NCBI RefSeq assembly: GCF_000737315.1
Contig: NZ_JMCB01000003.1
Coordinates: forward strand, 992,001 to 1,056,000
Origin: Hyalangium minutum
Lineage (GTDB): Bacteria > Myxococcota > Myxococcia > Myxococcales > Myxococcaceae
DNA: 64,000 bases
Direction of reading: 5' to 3'
Shown here: positions 1 to 64,000 of the stretch, one piece after another
Layout: each line of letters starts with the position of its first letter
How positions within the stretch are numbered: the first letter of the stretch is position 1
Translations under genes and position numbers: made by a program
Notes under the pieces: generated by a model
Seen by the model: the letters and a program-made list of their open reading frames with translations, nothing else
Told to the model about the DNA's origin: nothing
Databases searched by the model: none

Positions 1-4
1 GGCG

Positions 5-1747
5 GTGCTGGTGGTGGGAGGCTCGGTGAAGCTCTCGCTCGTGGCCTTCACCTTCTCTGGAGCGAGCTTCCCGTTCATCTCTGGGAGCTACACGGTGGTG
101 GATGCCAGCGGAGCTCCAAGCAACGCGGCCACGGTGACGCCCTCGGGAGACGTGACAGCGGTGCAGGCTGGCACGGTGCGCATCCGCGCGGGTGTCACCC
201 ATCCAGGCGTGACGCCCGTCGAGGCCACCCTCACGATCCTCCCCGCCCTCACCGAGGGCCGCCGAGTCACCGTGGTGGACGCGTCCACGGGCCTGCCGCT
301 GAGCGGGGTGGAGGTGCTCGGCTGTGACGCGCCTCCCGCAGCCGCGCCCTGCCCTGCTCCCGTCACGGCGACGACCGACGCGAGCGGCACGGCCGCCTTC
401 CCCTCCTCGACGGGCAGCACCGCGAGCTTCTCGGCAGCCTCGCCCGAACTCCGCGCGGACGGATACCCGCGCTACGACCGCGTGTCCGTGACGGCAACCC
501 TCGCGAGGGACGTGCTGCTTCCGCTGGGAGAGAACCCGGTGCACGGTGCCGCGGGCTTCAACGCGGGTATCCAGTTCTCCGAGGTCCACTCCACCGGCCC
601 GCTGTGGCTCGGCTTCTCCCTGCTCTCCGCCGGAGACGTGCCGGACCTGGATCTCACCACCCTGCTGGGAGAGACGTTCTTCATCACCGTGCCCGGCCTG
701 CCCCCATCCGTGCCCGTGGCAGGGAGCACCGTGGCCTACGCCGCATCCGGCTTCGGAGCCCCCGTGGAGCTCAAAGGACGATCGCTGGGGCTCGGACAGC
801 CGGGACGCCGGGCGGCGGTGGCCTTCGCCGGGCGGACGGAGCTGACCGTGGCTGCGAACCTCGGCTCCACGGATCTGCTGGCCTACACGGGGGCCATGGA
901 CTACGCGCTCCAGGCCTTCACCTCCGTTCCCCTGCGGCCTCGCGTCGCGGACTCCACGGATGTGGACGGGGATGGACGCTGCTCGGACACCGCGCGCTGC
1001 CCGCTAGGCCCCGAGGACATCCCGGACTACTTCAGCCTGCCCGGCTTCTCCCACCGCCCCCGCCGGGAGCAACTCCGCCGCACCGAGGTGGTGCTTCCCC
1101 GCCTGCCCGCCGGGCTGGACACGGCGGTGACGAGCGCCGTGGAGATCTCCGCCGAGACCGGCCTCACCCCGCTGGGACTCTCCTCGCGCGCAGGAGGCGC
1201 CCCCGCGCCGGACGGCACCCGGCCACTGGATCCCGTCCTGCTTCGCAGTGGTGCCCCGTACGCAGGAGTGGAAATCGGCACACCCGGGGTCTGGGCGTTC
1301 GCCACCCGGATTGCCGAGGCCCGAGGCGACACCACAGGCCGGATTGTCCGGGGCTCGCCACTTCCCACCCGGGTGGTCATCCCACCCTTTCTCCCCGTGC
1401 CCGCCGGGGCGTACACCGTGTCGCAGCGCACCTTCACGCCCTCGGCGGCGCAGTGGACGGCCCTGGCTCAGGCGGGGGCCGAGCTGGCCCGGATCACCTT
1501 CACCGGAGCCCGGAGCCGGCACGTGGTCCTCCTGCCGCTCGTGCCAGGACAAGCCCCCCTCCGCCTGCCAGATGCCCCTCCGGGTGTCGGAGAAGACCCG
1601 GTGAGCCAGGAATCAGCGACAGGCGAGATAATGGCCATGGATCTTTCAGCCCCCACTACCCCCGAGGACCTGCTGGGCGTGGGGGGAGCCAACCTGCTGG
1701 GGCTGACGGTTCACCTGGATGCTTACTCGCGAGCCACTTCCTGGTGA
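5..1747 (+). CDS. Ig-like (Big_2) and carboxypeptidase-regulatory-like domain surface protein, 5' end truncated by window edge
   Basis: Long GC3-biased ORF open from the window start; beta-rich Ig-like segment (ATVTPSGDVTAVQAGTVRIRA) followed by VVDASTGLPLSGVEV; EF-hand-like DVDGDGRC motif. Confidence 0.55.
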   Translation: MLVVGGSVKLSLVAFTFSGASFPFISGSYTVVDASGAPSNAATVTPSGDVTAVQAGTVRIRAGVTHPGVTPVEATLTILPALTEGRRVTVVDASTGLPLSGVEVLGCDAPPAAAPCPAPVTATTDASGTAAFPSSTGSTASFSAASPELRADGYPRYDRVSVTATLARDVLLPLGENPVHGAAGFNAGIQFSEVHSTGPLWLGFSLLSAGDVPDLDLTTLLGETFFITVPGLPPSVPVAGSTVAYAASGFGAPVELKGRSLGLGQPGRRAAVAFAGRTELTVAANLGSTDLLAYTGAMDYALQAFTSVPLRPRVADSTDVDGDGRCSDTARCPLGPEDIPDYFSLPGFSHRPRREQLRRTEVVLPRLPAGLDTAVTSAVEISAETGLTPLGLSSRAGGAPAPDGTRPLDPVLLRSGAPYAGVEIGTPGVWAFATRIAEARGDTTGRIVRGSPLPTRVVIPPFLPVPAGAYTVSQRTFTPSAAQWTALAQAGAELARITFTGARSRHVVLLPLVPGQAPLRLPDAPPGVGEDPVSQESATGEIMAMDLSAPTTPEDLLGVGGANLLGLTVHLDAYSRATSW

Positions 1748-1795
1748 AATAACGTTCTGGAGCCCTCGTTCTCCTACTCTGGGAGTCCACACGCG

Positions 1796-3319
1796 ATGCA
1801 AAAGAAGGAGCCCATCATCGGCATCGACCTCGGCACGACGAACTCGTGCGCGGCGTATGTCGACGACAGCGGGAACGTGAAGCTCGTGCCCTACAAGGGA
1901 GGCGACTACACCATCCCCTCCATCTTCGCGATTGATGACAAGGGCAATGAGCTCATCGGCTACGAGGCCAAGCGCCAGTGGCAGCTCAACCCGCGCAACA
2001 CCGTGTACGGGGCCAAGCGGCTGGTGGGCCGCGGCTACAAGAGCGACATCGTCGACACGATGAAGAAGGTCGTGGCGTACCAGATGCGCGCCGGCAAGAA
2101 GAACGACGTCGTCCTGGACGTGGGCAAGAAGGAGTTCTCGCTGCAGGAGGTCAGCGCGAAGATCCTGAACAAGATCCGCGACGTGGCCTCCAACCACATG
2201 AAGGTGCCCATCAAGCGGGCGGTGGTGACGGTGCCGGCGTACTTCAACGATCGGCAGCGGCAGTCGGTGAAGGACGCGGGCAAGCTGATCGATCTCGAGG
2301 TGGTTCGCATCATCAACGAGCCCACTGCGGCCTCCTTGGCCTACGGCGTGGGCAAGAACCTCAAGCAGAAGGTCGTCATCTACGATCTCGGCGGCGGCAC
2401 GTTCGACGTGTCCATCATCGAGATCCGCGACCGCGTCTTCGAGGTGAAGGCCACGGGCGGCGACATCTTCCTGGGTGGCATCGACTTCGACAACGCGATC
2501 ATCCACCACGTGCTGAAGGACTTCGCGGCGAAGACGGGCATTGACCTGGCCACGGATCCGGTGGCCATGCAGCGCATCAAGGACCTGGCTGAGCGCACGA
2601 AGATCGATCTCTCCGCGCGCGAGGAGGTGCCCTTCAACATCCCCTTCATCACGATGACGTCGCAGGGCCAGCCGCTGAACATCGAGATGAAGTTCACGCG
2701 GAAGATGCTGGAGAACCTGACCAGCCATCTGATCGACAGGTCGCTGCAGATCGTGGCGCGGGTGCTGGTGGACGCGGGGCTGTCCACGAAGGAAGTGGAC
2801 GAGGTGATGCTGGTGGGTGGGCAGACGCGCATGCCCATCGTGCAGGACCGGCTGACGAAGTTCTTCGGCAAGCCGCCGAGCAAAGGCGTACACCCGGACG
2901 AGGCGGTGGCCATTGGCGCGGCGCTCTACGCGCACTCGCTGCAGGATGACACGAACCTGCGCATCCAGCTGCTGGACGTGATCCCGATGGCGATCGGGCT
3001 GGAGAAGGCGGGCGGGATGTTCCACACGGTGTTCCCGCGCAACGCGCCCATTCCGAACGCCAAGCAGTTGGTGGCGACGACGAGCATCGACAACCAGACC
3101 GAGCTCGCCATGCGCATCTACCAGGGCGACCACGAGCAGGTGTCCCAGAACGAGCTGCTGGGAGAGTTCACCTTCTCGGGGATCCGGACGGAAAAGGCCG
3201 GCCGGGTGCAGGTGGAGATCACCTTCGACGTGAACGTGGAGGGGATCCTCACGATGCGCGCGAGGGATCCGGCCACGGGCCGCGAGATGCGGACCACCGT
3301 CCGCGTCACGCAGAGCTGA
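1796..3319 (+). CDS. Hsp70/DnaK-family chaperone paralog lacking the C-terminal helical lid
   Basis: IGIDLGTTNSC, AVVTVPAYFND, RIINEPTAA, DLGGGTFDVS, LGGIDFD, LVGGQTRMP, DEAVAIGAA motifs; ends after the substrate-binding beta domain at 507 aa. Confidence 0.93.
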   Translation: MQKKEPIIGIDLGTTNSCAAYVDDSGNVKLVPYKGGDYTIPSIFAIDDKGNELIGYEAKRQWQLNPRNTVYGAKRLVGRGYKSDIVDTMKKVVAYQMRAGKKNDVVLDVGKKEFSLQEVSAKILNKIRDVASNHMKVPIKRAVVTVPAYFNDRQRQSVKDAGKLIDLEVVRIINEPTAASLAYGVGKNLKQKVVIYDLGGGTFDVSIIEIRDRVFEVKATGGDIFLGGIDFDNAIIHHVLKDFAAKTGIDLATDPVAMQRIKDLAERTKIDLSAREEVPFNIPFITMTSQGQPLNIEMKFTRKMLENLTSHLIDRSLQIVARVLVDAGLSTKEVDEVMLVGGQTRMPIVQDRLTKFFGKPPSKGVHPDEAVAIGAALYAHSLQDDTNLRIQLLDVIPMAIGLEKAGGMFHTVFPRNAPIPNAKQLVATTSIDNQTELAMRIYQGDHEQVSQNELLGEFTFSGIRTEKAGRVQVEITFDVNVEGILTMRARDPATGREMRTTVRVTQS

Positions 3320-3325
3320 CGGGGC

Positions 3326-3748
3326 TCAGACGCTCTGGCCCTGGCGCTTGGCGAGCACCAGGTTCACGAAGGTCTTCACGGAGAAGAGGCTGAGGATCTG
3401 CGCGGGGCGCAGCCCGGGCTGGATGTGCGAGGCGGCCTCGGGCATCAGCTCCCGGAGCCGGGCGAGCCCTGTCTCGGAGATGACGCCGCCAGGCGCGAAC
3501 TCCTCGTCCGACATGGTGCCGCGGGCGGCGCGCTCCATCTCGCCGCGCGTGATCTGGATGTCGAAGGCCCGCTCCAGCTTGAAGACGATGTCCAGGAAGT
3601 CGAGCGACTCGGCGCCCAGGTCTCCCATCAGGAGGGTCTCGAGCTTCACCTCGGAGAGATCCCGGGCGAGGGCCTCGGCAACCACCTCGCGGACCTGCTG
3701 CTCAATCTTCTGGACCTCGGCTGCGGACGCTGGGACTGCGGCGGTCAT
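3326..3748 (-). CDS. Acyl carrier protein, long form with an internal insertion
   Basis: DLGAESLDFLDIVFKLERAFDI phosphopantetheine-Ser motif; ATG at 3748 overlaps the upstream stop. Confidence 0.9.
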   Translation of the reverse strand: MTAAVPASAAEVQKIEQQVREVVAEALARDLSEVKLETLLMGDLGAESLDFLDIVFKLERAFDIQITRGEMERAARGTMSDEEFAPGGVISETGLARLRELMPEAASHIQPGLRPAQILSLFSVKTFVNLVLAKRQGQSV

Positions 3749-4419
3749 GTCTGGGCCTCCCGAGGCTCGGGGCCATCCTCGAACCACGTCACCACCTGTG
3801 CAAGGGGCTTGCGCGGCTGCTTGGCGGGCAGCTCGTCTGGATACCCCACCGCGATGGCTCCGACCATCTTCCAGGGCTCCCGGATGTCCAGCAGCCGCTG
3901 GATCTCATCGCGGCCAATCATCGGTCCGGACATCCAGCAGGCGCCGAGCCCCTCGGCCTGGGCCTGGAGCAGCAGGGCCATGCACGCGGCACTGGTGGAG
4001 CAGAGCTCGGCCTGCATGGACGCGGCGGTGTGGAACTTCGTGGGGTCCCCTCCCCCGGAGGCCACGAGGTTGGCGATCAGGTCCGGATAGATGCGGTACT
4101 GAGGGACGATAATGGCCGCGGCCGTGGCGAGGGGCTCGTGGAAGAAGTCGCCGTACTTGCCGAAGTCCTCGGCGTGGTGGCCCTGGCGGATGATGGCCTT
4201 CATCTCCTCGGCGCGGGTGCGGACGGCCTCGGTGAGGCGCTGACGGAGCGCGGCCTGGGTGACGACCGCGAAGCGCCAGGGCTGGCGGTTGGTGGGAGAC
4301 GGTGCCGTCACCGCGGCCTGCATCAGGCGCTCCAACGCCTCGCGAGGAACGGGCCGGGCCGTGAAGGCGCGCACGCTCCTGCGGTGAGAGAGGAGATCGA
4401 GAAAAGACTCGCCGTTCAT
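3745..4419 (-). CDS. Nitroreductase-fold FMN oxidoreductase
   Basis: RRSVRAF, APSPTNRQPWRF, LLLQAQAEGLGACW, AIAVGYP motifs; ATGA overlaps on both sides. Confidence 0.9.
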   Translation of the reverse strand: MNGESFLDLLSHRRSVRAFTARPVPREALERLMQAAVTAPSPTNRQPWRFAVVTQAALRQRLTEAVRTRAEEMKAIIRQGHHAEDFGKYGDFFHEPLATAAAIIVPQYRIYPDLIANLVASGGGDPTKFHTAASMQAELCSTSAACMALLLQAQAEGLGACWMSGPMIGRDEIQRLLDIREPWKMVGAIAVGYPDELPAKQPRKPLAQVVTWFEDGPEPREAQT

Positions 4420-5159
4420 TCGAGCTTGAACCCTCCATCCACGTTCCACACCTGACCGGTGACGTAACTGGCATCGCTGGAGCACAGGAAGGCCACCACT
4501 TTCGCCACCTCCTCGGGTTTGCCGGGCCGCCGCATCAGGATGCGCCGCTTTACCTCATCCGGCGCGAGCGCGAGGATATCCCGGGTCATCTCGGTCTCGA
4601 TGACGCCGGGGGCCACGGCGTTCGCCCGGATGTTCCTCGGCGCCAGTTCCACGGCCAAGGCGCGGATGAAGGACTCCACTGCGCCCTTGGTGGCCGCATA
4701 GAGGCTCTGTCCCCGTCCCGGCCGCTGCCCCGCGACGGACGAGAGCGCCACGATGGAGCCTCGCCGCCGGCCAATCATCCGCTTCGCCACTTCCCGGCAG
4801 CAGTGCACCACTCCGTCCAAGTTGACGGTGCGGACAGCAGTCAAATCCTCAGGGGTGCTCGCGCCCAGGAGCGTGTCCCGGGTGACGCCGGCGCCACAGA
4901 CGAGCACGTCGATGGGGCCCAGCTGGCGCTCCGTCTCCTCGATGAGACGAACCACCTGAGCTGAGTCGGAGACGTCGGCCTGATGCAAGAACGCCCGCTG
5001 GCCGAGTGCCTCGACCTCGCGAACCACCTCGGCGGCACGCGCCCCCTGCTCACGAAAGTTGATGCCCACGGAGTAGCCACGCCGGGCCAGCTCGAGGACG
5101 ACAGCTCGGCCGATTCCGCGCGAGCCCCCCGTCACCAGAGCCACACCCCTCTCGCTCAT
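4416..5159 (-). CDS. fabG: 3-oxoacyl-ACP reductase (FabG-like SDR)
   Basis: TGGSRGIG, LSSVAG, YAATK, NAVAPGVIET motifs. Confidence 0.88.
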   Translation of the reverse strand: MSERGVALVTGGSRGIGRAVVLELARRGYSVGINFREQGARAAEVVREVEALGQRAFLHQADVSDSAQVVRLIEETERQLGPIDVLVCGAGVTRDTLLGASTPEDLTAVRTVNLDGVVHCCREVAKRMIGRRRGSIVALSSVAGQRPGRGQSLYAATKGAVESFIRALAVELAPRNIRANAVAPGVIETEMTRDILALAPDEVKRRILMRRPGKPEEVAKVVAFLCSSDASYVTGQVWNVDGGFKLE

Positions 5160-5243
5160 GCTTCACCTCGCGGAAGCTTTGCCAACACCGGATAACCAGC
5201 GGCACAGCAGGGAAGCCCCGCGGCAGTCCCGGGCGGTTTCCCA

Positions 5244-5496
5244 GAACCGGTCTGCTTGTCAGACCAGTTCACGCCAAAGCGGACCGGGAGCGCCCCCTCT
5301 GCCGGGTACAGCCGCCGTGAACCGGTCTGCTTGTCAGACCAGTTCGCACCGAACCGGCCCGGGGGAGCCCCCTCCACCGGGTACAGCCGCCGTGAACCGG
5401 TCTGCTTGTCAGACCAGTTCACGCCAAAGCGGACCGGCAGAGCCCTTCCCTGCCGTGCGCGGCCACCGTGAACCGGTCTACTTGTCAGACAGGTTG
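5244..5496. repeat. Tandem array with ~75-bp period and a 27-bp palindromic core (GAACCGGTCTGCTTGTCAGACCAGTTC)
   Basis: Core starts at 5244, 5319, 5394 and 5470 (last copy degenerate); GGTCTG-N5-CAGACC inverted repeat; spacers share sequence with each other. Confidence 0.9.
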
Positions 5497-5499
5497 GGC

Positions 5500-6702
5500 T
5501 CATGCGCGCTCCGCCGGGCTCGGCTGTCCGCTGGGGCTGCCAATATGCACTCCGCCTACAAGTCCGGGTGCCCCCGTGCAGAGGGCCAATGCCGAACGCG
5601 CCGTCGTGGGGGTGGGCTCTCGAACAGGCAGGAGCGATCCCTCGGCGGGCTCGCGCAGCCCGGCGATGGGGGGCAGCACACCTCTCCGCAGACAGTTCGC
5701 CAAGGCGATGGTCTGTACCAGCGGTGCCGCGGCCCCCAGCTGTCCGAACGCTGCTTGTACCGCCGTGAGTTGCGCCCCCTGTCCAAGCAGGGCCCCCAGC
5801 ACGGACCTTTCCGCAGCATCCAGCGCAGGAAGGGCTCGGCCGGAGCCGTCAACGACCGCGTCCGCTCGAGGCAGGCGCGCGGCGACGGCAGCGAGTGTCT
5901 CCGGGCCAGGCTCGGAGGCGTGGCTGTCCGCGCCATCAGCCGCGGAGATGGTCGCCAGCGCCCCCTTCGCTCCTGGACGCTGGAGCACCAGCGCCGCAGC
6001 GGCCTCCCCCGGCACAAAGCCTCGCGCGTGGAGATCATACGGAGCGGCCAGGTTCGCAAGGTCCCCTGTGGTCGCGGCTCCCCGGGCGGCCAGGTCCACC
6101 AGCGTCTCCGGTTCGAGCAGCGAGTCGTAGGCGAACACCAGCGCCACATCGATGCTCTCAGCTTCGAGTGCCCGAATGGCCGCAGAGAGCGCCTGGGCGC
6201 CTGCAGTGGCTCCTCCATAGGTGGCACCATCGCCTCGTGCGGAGAGGTCCGCAGCCAGGAGCGCGTGCGCGTTGTTCGAGAGGTGCTTGAGCATCCAGTA
6301 CGGGTGAATGCGCTTGAGCCCGCGCTCCCACGTACCGCCTTGCCCCGGTTGCTGCGCGGAGAGCCCCTCCATCATGTCGTCCCAGTGGGCCCGCAGTCCG
6401 CCATAGCCGCAGAAGATCCCCAGCCGCTCACCCGAGGCCTCGCAACCGTGACCACGGGCCAGCTGGAGTGCTTCATGCGCGGCCTCCAGCCCGAAGAGCC
6501 CCATCCTTCGCAGGAAGCGCGCGTGCTTCGAGCGCTGTGGCTGGGAGAGGATCGGTGCTCCCAGCCGGCAGGCGTAGGTACGGGTCTCGAAGCGCAGCTT
6601 GTCCGTCGCCGCGCGCTCTCCGGCGAGGAGCCGGCCCACGGCGGTGTCCACCGAGTCACCCAACGGCGTGCGCCATGCCCAGCCGAGGACGTCCGCGCTC
6701 AT
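5500..6702 (-). CDS. Ketosynthase-like protein lacking catalytic residues (chain-length-factor-like)
   Basis: Thiolase/KS fold signatures (HWMLKH-LSNNAH-like segment, GFVPGEAAAALVL); the Cys site reads GATAG and the His site reads AFGQLG; ATG at 6702 overlaps the upstream TGA. Confidence 0.8.
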   Translation of the reverse strand: MSADVLGWAWRTPLGDSVDTAVGRLLAGERAATDKLRFETRTYACRLGAPILSQPQRSKHARFLRRMGLFGLEAAHEALQLARGHGCEASGERLGIFCGYGGLRAHWDDMMEGLSAQQPGQGGTWERGLKRIHPYWMLKHLSNNAHALLAADLSARGDGATYGGATAGAQALSAAIRALEAESIDVALVFAYDSLLEPETLVDLAARGAATTGDLANLAAPYDLHARGFVPGEAAAALVLQRPGAKGALATISAADGADSHASEPGPETLAAVAARLPRADAVVDGSGRALPALDAAERSVLGALLGQGAQLTAVQAAFGQLGAAAPLVQTIALANCLRRGVLPPIAGLREPAEGSLLPVREPTPTTARSALALCTGAPGLVGGVHIGSPSGQPSPAERA

Positions 6703-7982
6703 GCCGCTCTCCCGAGGATGATCGTTGCGTTCTGTCCCCCGAAACCGAAGGAGTTCGACAGCACTGCCTCCACTCGCGCCTCGCGGGGACGCTCGCCGAT
6801 GATATCGATGTCGCAGTCGGGATCGCGCTCGCGGTGGTGCGCGGTCCCCGGAAGGCAGTCGCCCAGGAACGGCAGAAGGGACGCCGCGACCTCGATGGCC
6901 CCCGAGGCCGCCATCAGGTGCCCCACCGCTCCCTTGATGGAGCTCACCGGCACATCCCCCAGAACCTCGCGAATGGCCCGGGCCTCCGCGGGATCGTTGA
7001 GGGGCGTGCCCGTGCCATGGGCATTCACATAGCCGATGTCCCTGGCAGAGAGCCCCGCGCGCTTCAGCGCTTGCTGCATGGCCTTCCGTGCCATCGAGCC
7101 GTCCGGCAGAGGAGCCGTGGTCTTGTAGGCGTCCTGGGTGCTTGCCCAGCCGAGAATGCGCGCCAAGGGACGGGCACCTCGGGCCAGGGCACGCTCCTCG
7201 GACTCGACGACGAACATGGCGGCCCCCTCGCCGATGGCCAGCCCGTCCCTGCGTCGATCGAAGGGCCGGCACGCATCCGGCTCGGCCCGAGGAGAGGGAG
7301 CGCCCAAGCGGGACATTCCCCCCAGCCCCAGCGGATTCACCATCGAGTCACTCGCGCCGCAGAGCACCCGCGTGGCCGCACCGCGCTCAATGAGCGAGGC
7401 GGCATGTGCCACCGCGAGCGTACCGGCTGCGCACGCGGAGACGTGGGGCACCACCGGTCCCGTCAGGCCCAGCATTTTCACGAGCCCGTCCGCGCAGAGA
7501 TCGATCCGCGAGCGGAAGCGCACCCGAGGCAACGGCGCTCCCGGCTCGGCCACCCAGTCAATGGCCGCGCGCGTGCCCTCTTTGCGCAGCAGCGGGCCAA
7601 AGTCCTCCAGGAAGGCCTGCTCCAAGCCCAAGGCCATCGACAGCCAGGTATCGCTCGCATCCTCGCCGCAGCCGGCCTGGTGCCAAGCCTCCAGCGCGGC
7701 GACCCACCCGAAGCCAATCTTCCGGTCTCGCAGTGCTCCGGAAGCGTCCCAGTCCTCCAGCAGGGACTCCGGCAAGCGTCCCCCGAGGTACTCCCGGAGC
7801 CACGCACCGTCCGTCCTGAGCACCGGCACCTCCCCAGCGACGCGCGTCGGGAAGCCCGAGGCATCGAAGTGGTGGATGGGTCCCACGGCGGCACGGCCCT
7901 CGCCGAGTGCATCCCAGAAGGCCCGGGCTCCCACCCCCAGGGCCGAAACCACGCCACAGCCCGTGATGACGGCCTGGCTCAC
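6699..7982 (-). CDS. Beta-ketoacyl-ACP synthase II (FabF-like), catalytic triad intact
   Basis: SACAAG (Cys), NAHGTGT (His), SIKGAVGH (Lys/His), NSFGFGGQN. Confidence 0.93.
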   Translation of the reverse strand: MSQAVITGCGVVSALGVGARAFWDALGEGRAAVGPIHHFDASGFPTRVAGEVPVLRTDGAWLREYLGGRLPESLLEDWDASGALRDRKIGFGWVAALEAWHQAGCGEDASDTWLSMALGLEQAFLEDFGPLLRKEGTRAAIDWVAEPGAPLPRVRFRSRIDLCADGLVKMLGLTGPVVPHVSACAAGTLAVAHAASLIERGAATRVLCGASDSMVNPLGLGGMSRLGAPSPRAEPDACRPFDRRRDGLAIGEGAAMFVVESEERALARGARPLARILGWASTQDAYKTTAPLPDGSMARKAMQQALKRAGLSARDIGYVNAHGTGTPLNDPAEARAIREVLGDVPVSSIKGAVGHLMAASGAIEVAASLLPFLGDCLPGTAHHRERDPDCDIDIIGERPREARVEAVLSNSFGFGGQNATIILGRAA

Positions 7983-9022
7983 GAGACCACCTCCCGTGCC
8001 AGTCCCACCAGCCCTACATCTCCATCCGGGCCCACGACGAGCACAGCCGCGCGGCGAATGGCTCCGTCCTGCAGCAGGTCCAGGGCCGCCACGGTCGCCA
8101 ACGCAGCGGACGCCGCCAGGGACTCACCGAAGAGCGCGGAGGCATCGAACACAGACTCGGGACACACGGGGAGAGCCAACTCCCGTGCAGCCTCTCTCCG
8201 GTTTGGCGTGGCCGTGAGCACCACGCACTCTGGCTCGAGGGCATCCAGGGATCGCCTCGCCGATTCGAGCGCTGGCGCCAGCCCCTGCTGTCCCGGGTGC
8301 ACTTCACAGCGATTCAGAAAGCCCAGTGGCTGCGCATGGCCAGGAGCCGCAAGCGCCAGGAGCGCGGCCCCTTCTCCCGGCACCACGCCCGCGCCTTCTT
8401 CTCGGCTCAGTTCTGCCCATGTCACCGGGTGCAGCGCCGAGTCCGCTCCGCCGCTGAGTGCCACCTCGCAGTCGCCCACTGCCACCGTATGGCGCGCCTC
8501 CGCCAGAGCGAGCACCGTGCCGCTCCCTCGCGAGAAGATCGCCGCGTTCGGTCCCCTCAGTCCCTCACGGATAGCGGCGTGGCAGAGGGTGTAGTTGTTC
8601 ATCAACTGGAAGGCGAAGAGCGGATTGCACGCGCCAAGCCCCCCGGTGCCAAACCGCCCGAGGTCGAAGTGCTGCTCCAAGAAGCTCGCGTCGAGCATCG
8701 CCTCGAGTTCCTCCATCGCACCGCCCGAGGCACCCACTCCGAGAAAGAAGCCCGTCTCCTCTCGCGGCAACGTTGGCGACTCCTGAAAGAGGCTCCGAGC
8801 CGCCACGCAAGAGAGGCGCGCTCCTCGGCTCATCAGCTTGAGCAACCTTGGCTCCACATCCTGGGCTGTGGGCAGTGCTGGCACTTGCGCAGCGAGGACT
8901 CCTCCCAGCGCCTTACAGGAAGTGGCCGCTGTGTCGCCTGCACGCACGGCCTTGCCCAGACCGCGCCAACCGATGCCCTGGGCAGTGACAGCGGTGGCGG
9001 CGACCACGGCCACGGGCCTCAT
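7979..9022 (-). CDS. Ketosynthase-like protein lacking catalytic residues (chain-length-factor-like)
   Basis: KS N-terminal fold (FQLMNNYTLCH, VVPGEGAALL); Cys site reads SRGSG; no HGTG motif; ATGA coupling on both sides. Confidence 0.78.
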   Translation of the reverse strand: MRPVAVVAATAVTAQGIGWRGLGKAVRAGDTAATSCKALGGVLAAQVPALPTAQDVEPRLLKLMSRGARLSCVAARSLFQESPTLPREETGFFLGVGASGGAMEELEAMLDASFLEQHFDLGRFGTGGLGACNPLFAFQLMNNYTLCHAAIREGLRGPNAAIFSRGSGTVLALAEARHTVAVGDCEVALSGGADSALHPVTWAELSREEGAGVVPGEGAALLALAAPGHAQPLGFLNRCEVHPGQQGLAPALESARRSLDALEPECVVLTATPNRREAARELALPVCPESVFDASALFGESLAASAALATVAALDLLQDGAIRRAAVLVVGPDGDVGLVGLAREVVS

Positions 9023-10218
9023 GCGCGGACCACCACCAGGCTGGTGTTCGCCCCACCGAATGCGAACGCATTGACGAGCGCCGAGCCCACCCGCTTGCGC
9101 AGGGCCTGGCCCTGAACGTGGGGAAGCTCGCAGCGAGGATCCGGGTTGCGCAGGCCCGCGGTCGGAAGCACCTCGTCCCGCTCCAGCCCATGTACCGCGC
9201 AGAGGAAGCCCAGCGCTCCCGCTCCCGCGATCCAATGACCGAGCGCCCCTTTCACCGAGCTCACATGGGCCTCGGCTAGCCGCGCTCCCAGCACCCGCCG
9301 GAGCGCTCGGGCCTCCACCTCGTCATTGAGCTGCGTCGAGGTGCCGTGCGCCTGCACGAAGTCCACGCCCTCAAGCCGGGCCTCCCGAAGCGCGGCTCGC
9401 ATCGCCGCCGCCGCACCTTCTCCCTCGGGATCCGGCGCGGTGAGGTGCCACGCATCGAGCGATCGCCCCACCCCCGCCACCGAGGCCACGGCATCGCCCT
9501 TCTCGGCGGAGAGCACCACCATCGCCGCGCCCTCCCCCACGACGAAGCCATCCCGGTGTGCATCGAAGGGACAAGACACGCCCCGAGCCGACAGCGCTCC
9601 CAACAGCCCGAACCCGGCCAGCATCAGCGGATCCACGTCCGCCCCAACGCCGCCACACAGCGCCACGTCCACTTCACCCCGGCGGATGGCTCGCACGCCC
9701 TCCGCGATGGCCGCAGCCCCCGAAGAGCAAGCCAGGGACAGCGTCTCACAGGGACCTCGAGCTCCGAACTCTCCCGCCAGCATCGACGCCACCGCCGCAG
9801 GAGACACCGCCGCCGCGTCAATCCGAGGAGCCAGTTCCCGCGCGCGTTGCCCGAACGCCTCATGGTCGAAGCGAGCACCGCCTCCAGCGGCCTGCGCCAG
9901 CGCCAGCACCGTGGAGAAGCTCGCACGGCCGGACTCCGCTCCCATGAAGACACCGATGCGCTCCGGTGCGGCACGGAGCCATGCATGAGCCCATGCCTCC
10001 CGAGCAGCTCGCAAGGCGAACTCCCGGCGGCGATCCTCCGCGCCCTCGGCGAGGCCTCGCACCGCAGCCGCCACCTGACACGGGAAGCCCTCGACGTCGA
10101 AGTGCTCCACCCTCGAAATCGCGCTCTCTCCCCGCGCCAGTGCCGCCACGGTGCTCGGCCAGTCCAGCCCGAGAGACGACACCGCGCCCACACCTCGGAC
10201 GAAGGCCTCACGCCGCAT
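9019..10218 (-). CDS. Beta-ketoacyl-ACP synthase II (FabF-like), catalytic triad intact
   Basis: SLACSSG, QAHGTST, SVKGALGH, NAFAFGGAN. Confidence 0.93.
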   Translation of the reverse strand: MRREAFVRGVGAVSSLGLDWPSTVAALARGESAISRVEHFDVEGFPCQVAAAVRGLAEGAEDRRREFALRAAREAWAHAWLRAAPERIGVFMGAESGRASFSTVLALAQAAGGGARFDHEAFGQRARELAPRIDAAAVSPAAVASMLAGEFGARGPCETLSLACSSGAAAIAEGVRAIRRGEVDVALCGGVGADVDPLMLAGFGLLGALSARGVSCPFDAHRDGFVVGEGAAMVVLSAEKGDAVASVAGVGRSLDAWHLTAPDPEGEGAAAAMRAALREARLEGVDFVQAHGTSTQLNDEVEARALRRVLGARLAEAHVSSVKGALGHWIAGAGALGFLCAVHGLERDEVLPTAGLRNPDPRCELPHVQGQALRKRVGSALVNAFAFGGANTSLVVVRA

Positions 10219-10248
10219 GGCTGTGCTCCTTGCGTCGCTGCGGCGCGC

Positions 10249-10716
10249 TCACGGCTCCTCCGCCGCTCCGGTCAACCAGACGTTGAGCACCTCGCGACGG
10301 CGCGCGCGCAGCTTCTCGCTCTTCACCTCGGCGAAGGCGAACGTGAGCTCGGCCTCGGCCGCGAGCTGGCCCTCCACCGTGGCCGTCGCGCGCACCTGGC
10401 CTCCCTCCTCCCGCGCGGTGATGAGGCGAGCCTCCAGCTCCAGCTTGTCTCCCGGACGCACCATCCTGCGGAACTTCGTCCGATCGATCATCGTCAGCAG
10501 TGCGTGCAGATCGTTGCGTCCGCGCTCGCGCATGGTCGCCTCCACCAGCACGCCGCCGAGCTGCGCCAAGGCCTCGACGATGAGCGCTCCGGGCATGATG
10601 GGGTGGCCTGGAAAGTGGTCGGCGAAGATGTCGTCCGAGAGCGAGACGCACTTGACGCCGTGAGCCACCTCCGCGGGCACCAGGCGCGTGATGCGGTCGA
10701 GCAGGACGTAGCGCAC
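10249..10716 (-). CDS. fabZ: 3-hydroxyacyl-ACP dehydratase (FabZ/FabA hotdog fold)
   Basis: LLDRI, FADHFPGHPIMPGALIVEALAQ, KFRRMVRPGD; GTG start at 10716 with GGAGG upstream. Confidence 0.9.
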   Translation of the reverse strand: MRYVLLDRITRLVPAEVAHGVKCVSLSDDIFADHFPGHPIMPGALIVEALAQLGGVLVEATMRERGRNDLHALLTMIDRTKFRRMVRPGDKLELEARLITAREEGGQVRATATVEGQLAAEAELTFAFAEVKSEKLRARRREVLNVWLTGAAEEP

Positions 10717-10906
10717 GAGGACCCTCCGCAATCCGGACCGCACCCCATCCACAGAGACGCGGACGCCGAAGCGTGACGAGCCGCGCTATAGCACGCACCC
10801 CAAGGGTCTGGACAGGCGCCCCCTCGGGCTAGCACGATGCCGCCACCTGTCGTCGCCCGAGGCGCGCGTCTGGCGTGCCCCAAGTCGCGGCGTCCCGGAG
10901 GCCTCC
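10717..10906. promoter_or_regulatory. Divergent promoter region between the two arms of the biosynthetic cluster
   Basis: Intergenic gap between head-to-head operons; TGCTATAG extended -10-like sequence on the minus strand near 10786-10794. Confidence 0.5.
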
Positions 10907-12655
10907 ATGGAATGCACGAGCTGCGCGCCGATCGAGGGAGTCGTCCAGCGGCCGGACAAGCCCCACACCTTCCTGCACCACGAACCCTCGACGTGCGAGA
11001 AATGCGCTGAGCCCGTGGAGGCCCGCGTCGTGCTGCGCAAGGGTGAAGTCTGGGCGCTCAAGTTCTGCACCACCTGCGGACAGTCGGAGGCCAAGGTCGC
11101 CGACAGCGCGGACGCGTACCTGGAGGCCTGGGTGAAGCGCGGCGAGGTGGCGGACGACGCGCGCGATCACCTCTTCAAGCACACCACCTCTACCTGCCCC
11201 CAATGCCTCGCGCTGCTGCAGGCCGAGGTCGTCATCCGCCGGGGCAAGGTCTACTTCAAGAAGAACTGCCGCAAGTGCGGGCCGTCGGAGGCACTGGTGA
11301 GCGAGGACGCGCGCTACTACGTGCGCGCCTACACCTTCGCTCGCGCGGGCACCGAGCCCCTGAAGTTCGCCACCGAGGTAAAGCACGGCTGCCCCACCGA
11401 CTGCGGCACCTGCTCGGACCACGAGCAGCACACGTGCCTGCCCATCGTCGAGGTGACGGACCACTGCAACCTCGAGTGCCCCATCTGCATCGTCAACAAC
11501 CAGTACTCCAACCACATCGAGCTGGCGGCGTTCCAGCGCATCGTCGACGGGATGGTGGAGCGCGAGGGCCAGCTCGAGTCCCTGGCGCTCTCGGGCGGCG
11601 AGCCCACCAGTCACCCGGAGATCCTCAAGCTGCTGGAGATCGCCAACCGGCCGGAGATCGGCCGCGTGGTGCTCATCACCAACGGCCTGCGCCTGGGCCG
11701 GGACCGCGCCTTCGCCGAGGCCATCAAGGCCAGCGGCGCCTACGTGGGCCTGCAGCTCGACGGCTTCACCGCTGACACGCACGAGAAGATCCGCGGCAAG
11801 GATCTCACCAAGGACAAGGTGGCGGCGCTGAAGATGCTCGAGGAGTTCAACATCCCCACGCAGATCATCTTCGTGGCCACGCGCGGCGTGAACGAGCACC
11901 AGATCGGCCAGGCCGTGCAGCTGCTCATGGAGAAGGACTTCGTCCTCTCGCTCAACTTCCAGCCGGCCGCGTACACGGGCTTCGGCGGAGGCGCCTTCAA
12001 GCACGACCCGATGGATCGGCTCACCATCCCGGGTGTCATCCAGCGCATCGAGGAACAGACGGGCGGCAAGCTGAAGGTGAGCGACTTCTCGCCCCTGCCC
12101 TGCTCACATCCGCAGTGCGTCTCGCTGACCTACCTCCTGAAGCTGAACGACGGCGCGTACATGCCCTTCGGGCGCTTCGTGGACTTCAAGCGCCACGGGA
12201 CGCTGCTGCGCTCGTCGGCCACGCTGGGAGCGTCGCCGGAGATCCATGACGCGCTGGAGGAGGTCATCCACGACGTCTTCGCCCGGCAGGACGAGGTGGA
12301 GCGCGGCGAGGACGTGCTCAAGGCGCTGCGGCGCTCGCTGGACGTGATGTTCCCGGACCGCAAGCTGACCAACAAGGAGTCCGTGCTCATCGGCGAGCAG
12401 CAGGCCAAGAGCATCTTCCTCCACCACTATATGGACCGGCACGACTTCGATCTGGAGCGGCTGCGCAAGTGCTGCCACCACTATCCCCAGGTGGATGGAC
12501 GCGTGATGCCGGCGTGCGGCTTCAACATGTTCCACCGTGGCGCCGCCAAGGGCCCGAAGACGGAGATCGCTCCCTGGGGCAAGAAGCCCTGGACGACGAA
12601 TCCTCCCGTCAACGCAGCGGGCCCGGCCTCCTTCAAGCTGCCGGTGTTGAAGTGA
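10907..12655 (+). CDS. Radical SAM enzyme, Tes/MJ0619 (GDGT-MAS)-like, with a duplicated N-terminal metal-binding domain
   Basis: CNLECPIC SAM-cluster motif preceded by GCPTDCGTCSDH; SGGEPT; C-terminal FDLERLRKCCHHY...DGRVMPACGFN; two TCxxC...CxxC repeats at the N terminus. Confidence 0.88.
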   Translation: MECTSCAPIEGVVQRPDKPHTFLHHEPSTCEKCAEPVEARVVLRKGEVWALKFCTTCGQSEAKVADSADAYLEAWVKRGEVADDARDHLFKHTTSTCPQCLALLQAEVVIRRGKVYFKKNCRKCGPSEALVSEDARYYVRAYTFARAGTEPLKFATEVKHGCPTDCGTCSDHEQHTCLPIVEVTDHCNLECPICIVNNQYSNHIELAAFQRIVDGMVEREGQLESLALSGGEPTSHPEILKLLEIANRPEIGRVVLITNGLRLGRDRAFAEAIKASGAYVGLQLDGFTADTHEKIRGKDLTKDKVAALKMLEEFNIPTQIIFVATRGVNEHQIGQAVQLLMEKDFVLSLNFQPAAYTGFGGGAFKHDPMDRLTIPGVIQRIEEQTGGKLKVSDFSPLPCSHPQCVSLTYLLKLNDGAYMPFGRFVDFKRHGTLLRSSATLGASPEIHDALEEVIHDVFARQDEVERGEDVLKALRRSLDVMFPDRKLTNKESVLIGEQQAKSIFLHHYMDRHDFDLERLRKCCHHYPQVDGRVMPACGFNMFHRGAAKGPKTEIAPWGKKPWTTNPPVNAAGPASFKLPVLK

Positions 12656-13392
12656 AGCTGCTGGAGGGACGCACGGCGCTCGTCACGGGCGGCTCCCGCG
12701 GGCTGGGACGAGCCCTCTGCCAGATCCTGGCGCGAGAGGGCGCCAACGTGGCCTTCTGCTACTCACGCTCCGAGCAGCACGCCACCGAGACGCTCGCCCT
12801 CATCCAGGCGCAGGGCGTGCGCGGCTGGTCCTATAAGGTGAACGTGCTCGACAAGCCGGCGGTGCAGCAGATGGTGCGCTCGCTGGAGCAGGAGTCGGGC
12901 GGCCTCGACATCCTCGTGAACAACGCGGGCGTGGGCCAGGTGGTCCCGCTGGCGCTCATGGAAGAGGAGGACTGGGACCGGGTGATGAACATCAACGTCA
13001 AGGGCGCATTCCTCGTCACCCAGGCCGCCATGCGAGGGATGATCCACCGCAAGCGCGGCCGCATCCTCAACATCAGCTCGCTGGCCGGGGTGAAGATGAT
13101 GCAGGCCCCCGTGCACTACTGCGCGGCCAAGGCCGCCCTCAAGGGCTTCACCGAGGCGCTGGCCAAGGAGCTCGGCCGCTACGGCGTCACGGTGAACTGC
13201 CTGGCGCCCGGCGTCCTGGAGGAAGGCGTCTCCGGGAACCTGCCGCAGCCGCGCCTCGAGGAGTACCTGCGCAACTGCGCACTCGGGCGCGTGGGCACAT
13301 TGGCGGAGGCGGCCGAGGTGGCGGCCTTCCTCGTGTCGGATCGCAACAGCTACATGAACGGAGCCACACTCGTCCTCGACGGGGCGGTGTGA
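12652..13392 (+). CDS. SDR / 3-oxoacyl-ACP reductase-like
   Basis: TGGSRGLG, LVNNAG, NISS, YCAAK; GTG start overlaps the radical SAM stop (GTGA). Confidence 0.88.
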   Translation: MKLLEGRTALVTGGSRGLGRALCQILAREGANVAFCYSRSEQHATETLALIQAQGVRGWSYKVNVLDKPAVQQMVRSLEQESGGLDILVNNAGVGQVVPLALMEEEDWDRVMNINVKGAFLVTQAAMRGMIHRKRGRILNISSLAGVKMMQAPVHYCAAKAALKGFTEALAKELGRYGVTVNCLAPGVLEEGVSGNLPQPRLEEYLRNCALGRVGTLAEAAEVAAFLVSDRNSYMNGATLVLDGAV

Positions 13393-13404
13393 GGAGGGGC
13401 TCAC

Positions 13405-14898
13405 ATGCCGGATGGATCCGCGGTGGCGGAGCGGCTGCTGCATGAGACGACCAGCCTGTGCCGACAGTGCAAGAACGCGCTGCCCGCGCAGGTGGTGGCG
13501 GTGGGCTCCGAGGTGCACATGCGCAAGCAGTGCCCCACACACGGTGCCCAGTCGGTGATGCTCTCGGACGACGCAGCCTGGTACGAGCGCACGCGCGCCA
13601 TCGCCACCCCGCCCGCGCCTCCGGTGGCTCGCAAGGCGGTGGAGCACGGCTGTCCGTTCGACTGCGGGGCCTGCAGCACCCACGAGCAGAAGGTCCGCCT
13701 GCCGGTGGTGACCATCACCAGCGCCTGCAACCTCAACTGCCCCATCTGCTACGTGCACAACAAGAACGAGGGCGCGTTCCATATGACGCTCGAGTCCTTC
13801 GACCAGATCCTCGGGCATCTGGTGAAGGACCACGGCGGCGAGCTGGACCTCATCAACTTCACGGGCGGCGAGCCCACCGTGCACCCGCACTTCCTCGACT
13901 TCATCGAGCACGCGCACAAGGCCGGGGCCCACCGCGTCACCCTCTGCACCAACGGCATCAAGCTCGCGCAGGACGAGCGGCTCGTGCAGCGGCTGGGAGA
14001 ACTTCAGGCGCGTGTGGCGCTCTCGTTCGACTCGTTCGAGCCCTCCGTGGACCAGGCGATGCAGGGGGCGAAGCTCCTGGACATCAAGCTGCGCTGTCTG
14101 GATCTGCTCGATAAGCACAACGTGGACTGCGCGCTCATCCCGGTGATGACGCGCGGGTACAACGATCACGAAGTCGGCCGCATCATCCGGCTCGGGCTGG
14201 AGCGCTCCTGTGTGCGGCACCTGGAGATCCACACCATCACGTATACCGGGCAGGGCGGCGTCAGCTTCGACCGCTCGGGACGCATCTCCATGCACGAGGT
14301 GCTGACGCGCATCCAGGAGACCACCGGGGGCATGCTGCGCGAGGAGGACTTCGTACCCTCCCCCTGCGCGCACCCGCTCTGCTACCAGATCGCATACATG
14401 CTGCTGGATCCGGAAGGCGGCCCGCCGGTGCCGTTCGCCCGCTTCATGCCGCGCGAGGAGTTCTACGCGGTGCTCGGCGAGCGCCTGTACCTAGAGCCCA
14501 GCCCGCGTCTGGAGACGGCGATGCACGATGCCATCGACCGGCTCTGGGCCTTTGGTGGCGACGAGGCGGAGCGCACGCTGCGGATGCTGAAGCACCTGCT
14601 GGGCGTGCTGTTCCCGCAGGGCCGGGTGCTGAGCCGGCACGAGGGGCTGCGGGCCTCGGAGCGGTGGGTGAAGGCCGTCTACGTGCACTCGCACATGGAC
14701 GAGGAGACCTTCGACGTGGAGCGAGTGATGCGCTGCTGTGACTCCAACTGCTACCCGGATGGGAGCACCATCCCGGTGTGCAACTACAACGTGCTGTACC
14801 GCGAGAAGGAGGCCCGCTTCATGCGCGCGCCGAAGACCTGGAACGAGCGGAGCGGCGGCTTCAAGCTCCCCGTCTTCCCTGGGGAGCGCGTCAAGTGA
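13405..14898 (+). CDS. Radical SAM enzyme, Tes/MJ0619-like (second paralog)
   Basis: TTSLCRQC...RKQCPTHG, GCPFDCGAC, CNLNCPIC, TGGEPT, FDVERVMRCC...DGSTIPVCNYN. Confidence 0.88.
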   Translation: MPDGSAVAERLLHETTSLCRQCKNALPAQVVAVGSEVHMRKQCPTHGAQSVMLSDDAAWYERTRAIATPPAPPVARKAVEHGCPFDCGACSTHEQKVRLPVVTITSACNLNCPICYVHNKNEGAFHMTLESFDQILGHLVKDHGGELDLINFTGGEPTVHPHFLDFIEHAHKAGAHRVTLCTNGIKLAQDERLVQRLGELQARVALSFDSFEPSVDQAMQGAKLLDIKLRCLDLLDKHNVDCALIPVMTRGYNDHEVGRIIRLGLERSCVRHLEIHTITYTGQGGVSFDRSGRISMHEVLTRIQETTGGMLREEDFVPSPCAHPLCYQIAYMLLDPEGGPPVPFARFMPREEFYAVLGERLYLEPSPRLETAMHDAIDRLWAFGGDEAERTLRMLKHLLGVLFPQGRVLSRHEGLRASERWVKAVYVHSHMDEETFDVERVMRCCDSNCYPDGSTIPVCNYNVLYREKEARFMRAPKTWNERSGGFKLPVFPGERVK

Positions 14899-14906
14899 CG
14901 CCTCGC

Positions 14907-15638
14907 ATGGAGGGGAAGCGCTGCCTCGTCACCGGAGGCTCGCGCGGACTGGGGCTGGCCATCTGCCAGGAGCTGGCGCGCGCGGGGGCTCGGGTGGCCT
15001 TCACGTACTCGAAGAACACGCGCGATGCGGAGGAGGCCCAGGCGCGCATCACCGAGGCAGGCTCGGCGCCACTCGTCTTCCAGGGCTCGGTGGCGGACGC
15101 CGCGCACGTGAAGAAGACGGTGGCCTCCGTGGTGGAGGCCTGGGGCGGCGTGGACGTGCTGGTGAACAACGCGGGGGCGAACCAAGTCCTTCCCATTGCG
15201 CTCATTGAGGAGGCGGACTGGGACCTGGTGATGGACGTCAACGTCAAGGGCACGTACCTGTTCTCCCGAGCGGTGCTGCGGCCGATGATCCGGGCACGGG
15301 CCGGGAAGATCCTCAACATCGGCTCGTTCGCCTCGGAGCGCGTGGTGGAGGCACCGGTGCACTACGCGGCGGCCAAGTCCGCACTGCGCGGGTTCACCGA
15401 GGCGCTCGCGCGGGAGGTAGGGCGCTACTCCATCCAAGTGAACCTGCTGGCGCCGGGGTTGCTGGATGCGGGGTTGTCGCGCTCACTGCCGCAGCACCGG
15501 CTGAACGAATACCTGAGCCAGTGCTCGCTGGGGCGGCTCGGCTCGGTGGAGGAGATCGCGCGCATGGCGGTGTTCCTCGTATCGGACGAGAACACGTTCA
15601 TGACCGGCGCCAAGGTCGTCGCAGACGGTGGCCTGTAG
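14907..15638 (+). CDS. SDR / 3-oxoacyl-ACP reductase-like
   Basis: TGGSRGLG, LVNNAG, YAAAK; alternative GTG start at 14895 overlaps the radical SAM stop. Confidence 0.88.
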   Translation: MEGKRCLVTGGSRGLGLAICQELARAGARVAFTYSKNTRDAEEAQARITEAGSAPLVFQGSVADAAHVKKTVASVVEAWGGVDVLVNNAGANQVLPIALIEEADWDLVMDVNVKGTYLFSRAVLRPMIRARAGKILNIGSFASERVVEAPVHYAAAKSALRGFTEALAREVGRYSIQVNLLAPGLLDAGLSRSLPQHRLNEYLSQCSLGRLGSVEEIARMAVFLVSDENTFMTGAKVVADGGL

Positions 15639-15647
15639 GAGGGCGGA

Positions 15648-16955
15648 ATGACGACCCGAGTCGAGGACATCCTGCGGCGGGGGTTCGAGGACTTCCGCGA
15701 GTTCGTCAACCCGCTCATCGCCCTGCGCGCCGAGGTCGCCGGGGAGCCCCTGCGCGTCGTGCACGCCCAAGAGGGCCGCCTGGAGGACGCCGAGGGCCAC
15801 CTCATCGAGGACTTCCACGGCACTCAGGCCTTCGGGCACCGCAACCCCACGATCGCGGCGGCGGTGCGCGAGTTCCTGGACACGGACTCGCCCTCCTGGT
15901 TCCCATCGCGCGTCAACCCGTACGCGGGGAGCCTGGCGCGGCGCCTGTGCGAGCGCACGGGGCACTACTCCAATGCCTTCTTCGCGAGCTCGGGCAGCGA
16001 GGCCGTGGAGGCGGCACTCAAGCTGGCGCGGGCCGTGACGCGCAGGCCACGGGTGCTTTCGCTCGATCGCGCCTACCACGGCTGCACGATGGGGAGCTGC
16101 GGGCTGATGATGCCCGGGACGTTCCGGGACCCCTTCGAGCCGCACCTGCCAGGAGTGGGTCCCCTGCCCTTCGGAGACATCGACGCGCTCTCGAAGGCCC
16201 TCGCTCAGAAAGATGTGGCTGCGGTGGTGGTGGAGCCCATCCAGCTCGAAGGTGGCGTGCGGCCCCTGTCACCCACGTACATCGATGCGCTGTGCGAGCT
16301 GACCCAGCGACACGGCACATTCCTCGTGGCCGACGAGGTGCAGACAGGCCTGGGGCGCACTGGCCGATTCCTCGCGAGTGAGCGCTGGCCGCGCCGTCCC
16401 GAGTGCGTGCTGCTGGCGAAGCACCTCGGCGGAGGGCTCCTGCCGATCTCGGCGATGCTGACCCGGCGCGACCTGTTCGAGACCGCGTACGGGAAGAACT
16501 TCGAGACAGCCGAGGCCCACAACTGCACCTTCAGCGGGAGCGCGATGGTGTGCGTCGCGGCGCATGCGGCGTTGGACCTGTTGACGGACTCCCTTATCGA
16601 GCGCGTTCGAGACGTGGGAGCCAGCTTCCGAGCCGGGCTCACGGAAGCGCTGGGGTCGCTGCCCCTCTTCGAGGAGATCCGAGGCGAGGGACTGGTCGCG
16701 GGCATCGTGCTGAAGCCGACGGAGCACCCGTGGCTGTCCTTCGAGCACTTCGGCATGGAGGACCTGGCGCACCGGCCCACCGTGGGACTGCTGCTGTGCC
16801 ACCGGCTGTATAAGCGCGGTTATTTCTGTTTCGTCTGTGGACACGACTGGAGCGTGCTGCGGCTGCAGCCGCGCTTCACCATCGCGGAGGAAGCGCTGGC
16901 CACCTTCACCCGGGTTGCCCGGGAGGAACTGGAGTTCCTGTGCAATCTCGACTGA
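15648..16955 (+). CDS. Class-III PLP-dependent aminotransferase
   Basis: SSGSEAVEAALK, AYHG, VVVEPIQLEGG, LVADEVQTGLGRTG, AKHLGGG (PLP Lys). Confidence 0.92.
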   Translation: MTTRVEDILRRGFEDFREFVNPLIALRAEVAGEPLRVVHAQEGRLEDAEGHLIEDFHGTQAFGHRNPTIAAAVREFLDTDSPSWFPSRVNPYAGSLARRLCERTGHYSNAFFASSGSEAVEAALKLARAVTRRPRVLSLDRAYHGCTMGSCGLMMPGTFRDPFEPHLPGVGPLPFGDIDALSKALAQKDVAAVVVEPIQLEGGVRPLSPTYIDALCELTQRHGTFLVADEVQTGLGRTGRFLASERWPRRPECVLLAKHLGGGLLPISAMLTRRDLFETAYGKNFETAEAHNCTFSGSAMVCVAAHAALDLLTDSLIERVRDVGASFRAGLTEALGSLPLFEEIRGEGLVAGIVLKPTEHPWLSFEHFGMEDLAHRPTVGLLLCHRLYKRGYFCFVCGHDWSVLRLQPRFTIAEEALATFTRVAREELEFLCNLD

Positions 16956-17665
16956 ATCCTCCCAAGGCGCTGGTGTTCGGAGGCACAGGCTCGGTGGGTG
17001 AGCATGTCCTCCGGGGCCTGGCTCGCGCGAACGTTCCCACAGCCTTCACCTGGAACCAGTCCCGCGAGCGGGCGCACGCCCTGGCGAGCGAACTCTCGAT
17101 GCGCCCGGTGCAGGTGGATCTCTCGGACGCCGCAGCGACGCGCGCAGCACTTCGAGTCCTGCGAGAAGAGGGCTTCGTCCCCAGCCTGTTCATCCACTGC
17201 GCGGGAGTAAACCAAGGCGCCTCGCTCGCGGACATCACTGACGAGAAGTGGTCCAAGGCGATGGCGGTGAACTGCCAGTCCGCCTTCATCGCTTGCCAGG
17301 AACTGGCGCCTGCGATGGCACAGGCCGGTGAGGGCCACTTCGTGTTGGTGGGAGCGCTAGACCGGACGCAGTCAGCGCCCTCGCCCGTGCACTTCGCGGC
17401 ATCCCAGGGAGCCCTGTCCGCCATGGCGATGGCCCTGGCCAAAGAACTGGGCCCCAAAGGCGTGCGCATCAACGTGGTAGCACTGGGGCTTCTGGAGAGC
17501 GGCCTGTCGCGCGAAGTCGGCGAGAAGCTCGTGAGTGACTACAAAGGCTTCAGCGCGCTCCGCCGCCTCGGCCGTCCCGAGGAGGCAGCAAAGGCCATCC
17601 TGTGGCTCGCGCTCGAGAACACGTACATGAACGGCAAAGTGTTGCCCGTGAACGGCGGTATCTGA
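16940..17665 (+). CDS. SDR-fold protein with a degenerate active site
   Basis: FGGTGSVG Rossmann motif; HFAASQ replaces YxxxK; C-terminal VLPVNGG. Confidence 0.8.
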   Translation: MQSRLNPPKALVFGGTGSVGEHVLRGLARANVPTAFTWNQSRERAHALASELSMRPVQVDLSDAAATRAALRVLREEGFVPSLFIHCAGVNQGASLADITDEKWSKAMAVNCQSAFIACQELAPAMAQAGEGHFVLVGALDRTQSAPSPVHFAASQGALSAMAMALAKELGPKGVRINVVALGLLESGLSREVGEKLVSDYKGFSALRRLGRPEEAAKAILWLALENTYMNGKVLPVNGGI

Positions 17666-17889
17666 CTCCTACCAGCGGAACATGATGGTTCCGGTGCGAA
17701 TCAAACCCGTGGCGCACTGCTCCTTGAGGACACAAACTCAGCACCCGATCAAAAGGCAATACCTGCACATCCAGATACTGATTATCATCATTTTTTTGGG
17801 GAAAGCACGGCTTGCATGGACCTTGCGTTACCTTGACTAATGCGCTCAAAATGCGATAGATGCCTCTGGCGAATTCTCCAGGGGGCGTC

Positions 17890-19095
17890 ATGAAATTCCA
17901 CGTTGCACTTGCTTGCCTATATTTAGCAGCCTCAACAGGCTGCAGCAAACCTGAAATGGCAGTAAAAAACCTTTGCACTGGCGGCAAGCCGCGTAATTTC
18001 GCGCCCAATGGATTCTCGTTGGTATTTAAGGCCGAGTACATCGACGAAGTGGACGAGGGGAGACGTGTATTTGAACCAATCACCGATCTCCAAGAACTTC
18101 AAGGCGAAGTCAAACTGGCGGTGGACGACGGCGGCAATACAACGGGCAAAGAAAGCCAGCCGAGCCTTATTCAGAAGCCACAAAACGTCGCCCTGAAGAC
18201 CTTAATTCTAATCGATGGCTCAGGCAGCATCTATGACGAACAATCGAACACCGAAAACAAGATTAAAGATGCTGTAAGGCAGTTCCTCCAAAATATAGAT
18301 GATGCTCGCCACATCATCGGGATTTACAAATTCTATGGAGATCGCACCAAGATTGAGCCCATTCATGGGTTTTCTCCGGAGCGCCTCCAACGGCTTGACC
18401 GCAACTACTACGCATCAACGGACGAGTGGAAAGCCGAGTGGCTTAAAGATCGTGATGCGATGCTGAAGTCGATGGAGCCGACTTCGACTCCCACGATAGC
18501 AAGAGCCGGAACGTCAACAGCTCTGCATGATGCGCTTAGAATCTCGTTGGATACCATCCAAAACATTGGCAAGGGAACTCCTGCCCCCGGCGGCCCCCTA
18601 CCTTCCGTGCTGGTAAAGACCCTGATTGTCTTTACGGATGGGAAGGATGAAGTCGCTGCTGGCAGTGATTATACCTCTACGAAGGGAACTGCTATCGTCT
18701 CAGCCGATGCATTCAAGGCCAACACAAACAACACCGTTCTCGTCGCGGGTGTAGCCAAAGAAGACGACGACCTAGACAATGACTTACTTGAACAGGTCGC
18801 TTCGCCGAATGGCTTGTTTCTCTCGGATAAATTCGACCTGCTAGGCGACGCCTTCCGCCGCTTTGCAGAAAAAGCCGCTGCCAAGGCGAATAAATATTAC
18901 CAGTTCAGCATGTGCTCAAACCGTCGCGGGCAAGCCAAGATTGGCGCCATCTTGCGCATCAGCCATCCTCAGTATCAGGAAGGTCAGATGTCGTTCAGCT
19001 ATGACGCAAGTCAGTTTGTTGATCCCACGTCCGAGACCCCTTGCAATTTGAACGCAGCTCAGGCCTGCGAGTGGTCGGATGCTTCTGGCTCTTGA
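17890..19095 (+). CDS. VWA-domain lipoprotein in a low-GC segment
   Basis: Lipobox (AASTGC), MIDAS LIDGSGS, TALHDAL, IVFTDG; visibly AT-richer codon usage than neighbours. Confidence 0.8.
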   Translation: MKFHVALACLYLAASTGCSKPEMAVKNLCTGGKPRNFAPNGFSLVFKAEYIDEVDEGRRVFEPITDLQELQGEVKLAVDDGGNTTGKESQPSLIQKPQNVALKTLILIDGSGSIYDEQSNTENKIKDAVRQFLQNIDDARHIIGIYKFYGDRTKIEPIHGFSPERLQRLDRNYYASTDEWKAEWLKDRDAMLKSMEPTSTPTIARAGTSTALHDALRISLDTIQNIGKGTPAPGGPLPSVLVKTLIVFTDGKDEVAAGSDYTSTKGTAIVSADAFKANTNNTVLVAGVAKEDDDLDNDLLEQVASPNGLFLSDKFDLLGDAFRRFAEKAAAKANKYYQFSMCSNRRGQAKIGAILRISHPQYQEGQMSFSYDASQFVDPTSETPCNLNAAQACEWSDASGS

Positions 19096-20294
19096 TTCAG
19101 CGGCGTAGCGCGAGAGGAGAAAAAAAAGAGCGCACCGCCGCTGCTCAAAAAGCACCCAGCGGTGGGCGCGAGCCATACGGCCTTTAGGCTCATCGTAGCC
19201 AGAATTGCCAAGTTTGCAGAGAGGAGCAACCTCAGCAACTCAAGCCTGAGAGCCCACGGCTTCCCTTCGAACAAGGCACCGATGGTCCCCGTGCCCCACA
19301 ATACCAAGCCAACGATCACCGCAGAGCCCGCCATCCCTACGCCTCCGCCCAGCCACTGGAGCGCACTGCCTAGCACCGCCAACAGCAGGAACTGCAGCAC
19401 GGCGTAGATCGCCAGCCATCGGGGGACATCCTTGCTTGGCCTCGTGGAGGGATCCGGTTCCTCCACCTCGCCCGGGGCGCGCCAGCCCGGCGGCAAGAGC
19501 CACATCTTCACTGCGTCTCGCCAGTTCCGTGCCCGCCCCGCCCGCCGCACCAGCTCGACGAACGGCTGGAACTGCGCCCAGAGAGGGTTCCAGCTCGCCA
19601 GCGCACGTCTCGTTCCGTACGCCGGCTCATGCGTCTCCGGCTGGAACGTGCCGAACAGCCGGTCCCAGAGGATCAGCGTCGAGCCGAAGTTCCGATCCAG
19701 GTACTCCGCGTCCTTCCCGTGGTGCACCCGGTGGTACGCGGGCGTGTTGAACACCCAGCCCCACGCCCCCGTTCGCTGGATGAGCCGCGTGTGCTGCATC
19801 GCCTCGTAGAGCGACAAGCACCCCACCGCCAGGAAGAACTTCTCCATCGGCACGCCCAACAGCGGCAGCGGCCAGAAGAACAGCAGCGCACTGATGTCCG
19901 AGATCCACGGCTGCCGGACCGCCACCGAGAAGTTCATCTCCTCGCTCTGATGGTGCACCTCGTGGATCGCCCACAGCCCCGCCACCGCGTGCGAGCCCCG
20001 GTGGAACCAGTAGTAGCAGAAGTCCACTCCCACGAACGCCAGCACCCACGGCACTGGCGAGCCCTCCTCCCACCGCACCACCGCGAACGTCCGCTGGAAT
20101 CCGTCGTACAGCGCCAGCAAGAACCCTCCCGTGAAGATCCCCACCAGCACCTGCCCCATCCCGCACGACAGGTTCGCCAGCGTGTCCGGCAGCACGTACG
20201 CCCGCAGCCCCCGGCGCCGCAGCCCCCAGGCCTCGAGCCCCATCAACAGGAAGAACACCGGAACGATCAGCGCGTAGTAGTCGTTCGTATCCAT
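19059..20294 (-). CDS. Fatty acid hydroxylase / alkylglycerol monooxygenase-like membrane di-iron enzyme
   Basis: His boxes YWFHRGSH, HEVHHQSE, YHRVHH, NFGSTLILWDRLFGT; several transmembrane segments; AGGAGG RBS. Confidence 0.88.
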   Translation of the reverse strand: MDTNDYYALIVPVFFLLMGLEAWGLRRRGLRAYVLPDTLANLSCGMGQVLVGIFTGGFLLALYDGFQRTFAVVRWEEGSPVPWVLAFVGVDFCYYWFHRGSHAVAGLWAIHEVHHQSEEMNFSVAVRQPWISDISALLFFWPLPLLGVPMEKFFLAVGCLSLYEAMQHTRLIQRTGAWGWVFNTPAYHRVHHGKDAEYLDRNFGSTLILWDRLFGTFQPETHEPAYGTRRALASWNPLWAQFQPFVELVRRAGRARNWRDAVKMWLLPPGWRAPGEVEEPDPSTRPSKDVPRWLAIYAVLQFLLLAVLGSALQWLGGGVGMAGSAVIVGLVLWGTGTIGALFEGKPWALRLELLRLLLSANLAILATMSLKAVWLAPTAGCFLSSGGALFFFSSRATPLNQEPEASDHSQA

Positions 20295-20313
20295 CCGGCC
20301 CTCCTGCGTTCGG

Positions 20314-21756
20314 TCAGAGCCGCCCAGGCCCCAACGTGGTCAGCGAAGGCGCCGGCCGCTGCTGGAAGCGCCCGTCCCGGTTCCGGTACAGCACGTTATA
20401 CGCGCACGATGGGATGTTGCTCCCATCTGGCTCCCGGATCCCCACGCAGCACTGGCGGATTCGATCGGTATCGAACGTCTCCTCATCCATGTGCGAGTGC
20501 AGGTAGATCGCCTTCGAGCTTCGCTCCGCCAACTTCAGCCGCTCGGCTGCACTCACCCCTGGCGCCATCAGCCGCCCCACCAGATCCTTCAGCGTCGCCA
20601 GCACCGCTCCGGAGTCCTCACACGCCAGCTCCCCGGACCAGAGGCGGTTGATCACATCCTGCAGCCGCTGCTCCATCTCCGCGCTCGGCTCCAGGTACAG
20701 CATCCCGCCCAGCATCGCCCGCAGGTCCGCCCGGTCCATGAACCGCGGATACGGCAGCCACCGCCCGTCCCCCAGCTTCAGCAGATATGTCACCTGGTAG
20801 CAGAGCGGGTGCGCCGCCGGCGACGGCACGAAGTCCGTCACCCGAAGCTGCCCCCCTGTCTGCTGCTCCAGGTCCACCAGCACGTCATAGGGCGTGTACC
20901 GCGCCTTCCGATCGAACTTCGTCCCGCCCTGCCCCGTGAACGTCATCGTGTGGAGCTCCACGCTCCGGATGAAGTCCTTCTCCAGGCCCAGCTTCACGAA
21001 GTCGCCCACCTCCGAGTCGTTGTACCCCCGCGCCAGCACCGGCAGCAGCGTCGTGTCCACCGCGTGCTTCTCCAGCAGCTGCAGCACCTTCAGCTTCGAC
21101 TCCAGCAGCCGCCCGCCCAGCATCTGCTTGTTCGTCTCGGGCTTGAACGAGTCAAACGAGAGGATGACCCGCGCCTCCAACTGCGCCAGCCGCTCCAGCA
21201 GGTACTCGTCCTTCAGGAACCGCAGCCCGTGCGTGGACACCGTGATCCGGTGGATCCCCTCCTCGCGGCACAGCTCCACCAGCCGCTCGAACGCCGGGTG
21301 CTGCGTAGGCTCCCCGCCCGTCAGGTTGATGATCCGCTTGTCCGGCGCCGCCCGCCGCAAGTGCCCCAGGATGGCACGCAACTGCTCCTCGGACATGTGG
21401 TACGCGCCCGCGTTCCGGTTGTGCGTGTAGCAGATGGGGCAGTCCAGGTTGCACGCCGACGAGATCGGCACGATCGGCAGCTGCACCTTCTGCTCGTGCC
21501 GCGTACACGGGCCACAGTCGTACGGGCATCCCTGTGACACCTGCTTCAGCGCCACCGGAGCCTGCAGCGCTGGCGCCTCCTGCATGATCGACTCGTACCA
21601 GTCCGCATTCGAGGAGATCAGCGCCTCGGACGCGCCGTGCTCCGGGCACCTCTTGCGCATCACGACCTGACCGTTGCTCCGCCAGAGCGTGGCCTCCACG
21701 CTGCGGAAGCACCGATCGCACAGGCCCGTCGTCGTCCGCAGCTGAGCATCCGCCAT
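20314..21756 (-). CDS. Radical SAM enzyme, Tes/MJ0619-like (third paralog)
   Basis: TTGLCDRC...RKRCPEHG, GCPYDCGPC, CNLDCPIC, TGGEPT, FDTDRIRQCC...DGSNIPSCAYN. Confidence 0.88.
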   Translation of the reverse strand: MADAQLRTTTGLCDRCFRSVEATLWRSNGQVVMRKRCPEHGASEALISSNADWYESIMQEAPALQAPVALKQVSQGCPYDCGPCTRHEQKVQLPIVPISSACNLDCPICYTHNRNAGAYHMSEEQLRAILGHLRRAAPDKRIINLTGGEPTQHPAFERLVELCREEGIHRITVSTHGLRFLKDEYLLERLAQLEARVILSFDSFKPETNKQMLGGRLLESKLKVLQLLEKHAVDTTLLPVLARGYNDSEVGDFVKLGLEKDFIRSVELHTMTFTGQGGTKFDRKARYTPYDVLVDLEQQTGGQLRVTDFVPSPAAHPLCYQVTYLLKLGDGRWLPYPRFMDRADLRAMLGGMLYLEPSAEMEQRLQDVINRLWSGELACEDSGAVLATLKDLVGRLMAPGVSAAERLKLAERSSKAIYLHSHMDEETFDTDRIRQCCVGIREPDGSNIPSCAYNVLYRNRDGRFQQRPAPSLTTLGPGRL

Positions 21757-21916
21757 GGGCACAGACTATCTCTGGCGCTCGCGGCTCCAGCTGCGCTTCA
21801 TGAGCCCATCCTTAGAGTGCGCCTTGATCCCTACCCGGGCTCTTAGGTTTTGATAGCCCTCGAATCTTTTTGGCTCACGTACGCAACTCGCTCCGCGATC
21901 TGCCGATAATACCTAC

Positions 21917-23329
21917 ATGAGAGTACAAAATCCTTCCTCGAACGCCGCACAGCGCTCCTCCTCCACCTCTCCTTCGAGCTCCACGCCGACGACCAAGGCG
22001 CTCCCGCCCTCTCGCTCCAACGAGCTGGTACCGAAGCCCACGGATGGATTTGAGTCTCCCGCCAGCCGCTCCCGGCAGCCCAGCAAGAACCTGCTGACCG
22101 GTGACTCGGCCTCGCAGGCCCTGGCCACGCCGAAGCCGGGCACCCCCGCCACCCCGGCCGCCAACACCATCAGCCCCAAGGACATCCCGGCCGCCGACTG
22201 GACCGTGTTCGTCCACCTCAACGCCGACAACAACCTCGAGGACTTCGGCAAGGACGACCTCAACGAGATGGAGGCCGGTGGCGGCTCCATCGAGGGCAAG
22301 CTGAACATGATCGCCCTGGTCGACGGCGGCACGCGCAAGGACGCGGACGGCTGGAACACCAGCTCCCGGCTCATGTACGTGACGCGCGATCCGAACAACT
22401 CCAGCAAGCTCACCTCGAAAGAGATCGCCGTGGACCCGAGCTCGGACCTCGGCAAGATGCTGGCCAAGGGCGAGATCGACTCCGGCAGCCCCGAGGTGCT
22501 CCGCGCCGCGCTCGACTACGTGCAGCGCAACACCGAGTCCAAGCACTACATGGTGGACCTGTGGGATCACGGCAACGGCTGGAAGGGCGTCTCCTATGAC
22601 GACAACCCCAACAGCAGCATCGACATGCCTGAGCTCCAGAAGGCGCTCTCCGGTCTGCCCCAGAAGATCGACGTGGTCGCCGCCGACGCGTGCCTGATGG
22701 CCACCGTCGAGGTTGCCGACACCGCCAAGGCGGCCGGCGCGGACTACCTGGTGGGCAGCGAGGAGCTCGAGCCCGGCACCGGCTGGGACTACAAGGATCT
22801 GCTCGGCCGCATGAACAAGCTGTTCGCGGGCAAGGAGCCCGTCACCGCCGAGCAGATGTCCAAGGCCATTCAGGAGTCCTACGCCGCGGGCCCCCGCGAC
22901 AACGTCACCATGTCGGTGACGGACCTGTCCAAGCTGGACGGGCTCAACAGCAAGCTGAACTCCTTCAGCGACGCGCTCGTGAAGGCGGGCGGCCTGCAGG
23001 ACAAGACGATCCGCCAGGCCTACGACAAGTCCCTGCGCATGGATGACGCGGACCAGATGGACCTGGGCGACTTCGCCAAGCGCGTCTCCAACAGCACCAA
23101 GGACACCGCCCTGAAGGCCGCCGCGGATCAGCTCGTGGCCGAGCTGGCCCAGACGACCACGGCCAAGAGCGCCAAGGGCGCCGACTCGAAGTGGACTGCC
23201 CAGACGGGCCTCACCATCTACGCTCCGAAGGGCGGCGTGGATGCCCAATACAAGCAGACCGGTTCCGCGTGGCTCAACAGCCACTGGAACAACGTCATCA
23301 AGACCTACAACGCCACGCGCGTGAGCTGA
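21917..23329 (+). CDS. Clostripain-family (peptidase C11) cysteine protease
   Basis: WTVFVHLNADNNLE, LWDHGNGW (His), AADACLMA (Cys), LVGSEELEPG; Ser/Pro-rich N terminus. Confidence 0.85.
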   Translation: MRVQNPSSNAAQRSSSTSPSSSTPTTKALPPSRSNELVPKPTDGFESPASRSRQPSKNLLTGDSASQALATPKPGTPATPAANTISPKDIPAADWTVFVHLNADNNLEDFGKDDLNEMEAGGGSIEGKLNMIALVDGGTRKDADGWNTSSRLMYVTRDPNNSSKLTSKEIAVDPSSDLGKMLAKGEIDSGSPEVLRAALDYVQRNTESKHYMVDLWDHGNGWKGVSYDDNPNSSIDMPELQKALSGLPQKIDVVAADACLMATVEVADTAKAAGADYLVGSEELEPGTGWDYKDLLGRMNKLFAGKEPVTAEQMSKAIQESYAAGPRDNVTMSVTDLSKLDGLNSKLNSFSDALVKAGGLQDKTIRQAYDKSLRMDDADQMDLGDFAKRVSNSTKDTALKAAADQLVAELAQTTTAKSAKGADSKWTAQTGLTIYAPKGGVDAQYKQTGSAWLNSHWNNVIKTYNATRVS

Positions 23330-23408
23330 TGCCTGACACAAGTCGCGCGGCGGTTCGGGAATCTTCCTGGGCCGCCGCGCGCATTTGCGGGGGTAGAGTC
23401 CCGCGCCC

Positions 23409-23753
23409 ATGGCTCTCCGCGCGAAGAAGACCGGCTCCCGCCCCACCGCCGCCAAGAGCGCTCCCGTCCCCTTCACCGAGGCGGTCATGAAGGCAGTGCG
23501 CGCCATCCCCCGAGGCGAGGTGCGCTCGTACTCGCAGGTGGCGCTCTACGCGGGGCGGCCCGGAGCAGCACGAGGCGTGGGGCATGAGCTGAAGCTGCTG
23601 CAAGGTGGCGGGGGCGTGCCGTGGTGGCGCGTCACTCGCGCCGGAGGAGTCCTCGCGCCTCCCGTAGCCCACGAGCAGGCCCGCCGCCTGCGCGCCGAGG
23701 GCGTCGAGGTACAGCAGCGCGGCGAGGTGTTCCGCGTGAAGGCGAAGCGCTGA
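23409..23753 (+). CDS. MGMT-family alkyltransferase-like (ATL) protein
   Basis: IPRGEVRSYSQVA, ARGVG, VPWWRV (Trp in place of the PCHRV Cys). Confidence 0.85.
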   Translation: MALRAKKTGSRPTAAKSAPVPFTEAVMKAVRAIPRGEVRSYSQVALYAGRPGAARGVGHELKLLQGGGGVPWWRVTRAGGVLAPPVAHEQARRLRAEGVEVQQRGEVFRVKAKR

Positions 23754-24320
23754 TCAGCTGGGAGCGGAGTGGAGCGCGACGCTCCGGGAGCGGGTCAGCC
23801 GGCGCAGCACCACGTCCGCCGCGAAGAAGGTGACCAGCAGGATCGCCGAGTTGATCGCTCCCGACAGCCAGACCCCGCCCATCCAGTGCTCAATCGGCCC
23901 CCACGCCCCGTGCGCCATGTTCACGTTGATCGCCGGGTCCGTGGTCCAGTGACAGGACAGCACCCACAGCGAGTAGAAGAGCCACGAGGGCAGCACCACG
24001 CCTCGCGGCCACCCCTTGCGCCGCACCTCGATCACTCCCGCCGCGAGCGGCAGCAGGTGCACCAGCACCGAGCTCACCGTGGTGTCATGTGTCGCCGCCA
24101 CATCGAGCAGCCAGCCCACGGTGCCAAAACCCACGTGAAGGATGAAGCCTCCGGCCATCACGCGATGCCACCCCGCCAGGAGCCCGATGGCCATGACGGC
24201 CGTGGCCACGTGGCACAGCCAGAGCATCTCCTGCACGTGGGCCGCGTCCTTCGAGGCGGTGTGCAGCGCGAGCGCCCCCACCAGGGCCAGCCCCATCGCC
24301 CACGGAGGAGGCGGCTTCAT
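23754..24320 (-). CDS. Integral membrane protein of unknown function
   Basis: Several hydrophobic helices; conserved-looking WLCH, HLLP and NVNMAH segments; coupled to the upstream gene. Confidence 0.6.
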   Translation of the reverse strand: MKPPPPWAMGLALVGALALHTASKDAAHVQEMLWLCHVATAVMAIGLLAGWHRVMAGGFILHVGFGTVGWLLDVAATHDTTVSSVLVHLLPLAAGVIEVRRKGWPRGVVLPSWLFYSLWVLSCHWTTDPAINVNMAHGAWGPIEHWMGGVWLSGAINSAILLVTFFAADVVLRRLTRSRSVALHSAPS

Positions 24321-25423
24321 GGGGACGCGTCCGCCATGCCCAGCTCACGGCGCAGCACGGGGTCGCGCCGTGGGTGCCAGATCTTCTGATCCAGGTAGTA
24401 GTGGTGCAGCGCTCCGCCCCAGTAGAGCGCGAGGAAGAACCGCGCCGCATTGGAGTCGAAGGGGAAGAACGCGACGTCCGGCGCCACCCCGCGGCACGCG
24501 TTGACGAGGAGATAGAAGAACGACACCGCCACCAGGGCCCCGTAGGTGAGCAGCGGCGCCCGGCCCAGGCGCGCGACCAGCGAGCGCTCCGTGCTCGCAC
24601 CGTAGCGGCGCCGGCCCGTGGCGAAGATGATGCCCAGGTACTGCAGGCCATGCAGCGAGCCGCTCACAGCCACCACCGCGAAGGAGAGCTGCTCGGTGTT
24701 GGAGGGGCTCGGCACCAGGGGCTCGAAGGCGCCGACGACGAAGTAGCCGAAGGCCGCCGTCCCCACCGCCACCACCAGTGCGTACAGCCCGGGACGGATC
24801 GCCTCACCTCGGCGCCAGCGCAACGCAAGCAGCCCCGAGTAGCCCAGCACGGCCGCCACGGACGTGGCCGCCAGCGCCCTCACCGCCCACTGCTCCTGAG
24901 GCCCTGCCTCGGCCGCCAGCCCCAGAATCGTCCGGTTCACGGGGAACACGAGCAGGTACACGACGAACATCAGCCACAGCGTCCCGTGCAGGAACGCCCA
25001 GTCCTGCTTGCGGGCCTGCTCCGTGGCCCCACTGAGCCGTTGGTAGATGGACATGATCCCGAAGTGCTGGCGCACCGCGTGGTGGATGGCCCACAGCGCC
25101 GACAGCCCCAGGAAGGCCTCGAACGGCGCGGGCGAGCCGAGCAGCTCGTTCAGCCCCAGCGCCAGGATGCCGGGCAGCCAGAACACGAGGCTGCCTGCCA
25201 GCAAGCGCGCTCGGGCACGGCGCTCATGGGGATCCAGATAGGTCCGCACCCAGGTGGCGGCGAAGTGGGGCCCGTCCACCAGGCCCAGCCACAGCCACCA
25301 CACCGGGACGACGAGGACCGGGGCGGCGAGCACCAACACGCCCGCCAGCACCGCCAGCAGCGCGGTGCCAAAGAAGAAAAACCCGTCGTAACGGGCGCTC
25401 GAAATCCAACCCTGTCCGGCCAT
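24317..25423 (-). CDS. Polytopic membrane protein with His motifs (possible metal-binding membrane enzyme)
   Basis: DGPHF, HHAVRQHFG, HGLQY, HHYYLDQKIW motifs between transmembrane helices. Confidence 0.6.
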   Translation of the reverse strand: MAGQGWISSARYDGFFFFGTALLAVLAGVLVLAAPVLVVPVWWLWLGLVDGPHFAATWVRTYLDPHERRARARLLAGSLVFWLPGILALGLNELLGSPAPFEAFLGLSALWAIHHAVRQHFGIMSIYQRLSGATEQARKQDWAFLHGTLWLMFVVYLLVFPVNRTILGLAAEAGPQEQWAVRALAATSVAAVLGYSGLLALRWRRGEAIRPGLYALVVAVGTAAFGYFVVGAFEPLVPSPSNTEQLSFAVVAVSGSLHGLQYLGIIFATGRRRYGASTERSLVARLGRAPLLTYGALVAVSFFYLLVNACRGVAPDVAFFPFDSNAARFFLALYWGGALHHYYLDQKIWHPRRDPVLRRELGMADASP

Positions 25424-25465
25424 GACCCACCGCGGAGTATAGCTCCACGGTGGGAGACACACGGA

Positions 25466-26746
<1,281 letters not shown>

Positions 26747-26943
26747 TGCCAGCCTCCGAGTTCGCCGGACCCCGGTTCCCCGGAGCCTACATCACCGCCA
26801 CACACCCTCTCGACCGGCTGCCCACGTCTCGAACAGCCGTCCCTCAACAAAATATAGGCCCCCGCCTGATTCACAGGAAGTCCAACGCCACCTAATTGTG
26901 GCACCCACATCCCTGACGCGGGTGAGCGTTCGATAACAGTCGC

Positions 26944-27576
26944 TCAGCCATTCGTCACGCTCGCCGCGAGTTCCTCGACATCATCCGCCAGGGCGGCTGC
27001 CCGCTCAGCAATGGCCTTCGGCACCTTCCGAGAGCCCGAAAGCTCGCTGGCGAGCTTCCGGGCCGCCTGCGCCAGACGACGCAGCGCGACGTCCTCCGCC
27101 GGGGGCTCCGGAGCGGGCCGGGGGAAGCGCTCCGTGAATTCCTTCTTCAGCTCGTTGGTGGGCTTCTCCGGGTTCCAGATGCTGTCGCGCAGTGAACGGT
27201 ACTCGGAGGGTGAAAGCTGACCCCGGTCCGCCGCGTCCGCCAACACCTCCACCACTTCGAAGGCGGGGGCGCGCTGGGGGAACTCCTCGTCCTTCAACAC
27301 CTCCGGGGGCTCGTGCTTGGCCAGGAAGCTGAAGGAGCGCGTGAGCTTGAGGGCCGTATTCTTCCGGATGTGGAGCTCCTTGAGGCAGTAGGCCTCGAAG
27401 GACTCGTAGCCCCACTCCTCGAACTTCGCCTCGTCGCGAACCTGGACGAGCAGCTTGCCCAGCTCGGCCCAGGTGGACTTGAAGCGCTTGGCCGCCGACA
27501 GCACGACGTGGCGGAAGGAACCCGGAGGAACGGACTGAGCCTTCTTCTGGAGATCGGCTTCAACTGCGGTAGGCAT
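26944..27576 (-). CDS. Conserved hypothetical helical protein
   Basis: 210-aa ORF with myxobacterial codon usage; no recognisable catalytic motif. Confidence 0.6.
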   Translation of the reverse strand: MPTAVEADLQKKAQSVPPGSFRHVVLSAAKRFKSTWAELGKLLVQVRDEAKFEEWGYESFEAYCLKELHIRKNTALKLTRSFSFLAKHEPPEVLKDEEFPQRAPAFEVVEVLADAADRGQLSPSEYRSLRDSIWNPEKPTNELKKEFTERFPRPAPEPPAEDVALRRLAQAARKLASELSGSRKVPKAIAERAAALADDVEELAASVTNG

Positions 27577-27645
27577 GGCGGCGCTGTATCGCTCAGGCGC
27601 TGGGGCAGGGAAAGCAAAACCGCCCCACTGCCCGCCAGTCGGCCA

Positions 27646-28557
27646 CTAACCAACCTTGAACGACAGGTTCACCGACGCCAGCTCGCCTTTGTAGGGCTTG
27701 AAGGGCCACTTCTTCAGCTCGCCCAGGAAGCACTCGTAGAGCGGGCCCTGCTTGAGCTGCGGGTGATCCACCCAGAGCTTGGAGACCCGGCCGTCGTTGC
27801 CGATGACGAACTCGATCGGGATCTTCGCAGCGAAGCCCGGACGGCGTGCGGCCTCCTCTTTGAGGCAGCGGAAGAGCGTCTTCTGGTTGCTGCTGACCAC
27901 CTTGTTGATCGAGGCCTGATCGAACTCGGTGCTCATCTGCAGGCCGTCCGGCTCGGTGGAGACGCTGCCGCCGGGCTTCTTCGTGGCCACCGCCGCGGCG
28001 GGCACCGTGGGCGACGTGTTCGGCGTGCCCGAGGGCTTGGGCTTCGTCTCCGCACTGGCCACCTTGTCCGGCGGGCGCGGGCTCGAGGACGGGTACGCGA
28101 AGAGCTCCTGGTCGTCCTTGCGCGCCTGGGCCACGGCGATGGTGGGCAGGTCCACGGAGATGCCCGCGTACTCGTCCTCTTCACCGCCCGGCCCGTGCAC
28201 CGCCGCCCAGCGCGCCACCTGCCACGCGCCAATGGCCAGGGCCACCGTCACGGCCGCGCCGACGCCACCGGCGATCAGCCGGTAGCGCATCGTGCGCTGG
28301 CGCTCGGCACGGACATCCGCGTCCACACGCGCCTTGGCGACGGCCCGCGCCACGTGGACCTTGAAGGCGTCCACGTCCGCGATGCGCACGAAGTCCCGCT
28401 CGCCCGGAGGGGCAATCAGCGTGTCCCCGGTCATCTCGCCCGTGAACAGCTTCTCCACGAGCTGCTGCCCGGTCATCGGGCCCAGGACGAGATCGCCCTG
28501 ACGGAACAACCACTGCTGCTCACTCAGCTCGGGATCCAGCTCTTGCGCGGCCAACAT
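27646..28557 (-). CDS. GYF_2-domain membrane protein with an AgmX/PglI-like (TonB-C-like) C-terminal domain
   Basis: WLFRQGDLVLGPMT N-terminal motif, one transmembrane helix, Pro/Thr linker, IEFVIGNDGRV...CFLGELKKWPF. Confidence 0.7.
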   Translation of the reverse strand: MLAAQELDPELSEQQWLFRQGDLVLGPMTGQQLVEKLFTGEMTGDTLIAPPGERDFVRIADVDAFKVHVARAVAKARVDADVRAERQRTMRYRLIAGGVGAAVTVALAIGAWQVARWAAVHGPGGEEDEYAGISVDLPTIAVAQARKDDQELFAYPSSSPRPPDKVASAETKPKPSGTPNTSPTVPAAAVATKKPGGSVSTEPDGLQMSTEFDQASINKVVSSNQKTLFRCLKEEAARRPGFAAKIPIEFVIGNDGRVSKLWVDHPQLKQGPLYECFLGELKKWPFKPYKGELASVNLSFKVG

Positions 28558-28573
28558 TGGGGCCGAAGTATCC

Positions 28574-29467
28574 TTGTCCGCGATCCACATCGCAACGGCC
28601 TCCCACCTCCCACCTGAGCCTCCCTTGCCCCGCACTCCCGTCGCCCTCTGGATCTGGTACCTCGGAGGAACCTTCCGAGGGTTCCAGCGCCAGGCCCAGG
28701 GGCCGACCGTCCAAGAATCCCTGGAGAACGCGCTGAGAGAGGTGGGTGTCCCTGCGGCCGTCATGCCTTCCGGGCGCACCGATCGCGGCGTACACGCTCG
28801 GATGCAGGGGGTCAGCCTGAGGTTGGAGGCCGGGGACTCGGCCGAGGCGCTCGCTGCTCGCCTCCCTGCCCACCTGCCCCCGGACTTGGGGCTGTGTGTG
28901 GCCCGGAAGCCCCACCCGTCCTTCCACGCCCAGTGGAGCGCGGAGGGAAAGACGTACCGGTACCGGGTCCAGTTGGCCGGCACTGTGGCGCCCGAGTGGC
29001 GGCCCTATGTGATGGAAGTAGCGGCAGAGCCCCGGCTCGCTCCGCATGACATCACTCCGGAGCGGTTCTCGGAACTGCTGAGAATGGCCGAGGGCCAGCG
29101 GGAGTTCTCCGCGTTCCACGAGAACTCCAGCCCGCGCAAGCTGCGCACGCTGGAGTCCGCCACCCTGCATGCGCTGGGCGGTGGGCTGTTCGAGGTGATC
29201 CTTCGGGGAGATGCCTTCGCGCGCTACCAGGTGCGCTACCTGGTGGGCTCGGCGCTGCTCACCGCCGCGGGACAGCTCCCCGAGGAGCAGTGGCGTGCGG
29301 CGCTGGAGCAGGGAGAGCGCATCCCCGGGCTCAAGGCGGAGGCCTCGGGGCTGGTGCTCTGGGAAGTGCGCTACCCGGCGAAGCTCGATCCGTTCACCCC
29401 CGCCGAGCGGGCCGCGCCCCCCGGTCTCCCGGAGGGGCCTCCCTTTCTCGGCGCGCCGGAGGGGTGA
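28574..29467 (+). CDS. truA: tRNA pseudouridine synthase A-like
   Basis: YLGGTFRGFQRQ, SGRTDRGVHA (catalytic Asp), KTYRY, FARYQVRYLVG. Confidence 0.85.
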   Translation: MSAIHIATASHLPPEPPLPRTPVALWIWYLGGTFRGFQRQAQGPTVQESLENALREVGVPAAVMPSGRTDRGVHARMQGVSLRLEAGDSAEALAARLPAHLPPDLGLCVARKPHPSFHAQWSAEGKTYRYRVQLAGTVAPEWRPYVMEVAAEPRLAPHDITPERFSELLRMAEGQREFSAFHENSSPRKLRTLESATLHALGGGLFEVILRGDAFARYQVRYLVGSALLTAAGQLPEEQWRAALEQGERIPGLKAEASGLVLWEVRYPAKLDPFTPAERAAPPGLPEGPPFLGAPEG

Positions 29468-29473
29468 CGCCCG

Positions 29474-29653
29474 TCAGTCGACGAGCCGCTCCTCATACTT
29501 CGCCAGCAGATCCGAGATCGCCTCGCGCAGGTACTCGCTCTGACGGATGCGCGTGCTGCGCGACAGATCCTTCAGCGCATCGAGCTTCTCGCGGGAGAGA
29601 CGGAAGACCACCGAGGTGAGACGGGGATTGGTGTCCAAGTGCGGAACCTCCAT
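29474..29653 (-). CDS. Ribbon-helix-helix DNA-binding protein
   Basis: TSVVFRL beta strand followed by two helices (LDALKDLSRSTRI, QSEYLREAISDLL); start uncertain. Confidence 0.75.
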   Translation of the reverse strand: MEVPHLDTNPRLTSVVFRLSREKLDALKDLSRSTRIRQSEYLREAISDLLAKYEERLVD

Positions 29654-29699
29654 ACAGGTGCACACACCATCTCACAGCACTTCCTGATCGCAAGAAAAG

Positions 29700-30209
29700 T
29701 CACCGTGATCCGATCGGGAAGCTCCACTGGAGGCCGGTGAATGCCTCGGCGTCCACGCGCATGCCGGATCCGAACCCGAGCGACAGTCCGAGCCCTCCAT
29801 AGAAGGAGAGCTGATCCGACAGCGTGCGACGCACGCCGAACCCTAGGCGAGGCCCTGCCCACGTCCCAGAAAACAGCCTCACGGCAGCGCCCACGTCGAA
29901 GAAGGTCTGCCACTCCTCGCGGCCGAAGATGCTGCGGAAGCCGCCGAGCAGCACCCCACCCTTCCCCGCTTCGCCCAGGCCGGCGCGAGCCAGGAGGAAC
30001 ACCTCGTCCTGGTCGTAGCCCACGGTGAGGCTGCCGCCCACGTCGAAGAGCACGCCGGGTCCCGTCACCGCCCGATCGCCGCTCAGCGTGGTGGTGTAGC
30101 CGAGCCCCGGTCCGGCCAGGAGGCTCACGGCGCGGTGCTCCTCGTAGGACTGGGCGCGCGCCACCGTGGGCACCGCGAGCAGCAGGATCACGAGGAGCAG
30201 CGGCCTCAC
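29700..30209 (-). CDS. Secreted outer-membrane beta-barrel-like protein
   Basis: Signal peptide (ARA-QS), alternating beta strands, C-terminal LQWSF. Confidence 0.6.
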   Translation of the reverse strand: MRPLLLVILLLAVPTVARAQSYEEHRAVSLLAGPGLGYTTTLSGDRAVTGPGVLFDVGGSLTVGYDQDEVFLLARAGLGEAGKGGVLLGGFRSIFGREEWQTFFDVGAAVRLFSGTWAGPRLGFGVRRTLSDQLSFYGGLGLSLGFGSGMRVDAEAFTGLQWSFPIGSR

Positions 30210-30216
30210 GCGGGGA

Positions 30217-31107
30217 TCAGCTCACCACGGGCAGCGAGAACCCCTGAGACGGCTGGGCGGGCTTCGTCACCCCGGCCGCCTCGTTCATCCGGCCCGAGCG
30301 GAACGGCTCGAGGTCCAGCGCCACGAACTTGAAGCCGATCGCCTTGAGCGCGGTGTTGATGCGCTCGCGCACGTCGCCGGAGAAGAAGCGCTCGTACTCC
30401 TCGGAGGCCAGCTCCAGGCGGGCCACCTCCTGGTGGTAGCGCACGCGGAACTGGCGGAAGCCCAGGCGGCGCATCTCGGACTCGGCCGCGGCGATCTGGA
30501 ACAGCCGCTCGCGCGTCACCGAGGTGCCGTACGGAATGCGCGAGGCCAGGCACGCCATCTGCGGCTTGTCCCAGGTGGGCAGCCCGAGCTGCTGGCTCCA
30601 GGCGCGGATCTCGTCCTTGGTCAGCCCGGCCTGCGCCAAAGGCGACTGCACCTGGTGCTCCTTGGCGGCCTTGTGCCCCGGGCGGTGATCCTTGAAGTCG
30701 TCCGCGTTGAACCCGTCGAGCACCACCGCGTACCCGAGCTGCTGGCGGCGGGCCTCGCACAAGTCGTACAGCTCCGTCTTGCAGAAGTAGCAGCGGTTGG
30801 TGGGATTGGCGGCGTACTGGGGGTTGGCCAGCTCGTTGCTCGTCACCACCTCGTGCCGGGCGCCGATCTTCTGAGCCAGCTCGCGCGCCTCCTGCTCTTC
30901 CTCGGGGGCCACCGAGGCCGACAGGGCCGTGATGGCCAGCGCCCGCTCGCCCAGCTCCTCCACGGCGATCTTCAGCACGAAGGTGGAGTCCACCCCGCCC
31001 GAGAACGCCACCAGCGCGGTGCCGTGGGCGCGGAGAGCCGCGCGCATGGCCTCCAGCTTGGGTCGGGAGCTGTCACACAGGGCCTGGATCTGCTCGGGGC
31101 TCAGCAT
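30217..31107 (-). CDS. larE: LarE-like PP-loop ATP-dependent sulfur transferase
   Basis: VAFSGGVDST PP-loop, RCYFCK, DHRPG, SPLAQAGLTKDEIR, ACLASRIPYG, QFRVRYH. Confidence 0.88.
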   Translation of the reverse strand: MLSPEQIQALCDSSRPKLEAMRAALRAHGTALVAFSGGVDSTFVLKIAVEELGERALAITALSASVAPEEEQEARELAQKIGARHEVVTSNELANPQYAANPTNRCYFCKTELYDLCEARRQQLGYAVVLDGFNADDFKDHRPGHKAAKEHQVQSPLAQAGLTKDEIRAWSQQLGLPTWDKPQMACLASRIPYGTSVTRERLFQIAAAESEMRRLGFRQFRVRYHQEVARLELASEEYERFFSGDVRERINTALKAIGFKFVALDLEPFRSGRMNEAAGVTKPAQPSQGFSLPVVS

Positions 31108-31202
31108 GGCGCTCTCCTAAAGGAAAGGGCCCCCGATTGCACGCGCAACCCGGGGGCCCTGAGTTCCTGTCAGCCCTGCCTGCTCAGTGCAGGGCGCTGG
31201 GA

Positions 31203-31961
31203 CTACTTGCTGCGCTTGGCGCTCTTCTTGGCAGCCGCCGCCGGCTTGGCCACGCGAGCCGCGCGGGTGGCGGGCCGGGCCTTGGCGCCCTTCGGGGCCG
31301 CCGCCTTCGCCTCGCCCTTGGCCTTGGGCTCGGCCTTGGGCTCGGCCGGGGCCGCCTCGGCCTGCCGCGCCTTCTTCGGCAGCGGGTTGGCCTTCATCTT
31401 CTTGCCGGTGATGACCTTCAGCTCCTCCGGCGTCACCAGGCTCAGGTCCAGCAGCGACTGGAAGATCTTCATCGCGCCGTCCTCGACGCTCTCCGTGTCG
31501 GAGTGGATCGTCACCTCAGGCGAGGTGGGCGGCTCGTACGGCTCGGTGATGCCGATGAAGTTGGGGATCTCGCCACTGAGCGCCTTCTTGTACTTGCCCG
31601 TGGTGTCGCGCTCGATCAGCTTCTCGGTGGGGCAGTCGACGTAGACCTCCACGTACTTGCTGATCACGCGGCGGTTCTCCTCGCGGACGGTCTTGTAGGG
31701 GCTGACCGAGGGAACGATGACCGCCACGTTGTTGCGGGTCAGCAACTGGGCCACGAAGCCCAGGCGCCGCACGGTGACGGAGCGCTCCTCCTTGCTGTCC
31801 CCCAGGCCCTGCCAGAGGTCATCGCCCAGCTCTCCCTCGTCGAGGATCTCCACATTGCGCCCCACCTGTCGCAGACGTGCGGCAATGTAGGCGGCGTACG
31901 TGCTCTTACCGGTACCGTGCATGCCGGTCAGCCAGAGCGTAAAACCAGTCGTGCTGGGCAT
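31203..31961 (-). CDS. cysC: Adenylyl-sulfate kinase with an Ala/Lys-rich C-terminal tail
   Basis: LWLTGMHGTGKST P-loop, VSPY, VEVYVDCP, RDTTGKYKKA, FIGITEPYEPP. Confidence 0.85.
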   Translation of the reverse strand: MPSTTGFTLWLTGMHGTGKSTYAAYIAARLRQVGRNVEILDEGELGDDLWQGLGDSKEERSVTVRRLGFVAQLLTRNNVAVIVPSVSPYKTVREENRRVISKYVEVYVDCPTEKLIERDTTGKYKKALSGEIPNFIGITEPYEPPTSPEVTIHSDTESVEDGAMKIFQSLLDLSLVTPEELKVITGKKMKANPLPKKARQAEAAPAEPKAEPKAKGEAKAAAPKGAKARPATRAARVAKPAAAAKKSAKRSK

Positions 31962-32135
31962 AGAGGTGCTCACTCCCTGCGCTCGAAGCGGTTGAGCGCT
32001 CCGTGTGTGCGCGGCAGATCAACAGACGCGCGCCTTATAGACGAAAACCCCCGCGCTTGACAATTGACACACACCTTTCCGCAGGTGGGGGAGCCAACCG
32101 GCCAAGTGCCTGCTCCTATTAGGGTTTTCGTTGAA

Positions 32136-32588
32136 TTACGGTAGGAACGTAACCGGACGGTCGCGAAATTCTCCCTCAACCCATCGAAAAAGCCTCGCCT
32201 CGGACGCACGCCCGGCAACCACCGCCACCACCAGGTAGGATACGCCTGGAAGTAGCGGTTGCCCGGAAGCCAAGGCCTGGGCCCTGTCCTCGGTCGAGAA
32301 GTCCGCGATTCCATTCACGTGAGAGTGGAACACACACTCCACGGACTCACCTCGCGCGTCGGCTTCCTTTAAAAGCGCGAGCCAGTCCCTGGGCTCGAAG
32401 AGGTAGGCGGTGCGCGAGGTGCGAGGAAAGCGCACAGGGTCGGCCGCGTGGTGTCGATCATAGGCGTTGGGCAGGGGCTGGACTCGCCAGGGGCCTTCCA
32501 GGCCCGCCCGCAGGATCACGCCGCAGCCTTCCTGGGGGTAGGTTCCCTCCAGATGTCGGAGGATCTCCGATAGGCATTCCTCCCACAT
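32136..32588 (-). CDS. JAB/MPN (Mov34) metalloprotease, Mec-like
   Basis: YPQEGCG (catalytic Glu) and FHSHVNGIADFSTED (HxHx7SxxD). Confidence 0.85.
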   Translation of the reverse strand: MWEECLSEILRHLEGTYPQEGCGVILRAGLEGPWRVQPLPNAYDRHHAADPVRFPRTSRTAYLFEPRDWLALLKEADARGESVECVFHSHVNGIADFSTEDRAQALASGQPLLPGVSYLVVAVVAGRASEARLFRWVEGEFRDRPVTFLP

Positions 32589-32592
32589 GGAA

Positions 32593-33213
32593 TTACAGGG
32601 ACTCACGGCACTTGGCACAGCGCCGGAGCTCCAGATCCACCCACTGTCCGGGGGCCACGAGCCACTTGCCGCCCAGCTCCGGCCCCATTCCGAGCCGGAG
32701 CCGCTGGAACACCAGCGCCCCCAACGTGCCGAGCGCCACGCCGAGCACTCCATTGGGTGCGGCTCCCAAGGTCCGGACGGTCTCTCCGAAGCACCAGACG
32801 CATCCCTGGCTCCCGCGGAAGACCACCGCGCCACGCGTGCCGTCGCCTCCGAGCGCCACCCACGGGGCCTCACCACTCCAGGCCGCGGGCAGCTCAGCGA
32901 TCCGGCCTCCCGGGCGAGGCGTCGCCGCATCCGGATTCACCTCCGGGAGCACGCGGGCCAGCACCTCGGAGGCAGGGTGCCCAATGTCGGCATCCACGAC
33001 CAGGAAGCCCACGGAAGCGGGCCCCACCTTGGCGTCCGTGGTCACCACCGGAGTGCCGCCCGCCGCGAGGTAGGCCGCAGCCGTGAGCCCGGCGGGACCG
33101 GCGCCTTCGAGCCGCGCTCCCGCCTCCAGCAGTGCCTCCTGGCCTCGGCCGCCCACATCCTTCAGGAGGATCTGCCGCGAGTAGCGAAGGATCTGATCTT
33201 CACTCAGCGCCAC
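32593..33213 (-). CDS. Degenerate ThiF/MoeB-family (E1-like) protein
   Basis: RYSRQILL...VGGRGQEAL, CVWC and CAKC zinc-ligand pairs; nucleotide-binding loop shortened (GAGPAG). Confidence 0.75.
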   Translation of the reverse strand: MALSEDQILRYSRQILLKDVGGRGQEALLEAGARLEGAGPAGLTAAAYLAAGGTPVVTTDAKVGPASVGFLVVDADIGHPASEVLARVLPEVNPDAATPRPGGRIAELPAAWSGEAPWVALGGDGTRGAVVFRGSQGCVWCFGETVRTLGAAPNGVLGVALGTLGALVFQRLRLGMGPELGGKWLVAPGQWVDLELRRCAKCRESL

Positions 33214-33216
33214 CGC

Positions 33217-33456
33217 TCACCTCCCCTGCTTCCGCAGCAACAGCCGGTGAGTGCCATCGGGCCGGGGCTCGAGTGCGAGCACCTCGTGCCCCTCCTCGCG
33301 AGCACTGCGAGGAACGTTCTTCAGCGGCTCGGAGCCTTTGAGGAACACCTCCAGCACCGCGCCAGACCCGAGCGACTCCAGCTTGAGCTTGGTGCGCACG
33401 TAGGTCATCGGGCAGACCTCACGGGTGATGTCGAGCGTCGCCGTCACGTCGTGCAT
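33217..33456 (-). CDS. TusA/SirA-family sulfur carrier
   Basis: LDITREVCPMTYVRTK (CPxP-like motif), NVPRSAREEGH. Confidence 0.88.
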   Translation of the reverse strand: MHDVTATLDITREVCPMTYVRTKLKLESLGSGAVLEVFLKGSEPLKNVPRSAREEGHEVLALEPRPDGTHRLLLRKQGR

Positions 33457-34175
33457 TGCGCGGCCTCCTCGGGAGCAACGAGCTGGGGCGTCCGGCCCGG
33501 AGCACAGGCAGAGCAGTCCGGCGACCGCTGCACGCGCACCATCCGGCTCGTGAGTGTGGCCCCATCGATGAGATGCAGCCGCGCATCGCCCCGCGCGAGC
33601 CCTGCCGCCCCCGAGAGCCGCTCGAGTGCGAGCAAGGCCTGAAGTGAGCCCACGAGCCCTGCCATGGAGCCGAGCACTCCCGCCTGCGCGCAGGTGGGCA
33701 CGGCATCCGGCGGAGGCGGAGCCTCGTAGAGGCAGCGCAGGCACGGGCCATCCGGATCGATTCTGAAGGCCTGCCCCTGCATGCGGAGCACGCCGCCGTA
33801 GATCAGCGGCACCCCGGTGAGCACCGCCACATCGGACAAGAAGAACTTGGTGGCCGTGCCATCGGTGGCGTCGATGACGACGTCATGCGCGCGGAAGAGT
33901 GCCTCGGCGTTGTCCACGTTCACGCGCTCGGGAATGGCCTCGGTGCTCAGGTCCGGGAAGGCGCGCCTCAGGCCCGCCACGGCGGACTCCGCCTTGAGCC
34001 GGCCCACGTCCGAGGTGCGGTGCCAGAGCTGGCGATGGAGGTTCGTCACATCCACCCGGTCCGGATCCGCCAGCGTGAGGTGCCCCACCCCCGCATGCGC
34101 CAGGGCGAGCGAGGCTGGACACCCCAGCCCTCCCGCCCCCACCACCAGCACTCGCGCCTCGAAAAGGCGGCTCAC
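33444..34175 (-). CDS. HesA/MoeB/ThiF-family adenylyltransferase
   Basis: VVGAGGLGCP, DRVDVTNLHRQ, DATD, PCLRCLY, CAQAGV, CSAC. Confidence 0.9.
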   Translation of the reverse strand: MSRLFEARVLVVGAGGLGCPASLALAHAGVGHLTLADPDRVDVTNLHRQLWHRTSDVGRLKAESAVAGLRRAFPDLSTEAIPERVNVDNAEALFRAHDVVIDATDGTATKFFLSDVAVLTGVPLIYGGVLRMQGQAFRIDPDGPCLRCLYEAPPPPDAVPTCAQAGVLGSMAGLVGSLQALLALERLSGAAGLARGDARLHLIDGATLTSRMVRVQRSPDCSACAPGRTPQLVAPEEAAQCTT

Positions 34176-34307
34176 GTGACACTCCTCCGCGTCAGAAGCT
34201 TCCCAGGGAGGGCCGAACGAATATCCTCCGGCGCCGCGACGTCCCACCCTCGGTAGCACACTTCACCGCTTCACCGCCCAGCCTCAGAGGCTGAACTGCC
34301 AGGACAT

Positions 34308-34850
34308 ATGAAAAAGCTGACCGGCGCGCTCGTCCTTTCGCTCTCCCTCCTGATGACCTCCGCCTGCCGCAGTGCTGGCGAGACCCGGGACTCGGAGGAT
34401 GCCTCCACCCCCGCAGCCGATGCGCAAGCACCGGGAAACACCGTCCAGGCCGGTGTGGACACCCTCCAGAAGGACGCGGGCTCCCAGGACGACGCGGGCT
34501 CTGCCACCGTCTCCCCCACCCCGGCCCAGGGCTTGGGTGCGGGGGCCGGCTCCTCGGCGGGCAAGGCCTCGGCCGGCAGCTCTTACGCCGCGACGCTGAC
34601 CCCAGCCGAGAAGCAGGCGCAAGAGGCCTGCATCGACACGTGGTTGAAGGGCAAGAAGCTGGACCGGTACGGCCACGATGAGGGCACCATGTACGCGGGC
34701 GGCTCCCCCATCTTCAACGAGATGACCGGCGAGGCCCGCGAGCGCCTCGACTACGTCTACGAGCGCCAGCCCGAGGCCAAGAAGGCCTGCACCACCGCGG
34801 CCCAGAGCACACCGCAGAACAAGAAGGGCATCCCCGAGAAGAAGAAGTAG
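34308..34850 (+). CDS. Predicted lipoprotein
   Basis: Lipobox (MTSAC), low-complexity linker, C-terminal two-Cys domain (LDRYGHDEGTMYAGGSPIF). Confidence 0.7.
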   Translation: MKKLTGALVLSLSLLMTSACRSAGETRDSEDASTPAADAQAPGNTVQAGVDTLQKDAGSQDDAGSATVSPTPAQGLGAGAGSSAGKASAGSSYAATLTPAEKQAQEACIDTWLKGKKLDRYGHDEGTMYAGGSPIFNEMTGEARERLDYVYERQPEAKKACTTAAQSTPQNKKGIPEKKK

Positions 34851-34943
34851 CCCTGGAGGCCCAGTGTGCCTCCTCGGGCTCCGGGGAGGCATGCGGCGGG
34901 TTGGGATTCCCGGAAACCCGGTTGCTCCCTTAAGCTGCCCGCC

Positions 34944-36230
34944 GTGACCGAGACGCACGCCGCCTCCGACGAGGAGAAACCCGCAAACGATCTGCGCGCC
35001 CGCGTGCGCACGGTGCTCCAGCGACGCAAGCTCACGGACAGCGTGTCCGCCGAGCAGGCCGCCGCGTCGTGGGAGCAGGATCGCTTCGTCGCCCGGGCCC
35101 GCGCGCTGTTCTACGCGCGCATGATGTTCCTCACCCTGGGCCTGCTCATCCTCGCGGTGCCCACGTGGTCGGGATACTTCGGGCTGAACGGGCCGGTGGC
35201 CTTCGCCGGGTACTTCGCGATGCTGCTCTACAGCGTCGCCAACTTCCTGGTCATCGATCACCCCAAGGCGGGCCGCTGGGTGACGTACCTGACGCTCTGC
35301 CTCGACCTCATCATCATGGTCGTGCTGATCGCCAAGCCACAGGTGGGCGGCGGTCTCCAGAGCCCGCTGCTGGCCACGCAGCTGCTGTTCACCACCCTGT
35401 TCGCCATCCTCTACCCCAAGCCGCTGTCCATCCTGCCGCCGCTGCTGGCGCTGCCGGTGACGACGCGCCTGGACCTGCTGCTCAACCGCTCCGTCACGGC
35501 GATCGAGCTGCTGACGCTGCTGTGGTACTCGGCGCTCAACTTCATCATCGTCTACGTGGTGGTGTACCTGAACGAGCGCGAGGCCGCGGCCCACCGCGAG
35601 GTGGTGGAGCTCCAGGGCGATCTCAAGGAGCTGGCGGTGGTGGAGGAGCGCAACCGCATGGCGCGCGAGATCCACGACGGCCTGGGCGCCTCGCTCTCGT
35701 CGATGATCATCCAGTCCGAGTACATCCTCGGGCTGGCGAAGGACGGCCCGCTGCGCGACGAGATCCTCGAGCTGAAGGCCTCGGCGGAGGAGTCCATCGA
35801 CGAGCTGCGCCGCAACCTGCGGATGATGCGCGAGGACTTCGAGCTGACACAGGGCCTGGAGGACTACGCCAAGACGTTCCGGGACCGCACCCAGATGGAC
35901 ATCCGGTTCGAGCGCTCGGGGACGCCGAAGAAGCTGTCGCCCGACGCGCAGCTGGCCCTGTTCCGCATCCTCCAGGAGGGCCTGTCCAACGCCGCCAAGC
36001 ACGCGCAGGCCAAGGTGGTGACGGTGAAACTGGACTTCGGCGAGGCCCGGGTGCACCTGACGGTGCGCGATGACGGCAAGGGCTTCGATCCGAAGAAGAC
36101 GCCGCGCGGCCACTACGGCCTGTTGAACATGCGCGAGCGCGCGATGAAGCTCGGCGGCGAGATCATCGTGGACTCGGCCCCGGGCGCCGGTGCGATGGTG
36201 TCCTTCTCTCTTCCCTGCAACCCCTCGTGA
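34944..36230 (+). CDS. Membrane sensor histidine kinase (NarX/HisKA_3 type)
   Basis: Multiple transmembrane helices, ERNRMAREIHDG, QEGLSNAAKHA, DDGKGF, HYGLLNMRER. Confidence 0.92.
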   Translation: MTETHAASDEEKPANDLRARVRTVLQRRKLTDSVSAEQAAASWEQDRFVARARALFYARMMFLTLGLLILAVPTWSGYFGLNGPVAFAGYFAMLLYSVANFLVIDHPKAGRWVTYLTLCLDLIIMVVLIAKPQVGGGLQSPLLATQLLFTTLFAILYPKPLSILPPLLALPVTTRLDLLLNRSVTAIELLTLLWYSALNFIIVYVVVYLNEREAAAHREVVELQGDLKELAVVEERNRMAREIHDGLGASLSSMIIQSEYILGLAKDGPLRDEILELKASAEESIDELRRNLRMMREDFELTQGLEDYAKTFRDRTQMDIRFERSGTPKKLSPDAQLALFRILQEGLSNAAKHAQAKVVTVKLDFGEARVHLTVRDDGKGFDPKKTPRGHYGLLNMRERAMKLGGEIIVDSAPGAGAMVSFSLPCNPS

Positions 36231-37033
36231 TGACCGGAGACCCTGTGGATCCCCAGCCGACGACGCCCACCGCCCCCATCCGCGTCTTCGTGGTCGAGGA
36301 CCAGACCAAGATCCTGAAGAACCAGCTGCGGCTGCTGGAGGGCCACGCGGACATCGAGATCATCGGCACCGCGCTGTCGGGCGAGGCCGCGATGGAAGAG
36401 GTGCCCAAGCTGATGCCCGACGTGCTCCTGCTGGACCTGGGGCTGCCGCGCATGAGCGGCATCGACGTGACGCGGGCGGTGAAGGCCAGCTTCCCGAAGG
36501 TGGAGATCCTCATCTTCACGATCTTCGACGAGGAGGACAAAGTCCTCGAGGCCGTGAAGGCCGGCGCCTCCGGGTACCTGCTCAAGGGCGCCACGGTGGA
36601 CAAGATCATCGAGGCCATCAAGGAGGTGCGCGCGGGCGGCACGGTCATCCAGCCGAACCTGGCGCGCCGCCTGCTGCGGCACTTCCGGGTGGATCCGGAT
36701 GCCACGCCGGTGCCCGCGGCGCCTCCGCCTCCTGCGCCCCAGGCCACTGCAGCGGCCGCTCCCATGCTGGAGGCGGAACCCCCGACCGAGGTGGAGGCCC
36801 ACCCGGCCGGAGGCGCTTCGGACGAGCCCCAGCTCAAGCCGCTGTCGGACCGGGAGAAGGAGATCCTCCAGCTGATCGCCAAGGGCGTGTCGAACAGCGA
36901 GGCCGCCAAGCTCCTGAACCTGAGCAAGGCGACCATCCGCACGCACCTGGAGCACATCTACCGGAAGCTCGAGGTCACCAACCGCGTGGAGGCCGTCACC
37001 GAGGGCATCCGCAAGGGCCTCATCTCCGTGTAG
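36227..37033 (+). CDS. NarL/LuxR-family response regulator
   Basis: VVED, DVLLLDLGLP (phospho-Asp), ASGYLLK, Pro/Ala linker, LSDREKEIL...HIYRKL HTH. Confidence 0.93.
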   Translation: MMTGDPVDPQPTTPTAPIRVFVVEDQTKILKNQLRLLEGHADIEIIGTALSGEAAMEEVPKLMPDVLLLDLGLPRMSGIDVTRAVKASFPKVEILIFTIFDEEDKVLEAVKAGASGYLLKGATVDKIIEAIKEVRAGGTVIQPNLARRLLRHFRVDPDATPVPAAPPPPAPQATAAAAPMLEAEPPTEVEAHPAGGASDEPQLKPLSDREKEILQLIAKGVSNSEAAKLLNLSKATIRTHLEHIYRKLEVTNRVEAVTEGIRKGLISV

Positions 37034-37179
37034 CCAGCCGGCATGGGGCACCGGAGATGAAGGCGCTTGCCAGCGCGCTTCTACGAGGAGGAGCCGTCTG
37101 AGGCTCGTTCGGATTCAGACAGCACCCGTGGCGGTTGAGCCGAGTGTATCGCGCGGCTCCCGGCTCCGTCCTGAATCCC

Positions 37180-40100
37180 ATGCTCCCCATTCCTGGCTAC
37201 ACCCTCCGAGGAGCACTCAAGACCACCGGTACCAACCTGCTGTTTCACTCGGTCCGCGACGCGGATGGACTTCACGTCATCCTCAAGACGCCCACAGCCA
37301 CCGCCGTGGGCCCGCGCGAGCGAGAGCGCTACCGGCGGGAGTTCGCCATCCTGCAGCGGCTCCAGGACGTGCGCGGCGTGCCCCGTGTCATCGCGTGCGA
37401 GCAACTCAGGGAGCGCCCCGTGCTGCTGTTGGAAGAGGTCGCGGGCACGCCGCTGTCCGATGAGACGGGCAAGCCCTTCGAGGTAGCGAGGGCCCTGAGG
37501 CTGGGCAGCTCCCTGGCCTCCACGCTCGCCGAGATTCACCGCCGTGGCGTCATCCACAAGGACCTCAAGCCCGCGAACATCATCGTCACGGCATCGGGCG
37601 AGACGCGCCTCATCGACTTTGGAAGCGCCAGCCTCCAGCTCGTGGAGCACGTGGATGCGCTCCACTCGCACCTCATCGAGGGAACCCTGCCGTACATGTC
37701 CCCAGAGCAGACCGGGCGCATGAACCGGGCGGTGGACTACCGCACGGATCTGTACTCGCTGGGCATCACCCTCTACGAGCTGCTCACCGGCGGCCGCCCC
37801 TTTTACGGCAAGGACGCGCTCGAGTGGTTCCACGCTCACATGGCCCTGGCGCCTCCGCCTCCCCATGAGCGGGTAAAGGGGCTGCCCCCCACCGTCTCCG
37901 CCATCGTCCTGAAGCTGCTGGCCAAGGTCGCCGAGGAGCGCTACCAGAGCGCCGAGGGGCTGAAGGCCGATCTGGAGCGGTGCCTGGAGGGACTGCGCCG
38001 GGGCGCTTGCGAGGACTTCCCTCTGGGCCTCTATGACGTGCCCACGCGCTTCCAGCTTCCGCAGCGGCTCTACGGGCGCGACGCCCACGCGGCCGCCCTG
38101 CTCCAAGGCTTCGAGCGCGTGGCCCGCGGTGGCCGCTCCGAGCTCATCCTGGTGCGCGGCTACTCGGGCATCGGCAAGTCCGCGGTGGTGCACGAGCTGC
38201 ACAAGCCGGTGGTGCGCCAGCGCGGCTTCTTCCTCAGCGGCAAGTTCGACCAACTCCAGCAGGACATCCCCTACTCCACCCTGGCTCAGGCCATCCGCGG
38301 GCTGACGCAACAGCTGCTCTCGGGCACGGACACGGAGCTGGCGCGCTGGCGCGAGCGCCTGCTCGAGGCGTGGGAGGGCCAGGGCCGCGTCGTCGTGGAG
38401 GTGGTGCCGCAGCTGGAGCTTGTCGCGGGGCCGCAGCCACCTGTCCCAGAGCTCTCCCCCTCCGAGGCCACGCACCGCTTCAACCGCGTGTTCCGCCGGT
38501 TCCTCGGCGTCTTCGCCTCGCCCGAGCACCCGCTCGTCGTCTTCTTGGATGATCTCCAGTGGGCCGATCGGGCCAGCCTCCAGTTGCTCCAGCACCTGCT
38601 CACACACCCCGAGACGCCGCCCGTGCTGCTGATCGGCGCCTACCGGGACAACGAGGTGAGCCCCTCGCACCCGCTGTCTCTCACGCTCGTGGAGCTGCGC
38701 AAGGCCGGCGCGGCCATGACGGACCTGCAGCTCGAGCCGCTGAGCCTCGCGGATGTCCAGCGGCTCATCACCGACACACTGCCCGGTGCGGGCCCGGAGA
38801 CCGTCCGGCCGTTGGCGGCGCTGGCCCTGGAGAAGACCGGGGGCAACCCCTTCTTCCTCCTCCAGTTCCTACAGACGCTCCACCAGGACGGCCTGCTGGT
38901 GCGCACCCCCGAGGGCACTTGGCACTGGGATGCCGACGGCGCCCGCGCCAAGGGCTACTCCGACAACGTCGTGGACTTCATGGTCCGCAAGCTGCGCCAG
39001 CTCCCCCTGGGCACACAGCACCAGCTCCGGCTGGCCGCGTGCGTAGGCAACGCATTCTCCGAGCGAATCCTGCGCGTCATCTCCAACCTGGAGGACGCCA
39101 CCGAGGTGGAGCAGGGCCTGGATCCCGCGCTCCAGGAGGGACTGGTCTCGCGCACCGGCCCGGAGCAGTACCGCTTCCTCCATGACCGCATCCAACAGGC
39201 GGCCCATGCCCTCATCCCGCCCGAGGAGCGCAAAGCGGTGCACCTGCGCATCGGCCGCCTGCTGCTGGCCAGCCTGTCTCCGGACGAGGTGCAGGCGAAC
39301 CTCTTCGATGTGGTGGGCCAGCTCAACACCGGCGCGGAGCTGATCACCGATCCGCAGGAGCGCCACCGCGTGGCGCGCTTGAACGCCGAGGCCGGAAAGA
39401 AGGCGCAGGCGGCCACCGCGTTCCGCTCGGCGGTCTCCTACCTGGCCATGGCCTTCCAGCTTCTGCCAGGAAACCCCTGGGAGACGGACCCCGAGCTGGC
39501 CTTCAAGCTCCAGCTGGATCAGGCGAGCTGCGAGTTCATGAGCGGCAACACCGTTCAGGCCCGCCAGCTCGTGGAGGCGCTGCGGCACCGGGCTCGTACC
39601 CGGGTGGAGATCGCTGCCGTCTACCGCTTGATGAGCGATCTGCACCTGGCCGCTGGCGAGATCCAGGCCTCCATCGGCTGTCTCCTGGAGTGTCTGGAGC
39701 GGTTCGGCATGCCCATGTCCCCCCACCCCTCCTGGGCAGAGGTAGAGGCCGCGAACGACGAGGTCCGGGCCTTGCTGGGATCGCGCCCCATCGAGAGCCT
39801 CCTCGAGCTGCCGCTCCTGTCGGATCCAGACATGGAGGCAGTGCTCAACATCCTCGCCGCGCTGTTCACCCCCTCGTTCTTCACCGACAAGAACCTGCTC
39901 ATCCTCCACCTGTGCCGGCTGGTCTTGCTCAGCCTCCGCCACGGCAACAGCAGCGCTGCAGTGCACGGCTACGCCTGGTACGGCGTGGTGCTGGCCCCCG
40001 CCTTCAAGCAGTACCGGGAGGGCTACGCGTTCGGAAAGCTGGCGTGCGACCTCGTCGAGCGGCACGGCTTCACCGCCTCGCGAGGCAAGGCGCTCTACAG

Positions 40101-42462
40101 TCTGGAGATCATCAGCTACTGGACGCGGCCCATGGCTCTCTCGCAGGAGCTCATCCGCGAGGCGTTCCAGCACGCGCTCAAGGCGGGGGACTTCCAGGTC
40201 GCCTGCTACTGCTGCAACCACATCGTCACCAACCGCCTGAGCATGGGACACGAGCTGGAGGAGGTCCACCAGGAGTCGGTGGCGCGCATGGACTTCGCCC
40301 GCAGGGCGGGCTACCGCGACGTGCAGCACGTCATCCACAACACCCAGCGCTACGTGCAGCAACTGCGCGGGCTCGCTCCCGTGTTCGGCTCCTTGAGCGG
40401 CGAGGACTTCGATGAGACGTCCTTCGAGGCCGGGCTGACGCCGGACCGCATGAGCACCATGCGGTGCTGGTACTGGATCATCAAGATGCAGGCGCGCTTC
40501 ATGTCCGGCGCCTACGCGGAGGCGCGAGAGGCCGGGGACAAGGCGGACGCGCTGGCCTGGTCCTCGCTCGGCCACATCCAGTTGCTGGACCTTCACCTGT
40601 TCCGCGCGCTGACCCTGGCCGCGTGCCTCGACACCCTGCCCACCGAGGAGCGAGGCCCTGCGCTCCAGGAGCTCCAGCGGCACCACGGACAGCTCGCGGA
40701 ATGGGCGAGCTACTGCCCGGAGAACTTCCTCGCCCCCGAGCGGCTGGCCTTCGCGGAGCTGGCGCGCGTCACGGGCCGCGAGCCCGAGGCCTTCCGCGCC
40801 TACGAGGAAGCGCACCAGGTGGCAAGCGAGCACTGCCTCATCCAGTACGTAGCCCTCTCCTGTGAGCTCGCGGCCCGCTTCTGGTTCGAGCGGAAGATGT
40901 CCACGATCGCGGACACCTACGCGCGCAAGGCCTGCGCGGCCTACGTGCACTGGGGTGCGAACGGGAAGGCGAAGCAGCTGTCCCAGCTGTGGCCGCACCT
41001 GAGCAGCGAGAGGACCAGAGAGGAGACCGCCACCAACACGGAGTCGTCGCAGCTCGACGCGCTCACGGTGGTGAAGGCTCAGCAGGCCATCTCCGGGGAG
41101 ATCGTCCTCGAGCAGCTGGCGAACACGCTGCTGCGAGTCGCCCTCGAGAGCGCCGGTGCTCAGCGCGGAGCCCTGATGCTTCCCCGGGGCGGCGCCCTCG
41201 AAGTTGTAGCCGTCTCGGGCACGGCTCCCGAGGACACCGGCGCCGGGCCGCCCGAGGCTTCCCTGCCGTGGACGCTCATCTCCTATGTGCGGCGCACGCG
41301 CGAGCAGGTGCTCATCGACGACGCCTCCCAGCCTCACCCCTTCTCATCGGATCCCTGGATCGCGCGAGGCCAGGTCCGCTCCGTGCTCTGCCTGCCGCTG
41401 CTGCGCCAGGAGGAGCTCCGCGGGGTGCTCTACCTGGAGAACCGCCTGGCCACCCACGCCTTCACCCCGGCGCGCGGCGCGCTGCTGGAGCACCTGGCCT
41501 CCCAGGCCGCCATCTCCCTGGAGAACGCGCGGCTGTACGCGGACGTGCAGCGCGCCGAAGCGGCCCTGCGGCAGGCCAACGACGAGCTGGAGAAGCGTGT
41601 CGAGGAGCGCACCCGGGAGCTTCAGCAGGCCCAGGTCCAGTTGGTGGAGACGGCCCGGCAGGCGGGCATGGCCGAGGTCGCCACCGATGTGCTCCACAAC
41701 ATCGGCAACGTGCTGACCAGCGCCATCATCAATGCCCAGACGATGAACCAGACGCTGGGGTCCTCCCGGCTGGGGCGGCTGAAGCAGTCCTGCGATCTGC
41801 TCACGGAGCACCAGGACACCCTGGCGGACTTCCTCACGAAGGATCGGCGCGGCATGCGGCTGCCGGCCTACCTCTCCGCGCTCACCGACGAGCTGCTCCG
41901 CGAGCACGCGGGACTGCAGGGCGGCATGTCGGACATGGGCAAGCACATCGAGCACATCCGCTACATCGTCCAACTCCAGCAGACGTATGCCCGCAGCACG
42001 CTCGTGACCGAGGAGTGCGACCCGGCCCGCCTGCTCGAGGATGCGCTCAGCATCCAGATGGCGGCGCTCAAGCGCCACGGCATCCACGTCATCCGCGAGT
42101 TCTCACCGGCATCCCGGATCCGGTTGGACAAGCACAAGGTGCTGCAGATCCTCATCAACCTGATCAGCAACGCAAGAAACGCCATGGCCGGGCTGCCCGA
42201 GGGCCAGCGCACCCTGCACGTGCGGCTGGGGCAGGTGGGCAACACCCTCCGCATCCAGGTGCAGGACAACGGCATGGGCATCGCGCCCGAGGTGCGCGAC
42301 CGGCTCTTCTCCCAAGGCTTCACGACCCGCAAGGGCGGGCACGGCCTGGGGCTGCACTCGAGCGCCCTGGCGGCGCGGATGATGGGCGGCACCCTGCGGT
42401 TGGAGAGCGAGGGCCCGGACAAAGGTGCCACGGCTACACTGGAGCTGCAGCCCACCTCCTGA
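37180..42462 (+). CDS. Hybrid Ser/Thr kinase - AAA ATPase - GAF - histidine kinase
   Basis: HKDLKPANI, DFG, YMSPEQ; GYSGIGKS Walker A, FLDDLQWAD; GAF (SVLCLPL); LHNIGNVL, DNGMG, GHGLGL. Confidence 0.93.
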   Translation: MLPIPGYTLRGALKTTGTNLLFHSVRDADGLHVILKTPTATAVGPRERERYRREFAILQRLQDVRGVPRVIACEQLRERPVLLLEEVAGTPLSDETGKPFEVARALRLGSSLASTLAEIHRRGVIHKDLKPANIIVTASGETRLIDFGSASLQLVEHVDALHSHLIEGTLPYMSPEQTGRMNRAVDYRTDLYSLGITLYELLTGGRPFYGKDALEWFHAHMALAPPPPHERVKGLPPTVSAIVLKLLAKVAEERYQSAEGLKADLERCLEGLRRGACEDFPLGLYDVPTRFQLPQRLYGRDAHAAALLQGFERVARGGRSELILVRGYSGIGKSAVVHELHKPVVRQRGFFLSGKFDQLQQDIPYSTLAQAIRGLTQQLLSGTDTELARWRERLLEAWEGQGRVVVEVVPQLELVAGPQPPVPELSPSEATHRFNRVFRRFLGVFASPEHPLVVFLDDLQWADRASLQLLQHLLTHPETPPVLLIGAYRDNEVSPSHPLSLTLVELRKAGAAMTDLQLEPLSLADVQRLITDTLPGAGPETVRPLAALALEKTGGNPFFLLQFLQTLHQDGLLVRTPEGTWHWDADGARAKGYSDNVVDFMVRKLRQLPLGTQHQLRLAACVGNAFSERILRVISNLEDATEVEQGLDPALQEGLVSRTGPEQYRFLHDRIQQAAHALIPPEERKAVHLRIGRLLLASLSPDEVQANLFDVVGQLNTGAELITDPQERHRVARLNAEAGKKAQAATAFRSAVSYLAMAFQLLPGNPWETDPELAFKLQLDQASCEFMSGNTVQARQLVEALRHRARTRVEIAAVYRLMSDLHLAAGEIQASIGCLLECLERFGMPMSPHPSWAEVEAANDEVRALLGSRPIESLLELPLLSDPDMEAVLNILAALFTPSFFTDKNLLILHLCRLVLLSLRHGNSSAAVHGYAWYGVVLAPAFKQYREGYAFGKLACDLVERHGFTASRGKALYSLEIISYWTRPMALSQELIREAFQHALKAGDFQVACYCCNHIVTNRLSMGHELEEVHQESVARMDFARRAGYRDVQHVIHNTQRYVQQLRGLAPVFGSLSGEDFDETSFEAGLTPDRMSTMRCWYWIIKMQARFMSGAYAEAREAGDKADALAWSSLGHIQLLDLHLFRALTLAACLDTLPTEERGPALQELQRHHGQLAEWASYCPENFLAPERLAFAELARVTGREPEAFRAYEEAHQVASEHCLIQYVALSCELAARFWFERKMSTIADTYARKACAAYVHWGANGKAKQLSQLWPHLSSERTREETATNTESSQLDALTVVKAQQAISGEIVLEQLANTLLRVALESAGAQRGALMLPRGGALEVVAVSGTAPEDTGAGPPEASLPWTLISYVRRTREQVLIDDASQPHPFSSDPWIARGQVRSVLCLPLLRQEELRGVLYLENRLATHAFTPARGALLEHLASQAAISLENARLYADVQRAEAALRQANDELEKRVEERTRELQQAQVQLVETARQAGMAEVATDVLHNIGNVLTSAIINAQTMNQTLGSSRLGRLKQSCDLLTEHQDTLADFLTKDRRGMRLPAYLSALTDELLREHAGLQGGMSDMGKHIEHIRYIVQLQQTYARSTLVTEECDPARLLEDALSIQMAALKRHGIHVIREFSPASRIRLDKHKVLQILINLISNARNAMAGLPEGQRTLHVRLGQVGNTLRIQVQDNGMGIAPEVRDRLFSQGFTTRKGGHGLGLHSSALAARMMGGTLRLESEGPDKGATATLELQPTS

Positions 42463-42519
42463 GCCGCTTTTTTCCACGGAATAAAGAAAACCGAGGGAGT
42501 TCACCTGAGTGAGGTGAAC

Positions 42520-43776
42520 ATGAAAGCGATCTCCTTCGCAGGTGCGCTCACACTGGCAACAGTGGCGCTCGCGGATAACTCCGCGGCTCCGCCCCCCCTA
42601 CCCCTCGGACTCTCTCCCCAGCTCTACAAGCTGACCGTCCCCCAGCCCCCCACCCCGGCTCAGGTGACACTGGGAGAGAAACTTTTCAATGAGAAGCGAC
42701 TGTCCGCCGATAACTCGGTGAGCTGCGCCACCTGCCACGATCCGGCGAAGGCGTTCGCGGATGGCAAGCCGCAGGCGGTGGGCATCAAAAACCAGGTGGG
42801 CCAGCGCAACAGCCCCACCGTCCTCAATGCCCTCTTCCTGGCCACGCAGTTCTGGGACGGCCGCGCCGCCACCCTCGAGGACCAGGCCAAGCTGCCCATC
42901 CTCAATCCCATCGAGATGGGCATGCCCTCGCCCGAGGCGGTGGTCACCAAGGTGCGCGCCATCCCCGAGTACCGCGACGCCTTCCAGAAGCTCAACGGCC
43001 GCGAGCCCTCGTACGACGACATCGCCAGCGCCATCGCCGCCTTCGAGCGGACCCGCATGGCCGGCAACGCCCGGTTCGATCGCTTCCTCACGGGGAACTC
43101 GAACGCGCTGTCCGCCCAGGAGAAGCGCGGCTGGGCGCTCTTCAACGGCAAGGGCCGGTGCAACTCGTGCCACGCGGGCAACGCCGTGTCGCCACTGTTC
43201 TCGGACCAGAAGTTCCACAACATCGGCGTCGCCGCGCACAAGCAGGACTTCGTCCAGCTGGCCTCCGAGGCCCTCCGCGTCGTCCGGGCCGGAGACGAGG
43301 AGCAGATCGACCGGCTGGCGCTGGAGTCCAAGTTCTCCGAGCTGGGCCGCTTCCTCGTCACCCGGCACGAGAACGACATCGGCAGCTTCAAGACCCCCAC
43401 CCTGCGCAACGTGGGCGTTACCGGGCCGTACATGCATGACGGCTCGATGGCCACCCTGTGGGACGTGGTCGACCACTACAACAAGGGCGGCATCACCAAC
43501 CCCTACCTCGATGGGGGGATGCAGCGGCTGGGCCTCACCGAGCCCGAGATCGATGACCTCGTGGCGTTCCTGTTCGCGCTGACTTCGGAGGACTTCGCGG
43601 CGCTGGAGAAGAAGGAGCTGACCGCCCAGCGCGCTCGCAAGACCAAGCGCCCGGAGCGGGACACCGCCGTCGCCCTCGGGAAGAAGGGCAACCTGGGCGA
43701 TCTCGCCCCCAACCCCGACCTCAAGAACCCGGCTGACCTTGGGCTGTATGGGCCGGTCGCGGCCCCGGAGAAGTGA
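42520..43776 (+). CDS. Diheme cytochrome c peroxidase / MauG-family protein
   Basis: Signal peptide, CATCH and CNSCH heme motifs, RNSPTV, QFWDGRA, FKTPTLRNV, GPYMHDG. Confidence 0.92.
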   Translation: MKAISFAGALTLATVALADNSAAPPPLPLGLSPQLYKLTVPQPPTPAQVTLGEKLFNEKRLSADNSVSCATCHDPAKAFADGKPQAVGIKNQVGQRNSPTVLNALFLATQFWDGRAATLEDQAKLPILNPIEMGMPSPEAVVTKVRAIPEYRDAFQKLNGREPSYDDIASAIAAFERTRMAGNARFDRFLTGNSNALSAQEKRGWALFNGKGRCNSCHAGNAVSPLFSDQKFHNIGVAAHKQDFVQLASEALRVVRAGDEEQIDRLALESKFSELGRFLVTRHENDIGSFKTPTLRNVGVTGPYMHDGSMATLWDVVDHYNKGGITNPYLDGGMQRLGLTEPEIDDLVAFLFALTSEDFAALEKKELTAQRARKTKRPERDTAVALGKKGNLGDLAPNPDLKNPADLGLYGPVAAPEK

Positions 43777-43777
43777 C

Positions 43778-44908
43778 ATGCGCAAAGGCGTCAAGAGCAT
43801 CGAGACGAAGCACTACGAGGAGCGCGACTCCTTCTTCGACGGGCTGCGCAAGCTGGATCGGCGCTCGTTCATGCGGCTGGCCGGGCTGTCCGCTGGCATC
43901 GCCGCGGCGAAGGGGCTCATCACCCCTCAGGGGTTCCAGCTGATCAGCGTCGCCGAGGCGGCCACCCCCACCCCCAGCGCGAAGCCGAAGTTCTCCTTCG
44001 CGTACATCTCCGACTCGCACCTCTACAAGCAGGAGCTCAACGACCGGTTCGTGCGCTCCCTGCTGCGCGCCGTGGACGACATCAACCGCCTGGATCCCCA
44101 GCCGGACTTCGTCCTCTACGGCGGCGACCTCGCGCAGCTCGGGCAGAAGGAGGAGCTGGATCTCGGCAAGCAGATCCTCAAGACCCTCAAGGCGCCCGTG
44201 AAGATGATGGTCGGGGAGCACGACTGGTTCCTCGACATGGGCGAGCACTGGCGCGGCCTGTTCGGCGAGCCCCAGTACTCGTTCGATCACAAGGGCGTCC
44301 ACTTCGTCACGCTGATGAGCGTGAACGAGAAGGACTTCTGGACCGAGCGGGGCATGACGCCCATGGAGCGCATGCAGACGGTGGCCGGCCTGGACAACGG
44401 CCTGCAGTCGCGCTTCGAGGTGGGTGCCGCCGGGCGCGAGTGGCTCAAGGCGGATCTGGCCAAGGTGGACAAGAACACGCCGCTCGTCGTGTTCAGCCAC
44501 TCGCCGCTCTACAAGTACTACAAGCAGTGGAACTTCTGGACGGACGACGCGGACGAGGTGCAGGCCCTGCTCCGGCCGTTCAAGAACGTCACCGTCATCC
44601 ACGGCCACACGCACCAGCTGCTGTCGAACCAGATCGGCAACATCCAGTTCCACGGCATGCTGTCCACCGCGTGGCCGTGGCCCTACGCCCCCGAGGGCCT
44701 GCCCTCGCTCACCGTGCCGATGAACCGCACGGACCCGTTCAGCAACTTCGACGGCTGCGGCGATGGGCGGATGGACGTGCTCGAGAGCGGGCTCGTCGAC
44801 AAGCTCTACAACCTGTGGGACCGCAACCCGGTCACCGTGAAGTCCTCCTACCTGGCGAGCAGTGGCAAGCAGGATCGGCCCCCCGCCTCCAAGCTCCCCC
44901 CCTACTAG
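43778..44908 (+). CDS. Tat-exported calcineurin-like metallophosphoesterase
   Basis: RRSFM Tat motif, ISDSH, GGDL, GEHD, FSHSP, HGHTH. Confidence 0.88.
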   Translation: MRKGVKSIETKHYEERDSFFDGLRKLDRRSFMRLAGLSAGIAAAKGLITPQGFQLISVAEAATPTPSAKPKFSFAYISDSHLYKQELNDRFVRSLLRAVDDINRLDPQPDFVLYGGDLAQLGQKEELDLGKQILKTLKAPVKMMVGEHDWFLDMGEHWRGLFGEPQYSFDHKGVHFVTLMSVNEKDFWTERGMTPMERMQTVAGLDNGLQSRFEVGAAGREWLKADLAKVDKNTPLVVFSHSPLYKYYKQWNFWTDDADEVQALLRPFKNVTVIHGHTHQLLSNQIGNIQFHGMLSTAWPWPYAPEGLPSLTVPMNRTDPFSNFDGCGDGRMDVLESGLVDKLYNLWDRNPVTVKSSYLASSGKQDRPPASKLPPY

Positions 44909-44920
44909 GACCCAGCGACC

Positions 44921-45709
44921 ATGCACGTGCGAAACAAACTCGGCATTGCAGCGCTCGGACTCGGGATCGGCCTCGGCAGCCTCGCCACGTGGCAGACGGC
45001 CTTCGCGGAGACTCCCAGCCAGAGCCCGAAGCACCAGGTTCCCCGCTCGAAGGACGGAGACGTCGTCGTCGCCCTCTGTGACGGTCAGACCACCTTGGAA
45101 GTGGAAGGCGTCAAGGACCCGTCCCAGATCAGCCGCGAGAAGGCACAGGGCATCTCCGACGAGATGATGCTCGCGTGGCGCAAGAAGAACCCGAACGCCA
45201 ACTGGGATGCGCCGCCGCCCAAGCAGCAGCTCCTCGCCCAGGCGAACCCGCCCACGCCTCCCGCCGCCACCAGCGCCCCGATCAAGAAGGGCGGAACGAC
45301 GGCCTCCTCGGGCCCAGACGACGCCGCGCGCAAGGCCACCGCCGACGTCCAGGCCGGCCACACCTACGGCGCCTTCAGCGAGCGCGACGAGGCCGTCTGG
45401 AAGGAGTCCACCGAGCAGACCGTGCGCGAGGGACACCGCGTGTTCCACGATGCGAAGGCGGTGGGCGGCACCGTCGCCATCTCGTGCGACATGTGCCACC
45501 CGGACGCCTCGAACACCCATCCGGAGACCTATCCCAAGTACCAGGTTCAGCTGGGCCGCGTGGCGCTGCTCCGGGACATGATCAACTGGTGCATCGAGAA
45601 CCCGGTGCGCGGCAAGCCGCTGGCCGATGATGACCCGCGGCTGAAGGCGATGGAGGCGTATATCTACGCCCAGCGCAAGGGTGTGAAGCTGGACTACGGC
45701 AAGCACTGA
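44921..45709 (+). CDS. Periplasmic monoheme cytochrome c, SoxA/TsdA-like C-terminal domain
   Basis: Signal peptide, CDMCH, TYPKY...LRDMINWCIENPVRG, LKAMEAYI. Confidence 0.75.
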   Translation: MHVRNKLGIAALGLGIGLGSLATWQTAFAETPSQSPKHQVPRSKDGDVVVALCDGQTTLEVEGVKDPSQISREKAQGISDEMMLAWRKKNPNANWDAPPPKQQLLAQANPPTPPAATSAPIKKGGTTASSGPDDAARKATADVQAGHTYGAFSERDEAVWKESTEQTVREGHRVFHDAKAVGGTVAISCDMCHPDASNTHPETYPKYQVQLGRVALLRDMINWCIENPVRGKPLADDDPRLKAMEAYIYAQRKGVKLDYGKH

Positions 45710-45731
45710 GGAGGAAGCTCAGCCCCCGGAT

Positions 45732-46292
45732 ATGTGGAGGCGACGGTCCCAACCCCCGAGAGATCCTGGGTTCGACGGCGAGGCGCTCAGCCACCTCGCC
45801 GCGATCCACGATACGGCCCTGCGCCTGTGTAAGGACGCAGCCGAGGCGCAGGATCTCACCCACGACACGTTCGTGCGGGCGCTGAACTCGGCCGAGCGCT
45901 TCGAGCCGGGAACCTCCCTCAAGACGTGGCTGCTGACGATCCTGCACAACCTCTACCGCACGCGCCTCCGGGACCGGGGGCGCCACGCGGAAGAGTCGCT
46001 GGATGAAGACTCGGTGGACGTGTCGGCGCCTCAGGCCTCTGAGGAGTCCTGGCACACCGTCACGAGCGCCCAGCTCGACGCGGCGGTGACAGCGCTTCCC
46101 CCGAAGCTCCGCGAGGTGGTGGTCCTGCGGGACCTGCATGGCCTTTCGTACAAGGAAGTCGCTCAAGTATTGAATCTGCCTGTGGGAACGGTGATGTCAC
46201 GTCTCCACCGGGGACGGGAATCGCTGAGGGCGCTCCTGGTTCCGATGGTGCACGGCGAGAAGTCCCTGGCCCGGAAGCGAGAAGTGCCATGA
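45732..46292 (+). CDS. ECF RNA polymerase sigma factor
   Basis: EAQDLTHDTFVRA, WLLTILHN, LSYKEVAQVLNLPVGTVMSRLHRGR. Confidence 0.92.
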   Translation: MWRRRSQPPRDPGFDGEALSHLAAIHDTALRLCKDAAEAQDLTHDTFVRALNSAERFEPGTSLKTWLLTILHNLYRTRLRDRGRHAEESLDEDSVDVSAPQASEESWHTVTSAQLDAAVTALPPKLREVVVLRDLHGLSYKEVAQVLNLPVGTVMSRLHRGRESLRALLVPMVHGEKSLARKREVP

Positions 46293-47107
46293 CGGTGTCC
46301 TGTGAAAGCGTGAGGAGCTGGCTCCCGGCGTGGATCGACGGCGAGCGCACACCGCTCTCACCCGAGGACTTCGAGCGGCACCTGGCCGAGTGCGCCGACT
46401 GCGTCCGGGCAGCGCGAGACCAGCGGGGGTTCCTGCGAACGGTGTCCAGCGCCTACGTGCCCGCGCCGGTGCCTCCCTCGCTCCAGGCGTCCATCCACCG
46501 CAAGGTGAGCTGGCGGCGCGTGTTCTCGCAGCGGGTGGCGCCGCTGGTCGCGGCGGGGGCCATGGCGGCGGCCATCGCGCTCGTCGTCATCACCGCGCTC
46601 CGCCCTACCCCGGTGCAAGCCGCCTCGCTGGCCGAAGCCTCGGCGTGGGCCCACGAGGGCCTGGCCTCCGGGGCGCTGCCCTTGGACGTGGCGGCGAGCA
46701 ACGCGGCGGAGCTGTCCCAGTGGCTCACGGAGCGCGTGGGCTTCACCGTGGTGCTCCCGAAGTTGGAGGACTCCACGCTCGTCTTCAACGGCGCCCGGGT
46801 GGTTCAACTGGAGGAGGGCTCGGCCGCCGTCGTGAGCTTCCAGCGCAGCGGCGAGTGCGTGAGCCTGGGCATTGCTCCTCGGCATGCCGCGGGCAGCCCG
46901 GCGAATGCGCCCCGGACGGAGCTGTTCCGCAACATGAAGTTCACTACCAGCACTCTCCGGGGCCTCCACGTCATCACCTGGAGCGAGGGCGCGCTGAGCT
47001 ACGCGCTGGTGTCGAGCGTCCCCTCCACGGGCCGGGCCTCCTGCGCCGTCTGTCACGGGGCGAACTCGGGCCTGAAGAGCGTCGAGGATTTCCACGGGAT
47101 GCGCTAA
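46289..47107 (+). CDS. Zinc-finger (ZAS) anti-sigma factor with a C-terminal CxxCH
   Basis: HLAECADC (Hx3Cx2C), single transmembrane helix, periplasmic domain, SCAVCH near the C terminus; ATGA coupling to the sigma gene. Confidence 0.85.
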   Translation: MTVSCESVRSWLPAWIDGERTPLSPEDFERHLAECADCVRAARDQRGFLRTVSSAYVPAPVPPSLQASIHRKVSWRRVFSQRVAPLVAAGAMAAAIALVVITALRPTPVQAASLAEASAWAHEGLASGALPLDVAASNAAELSQWLTERVGFTVVLPKLEDSTLVFNGARVVQLEEGSAAVVSFQRSGECVSLGIAPRHAAGSPANAPRTELFRNMKFTTSTLRGLHVITWSEGALSYALVSSVPSTGRASCAVCHGANSGLKSVEDFHGMR

Positions 47108-47136
47108 GCCCCCTGTCTCCTGACAGGAGGAGCTTC

Positions 47137-47658
47137 ATGACCCGCCGCATCCCCACGCTCGCAGGCTGGCTCACTGCACTCGCGCTGACGGCGTGTGCCT
47201 CGACTTCGCCGTCGACCCCGGGAGAGAGCATGGACTCGACCGCCCAGCCCACCACCGGCACCGAGGTGACAGCAGGCCCCTCGACCCCGGCAACGCCTCC
47301 GCCTCCGCCTTCGGACCCGGCGCCCGGCGCGTTGACCCAGGTGACGGGATCCGTGATGTACCGCGAGCGCATCGCCCTCACGCCGGACGCTGTGCTTTCC
47401 GTCGAAGTGGCGGAGCTGACGCCTGAGGGCAAGCCCGGGACCATCATCAGCCAGCAGGTCGTCAAGGGGCCCGGCCAGGTACCCATCCCCTTCTCGGTGG
47501 CCATCAACCCCCAGCGCATCCGCGCGGAGGCCGCCTACGTGGTGAACGCTCGCATCACGGACGGCGCGCGGACCTTCTCGACGACCACGCCCATCCCCGT
47601 CCTCACCCAGGGCAGCCGGAGCAGCGACGTTCAGGTGCTCCTGCGCTCCGGCAACTGA
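47137..47658 (+). CDS. YbaY-family lipoprotein
   Basis: Read from sequence (not in the ORF track as such): MTRRIPTLAGWLTALALTAC lipobox, VTGSVMYRERIALTPDA, QVPIPF; AGGAGG RBS. Confidence 0.82.
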   Translation: MTRRIPTLAGWLTALALTACASTSPSTPGESMDSTAQPTTGTEVTAGPSTPATPPPPPSDPAPGALTQVTGSVMYRERIALTPDAVLSVEVAELTPEGKPGTIISQQVVKGPGQVPIPFSVAINPQRIRAEAAYVVNARITDGARTFSTTTPIPVLTQGSRSSDVQVLLRSGN

Positions 47659-47711
47659 GACGGGCACGCCCGCTCGGGCAACCCAGAGCGCCTGACATCC
47701 GGCCGTGGCGT

Positions 47712-49175
47712 TCATGAGGATTGCGCGTAGTCGCTCAAGCGGAGCCGCCGGGTGCGCCGCCAGTAGTCGAACGTGAACCCGGGCCAGATAGCGGAGTTGT
47801 GGCCACTCGGCGTCTGGTACCAACTGCGGCAACCTCCGGACTGCCACACCGAGCGCCGCAGCTTGTGCTGCACCTCTTCGTAGAAGCCCGCCTGCACCTC
47901 GGACCGCACGTCGAGCCAGCGAAGGGAGCGCGCGCGCAGCTGCTGAATGGCCTGGAGCGCATAACGCGCCTGCGCTTCGAGCATGAAGACCATGGAGTTG
48001 TGGCCCAGTCCGGTGTTCGGCCCCATCATCAAAAAGAGGTTGGGGAACCCGCTCACGGTGATCCCCAGGTAAGTGCTCGGCGCGCCGCGCCAGACCTTGT
48101 TCAGCTCGCGCCCTTCCCGGCCGACGATCCGGATGCGCGCGAGGTAGCGCGTCACCTCGAAGCCCGTGCCGTACACGATGGCGTCCACCTCGCGCTCGAC
48201 GCCGTCCCGCGTGCGAACGCCCCGAGGACCGATGGACTCAATCCCCTCGCAGACCAGCTCCACGTTGGGCCGCTGCAGCGCCGGGTAGTAGTCGTCCGAC
48301 GTGAGCACGCGCTTGCAGCCCAGCCGGTAGTTCGGCGTGAGCAGGCCGCGCAGCTTCGGATCGGAGACGCTGGCGGCGAGGTGCCGGCGAGCGGCCCACT
48401 CGACGATCCGGCCCAGCCAGCTCTGGCGCAGGAAGAACGCCGCGTGCCACTCGAGGTTCCAGTAGATGGCCGCGCGGTAGAGCCACGCCACCCCGGGCAG
48501 GCGCGCGAAGAGCCGGCGCCGCGACTCGCTGAAGAACGTGTTGAGCCGGGGAAGGATCCACGGAGGCGTGCGCTGGAAGAGGTAGAGCTTTCGCGCCCGG
48601 GCCGCGAGCGACGGCACGAACTGGATGGCGCTCGCCCCGGTGCCAATCACCGCCACCACCTTGTCCGTGAGCTCCGCGTCGTGCCTCCAGCAGGCCGAGT
48701 GAAACGCCGTCCCCTGGAAGCTCTCGCGGCCCGGGATGGCCGGGTACGCAGGGAGGTGCAGCGCCCCATTGCCGAGCACCAGCGCCCGCGCCCGGATGCG
48801 CTGTCCGTCCTTCATGTGCACGGACCACGTGCCCCGGGCCTCATCGAACTCGGCGCCCGTCACCTCGGCGTGGAAGCGGATGTGCGGGAGGATCTCGTAC
48901 TTGCGCGCGCAGTGCCGCAGGTACTCGAGGATCTCGGCCTGCGGAGCATACACTTGGCTCCACGCAGGGTTCGGCTCGAACGAGAAGGAGTAGAGGTGGG
49001 CGGGGACGTCACAGGCCGCGCCGGGATAGGTGTTCTCCCGCCACGTGCCGCCGACCTCGCCCGCCTTCTCCAGGAGCAGGAACGAATCGATTCCCGCCCG
49101 CTTCAACTGAATCGCCATCCCCAGCCCGGAGAACCCGGTGCCGACGATGGCGACCTCGACTTCGGAATCCATCAT
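47712..49175 (-). CDS. Baeyer-Villiger-type flavin monooxygenase
   Basis: VGTGFSG, GGTWRENTYPG, FQGTAFHSACW (FxGxxxHxxxW), IGTGASAIQ, YGTGF. Confidence 0.92.
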   Translation of the reverse strand: MMDSEVEVAIVGTGFSGLGMAIQLKRAGIDSFLLLEKAGEVGGTWRENTYPGAACDVPAHLYSFSFEPNPAWSQVYAPQAEILEYLRHCARKYEILPHIRFHAEVTGAEFDEARGTWSVHMKDGQRIRARALVLGNGALHLPAYPAIPGRESFQGTAFHSACWRHDAELTDKVVAVIGTGASAIQFVPSLAARARKLYLFQRTPPWILPRLNTFFSESRRRLFARLPGVAWLYRAAIYWNLEWHAAFFLRQSWLGRIVEWAARRHLAASVSDPKLRGLLTPNYRLGCKRVLTSDDYYPALQRPNVELVCEGIESIGPRGVRTRDGVEREVDAIVYGTGFEVTRYLARIRIVGREGRELNKVWRGAPSTYLGITVSGFPNLFLMMGPNTGLGHNSMVFMLEAQARYALQAIQQLRARSLRWLDVRSEVQAGFYEEVQHKLRRSVWQSGGCRSWYQTPSGHNSAIWPGFTFDYWRRTRRLRLSDYAQSS

Positions 49176-49220
49176 CCTTCCAGACTATCCACGAAGCCCC
49201 GGAGGCTCGATGGACCCAAA

Positions 49221-49242
49221 GAGGCAGCCCCGAGGCTGCCTC
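49221..49242 (-). terminator. Probable intrinsic terminator of the 49261-51156 gene
   Basis: GAGGCAGCC-CCGA-GGCTGCCTC 9-bp stem followed by TTT on the minus strand. Confidence 0.55.
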
Positions 49243-49260
49243 CCGGCCAATCACCTGCCC

Positions 49261-51156
49261 TTACTGCGTGCAGCAGAGCAGCGCGTTGGGCTGGCCCGCG
49301 GGCGTGCGGCTCACGCCGGCCGCGTAGCGGCCCACACCGCACTCCCCCTTGAAGCCGGCGGAGTCCCAGTTACCCGAGTCGGTCGACTGGCGGTTGTCCG
49401 CGCTGCCGAAGGCCACCGTCTCGCAGGTCCGGCCCTGCGCCGACAGCGTCTGCGGGCAGCAGAGGATGTGGCTGAGCTTGCGGTCCAGAGACTGGGCCAC
49501 ACCGGCCACGTACTCGGCGGGGGCGCACTCGGCGCGCCTGTTGCCAGCGTCCCAGTCCTGGCTGGTCGTGGGCTGCAGGCCCTGCGACGCGCCCCGGTCA
49601 TCTCCGTTCTCCACGTTGCGCACGGTGCAGCGCGGCGCGTCCGGCGTGGTGGGCGGCGGGTTGGTCTCCGGAACCGGGTGCAGGTAGCGGCCGCTGTCGA
49701 GCGGGTCCTTGTAGCAGAGGCGCACGCGCGCATTGCCGGCGCCGGTGTTCAGCTTGGACAGGCCCATGATGCGCTCGCCCGGACCGCACACGCCCTTCCA
49801 GTAGCCATAGGCCCAGTCGTTGGACGAGGTGGTGCGCAGCGCGTCCTTGCCGTCAAAGAGCCCTTCGAGATCCCCAGCGCTGTTCGGCCCGCCGAAGTAG
49901 GTGCCCGGAATCCAGCAGGCCTCGGTGACGGTGCTGGTGCCAGAGACGCCCGACATGCTGCGGTACTTGTTCCAGCCGGCCGTCTTCACCCGGTACTTGT
50001 GGGTGTCCGGGTCCCACGCGCCGCGCAGGCCGAAGGCGTCCGACGTCCCGTCCCGGTAGGAAGCATAGATGGCCACGGGCGTCACGCCGGTGGCCACGAA
50101 CGCCTCACCCGCGGCGTTCATGCCCGCCGCCATCTGCTGGTACGGGGCGCTGTTCAACGGCAGGCTGTTGGTGAGCGTGCAGGCCTCGATGCCCACGCAG
50201 AGGTTCGTCGGAGAGATCTGGAAGCCGAACTCGGTGACGAACGCCTTCGTGTCCGAGGTGCCCGAGGCCAGGTTCGCCCGCTGGGTGGCGCCCTGGATGC
50301 CCGTCTTCACCGAGTTCTTCCAGAGGGTGAAGCACGTGGTGTTTCCGTTGTTGATGCAGTTGTAGTCCATCGTGCTGTCGTTCACCGGGTGCATGCCCAG
50401 GTAATCGAACGGGCGGATCTTCCCGGTGCCCACGATGAACGCCTGCGAGTTGAAGAAGCCGTTCCAGAACGGGTTGGTCGTGGTGGGCGGCGTGGGAGCT
50501 TGGTTGATGGTGAAGAGCGCGTCCTTGATGGCGCCGCTGACGATCAGCTCCGTGCGCGCGTTGGCCTGCTTCCACTCCCACACCCGGCGCTGCAGCCACG
50601 CGAAGGCGTTGGGGCCCACGCGGTAGCGGGTCTGGCCGTCCGCACAGGTGTTCTCGACCACGTTCGGATCGTTGCCAATCTCGAGCGCGTCCGCCTTGGC
50701 CGAGGTGTTGAAGATGGTGGCCGTCAGATCGTTCAGGTGGCTCACATAGGACGCAGCGAACGCGTCGATGGCGGCCTGATCCGCGTCATCGCCGCAGTAC
50801 TTCGCGGGGATGCGCACCAGCACCTGGATCTGCTTGGCGTGCGCCTTCTGGACGATGCGCTGGTAGGTGGCCGAGTCCGTGGTCGCCACGTCCGCGTCGA
50901 TGCGCAGCCACTTGGCGCCCACCTGGTTCATCTCACACATGAACTGCTCGGAGTGCGTGGCCAGCGCCTGGGTCACGCCCGTGTGGATGTTGCCGGTCCC
51001 CATGCCCAGGAGGACGCCGTTGAGCGCCTGCTCCTCCTGCATCAGCTCCTCCTCCTGCGCCGGACCCTCCTCCACCTGACCGCACGCCCCAAGAATGGAG
51101 GCAGCCATGAGCATGGCCCCCCAACAACTCCTCGCCTTGCTGTATTCGGTCTTCAC
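49261..51156 (-). CDS. Secreted lipoprotein with a glycoside-hydrolase-like barrel and three Cys-containing C-terminal repeats
   Basis: Lipobox (LGAC), KWLRID, ALEIGNDPN, DYLGMHP, AFVTEFG; repeats W-x4-5-(K/R)(G/A)xC-x3-4-(R/E)x-GLS/GVA/GVS. Confidence 0.6.
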   Translation of the reverse strand: MKTEYSKARSCWGAMLMAASILGACGQVEEGPAQEEELMQEEQALNGVLLGMGTGNIHTGVTQALATHSEQFMCEMNQVGAKWLRIDADVATTDSATYQRIVQKAHAKQIQVLVRIPAKYCGDDADQAAIDAFAASYVSHLNDLTATIFNTSAKADALEIGNDPNVVENTCADGQTRYRVGPNAFAWLQRRVWEWKQANARTELIVSGAIKDALFTINQAPTPPTTTNPFWNGFFNSQAFIVGTGKIRPFDYLGMHPVNDSTMDYNCINNGNTTCFTLWKNSVKTGIQGATQRANLASGTSDTKAFVTEFGFQISPTNLCVGIEACTLTNSLPLNSAPYQQMAAGMNAAGEAFVATGVTPVAIYASYRDGTSDAFGLRGAWDPDTHKYRVKTAGWNKYRSMSGVSGTSTVTEACWIPGTYFGGPNSAGDLEGLFDGKDALRTTSSNDWAYGYWKGVCGPGERIMGLSKLNTGAGNARVRLCYKDPLDSGRYLHPVPETNPPPTTPDAPRCTVRNVENGDDRGASQGLQPTTSQDWDAGNRRAECAPAEYVAGVAQSLDRKLSHILCCPQTLSAQGRTCETVAFGSADNRQSTDSGNWDSAGFKGECGVGRYAAGVSRTPAGQPNALLCCTQ

Positions 51157-51409
51157 TCTGCACTCCTATGGCTCCCACCAGGAGCCTCTGACGGGGATGG
51201 GCACCGCCGACACACGGGGGGTGACAAGCCGCTGCCCTGACTGCGCGTGCCTCCGCTCTGGCCGTGGTTCCCCTTGGGAAAGGAAGACGACTGATGCGGC
51301 CCGGCACAGCAACGCTATGATAATTCAGTGCGACGAAACATCACAAGCCAAATTCGGGGATTTCCTGTAACTCCTCTCATATTGAGAGCTTGTGGCGTGT
51401 GGGAGACAG

Positions 51410-51904
51410 TCACCGAGGGAGACGGATCCGCCGGGACTGCACGGCCTCGGCGCCCCCGAGCGAGGTGAGCACCCGTGCCAGGAGCGTGCGCGCATCCTGC
51501 ACGGCGCGCTTGCCGAGGCTCGCTTCGAAGCGCTGCTGCAGCTCGGCGCGCAGCGTCCGCCCCGTGTCCACAAGGGTATGGCCCCGAGCGGAGAGCTGCA
51601 CCCGCCGCACCCGCGCATCCGCCGAGGAGACCGGCTCGAGCAGGCCCAGCTGGGTGAGCTCGGCCACCGTCTTGGACGCGGCCTGCTGCGTCACCTCCAG
51701 CAGCGCGGCCAGCTCGCTGATGGAGCGCGGGCCGCCCAGCAGGTGCTGGACGACGTAGCCGTGGGAGTGGCGCACACCCGTGAAGCCGGCCGCGTGGATC
51801 CCCTCCAGCACCTGCTCGTTCACCCGCATGCCCACGAAGAGGGCCAGGTACCCCAGATCCAGCTCCTCGAGCTTCACCTCCGGGCTCTCTGTCTCATGTG
51901 CCAT
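51410..51904 (-). CDS. MarR-family transcriptional regulator
   Basis: SISELAALLEVTQQAASKTVAELTQLGLL, DARVRRVQLSARG. Confidence 0.88.
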   Translation of the reverse strand: MAHETESPEVKLEELDLGYLALFVGMRVNEQVLEGIHAAGFTGVRHSHGYVVQHLLGGPRSISELAALLEVTQQAASKTVAELTQLGLLEPVSSADARVRRVQLSARGHTLVDTGRTLRAELQQRFEASLGKRAVQDARTLLARVLTSLGGAEAVQSRRIRLPR

Positions 51905-51974
51905 GGCCCGAAGGTCTTGCATACACAACCTAGGTTGTGCAACCTTGGTTGTGTATCAAGCCCAGGAGAGCACC

Positions 51975-52373
51975 ATGTCCACACCGAACCTCGACATCGC
52001 CCGCCGTTTCGTCCAAGCCGTTGAGCGGGGCGCCACCGCGGAGGCGCTGCGCCCGTTCTTTGACCCGGCCTTGTCCCATCACGAGTACCCCAACCGGCTC
52101 TTCCCGAAGGGCGTGAAGCGGGACGTGCAGGCCATGCTGGAGTCCTCGGAGAAGGGCCAGAAGGTCCTCTCCTCCCAGCGCTACGAGATCCGCGGTGCGG
52201 TGGCCTCCGGCGACGAGGTGGCGCTGGAGATCGACTGGACGGGAACGCTCTCGGTGCCCCTGGGGACGCTGAAGCCGGGGGACACGCTGCACGCCATGAT
52301 TGGCCAGTTCTTCACGTTCCGGGACGGCCGCATCGTCTCCCTGCGCAACTACGACTGCTACGATCCCTTCTAA
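51975..52373 (+). CDS. SnoaL/NTF2-like protein
   Basis: 131 aa, divergent from MarR; C-terminal FTFRDGRIVSLRNYDCY. Confidence 0.82.
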   Translation: MSTPNLDIARRFVQAVERGATAEALRPFFDPALSHHEYPNRLFPKGVKRDVQAMLESSEKGQKVLSSQRYEIRGAVASGDEVALEIDWTGTLSVPLGTLKPGDTLHAMIGQFFTFRDGRIVSLRNYDCYDPF

Positions 52374-52470
52374 GCTCCGAAGCCTCGGGCCCCTGCCCTC
52401 CAGGGCGACGGACCGTCGACCAGATTACAACCTGCCCAGAAAGTTCCACCTGTGGCGCGTGCTCCCTCCT

Positions 52471-52476
52471 TATAAT
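52471..52476 (+). promoter_or_regulatory. Consensus -10 hexamer upstream of the histidine kinase gene
   Basis: TATAAT about 100 bp upstream of ATG 52576 in otherwise GC-rich DNA. Confidence 0.4.
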
Positions 52477-52575
52477 CGCGTGTGACGGAGGGGGGGCCGT
52501 ACAGGTTGTCGCAGTGCCGAGGACAACCGCCTCCGGGAGTTGCTGTAACCCTTCACCCTACCCGGGAGCGGAGCG

Positions 52576-53883
52576 ATGACGCTCACGTCAGAGCAAGCAC
52601 TGCTCGCACACCAACACCTCCTGAAGGCGATGACGGAGGTCCAGACGGCCTTCGCCCAAGGCCATCCGGCGCCGAGGCTGTTCGATCTGCTGCTCGGAGC
52701 CGCGCTGGAGCTGACCGGCAGCGAGCACGGTTTCGTGGGCAAGGTGGTGTCCACCCCTGGAGGCCCTCCCACCCTGACGGTCCACGAGCTCCAGAACAAG
52801 GAGGGCCTGACGTTCAGCGACCTCCAGAGCCTCTGCACCGACGTGCTCACGAGTGGCCTGCCGGTGGTGTTCCCCCTCCCGGACCTGGAGCCGCTCCACG
52901 GTACGGCACCCGAGCGGCCCGAGCCCCTGCGGAGCTTCCTGGGCTTGCCGCTGCACTCGAGCGAGGGGCTGGTGGGCCTCATGGTCCTGGCCAACAGACC
53001 GGGGGGCTATGACGACTCGCACCTGGCCCTCCTGCAGCCGCTCCAGGCCACCTGCTGCGCGGTGCTGCTGGGCTTGCGCCAGGAGCAGCGCCAGCGCGAG
53101 ACCGAGGACGAGCTGCGGCAGGCCCAGGAGCGGCTGCTGGCCACCGAGCGCATGGCCTCGCTGGGAACGCTGACGGCGGGCGTGGCGCACGAGATCAACA
53201 ACCCCCTGGCGTACATGCTCAGCAACCTGAACTACGTGAGCGAGGAGCTGCACAGCATGGTCAAGTCGGGCGAGCGCCTCACGGGCGCGCGCGCGCAGGA
53301 CGTCCTGGAGGCGCTGGGCGAGACGCTCTCGGGGAGCATGCGGGTGCGGGACATCGTGAAGGACTTGAGGCTGTTCTCCCGGGCGCCCCGCGAGCAGCAG
53401 GGGCCGATGGATCTGCACGCCCTGCTCGACTCATGCGTGAACATCGTGTGGGGCGAGCTCAAGCACAAGGGGCGGCTGGTGAAGGACTACGGCGATGTGC
53501 CACCCCTGAATGGCAACGAGTCCCGGCTGGCGCAGGTGTTCCTCAACCTCATCGTCAACGCGGTGCAGGCACTGCCTCCGCGAGCGTGCGAGGCCTCCAA
53601 GATCCGGATCTCCACGCGGCACGAGGATGGGCTGGTGATGGTGGCCATTCACGACACGGGCACGGGGATCAGAGAAGAGCACCTGGGCCGGCTGTTCGAG
53701 CCGTTCTTCACCACCAAGCCCGCGGGCGAGGGCACGGGGCTGGGGCTCTCCATCTGCCAGAGCATCATCAAGGCCATGGGGGGCCGCATCTCGGTGGAGA
53801 GCCAGGTGGGCCAGGGCAGCACCTTCCGCGTCTTCCTGCCGGTGGGCACCGGCACGCTCATGCTCTACGGAAGCGCCGCATAG
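52576..53883 (+). CDS. GAF-sensor histidine kinase (NtrB-type)
   Basis: GAF (SFLGLPL), GVAHEINNPL, QVFLNLIVNA, DTGTG, FFTTK, GTGLGL. Confidence 0.92.
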   Translation: MTLTSEQALLAHQHLLKAMTEVQTAFAQGHPAPRLFDLLLGAALELTGSEHGFVGKVVSTPGGPPTLTVHELQNKEGLTFSDLQSLCTDVLTSGLPVVFPLPDLEPLHGTAPERPEPLRSFLGLPLHSSEGLVGLMVLANRPGGYDDSHLALLQPLQATCCAVLLGLRQEQRQRETEDELRQAQERLLATERMASLGTLTAGVAHEINNPLAYMLSNLNYVSEELHSMVKSGERLTGARAQDVLEALGETLSGSMRVRDIVKDLRLFSRAPREQQGPMDLHALLDSCVNIVWGELKHKGRLVKDYGDVPPLNGNESRLAQVFLNLIVNAVQALPPRACEASKIRISTRHEDGLVMVAIHDTGTGIREEHLGRLFEPFFTTKPAGEGTGLGLSICQSIIKAMGGRISVESQVGQGSTFRVFLPVGTGTLMLYGSAA

Positions 53884-55376
53884 TCGAGTTCGGCGCCCTG
53901 CGCGCCTGGGATGATCTTCACCTCGCGCTCCCGCATATGATCGACGAGGGCCGGGAAGAGGTCCAGCACGTTGTCCGAGCGCACCACGGACGGCAGCTCG
54001 CGCTCCTCGGAGAGCAGCGCGCCCGTGCTGCCCAGGCGATCCATGGCGCCATGACTGCCCGCCGTACCGATCTCGTTCGCGCTGCCGACCGGGGCTTGGT
54101 AGCCCACGGACATGAAGGGATGGCGGTAGGACACGAGGATGTCCGCCGGGAACTCCACACTGATGGGCTCGAAGGCCGTGCGCGCCCGGAAGAAGAAGTC
54201 CGGGTAGGTGCGCTCGACGCTGAGCGCGAACAGGGCCTCATCCGTGAAGACGCCGTGGTCCGCACCAGGCGGCAGGAAGATGGGCAGATCGAGCGCCTCC
54301 CAGTTCCCGTCGCTCGGCAGCCAGTAGGAGTCCGTTCCGGCCTCGTAGGCGAAGCTGGCCAGGAGGGCGCCCTCGCGCCAGACGCCCACCCACTGGAGGC
54401 CCTCCGGATAGCCCTCGCGAGGCTCTCCGCGCGAGAAGACGAGATCCGCCGCCGCGCACGTGGAGGCCAGACGCGCCACCTCGGAGATCCGCTCCGGGCG
54501 GGCATGGAGCGCCACGTAGGTGACGCGGGTGTGAAGGATGGCCACCGTCGCGGGCCCGTCCACCTTGTCCGCCTCCTTGAAGGACTCCACCGTGGCCACG
54601 CCCGCGTCATGGAGCTGGTCTCGGAAGTCGACCACCTTGTCCGGCGGCTTGGCGACGCCATCGATGCCGTGATCTCCAAAGAGGGTGAAGATAAAGGTGC
54701 GCTCGGGGTGCTCGCGCTTGAAGCGCTCGATGCGGTCGCTCAGGGAGACGAGCGCGTTGACCACGTCCTCCTGGGAGCGCAGGTGGCCCACCACATCCGT
54801 CTCCAGCACGTAGGCGCTGAAGGTGTCCTGCACCTGGCTGCGGCCCTCGAGCGCGACGAAGAGGTTGTCGAGCCCTCGGTAGTATCCATAGAAGGGCCGG
54901 TCGTAGCTCCAGAGCGCGTCGAGGTAGGCGCTCGCGTGGTAGTCGAACGCCTTGTAGTAGGCGGGCGTCTGGGCGTACGCGGGCAGCGTGAAGGGCAGCT
55001 CTTCCAGCGGCGGCACGAGGTGCACGAGCAGCCCGCCAATGGCCTTGTTGTAGACCTTGTCCTTCACCGGATCGAAGTGGCCGAACTCGAAGCCCGCGAA
55101 GCGCTGGGTGTGAAGGATGCGCGTCCAGCTCGCATCACTGGTGGCGGGGAACATGGGGATGAGGCGCGCGAGGTTCGCAGCCGGGAAAGCCCCCTGCTCT
55201 CTCGCCTGGGTGACCGTGGCGTGCGAGAGCCCATCCAGCCCCAGGTACACGCGCACCACGGGGTTGAGGGAGGCGTCGCCCTTGGCGGGGACGCTGTTCA
55301 TCATCGCGTAGTGCTCCCAGTCGCATGCGGGCGCGGCGAGCCCCAGCAAGAGGAGCGCGAGCACGAGGCGTCTCAC
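53865..55376 (-). CDS. Alkaline-phosphatase-superfamily (phosphodiesterase-like) lipoprotein
   Basis: Lipobox (AAPAC), LGLDGL, FPATSD, ETDVVGH, FGDHG, GSHG; GTG start overlaps the upstream stop. Confidence 0.72.
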   Translation of the reverse strand: MRRLVLALLLLGLAAPACDWEHYAMMNSVPAKGDASLNPVVRVYLGLDGLSHATVTQAREQGAFPAANLARLIPMFPATSDASWTRILHTQRFAGFEFGHFDPVKDKVYNKAIGGLLVHLVPPLEELPFTLPAYAQTPAYYKAFDYHASAYLDALWSYDRPFYGYYRGLDNLFVALEGRSQVQDTFSAYVLETDVVGHLRSQEDVVNALVSLSDRIERFKREHPERTFIFTLFGDHGIDGVAKPPDKVVDFRDQLHDAGVATVESFKEADKVDGPATVAILHTRVTYVALHARPERISEVARLASTCAAADLVFSRGEPREGYPEGLQWVGVWREGALLASFAYEAGTDSYWLPSDGNWEALDLPIFLPPGADHGVFTDEALFALSVERTYPDFFFRARTAFEPISVEFPADILVSYRHPFMSVGYQAPVGSANEIGTAGSHGAMDRLGSTGALLSEERELPSVVRSDNVLDLFPALVDHMREREVKIIPGAQGAELDYAALP

Positions 55377-56212
55377 AGGTAGGCCCCCAGCGAGAACAGC
55401 GGGCTGGCCTGACGGCCCTCCCGCATGAAGCGGTAGAAGTAACCGATCTGGGCCTCGAACCAACTGCGCCGGTAGCAGTAGGAGGCCCCGAGCACGTTGA
55501 AGTCATGAATCCAGAAGCCCACCTCGCCGATATGTGCGCGGAACGTGTGGCGCTGGAAGGCCATGAACTCGGCGACCAGGGTGGCGCCGGGCACCACGCG
55601 CTTGCGGTAGGGCCCATCGTCGAAGATGCCCATCAGCGTGGCGGTGCCGTGCAGATACAACCAGGGGAAGGCCTCGTACGAGGCCGTGACGCCCACCGGC
55701 ACCACCGTGAGCAGGATGTCGCGGGTGTCCAGGCGGGAAATGTAGTTGCTCGAGGTGAAGGCCTCGCTGGAGCCGGGCAGGAAGACGACGAACTCGGCGT
55801 GGGCGGCCACCGCGAGCTTCTCTTGCTCCAGCAGCCGCACCTTTGCGTGGATGTTGGGCGTGCGGAAGATGAAGGACAGCGGATGCGTGCCCAGCTGTCC
55901 GAAGCCGAGGATGCCGAACTCCGCGTTGCTGGTGCCCAGGAACATGCCACCGTGGGGCAGCACGTGGGCGGTGTTCTCCCAGAGCGGATAGAGCGAAGTC
56001 AGCGGGGAGAGAGGCTTCTCGGGCTCCTGGGGCTTCTCGGGCTCCTGGAGCTTCTCAGGGGCCTGAGGCGTCTCGGGCGTGGAGGCCGCAGCCTCTGGTG
56101 GAGCCGCGGGCGAGGCGTCAGCGGCTGAGGTGACGGGCTCGGAAGCGGGAGCACTCGTGGCGAGGAGCAGGCCGAGCAGGAAACAGAGAGGGGTACTGAG
56201 GAACAAGCGCAT
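55373..56212 (-). CDS. Secreted outer-membrane beta-barrel-like protein
   Basis: Signal peptide, PEKPQE repeats, amphipathic strands, C-terminal FSLGAYL. Confidence 0.55.
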   Translation of the reverse strand: MRLFLSTPLCFLLGLLLATSAPASEPVTSAADASPAAPPEAAASTPETPQAPEKLQEPEKPQEPEKPLSPLTSLYPLWENTAHVLPHGGMFLGTSNAEFGILGFGQLGTHPLSFIFRTPNIHAKVRLLEQEKLAVAAHAEFVVFLPGSSEAFTSSNYISRLDTRDILLTVVPVGVTASYEAFPWLYLHGTATLMGIFDDGPYRKRVVPGATLVAEFMAFQRHTFRAHIGEVGFWIHDFNVLGASYCYRRSWFEAQIGYFYRFMREGRQASPLFSLGAYL

Positions 56213-56259
56213 CACGGCGGCGCATCCAAGCGTGAGCCCCTCGGGATGGCAATGGTTGG

Positions 56260-56595
56260 GTGCTGGGCGAGCCATTGGCTAGTGTCTGCCTCGTGGCCAC
56301 ACCTTCCCCGAAGACGTGCGTCGCATGCGGGCGACATATCGCCCCGAGCGAGCTGTATTACCGCTTCACCCTCGTGCTCCAGGGCGAGCAGGACGTGCTG
56401 GAGCCCTCGGGGAGCAGCGGCACGGGCGAGGAGCTCGCCTCGCTCATGCGGAAGCTCGAGGAGGGGCCGGAGGATCCCCGCGAGTGGGAAGAGCAGGTGC
56501 ACTGGGAGCGCACGGGCGTCATCTGCGCCGCGTGCCGAGCGGTGGTGATGCGCACACTCGCCCCACCCTCCTCGGGTGAGACAGACCCCCACTGA
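56260..56595 (+). CDS. Small protein with two CxxC pairs
   Basis: CVAC ... CAAC; start uncertain. Confidence 0.5.
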   Translation: MLGEPLASVCLVATPSPKTCVACGRHIAPSELYYRFTLVLQGEQDVLEPSGSSGTGEELASLMRKLEEGPEDPREWEEQVHWERTGVICAACRAVVMRTLAPPSSGETDPH

Positions 56596-56632
56596 GGCAT
56601 CCCACCGGCTGCTGGGTGTAGGCTGTGCCTGC

Positions 56633-56896
56633 ATGAAGCGACTCCTGCTGCCCGCCCTGCTCCTGCTCTCCTCCCCGGCCTGGGCGGATATCCCGCCCTC
56701 TGACGACTGGCCTCCGCCCGCCGAGGATCCGAAGCCCGCCGAGGCCCCAAAGCCCTCTGCGGCACCGAGCCCCCAGCACGAGACCGCCTCTGAAGTGAAG
56801 GGCCGGACGGGCTGCATGGCGGCCGCGAGCCTCTCTCTGACCCTGGCCGCGCTCGCGGCGGGTTGGCTCCTTCGCGACAAGCGCCGGATCGCATGA
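56633..56896 (+). CDS. Small secreted protein with a MYXO-CTERM-like anchor
   Basis: Signal peptide (AWA-D), Pro/Ala linker, GC + hydrophobic helix + RDKRR. Confidence 0.55.
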   Translation: MKRLLLPALLLLSSPAWADIPPSDDWPPPAEDPKPAEAPKPSAAPSPQHETASEVKGRTGCMAAASLSLTLAALAAGWLLRDKRRIA

Positions 56897-57891
56897 GCGC
56901 GGTGGAGTCCCTGCTCGCGCCCGCGGACGCGGTGCGTGCGAAGGTGTACCGGCTCCTGGCACCGTGGGCGGGGCCGCTCTTCGCGGATCGGTCCCGCCGG
57001 GTGGCGTGGTTCGGTGCGGCGCAGGTGGTGTTCGCCTTCTTGCTCACGCTCGCCGCGCCGCTGTGGATGCTGGCGCTGGGACCGGTCCTGCTGGGCGTGC
57101 CGCATCTCGTCTCGGATGCGCGGTACCTCGTCGTGCGCCCGGGGCTGCACCGCCGGACCCTCCTCGTGGTGCTCTGCGGCGCGCCGCTGCTGGCGACCTG
57201 CTTCGGGGCTGGGCCGGTGATGGGGTTGCTCGCGCTGCTCCCCGCCATCCTGTGGGCGCGGGGGCCCTGGCAGCGCAAGGGGCTGATGCTGGGAGTCTGG
57301 GCGACGCTCACCAGCCTCGCCTGGGACTTCGGAGCCACCTTCCAACTGGTCTTCGCGCACCTGCACAACGGGGTCGCCGTGGCGCTGTGGTGGTGGGCCT
57401 GGAAGGAGCGGCACGCGCGAGCGTGGGCTGTGCCGCTGCTGGCCGTGGCCGGAACGGTGCTCCTGATGCTCGGGGCCGCCGAGCCCGTGCTGACCGCATT
57501 GGGTGGCTGGAATGCGCCGTGGACAGGTTCTTCCTTCGCGCAGCACGCGGAGGCGCTGGCGCCCAATGCGCCTCCGGTGCTGGCGTTGCGGCTGGTGCTG
57601 GCCTTCGCGTTCCTGCAATCCGTGCACTATGGCGTGTGGCTGCGGCTGATTCCGGAGGATGACCGTCCGCGCGCGGCACCGAGGCCCTGGCGAGCCACCT
57701 GGCGCGCCCTGGTGGAGGACTTCGGCGTGGTGCCACTGACGCTCTTCGTGGCGCTCGCGTTGGGGATCGCGGTGTGGGGCGTAGTGGATCTCACACAGGC
57801 GCGGCTGGGGTACCTGCGGCTCGCGGTGTTCCACGGCTACCTGGAGCTTGCCGTGGGGACGCTCTGGCTCATCGAGGGCCGGCGCGCGTGA
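56893..57891 (+). CDS. Polytopic His-motif membrane protein (Brp/Blh-like)
   Basis: LGVPHLVSD, AHLHN, QSVHY, FHGY among transmembrane helices; ATGA coupling. Confidence 0.55.
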   Translation: MSAVESLLAPADAVRAKVYRLLAPWAGPLFADRSRRVAWFGAAQVVFAFLLTLAAPLWMLALGPVLLGVPHLVSDARYLVVRPGLHRRTLLVVLCGAPLLATCFGAGPVMGLLALLPAILWARGPWQRKGLMLGVWATLTSLAWDFGATFQLVFAHLHNGVAVALWWWAWKERHARAWAVPLLAVAGTVLLMLGAAEPVLTALGGWNAPWTGSSFAQHAEALAPNAPPVLALRLVLAFAFLQSVHYGVWLRLIPEDDRPRAAPRPWRATWRALVEDFGVVPLTLFVALALGIAVWGVVDLTQARLGYLRLAVFHGYLELAVGTLWLIEGRRA

Positions 57892-58208
57892 CAGCGTGGC
57901 TCATCGCCTTCGCGTTCACCCAAGCCGTGGAGGTGCCGATCTACCTCCGCGCCAAGGCGGGCTGGCGCGCGGCCGTGCTCGCCAGCACTCTCACCCATCC
58001 GGTGGTGTGGTTTGGGTTCGCCACGGTGCGTGGCTGGGTTCACAGCTACTCCGCCACCGTGGTCGTCATGGAGGCCTTCGCGATCATTCTCGAAGCGATC
58101 TGGCTCTCCTCGCACAATGTGAAGCGCCCGTTCCTCTGGAGCCTGGGAGCCAACCTCACCAGCGTCACGTTGGGCTTCGCGTCCCGCGCCCTGTTCGGCT
58201 GGCCGTGA
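57888..58208 (+). CDS. Small membrane protein
   Basis: GTGA-coupled; TQAVEVPIY, STLTHP, ANLTS in hydrophobic helices. Confidence 0.6.
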   Translation: MTAWLIAFAFTQAVEVPIYLRAKAGWRAAVLASTLTHPVVWFGFATVRGWVHSYSATVVVMEAFAIILEAIWLSSHNVKRPFLWSLGANLTSVTLGFASRALFGWP

Positions 58209-58216
58209 CCCGAAAC

Positions 58217-58243
58217 GACGGGTTCGATTCCCGCCGCTTCCAC
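58217..58243 (+). repeat. tmRNA/tRNA 3'-end-like fragment (att-like), copy 1
   Basis: GACGGGTTCGATTCCCGCCGCTTCCAC: T-loop TTCGATT plus acceptor-stem-like tail; no 5' half nearby. Confidence 0.6.
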
Positions 58244-58303
58244 ACAGAGCAACCCGCCGCTCCCAAGCCCTCTCCCTCTGAGAAAGGGGGCAGGTCGTAC
58301 ATC

Positions 58304-58511
58304 TCGGTACACGCTGGAGTTGTGGAACGGGCTGACGGTCTTCCTGTACGGCAGCAAATCCCAGCGGGGCACCGAGGTGGCCGCTCTCTTCTACTCGCTC
58401 ATCGAGACGGCCAAGCTGCGCGGGGAGGAGCCGGGCGACTACTTGCTGCGCGCGGCCCTCGCCGCCATCGAGCACCCTGGCACCGTCACTCTTCCTCAAG
58501 GCTGCGACTGA
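58304..58511 (+). mobile_element. IS66 transposase (TnpC) C-terminal remnant
   Basis: LWNGLTVFL joined directly to AALFYSLIETAKLRG.EP..YL; the intervening catalytic region is deleted. Confidence 0.7.
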
Positions 58512-58605
58512 CGCCCGCTCGCCCCTGGCCAGCAGCCCTGCTCGACCGCTTGCCCACGACGGGGATCGGCGAACTGATACGTCGACGTGGTCCGCGTCCG
58601 GCTTG

Positions 58606-58642
58606 CCTGGACACTCACCACGAGCCCCAGCGCTCACCACGA
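58606..58642 (+). repeat. 37-bp imperfect direct repeat, copy 1 (copy 2 at 60441-60477)
   Basis: CCTGGACACTCACCACGAGCCCCAGCGCTCACCACGA versus CCTGGACGCTCACCGCGAGCCCCAGCGCTCGCCACGA: 3 mismatches. Confidence 0.8.
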
Positions 58643-58660
58643 GCGCCCCAGGAGCCGCAC

Positions 58661-59419
58661 TCAGCGCGAAGTCACGCGCCCGCCAATCTCCGGGAAGCGC
58701 TCATACGCGCGCATCAGCGCCGCAAGGTGCGAGGGGTTGTCGAGATCGAGCGGCGTATCTGTGAGCCGAACGACCCACCCGCCCGCCCCAGTGCGCCGCG
58801 CCCGAGAGAGTAGGTCCGCATCACGCGAGGGATCCGGGAACCCGATGGCCTGTGCGGCAGCGGCAGACCAGTAGTTCAGCCACCCGAGGCGATGCGGAAT
58901 CTCAGGCGAGCGGATCTTCTCTGGCAGTTTGAGCGCTGGCAGCCCCCGGGGCGGAACCCCTGGCTTATGGACCGGATCGCGCGTTTGCCGTGCGATCTCC
59001 ACCCCCGCGCTAGATGGCGTCGCATGCCCCCAGTACGCGCGCGCGCCCTCTGCTACGCATTCCAGCACTTGCGCCGCTGCCGCGATCACGGCGGCGTCCA
59101 GCGGCAGCTTTGCATGCACTTCAAACTGAGACTGGCCGCCGGGGCTAAGGCGTGCCGGGCATCCCCACCCCGTGACCGTCACAGGGTAACTCTCGTCACC
59201 GTTGCACACGAGAGGGAAGCCCCCGTCCTTGGTCCCTTCTGCGAGCCACGCGTCGCGCTGCGGCAACGCGATGGGGCGCCCGTCTTCGGAAACCTTCCAC
59301 TCTAGGCGCAAGCCGGAGAGAGTCCGCTCCATCCCGTGGATGACAGCGAGCGTGCGACCGTCGTTGCCCACGAGCGCAGGCGCGTAAACGATGATGACGA
59401 GGGTGCTTTTCGTCGTCAT
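58661..59419 (-). CDS. Putative immunity protein (DUF5953-like)
   Basis: IVYAPALVGNDGR, PHRLGWLNYWS, GGWVVRLTDTPLD; ATG overlaps the restored toxin stop (ATGA). Confidence 0.72.
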   Translation of the reverse strand: MTTKSTLVIIVYAPALVGNDGRTLAVIHGMERTLSGLRLEWKVSEDGRPIALPQRDAWLAEGTKDGGFPLVCNGDESYPVTVTGWGCPARLSPGGQSQFEVHAKLPLDAAVIAAAAQVLECVAEGARAYWGHATPSSAGVEIARQTRDPVHKPGVPPRGLPALKLPEKIRSPEIPHRLGWLNYWSAAAAQAIGFPDPSRDADLLSRARRTGAGGWVVRLTDTPLDLDNPSHLAALMRAYERFPEIGGRVTSR

Positions 59420-60329
59420 CGCTTGCACCCCGTGACGACGATCTCAAGTAGGGGCGCCTCCAACTCCAGCGCGGTTTTGTGCTCTTCGGTGCTCACCCCG
59501 ACGACGAAGCCATATCCGCATGCTGCCGCGATAGCGCGCTCTTCAAGCAATTTAGCCACCTGATCTCTGACCACCTGCCCTGGAGAAAGGCGCTGTAGGT
59601 GTCAAACTGGTCGGTCTTGATCTCCCACAGCACACGCACGCCGACTTGCAGCGCATCAAAGCGGATGCCGCCAATGAGCACGTCCTTGCCAGGGTAGCGG
59701 TTCGGCGGAAACTTGTCGGCGCACGCGTTATGCGGGTCATCTCCGCCCGCGTGCGGCACTAGGACGGGCCTGCACTCAGGGCGGCGCTCCGTCGGATCGG
59801 ATGATACGGGTGGGAGCCAGTCCCGACCCAAGCCCCTCGGCGTGTGCTCACTGTCGGCCACGGGTTCCTGCTCACTGGATGGCCTTTTCTGAGTCTTCGG
59901 CCTCCCACGCTCACGGGATGCACTCCGCTCGTATGCGTCCAACTCCTCTTGGATGACGACTGCCACCACGACAACACCAGCGATGATCACTGCTCCAACA
60001 ATGATCTCCGGTGCTACAAAGACGCAGAGTCCCGCGACGCCCACGGCAGCCGCACTCGCAGAGGCGACAGCGCATCTTCCTGTGACATCGCGAAACTTGA
60101 TCCTGTCGCGATCGAGAGCGTGAAAGCACCTCTCCGCCAGGACAGGCCATTCGTTGGAGGCTTCGCGCACCACGCAATGCCCGTCATCCGTCCAGGGGTA
60201 CTGCGCCGCCCGCTGAAGGTTGGCGAATCTTGGATTCGGGGCCTCCGGTTCTCCGAGGCTCGGCTCCGTCGTTGCGCAGGCCGAGAGCAGAAGTAGCAGC
60301 AGGAGTGCGCTGCAAGTTCGGGAACGCAT
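59416..60329 (-). pseudogene. Frameshifted lipoprotein toxin (DUF6310-like, PD-(D/E)xK-type tip)
   Basis: Lipobox LSAC; RFDAL...WEIKT; one base missing at the CCC run 59578-59580; the other frame continues QVVRDQV...ACGYGFVVGV...IVVTGCKR and stops at 59416. Confidence 0.78.
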
Positions 60330-60440
60330 GGCCACGTCCTTTCAAGCAAGCGAGGTGCTGCGGGTCAAGTCTGCGGGGGTTCTCCGCTAGAGTGTATCAG
60401 CCCGCCTCGACACCGCGAGGCCCGCGTCCGACGTGGCAGG

Positions 60441-60477
60441 CCTGGACGCTCACCGCGAGCCCCAGCGCTCGCCACGA
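60441..60477 (+). repeat. 37-bp imperfect direct repeat, copy 2
   Basis: Matches 58606-58642 with 3 mismatches. Confidence 0.8.
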
Positions 60478-60590
60478 TTGTCTGCTCTGCGTAGCGCACC
60501 GCGAACGCCCGCAGCGCCTCGGGGAACGGCAATGCTCCTCCTTTGCCCCTCCTTCAGCCGCTGCGCCTCCTGCTGGAACTGCTCCAACTC
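60478..60590 (-). mobile_element. Probable IS66-family accessory ORF (TnpA-like) remnant
   Basis: ELEQFQQEAQRLKEG / LPFPEALRAFAVRYAEQT split across two frames; family recognised from memory only. Confidence 0.45.
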
Positions 60591-60862
60591 CTACGCGGTC
60601 GGTGCAGGCCGACGAGGGATAACCCCAACAGTGGTCGTCCGGCCGCGCCGAGGCGGAATCTCAGGCTCGGCCCGGACGCAGCGGGCGGCTCCGCGCTGCC
60701 GACCAGCGCCGACTGCGACGCTGTGTCCGTGCTGGCATCGGTGGGCGCTGCGGTGCGGGTCGGCTCCGCACCGCTCGGTGCGCCGTCCTCCGCGTGCGCG
60801 AGCCCCGAGGCCGACGCCTGCAGGAGCGCGGACGCAGTGAGGAGCGTCGTAGGAATCTTCAT
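60591..60862 (-). pseudogene. Truncated secreted-protein gene fragment
   Basis: Signal peptide MKIPTTLL...AHA-E, Ala/Thr linker and one beta strand, then runs into the IS remnant. Confidence 0.4.
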
Positions 60863-60995
60863 GAATCTTTCGTAGACGGTCATCGGCTGGACCGGGGCAG
60901 GACAGGAAGGGACGCAGCGGGATATCGATTCCGAATCATTCAGGGCGGTTGCGAGGTAAGGGCGAGATTCCGCTGGGAGTTTCGCACCGCCCGGA

Positions 60996-61015
60996 GCGGG
61001 TTCGATTCCCGCCGC
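60996..61015 (+). repeat. tmRNA/tRNA 3'-end-like fragment (att-like), copy 2
   Basis: GCGGG-TTCGATT-CCCGC perfect T-arm; 19 bp identical to 58219-58237. Confidence 0.6.
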
Positions 61016-61148
61016 GCTCTCTTTTTCCCAGATATTGGGCAACCCCCCATAAAACAGGAATGTCAGATCTCTCATTAGGATGGCGCTCTCGCTCGAACTG
61101 ATGATCAGTTCTGCGCATCCCAAGGGTCTGTCTTTGAATTCCATTTCA

Positions 61149-62267
61149 ATGAGAACGATGTACGCCGCATGTTTCGCGTTCGTGGTGGCCTGTGGGCCGA
61201 GTGAGTTCCCAGGAGAGGAAGTCCCGGAGCCTGCGCCGAAGTTCGACCTCGCGGCGATCCAGCAGCCGCTCGCGGCAGACTGCACCTCCACGTATACGCT
61301 CACCAAGGACGTGGCCCAGAGCAACCTCTCGGGGGCCCAGGGAAGCTGGTCCTGCATCTACAAGTTGACCGTCCCGAGCGGTGTGGCGGGGCTGACGTTC
61401 AAGACAACAGGAGGAACGGGCGACGTGGATCTGTACGTCCGTTATGGCCTGACGCCGGACGCGACCGCGTACGACCATCGCTCGATGGGGACTACCAACG
61501 AGGATCAAATCACCATCGAGCCGTCCCAATCCGGCACGTATTACGTTCGGCTCTACGGATACGGCGCCTACAGCGGCGCAAGCTTGACCGCCACCTATGC
61601 CACTCCCTGCACCAGCAGCACCATCATCGACATGGGTCGCACGTACTCGAACATCAACACCCCGCAGGGGCTGTTCTCGTGCGGTTACATGATCACGATT
61701 CCCTCAGGCGCGAACAGCGTGACGTTCACGACCGCGGGAGGCACCGGGAACGCTGACCTCTACGTCCGGAGAAGCGATTGGCCCAGGGCGGACGCGTACG
61801 ATTGCAGGTCGACGGGCTACAGCAACAGCGAGTCGTGCACGTTGTACTACCCGACTGCGGGCACGTATTACATCAAGCTCTACGGCACCTCCGCGAGCAG
61901 CGGGGCTCAGCTCCTGGTGAACATGGATCGCCCCTACACCGCGCCCGTCCTCGTTCGCGGACAGCCCTACGTCGACGTCTCCATGGCTGTGGGTGAGCAG
62001 CGCCGGTTCGAGATCGACATGCCGTGGGGAAAGAACAACGTCCAGTTCTTCACCTCCGGCGGCACCGGGTACGCGAACCTGTACGTGAAGTTCGAGCAGG
62101 CGCCCACGCTCTACAACTACGACTGCAAGGTCGACGGAATCTCAACCAGTACCAACTGCTCGATGGGCTGGGGCAAGACGGGCCGCTACTACGTCCTCGT
62201 CGAAGCGAAGCACACGCCCATCACCGGCATGCGCATCGGCGTGAACTACACGGATTATTACAACTAG
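61149..62267 (+). CDS. Lipoprotein made of three PPC (pre-peptidase C-terminal) domains
   Basis: Lipobox (VVAC); three GGTG(D/N/Y)(V/A)(D/N)LYV repeats; no peptidase domain. Confidence 0.82.
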   Translation: MRTMYAACFAFVVACGPSEFPGEEVPEPAPKFDLAAIQQPLAADCTSTYTLTKDVAQSNLSGAQGSWSCIYKLTVPSGVAGLTFKTTGGTGDVDLYVRYGLTPDATAYDHRSMGTTNEDQITIEPSQSGTYYVRLYGYGAYSGASLTATYATPCTSSTIIDMGRTYSNINTPQGLFSCGYMITIPSGANSVTFTTAGGTGNADLYVRRSDWPRADAYDCRSTGYSNSESCTLYYPTAGTYYIKLYGTSASSGAQLLVNMDRPYTAPVLVRGQPYVDVSMAVGEQRRFEIDMPWGKNNVQFFTSGGTGYANLYVKFEQAPTLYNYDCKVDGISTSTNCSMGWGKTGRYYVLVEAKHTPITGMRIGVNYTDYYN

Positions 62268-62288
62268 CCTCCAGAGGGCCCTGCGGGA

Positions 62289-62313
62289 GAGCTCCCCTTC
62301 CACAGGGGAGCTC
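62289..62313. terminator. Hairpin between convergent genes
   Basis: GAGCTCCCCT-TCCAC-AGGGGAGCTC 10-bp stem. Confidence 0.6.
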
Positions 62314-62329
62314 CAACCGCACCCGCCGC

Positions 62330-62659
62330 TCACGGTGCGGGGGGAGCGGCATCGCAGATCTTGTACTTCACCGGAAAGAAGCAGCCCTGCCACGGACAGT
62401 TCGGAGATGCTGCCTGCTCCTTGTCCCTGGCGATGTGGGTCTGAAGCGTCTCTCCCTGAGAGAGGCAACGGACCTCCGGTTCGACTCCGCCGCAGCAGCC
62501 ACAGCCGCAGGCCAGATAGGAATCCCCAGGCACCGGAACGGCCTCTTCCTCTGACAGCTGTTCTTCCTCTGGGAGTTGCTCGGTGTCCTGTCCATCGAGG
62601 GGTGTCTCCGAAGCACATCCCACCATCAGGGCCCACAGCATCATGACTCGGATTCGCAT
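62330..62659 (-). CDS. Small Cys-rich lipoprotein
   Basis: Lipobox (MVGC), acidic linker, ACGCGCCGG...C...CPWQGC...C. Confidence 0.65.
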   Translation of the reverse strand: MRIRVMMLWALMVGCASETPLDGQDTEQLPEEEQLSEEEAVPVPGDSYLACGCGCCGGVEPEVRCLSQGETLQTHIARDKEQAASPNCPWQGCFFPVKYKICDAAPPAP

Positions 62660-62704
62660 CCCCAGAAGATACGCTCCGGGATCACCACCGCATAGTCCCT
62701 TCAA

Positions 62705-63241
62705 TCAAGCCTTGGCGCCGAGTCCAGTCCCCCCTGGATGGTCTCCGTGGGTGTTCCCGCGTCGCGTGCTCAGAAGCAGCAACCCGAAGCCGAGCACGAT
62801 GGCGATGTCCGCCACGTTGAAGACGCCCGTGCGCACGGGGCCGATCCCGAGGACCATGAAGTCCACGACGCGCCCATCGTTCACCAGGCGGTCGAACCAG
62901 TTGCTCGCACCACCCCCCACGCCCAGGGCGAGTGCCACGACTTGGAGCCGCCCGAGCTGCTGGCTCTTCACGAGGTAGAGCAGCCCGAGGAGGAGGATCA
63001 AGCCCACTCCGATCGTCAGCAGCCCGAACCGAAGGGCGGGGGGCAAGCGGCCGCCAAGGCTCAGGAACGCGCCGGGGTTCTCGGCGAAGACCAGCCGCAG
63101 GATCCCCCCCAGGAAGCTCTGGGCCGGCTCGTCGCGAAGGTGCGAGAGGGCCATCTGCTTCGAGGCCTGATCGCAGCCCACAGTCCCTGCCAGCACCAGC
63201 GAGATGAGGGTGAGCCGATACCCACGAGAGATCGATTCCAT
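62705..63241 (-). CDS. lspA: Lipoprotein signal peptidase II
   Basis: CDQASK, ENPGAFLS, GGASNWFDR, VVDF, FNVAD (both catalytic Asp). Confidence 0.9.
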   Translation of the reverse strand: MESISRGYRLTLISLVLAGTVGCDQASKQMALSHLRDEPAQSFLGGILRLVFAENPGAFLSLGGRLPPALRFGLLTIGVGLILLLGLLYLVKSQQLGRLQVVALALGVGGGASNWFDRLVNDGRVVDFMVLGIGPVRTGVFNVADIAIVLGFGLLLLSTRRGNTHGDHPGGTGLGAKA

Positions 63242-63286
63242 CCTCTCAGAGTGCCAGACTTCCGCTGCTCCTTCCAGCAACAGTGC

Positions 63287-64000
63287 TCACACGAGCGTCT
63301 TGGGCGGAGTGCTTCCCGCATTGGCGGCTGCTGCCAGGAACTCTGCCTTTTTGGCGCCGTTCGCTGCAAACAAAGCTCGCAGCGAGTCACGAGCCCGATG
63401 TGGATAGTACAAGCCCTCAAAGGTGGAACACAGTCTCTGAGCTATCTCGTCCGTCATGGGATACTGTTGGATGAGCCAGGCGATCAGGCCCGGGTTGCTG
63501 TTGGCCCACTCGAAATTACCCACATACCCATCATTGAAGGCGTGATCTTGCAGTGCCTGGATGAGTCCGTGCTTCTCCAGGTCCGGCAGGTCCAAGGCCG
63601 CCGGGATGCTGTTGTTGATCCGGGTGACAACCCATTGATTTGCCTCGGGAAGCTCCGCTGCCGGAATCAGCCCGTTTCTTAGCAATGCAGCGTAGATGGG
63701 AAGATCTTGGGTGCGGCCTTCAAACAAGTGGCTTCGCCAGAGTTGCCTGATCAGAGAGGCATGCTCTGCCCAGAGCAACACGCGGCTTGGGTATTGTCTC
63801 AACAGCGCCACCAGGAGATTGGCATCCGCAGCCAAAAAGGTGCTCAAGCTGGTGGTCGCGCGACCGTCGTGGAGTTCGAAGACTGCTTCGAAAACAGAGG
63901 CGGCCGCATTGAGGTGCTGCCAGACGGTCGGGCCCTGCCCGATGTGAGACACAACCTCGGACCAAAAATGTGGCAACTCTGCCTGCGGCACGCCCGTGGG
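63287..64000 (-). CDS. Hypothetical helical protein, lower GC, 5' end beyond the window
   Basis: ORF open to the window edge; AT-richer codon usage. Confidence 0.55.
   Translation of the reverse strand, partial: PTGVPQAELPHFWSEVVSHIGQGPTVWQHLNAAASVFEAVFELHDGRATTSLSTFLAADANLLVALLRQYPSRVLLWAEHASLIRQLWRSHLFEGRTQDLPIYAALLRNGLIPAAELPEANQWVVTRINNSIPAALDLPDLEKHGLIQALQDHAFNDGYVGNFEWANSNPGLIAWLIQQYPMTDEIAQRLCSTFEGLYYPHRARDSLRALFAANGAKKAEFLAAAANAGSTPPKTLV

Follow-up and report, generated by a model that had tools for sequence, protein, structure and literature searches.

In rhizobia, a special very-long acyl chain for the envelope is supplied by the AcpXL cluster, arranged as acpXL-fabZXL-fabF2XL-fabF1XL-adh-lpxXL. 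Class-III aminotransferases act on keto or aldehyde groups of acyl chains, as in PigE (prodigiosin, MAP) and the AMT domains of the iturin and mycosubtilin synthetases. KS/CLF heterodimers also operate in non-aromatic, FAS-like systems, such as the anammox amxFabF pair (bioRxiv 10.64898/2026.05.19.726425). Among radical SAM enzymes that act on lipids, GDGT-MAS/Tes (MJ0619; structures 7TOL and 7TOM) carries two residues, Met439 and Tyr459, that are completely conserved over 1,000 archaeal homologues (PMC9433317), and Mss of Thermotoga is a proposed coupler of fatty-acyl tails (review PMC13459092).

The locus described here occupies positions 3326-21756 of a 64-kb window, the whole stretch of Hyalangium minutum DNA that was analysed. 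Pfam and NCBIfam profile assignments identified an extended ACP, a nitroreductase-fold protein, a FabZ, a class-III aminotransferase, two KS/CLF pairs, four FabG-like SDRs and three radical SAM paralogues (Table 1); each component of the divergent cluster that had been predicted from the DNA is present. No characterised pathway matching the locus was found in the literature, in agreement with the original view of an undescribed system, and the locus probably makes an unknown modified amino-lipid.

Table 1. Features of the locus, with position in the window, strand and basis of assignment.
Feature	Position	Strand	Basis
ACP, 140 aa	3326-3748	-	PF00550 and ACP NCBIfam models
Nitroreductase-fold flavoprotein (NTR)	3745-4419	-	PF00881 at 5.9e-34
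SDR_a, FabG-like 3-oxoacyl-ACP reductase	4416-5159	-	adh_short/KR match
75-bp x3.3 tandem repeat, inside operon	5244-5490		TRF score 359
CLF2, KS homologue without Cys, His, His	5500-6702	-	Weak ketoacyl-synt match
KS2, FabF-like, Cys-His-His intact	6699-7982	-	Pfam/NCBIfam and active-site columns
CLF1, KS homologue without catalytic triad	7979-9022	-	Pfam and active-site columns
KS1, FabF-like, Cys-His-His intact	9019-10218	-	Pfam/NCBIfam and active-site columns
FabZ-type dehydratase	10249-10716	-	PF07977 and TIGR01750
rSAM1, 582 aa, GDGT-MAS-fold radical SAM	10907-12655	+	Two PF23545 stretches and PF04055
SDR_b, FabG-like	12652-13392	+	Pfam/NCBIfam
rSAM2, 497 aa, GDGT-MAS-fold radical SAM	13405-14898	+	Pfam and AF2 model
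SDR_c, FabG-like	14895-15638	+	Pfam/NCBIfam
Class-III (omega-type) aminotransferase	15648-16955	+	PF00202 at 2.9e-66
SDR_d, divergent FabG-like SDR	16940-17665	+	Pfam/NCBIfam
Fatty-acid-hydroxylase-family (membrane di-iron) protein, 411 aa	19059-20294	-	PF04116 at 5.7e-31
rSAM3, 480 aa, GDGT-MAS-fold radical SAM	20314-21756	-	Pfam; closest paralogue rSAM2

Most junctions had been described as coupled, and seven read so: ATGA joins KS1/CLF1, KS2/CLF2, SDR_a/NTR and NTR/ACP (where the ACP start codon, ATG at 3748, shares bases with the NTR stop), and GTGA joins CLF1/KS2, rSAM1/SDR_b and rSAM2/SDR_c. Two more junctions show a gap of 9-12 nt with GGAGG. There are exactly three radical SAM paralogues in the window, the third of which begins 2.6 kb past SDR_d, as had been noted. 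The hydroxylase gene, which the first listing did not include, begins 19 nt past the rSAM3 stop on the same strand, and a FA_hydroxylase gene also lies near rSAM3 in many relatives. Between the SDR_d and rSAM3 blocks, the ORF at 17860-19095 lies within a patch of 58% GC and shows no conservation in relatives. A 115-aa ORF between CLF2 and SDR_a was rejected as a gene, being tandem repeat with no protein-level conservation; the repeat occurs once within the window.

Our preferred reading, held tentatively and with a little less than even confidence, is that of one conserved, modular locus of lipid type, in which an acyl chain would be made on its own ACP, modified by radical chemistry, aminated, and retained in or exported through the membrane. 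A dedicated type II fatty-acid or highly-reducing-PKS-like synthase would build the chain on the extended ACP, and the two KS/CLF heterodimers, each combining a competent and a dead subunit, would start and lengthen it, with SDR_a as the putative ketoreductase, the ApeI-like FabZ as the putative dehydratase and NTR, more doubtfully, as an enoyl reductase or desaturase. Each radical SAM protein may then abstract a hydrogen from an unactivated chain carbon together with its own partners: SDR_b for rSAM1; SDR_c, the aminotransferase and SDR_d for rSAM2; and the membrane di-iron hydroxylase for rSAM3. Radical C-C bond formation, by cross-link or ring closure, would be the most likely chemistry, since the proteins keep the C-terminal cluster, on which GDGT-MAS carries its C-S intermediate. 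An SDR/aminotransferase pair could replace a hydroxyl or keto group with an amine. The roles given to the SDRs are guesses, since all four are of a generic FabG-like kind.

The radical SAM proteins had been placed in the MJ0619/Tes family by a set of motifs (CxxC...CxxH/C, GCPxDCGxC, CxxxCxxC and CC...DG..P.C..N) that is indeed invariant in the three paralogues. At the level of the superfamily this placement holds, and all three are members of the GDGT-MAS/MJ0619 structural superfamily. They match PF23545 and PF04055, and 7TOL is their only PDB match with E <1e-30 (about 1e-60; 9e-60 for rSAM1). The ligands of the rubredoxin-like, [4Fe-4S]N, radical-SAM and C-terminal cluster sites are all conserved across 120 relatives, and rSAM1 has one extra N-terminal zinc ribbon. 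Similarly, the AF2 model of rSAM2 (pLDDT 86.6) aligns over its full length with 7TOM/7TOL (TM 0.77), against 0.36 or less for every other radical SAM structure. The narrower assignment did not stand. The proteins fall in a clade of their own, apart from 119 archaeal Tes, an outcome that the original prediction had counted against itself; they score 233-262 bits with the curated Tes model (cut-off 450) and marginally higher with TrsS, an uncharacterised sister family. By clade and score, and by their residues at positions 439 and 459, they are not Tes orthologues. Identity is 66-72% within and 34-49% between the paralogue groups, which, to judge from sequence, are old and separately conserved.

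Position 439 is Met in all 119 archaeal Tes and His in all 120 rSAM relatives. Position 459, Tyr in the same 119 Tes, is kept among the paralogues only in the rSAM1 group; rSAM2 combines His at 439 with Asn at 459, and rSAM3 His with Ile. The replacement of Met439 throughout, and of Tyr459 in rSAM2 and rSAM3, suggests that the chemistry may differ from tail coupling and, together with the separate clade and the sub-threshold scores, indicates that the C(sp3)-C(sp3) coupling originally carried over from Tes is not simply transferable. The same replacements (of Tyr459 in two of the three paralogues) would suit a pathway of this kind in which the radical SAM proteins form no C-C bonds and instead open an unactivated C-H to desaturation, oxidation or sulfur insertion, with net remote C-H amination or oxygenation of a fatty chain; the paired SDR would set a ketone, which the aminotransferase of the rSAM2 block could convert to an amine. 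We consider this unlikely, although several features argue for it. The two radical SAM-SDR pairs are GTGA-coupled and their adjacency is kept: SDR_b neighbours rSAM1 in all but four loci (L036, L062, L073 and L075, which have an aminotransferase gene there), and SDR_c follows rSAM2 in every locus of sufficient length. The order rSAM2-SDR-aminotransferase-SDR, in which SDR_d is syntenic in about 60 loci, fits a sequence of activation, oxidation and transamination, and radical SAM desaturases and methylases of archaeal lipids are reported (bioRxiv 10.1101/2025.10.20.683597). However, radical SAM enzymes alone do not install oxygen, the locus has no hydratase gene, and the three proteins keep the architecture of the C-C coupling enzyme with all four metal sites.

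In the synteny search proposed with the original prediction, the complete set of genes was found again, with synteny kept despite rearrangement, in over 30 independent loci (Kofleriaceae, Haliangiales, Sorangium, Hyalangium and others), which excludes chance. Carriers include many soil bacteria and are mainly Myxococcota, joined by Massilia and members of a few further phyla. With its dedicated ACP, KS/CLF pairs and aminotransferase, the locus has been conserved and has co-evolved as one unit. Three modules can be distinguished: A, the dedicated FAS with rSAM1-SDR; B, rSAM2-SDR-aminotransferase-SDR; and C, rSAM3 with the fatty-acid hydroxylase. Within the ±10 kb covered around each locus, module A stands without the others in Archangium violaceum (L078) and in L080, and module B stands alone with an ABC-2 exporter in loci of Polyangium, Sorangium, Wallbacteria and Planctomycetota, suggesting that the modules need not share one substrate. 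The description of a locus built around three radical SAM enzymes does not bring out this modularity. These solitary modules, with a variable B-C spacer, would also suit three independent systems lying side by side, with module B acting on ordinary cell lipids. This is improbable: more than 30 loci from several families have A and B side by side, usually joined by C, in two arrangements, and in most of these loci rSAM2 comes directly after the ACP gene. In addition, missing modules may lie elsewhere, because the solitary cases rest on ±10 kb neighbourhoods, and one MAG has its modules on two contigs (L010 and L077).

As predicted for the two KS pairs, KS1 and KS2 retain the triad and both CLFs lack all three residues (A/G, G and Q in the CLF2 columns). 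The ACP has a C-terminal extension of about 60 aa, conserved across 39 orthologues. SDR_a scores 247 bits with TIGR01830 (cut-off 298). NTR, syntenic in about 30 loci, has its best partial matches in the FbiB C-terminal domain and BluB, every NCBIfam match being below cut-off. The FabZ start at 10716, preceded by GGAGGG, gives 155 aa, the length of its orthologues, and those in L078, L079 and L080 also match the ApeI-like family PF22818. FabI, FabK and FabV are absent from the locus, and the 64-kb window holds no thioesterase, thioester reductase, acyltransferase or loading enzyme. The ApeI-like matches and the absent enoyl reductase recall an aryl-polyene-like or ladderane-like cluster, in which an ACP-bound polyene would become a pigment or, through the radical SAM proteins, carbocycles; the set of own ACP, FabZ, KS with dead KS, flavoenzyme and radical SAM parallels anammox Cluster I, and antiSMASH calls 'ladderane' clusters of unknown function in Myxococcota (PMC9902471). 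We regard this as highly improbable, as the adenylating starter enzyme, thioesterase, methyltransferase and LolA/MMPL export of aryl polyene clusters are absent, the anammox system has a B12-dependent radical SAM and a phytoene-desaturase homologue whereas the locus has neither, and KS2, whose nearest PDB chains are FabF enzymes, is no closer to Iga11, the actinorhodin KS or 9S5H_B/C than to ordinary FabF. The 9S5H_B/C chains are annotated only as 3-oxoacyl-ACP synthase.

In relatives, a LPG_synthase_TM flippase-like gene directly follows the ACP in L080 and follows rSAM3 in 13 loci, 14 loci have Acyl_transf_3 (a membrane acyltransferase), more than 20 have an ABC-2 exporter beside module B, and MacB/FtsX permeases are also among the neighbours. 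The flippase-like, ABC-exporter and membrane acyltransferase genes point to a membrane or exported lipid, and the amino-lipid of our preferred reading would be kept in the membrane or exported through it. The iso-branched fatty acids and ether lipids known from myxobacteria would, like the flippase-like genes, suit a bacterial membrane-spanning lipid of iso-diabolic-acid or brGDGT type, made by tail coupling of two membrane fatty acids. Although a brGDGT synthase role has been proposed for bacterial Tes homologues (PMC8941075), this reading is the least probable of all, as brGDGTs lack nitrogen whereas the aminotransferase is a core conserved gene, ether-lipid and glycerol-linking genes are absent from the locus, the radical SAM proteins do not group with Tes and have no Met439, and coupling ordinary membrane acyl chains needs no dedicated KS/CLF synthase. 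Taken as a whole, the original prediction, in which a membrane-spanning, macrocyclic or carbocyclic product is a conjecture, is partly supported.

Each described system shares a part of this locus. The best NCBIfam match of the aminotransferase is the PigE aminotransferase region (282 bits, cut-off 850), but the locus enzyme, unlike PigE and the AMT domains, is stand-alone and has no thioester-reductase domain. Like the locus, the rhizobial AcpXL cluster combines its own ACP with a FabZ, two FabF homologues and a dehydrogenase; it lacks radical SAM and aminotransferase genes, and its LpxXL acyltransferase is absent here. ApeO/ApeC, Iga11/Iga12 (ishigamide) and amxFabF2/amxFabFmut similarly place a competent KS beside a triad-less partner, with translational coupling of the two, and the aryl polyene, ishigamide and anammox systems have their own ACP, FabZ/ApeI-like dehydratase and FabG-like KR. 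Unlike them, the locus has two KS/CLF pairs and an aminotransferase; it also lacks the starter, release and export genes of aryl polyene systems, and its radical SAM proteins have the Tes fold, in contrast to the B12-dependent enzyme of the anammox system. Mss probably belongs to a separate radical SAM family; to our knowledge, no association of Mss with a dedicated FAS or aminotransferase has been reported. From GDGT-MAS/Tes itself, the three proteins differ in sequence (27-30% identity), in having His where Tes has Met439 as the labile ligand to its catalytic C-terminal cluster, and in context, as Tes sits in archaeal isoprenoid lipid metabolism and they sit in an ACP/KS/aminotransferase operon. 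They share with it the rubredoxin-like zinc ribbon, the [4Fe-4S]N domain, the radical SAM core and the C-terminal cluster domain, with every Cys/His ligand conserved and the fold alike over its full length, and their substrate, as for GDGT-MAS/Tes, is probably a lipid.

The locus consists of a tightly packed minus-strand operon and a series of plus-strand genes that diverge from a 190-bp intergenic region, with a further pair of genes on the minus strand. Open reading frames in the window, which has a GC content of about 68%, were filtered by third-position GC and then annotated with Pfam and NCBIfam; every component listed in the original prediction was found at its position (see table). Neighboring genes share an ATGA or GTGA overlap at seven junctions, and two more show a GGAGG motif with a gap of 9-12 nt. 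Exactly three genes in the window encode tetraether-synthase (Tes)-like radical SAM proteins, here rSAM1, rSAM2, and rSAM3. Three modules are distinguished: (A) the fatty-acid synthase genes with rSAM1 and SDR_b, (B) rSAM2-SDR_c-aminotransferase-SDR_d, and (C) rSAM3 with a fatty-acid hydroxylase.

Table. Genes of the putative radical SAM lipid locus in the window.
Feature	Position	Strand	Basis and remarks
ACP, 140 aa	3326-3748	minus	Pfam/NCBIfam; C-terminal extension of ~60 aa
NTR (nitroreductase-fold flavoprotein)	3745-4419	minus	best partial matches: FbiB C-terminal domain and BluB
SDR_a (FabG-like), KR-type	4416-5159	minus	Pfam/NCBIfam
CLF2 (triad-less KS partner)	5500-6702	minus	Pfam; lacks Cys, His, His
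KS2 (ketosynthase)	6699-7982	minus	Pfam/NCBIfam; Cys-His-His intact
CLF1 (triad-less KS partner)	7979-9022	minus	Pfam; lacks Cys, His, His
KS1 (ketosynthase)	9019-10218	minus	Pfam/NCBIfam; Cys-His-His intact
FabZ, ApeI-like	10249-10716	minus	Pfam/NCBIfam
rSAM1	10907-12655	plus	PF23545 and radical SAM core
SDR_b (FabG-like)	12652-13392	plus	Pfam/NCBIfam
rSAM2	13405-14898	plus	PF23545 and radical SAM core
SDR_c (FabG-like)	14895-15638	plus	Pfam/NCBIfam
Class-III aminotransferase	15648-16955	plus	Pfam/NCBIfam
SDR_d (FabG-like)	16940-17665	plus	Pfam/NCBIfam
Fatty-acid-hydroxylase-family gene (membrane di-iron)	19059-20294	minus	Pfam; paired with rSAM3
rSAM3	20314-21756	minus	PF23545 and radical SAM core; beyond a 58% GC spacer

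At the level of sequence, a self-contained type II synthase is encoded here, with two pairs of competent and dead ketosynthases, a KR-type SDR, an ApeI-like FabZ, and an ACP of its own. Each competent KS, with its Cys-His-His triad, adjoins a triad-less homologue (CLF), and their stop and start codons overlap. A physical KS/CLF heterodimer with decarboxylative priming has been shown only for the anammox amxFabF pair, which decarboxylates malonyl-ACP (bioRxiv 10.64898/2026.05.19.726425). A special relationship to the anammox ladderane proteins was rejected: in PDB searches with ACP, FabZ, KS2, and CLF2, the top-ranking matches were ordinary FAS-II proteins, and no greater closeness was seen for Iga11, for the actinorhodin ketosynthase, or for chains 9S5H_B/C, whose sole annotation is 3-oxoacyl-ACP synthase. 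Membership in the cispentacin family was likewise discarded, since the Amc models AmcB, AmcE, and AmcF gave sub-threshold matches only. The ACP extension of about 60 residues is strongly conserved in 39 orthologues, which are about 135-140 aa long, and follows a pattern (…TRGEMER..RG.M…FAPGGVI…GL.RL.ELMPEA…GLRP..IL.LF.V.TF…) that ordinary ACPs lack; it may serve for docking.

Several other reading frames were considered and set aside. The frame "orf115" (5156-5503), between CLF2 and SDR_a, is not a gene but a translated tandem repeat: 3.3 copies of a 75-bp unit (84% matches) lie at 5244-5490 inside the minus-strand operon, each unit containing the palindrome GGTCTG-CTTGT-CAGACC. No second site of this repeat was found in the window, and it is lacking in the Hyalangium relatives, where CLF2 and SDR_a directly adjoin. 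Read-through of SDR_a, NTR, and ACP may be influenced by the repeat. A 411-aa VWA-like ORF (17860-19095, plus strand) between SDR_d and the hydroxylase gene is not conserved in relatives and is not regarded as a member of the cluster. It has only a weak VWA match and lies in a patch of 58% GC, against about 68% elsewhere; one related locus (L002) carries a different, 371-aa gene at this position, which looks like a variable or insertion spot. The C11 (clostripain-family) peptidase gene divergent from rSAM3 (21917-23329, plus strand) has a counterpart at the same place in the nearest Hyalangium relatives alone (L003 and L004) and was also excluded. Farther away, a 1775-aa Ser/Thr kinase-AAA_16-GAF-HATPase protein (37135-42462) and a group comprising a MauG-type di-haem peroxidase, a metallophosphoesterase, and a SoxA/TsdA-type cytochrome c (42514-45709) are of kinds usual in myxobacteria and appear unrelated to this cluster.

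The three radical SAM proteins belong to the GDGT-MAS/Tes structural superfamily (PF23545 + PF04055). In Pfam searches, each contains the HMPTM zinc ribbon (PF23545) together with a radical SAM core, and among solved structures, that of GDGT-MAS (MJ0619; PDB 7TOL) alone gives matches with E below 1e-30, at about 1e-60 for all three. This assignment is solid because the metal ligands are kept and because the AlphaFold (AF2) model of rSAM2, the one paralogue modeled (pLDDT 86.6, pTM 0.90), matches 7TOM/7TOL over its full length (TM 0.77, 495-510 columns); against every other radical SAM structure its TM score is 0.36 or less. When 120 orthologues from related loci were aligned with MJ0619, C9, C12, and C33 of the rubredoxin-like site were kept in all 120, and H36 in the rSAM2 and rSAM3 groups, being Cys in 18 of the 20 members of the rSAM1 group. 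Similarly, the [4Fe-4S]N ligands C73, C77, C80, and H83 and the CX3CX2C motif were kept in 119-120 of the 120, and the C-terminal cluster cysteines C455 and C470 across all three groups as well as in all 119 archaeal Tes. The paralogues are old and separately conserved: members of one group share 66-72% identity, the rSAM2 and rSAM3 groups share 49%, and rSAM1 shares 35% with the other two.

Orthology with Tes, on the other hand, is not supported. The three proteins score 262, 234, and 233 bits with the NCBIfam Tes model (NF045702), below its curated cut-off of 450, and marginally higher (279, 250, and 241 bits, cut-off 490) with the sister model TrsS (NF045646, radical SAM (seleno)protein), an uncharacterized family on which the searched text of a selenoprotein preprint yielded nothing useful. 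In a midpoint-rooted neighbor-joining tree, the 119 archaeal Tes, which were retrieved with MJ0619 from the 120 proteins nearest to it and include neither Crenarchaeota/Thaumarchaeota Tes nor acidobacterial homologues, are monophyletic, with the three bacterial groups as the opposing clade. The bacterial proteins are 27-30% identical to archaeal Tes, and an HMM built from the 119 sequences gives its own members 713-859 bits but the bacterial ones only 185-311. In addition, position 439, the labile ligand of the C-terminal cluster, is Met in 119/119 archaeal Tes and His in 120/120 bacterial proteins. Position 459, near the substrate terminus, is Tyr in all 119 archaeal Tes and in 19/19 of the rSAM1 group; 70/72 proteins of the rSAM2 group have Asn there, and those of the rSAM3 group have Ile, Met, or Val. 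Both residues, Met439 and Tyr459, are reportedly invariant across 1,000 archaeal homologues (PMC9433317). The original prediction is thus upheld in part: a conserved, uncharacterized locus with a tetraether-synthase-like fold and cofactors stands, but placement in the Tes/MJ0619 clade does not, the proteins grouping outside the archaeal Tes, an outcome that the prediction itself had named as refuting it.

Tentatively, we favor an overall picture in which a dedicated synthase, Tes-fold radical chemistry, and amination would lead to a membrane-resident or exported amino-lipid. The KS/CLF pairs would prime and elongate a chain on the ACP, by analogy with the anammox amxFabF heterodimer, and the NTR would supply the missing flavin-dependent reduction or desaturation step. 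Hydrogen would then be taken by the radical SAM enzymes from unactivated carbons of the chain; since the complete cofactor set of a C-C coupling enzyme is retained, the best guess for the next step is that a ring is closed or a cross-link formed. One SDR and the aminotransferase would turn a hydroxyl or keto carbon into an amine. The more specific proposal, of an undescribed bacterial lipid class whose ACP-built chains are cross-linked or cyclized at unactivated carbons by three new Tes-fold specificities and aminated to macrocyclic or two-headed (bola-form) amino-lipids, is possible but doubtful. Such products would have parallels in archaeal macrocyclic archaeol or in the "two-headed sphingolipids" of sponges, for which we know of no biosynthetic account; none was found in one review (PMC11767167).

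Formation of the C-C bond is the weakest link of this pathway, since His stands in place of Met439, two paralogues have lost Tyr459, and an SDR invariably accompanies each radical SAM gene. These same three features are equally consistent with C-H activation followed by oxidation and then amination, no C-C bond being formed; with the coupling cofactors nevertheless retained, we consider this route rather unlikely.

A scan of one genome per species gave 150 rSAM2 relatives; 76 loci were examined with flanks of up to 10 kb, gene order being obtained from tblastn with all window proteins and from precomputed gene calls. The nearest relatives of rSAM2 are in Hyalangium MAGs (92-94% identity), which marks the window as DNA of a Hyalangium-like myxobacterium. 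The complete gene set occurs in more than 30 loci, from MAGs of Kofleriaceae, Haliangiales, Sorangium, and Labilithrix, and also from bins labeled "Pseudomonadota," Burkholderiales, and Acidobacteriota. The usual layout is a single long operon, FabZ-KS1-CLF1-KS2-CLF2-SDR_a-NTR-ACP-rSAM2-SDR_c-AT-SDR_d (AT, aminotransferase), with rSAM1-SDR_b divergent from it and rSAM3 a few kb downstream, and the window holds a rearranged version of this arrangement. Some loci show single modules: module A is the only one present within +/-10 kb in the complete Archangium violaceum genome, and isolates of Polyangium and Sorangium, like MAGs of Wallbacteria and Planctomycetota, have module B by itself, in loci with +/-10 kb flanks and with an ABC-2 exporter as its neighbor. 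That A, B, and C are independent systems, as these solitary modules might suggest, is improbable; the complete set recurs together, as described.

Each of the three radical SAM genes is physically coupled to a partner gene, and relatives carry membrane and export functions. On an 8-Mb contig (L080), an LPG_synthase_TM flippase-like gene (1958-2971) directly follows the ACP of module A. In Kofleriaceae and Haliangiales, a flippase-like protein is encoded between rSAM3 and the hydroxylase, and module C is accompanied by an Acyl_transf_3 membrane acyltransferase, a conserved 318-aa protein, and MacB/FtsX permeases. LPG_synthase_TM (MprF-flippase-like) genes were also seen in L073 (17090-18133) and 12 other loci, either joined to module A on its ACP side or placed in the interval from rSAM3 to the hydroxylase; the window itself has none. 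A conserved protein of ~320 aa without a Pfam match lies between SDR_d and the acyltransferase gene in Kofleriaceae and Haliangiales (14186-15142 in L075, and 13 other loci). In the betaproteobacterium Massilia sp. CCM 8733 (L079, 554-2970), an aminotransferase gene directly follows the ACP and is followed by a radical SAM gene, so that modules A and B are wired differently here; this aminotransferase, with a called length of 636 aa, exceeds that of the window by about 200 aa.

Chemistry of the aryl polyene (APE) or ladderane type is highly improbable, since hallmark genes are missing and there is no special similarity to the APE or ladderane proteins. With APE clusters the locus shares only the ApeI-like dehydratase, and in Pfam searches of 3326-23329 their starter-activating enzyme, thioesterase, methyltransferase, and LolA/MMPL export genes are absent. 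Anammox ladderane Cluster I has a B12-dependent radical SAM enzyme and a phytoene-desaturase homologue, but Pfam found neither B12-binding nor amine-oxidase/PDH domains in the window cluster. A brGDGT or a diabolic-acid-type lipid has the slimmest chance of being the product, given a core aminotransferase and the absence of ether-lipid genes.

To our knowledge, the GDGT-MAS/Tes fold is associated with a single reaction, among the most unusual in enzymology. The locus offers three old, separately conserved bacterial subfamilies of this fold in a defined genetic context, and each has its own ACP or tailoring partner, so that their substrates are experimentally approachable. Metagenomic surveys count bacterial "Tes homologues" as candidate makers of the brGDGTs used as palaeoclimate biomarkers (PMC8941075; PMC11868695). 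As the proteins of this locus match MJ0619 at about 1e-60, the loose BLAST cut-offs of such surveys would probably include them. Their pathway nevertheless contains an aminotransferase, and Met439 is missing from them, so a large fraction of the Tes hits in Myxococcota and Proteobacteria may have nothing to do with brGDGTs. Met439 versus His439 provides a simple discriminator. The family is abundant in metagenomes: at E <= 1e-20, 1312 rSAM2 relatives and 881 rSAM1 relatives were retrieved from databases, none with an annotation beyond "radical SAM protein" or an automatic label. As it also occurs in cultured strains of Archangium violaceum, Massilia, Polyangium, and Sorangium, a new class of lipids or natural products is accessible.

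In the open-access literature, bacterial Tes homologues are treated only as untested brGDGT candidates (PMC8941075; PMC11868695; PMC13459092), IPR034474 has bacterial members of unknown function (PMC9433317), and antiSMASH makes "ladderane" calls of unknown function in Myxococcota (PMC9902471). The ladderane genomics paper of Rattray (2009) mentions neither myxobacteria, nor a nitroreductase, nor an aminotransferase. Searches of open-access full texts, which could miss a report in a subscription journal, found no paper that describes a Tes-fold radical SAM enzyme alongside both a KS/CLF synthase and an aminotransferase. The locus is real, conserved, and uncharacterized, combining in an undescribed way known kinds of enzymes whose families are individually ordinary. 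The closest enzyme to its radical SAM proteins is archaeal GDGT-MAS/Tes, and the closest synthase logic is that of the highly reducing KS/CLF type II systems of aryl polyenes, ishigamide, and anammox Cluster I. The rhizobial AcpXL very-long-chain fatty-acid cluster is also close to the synthase.
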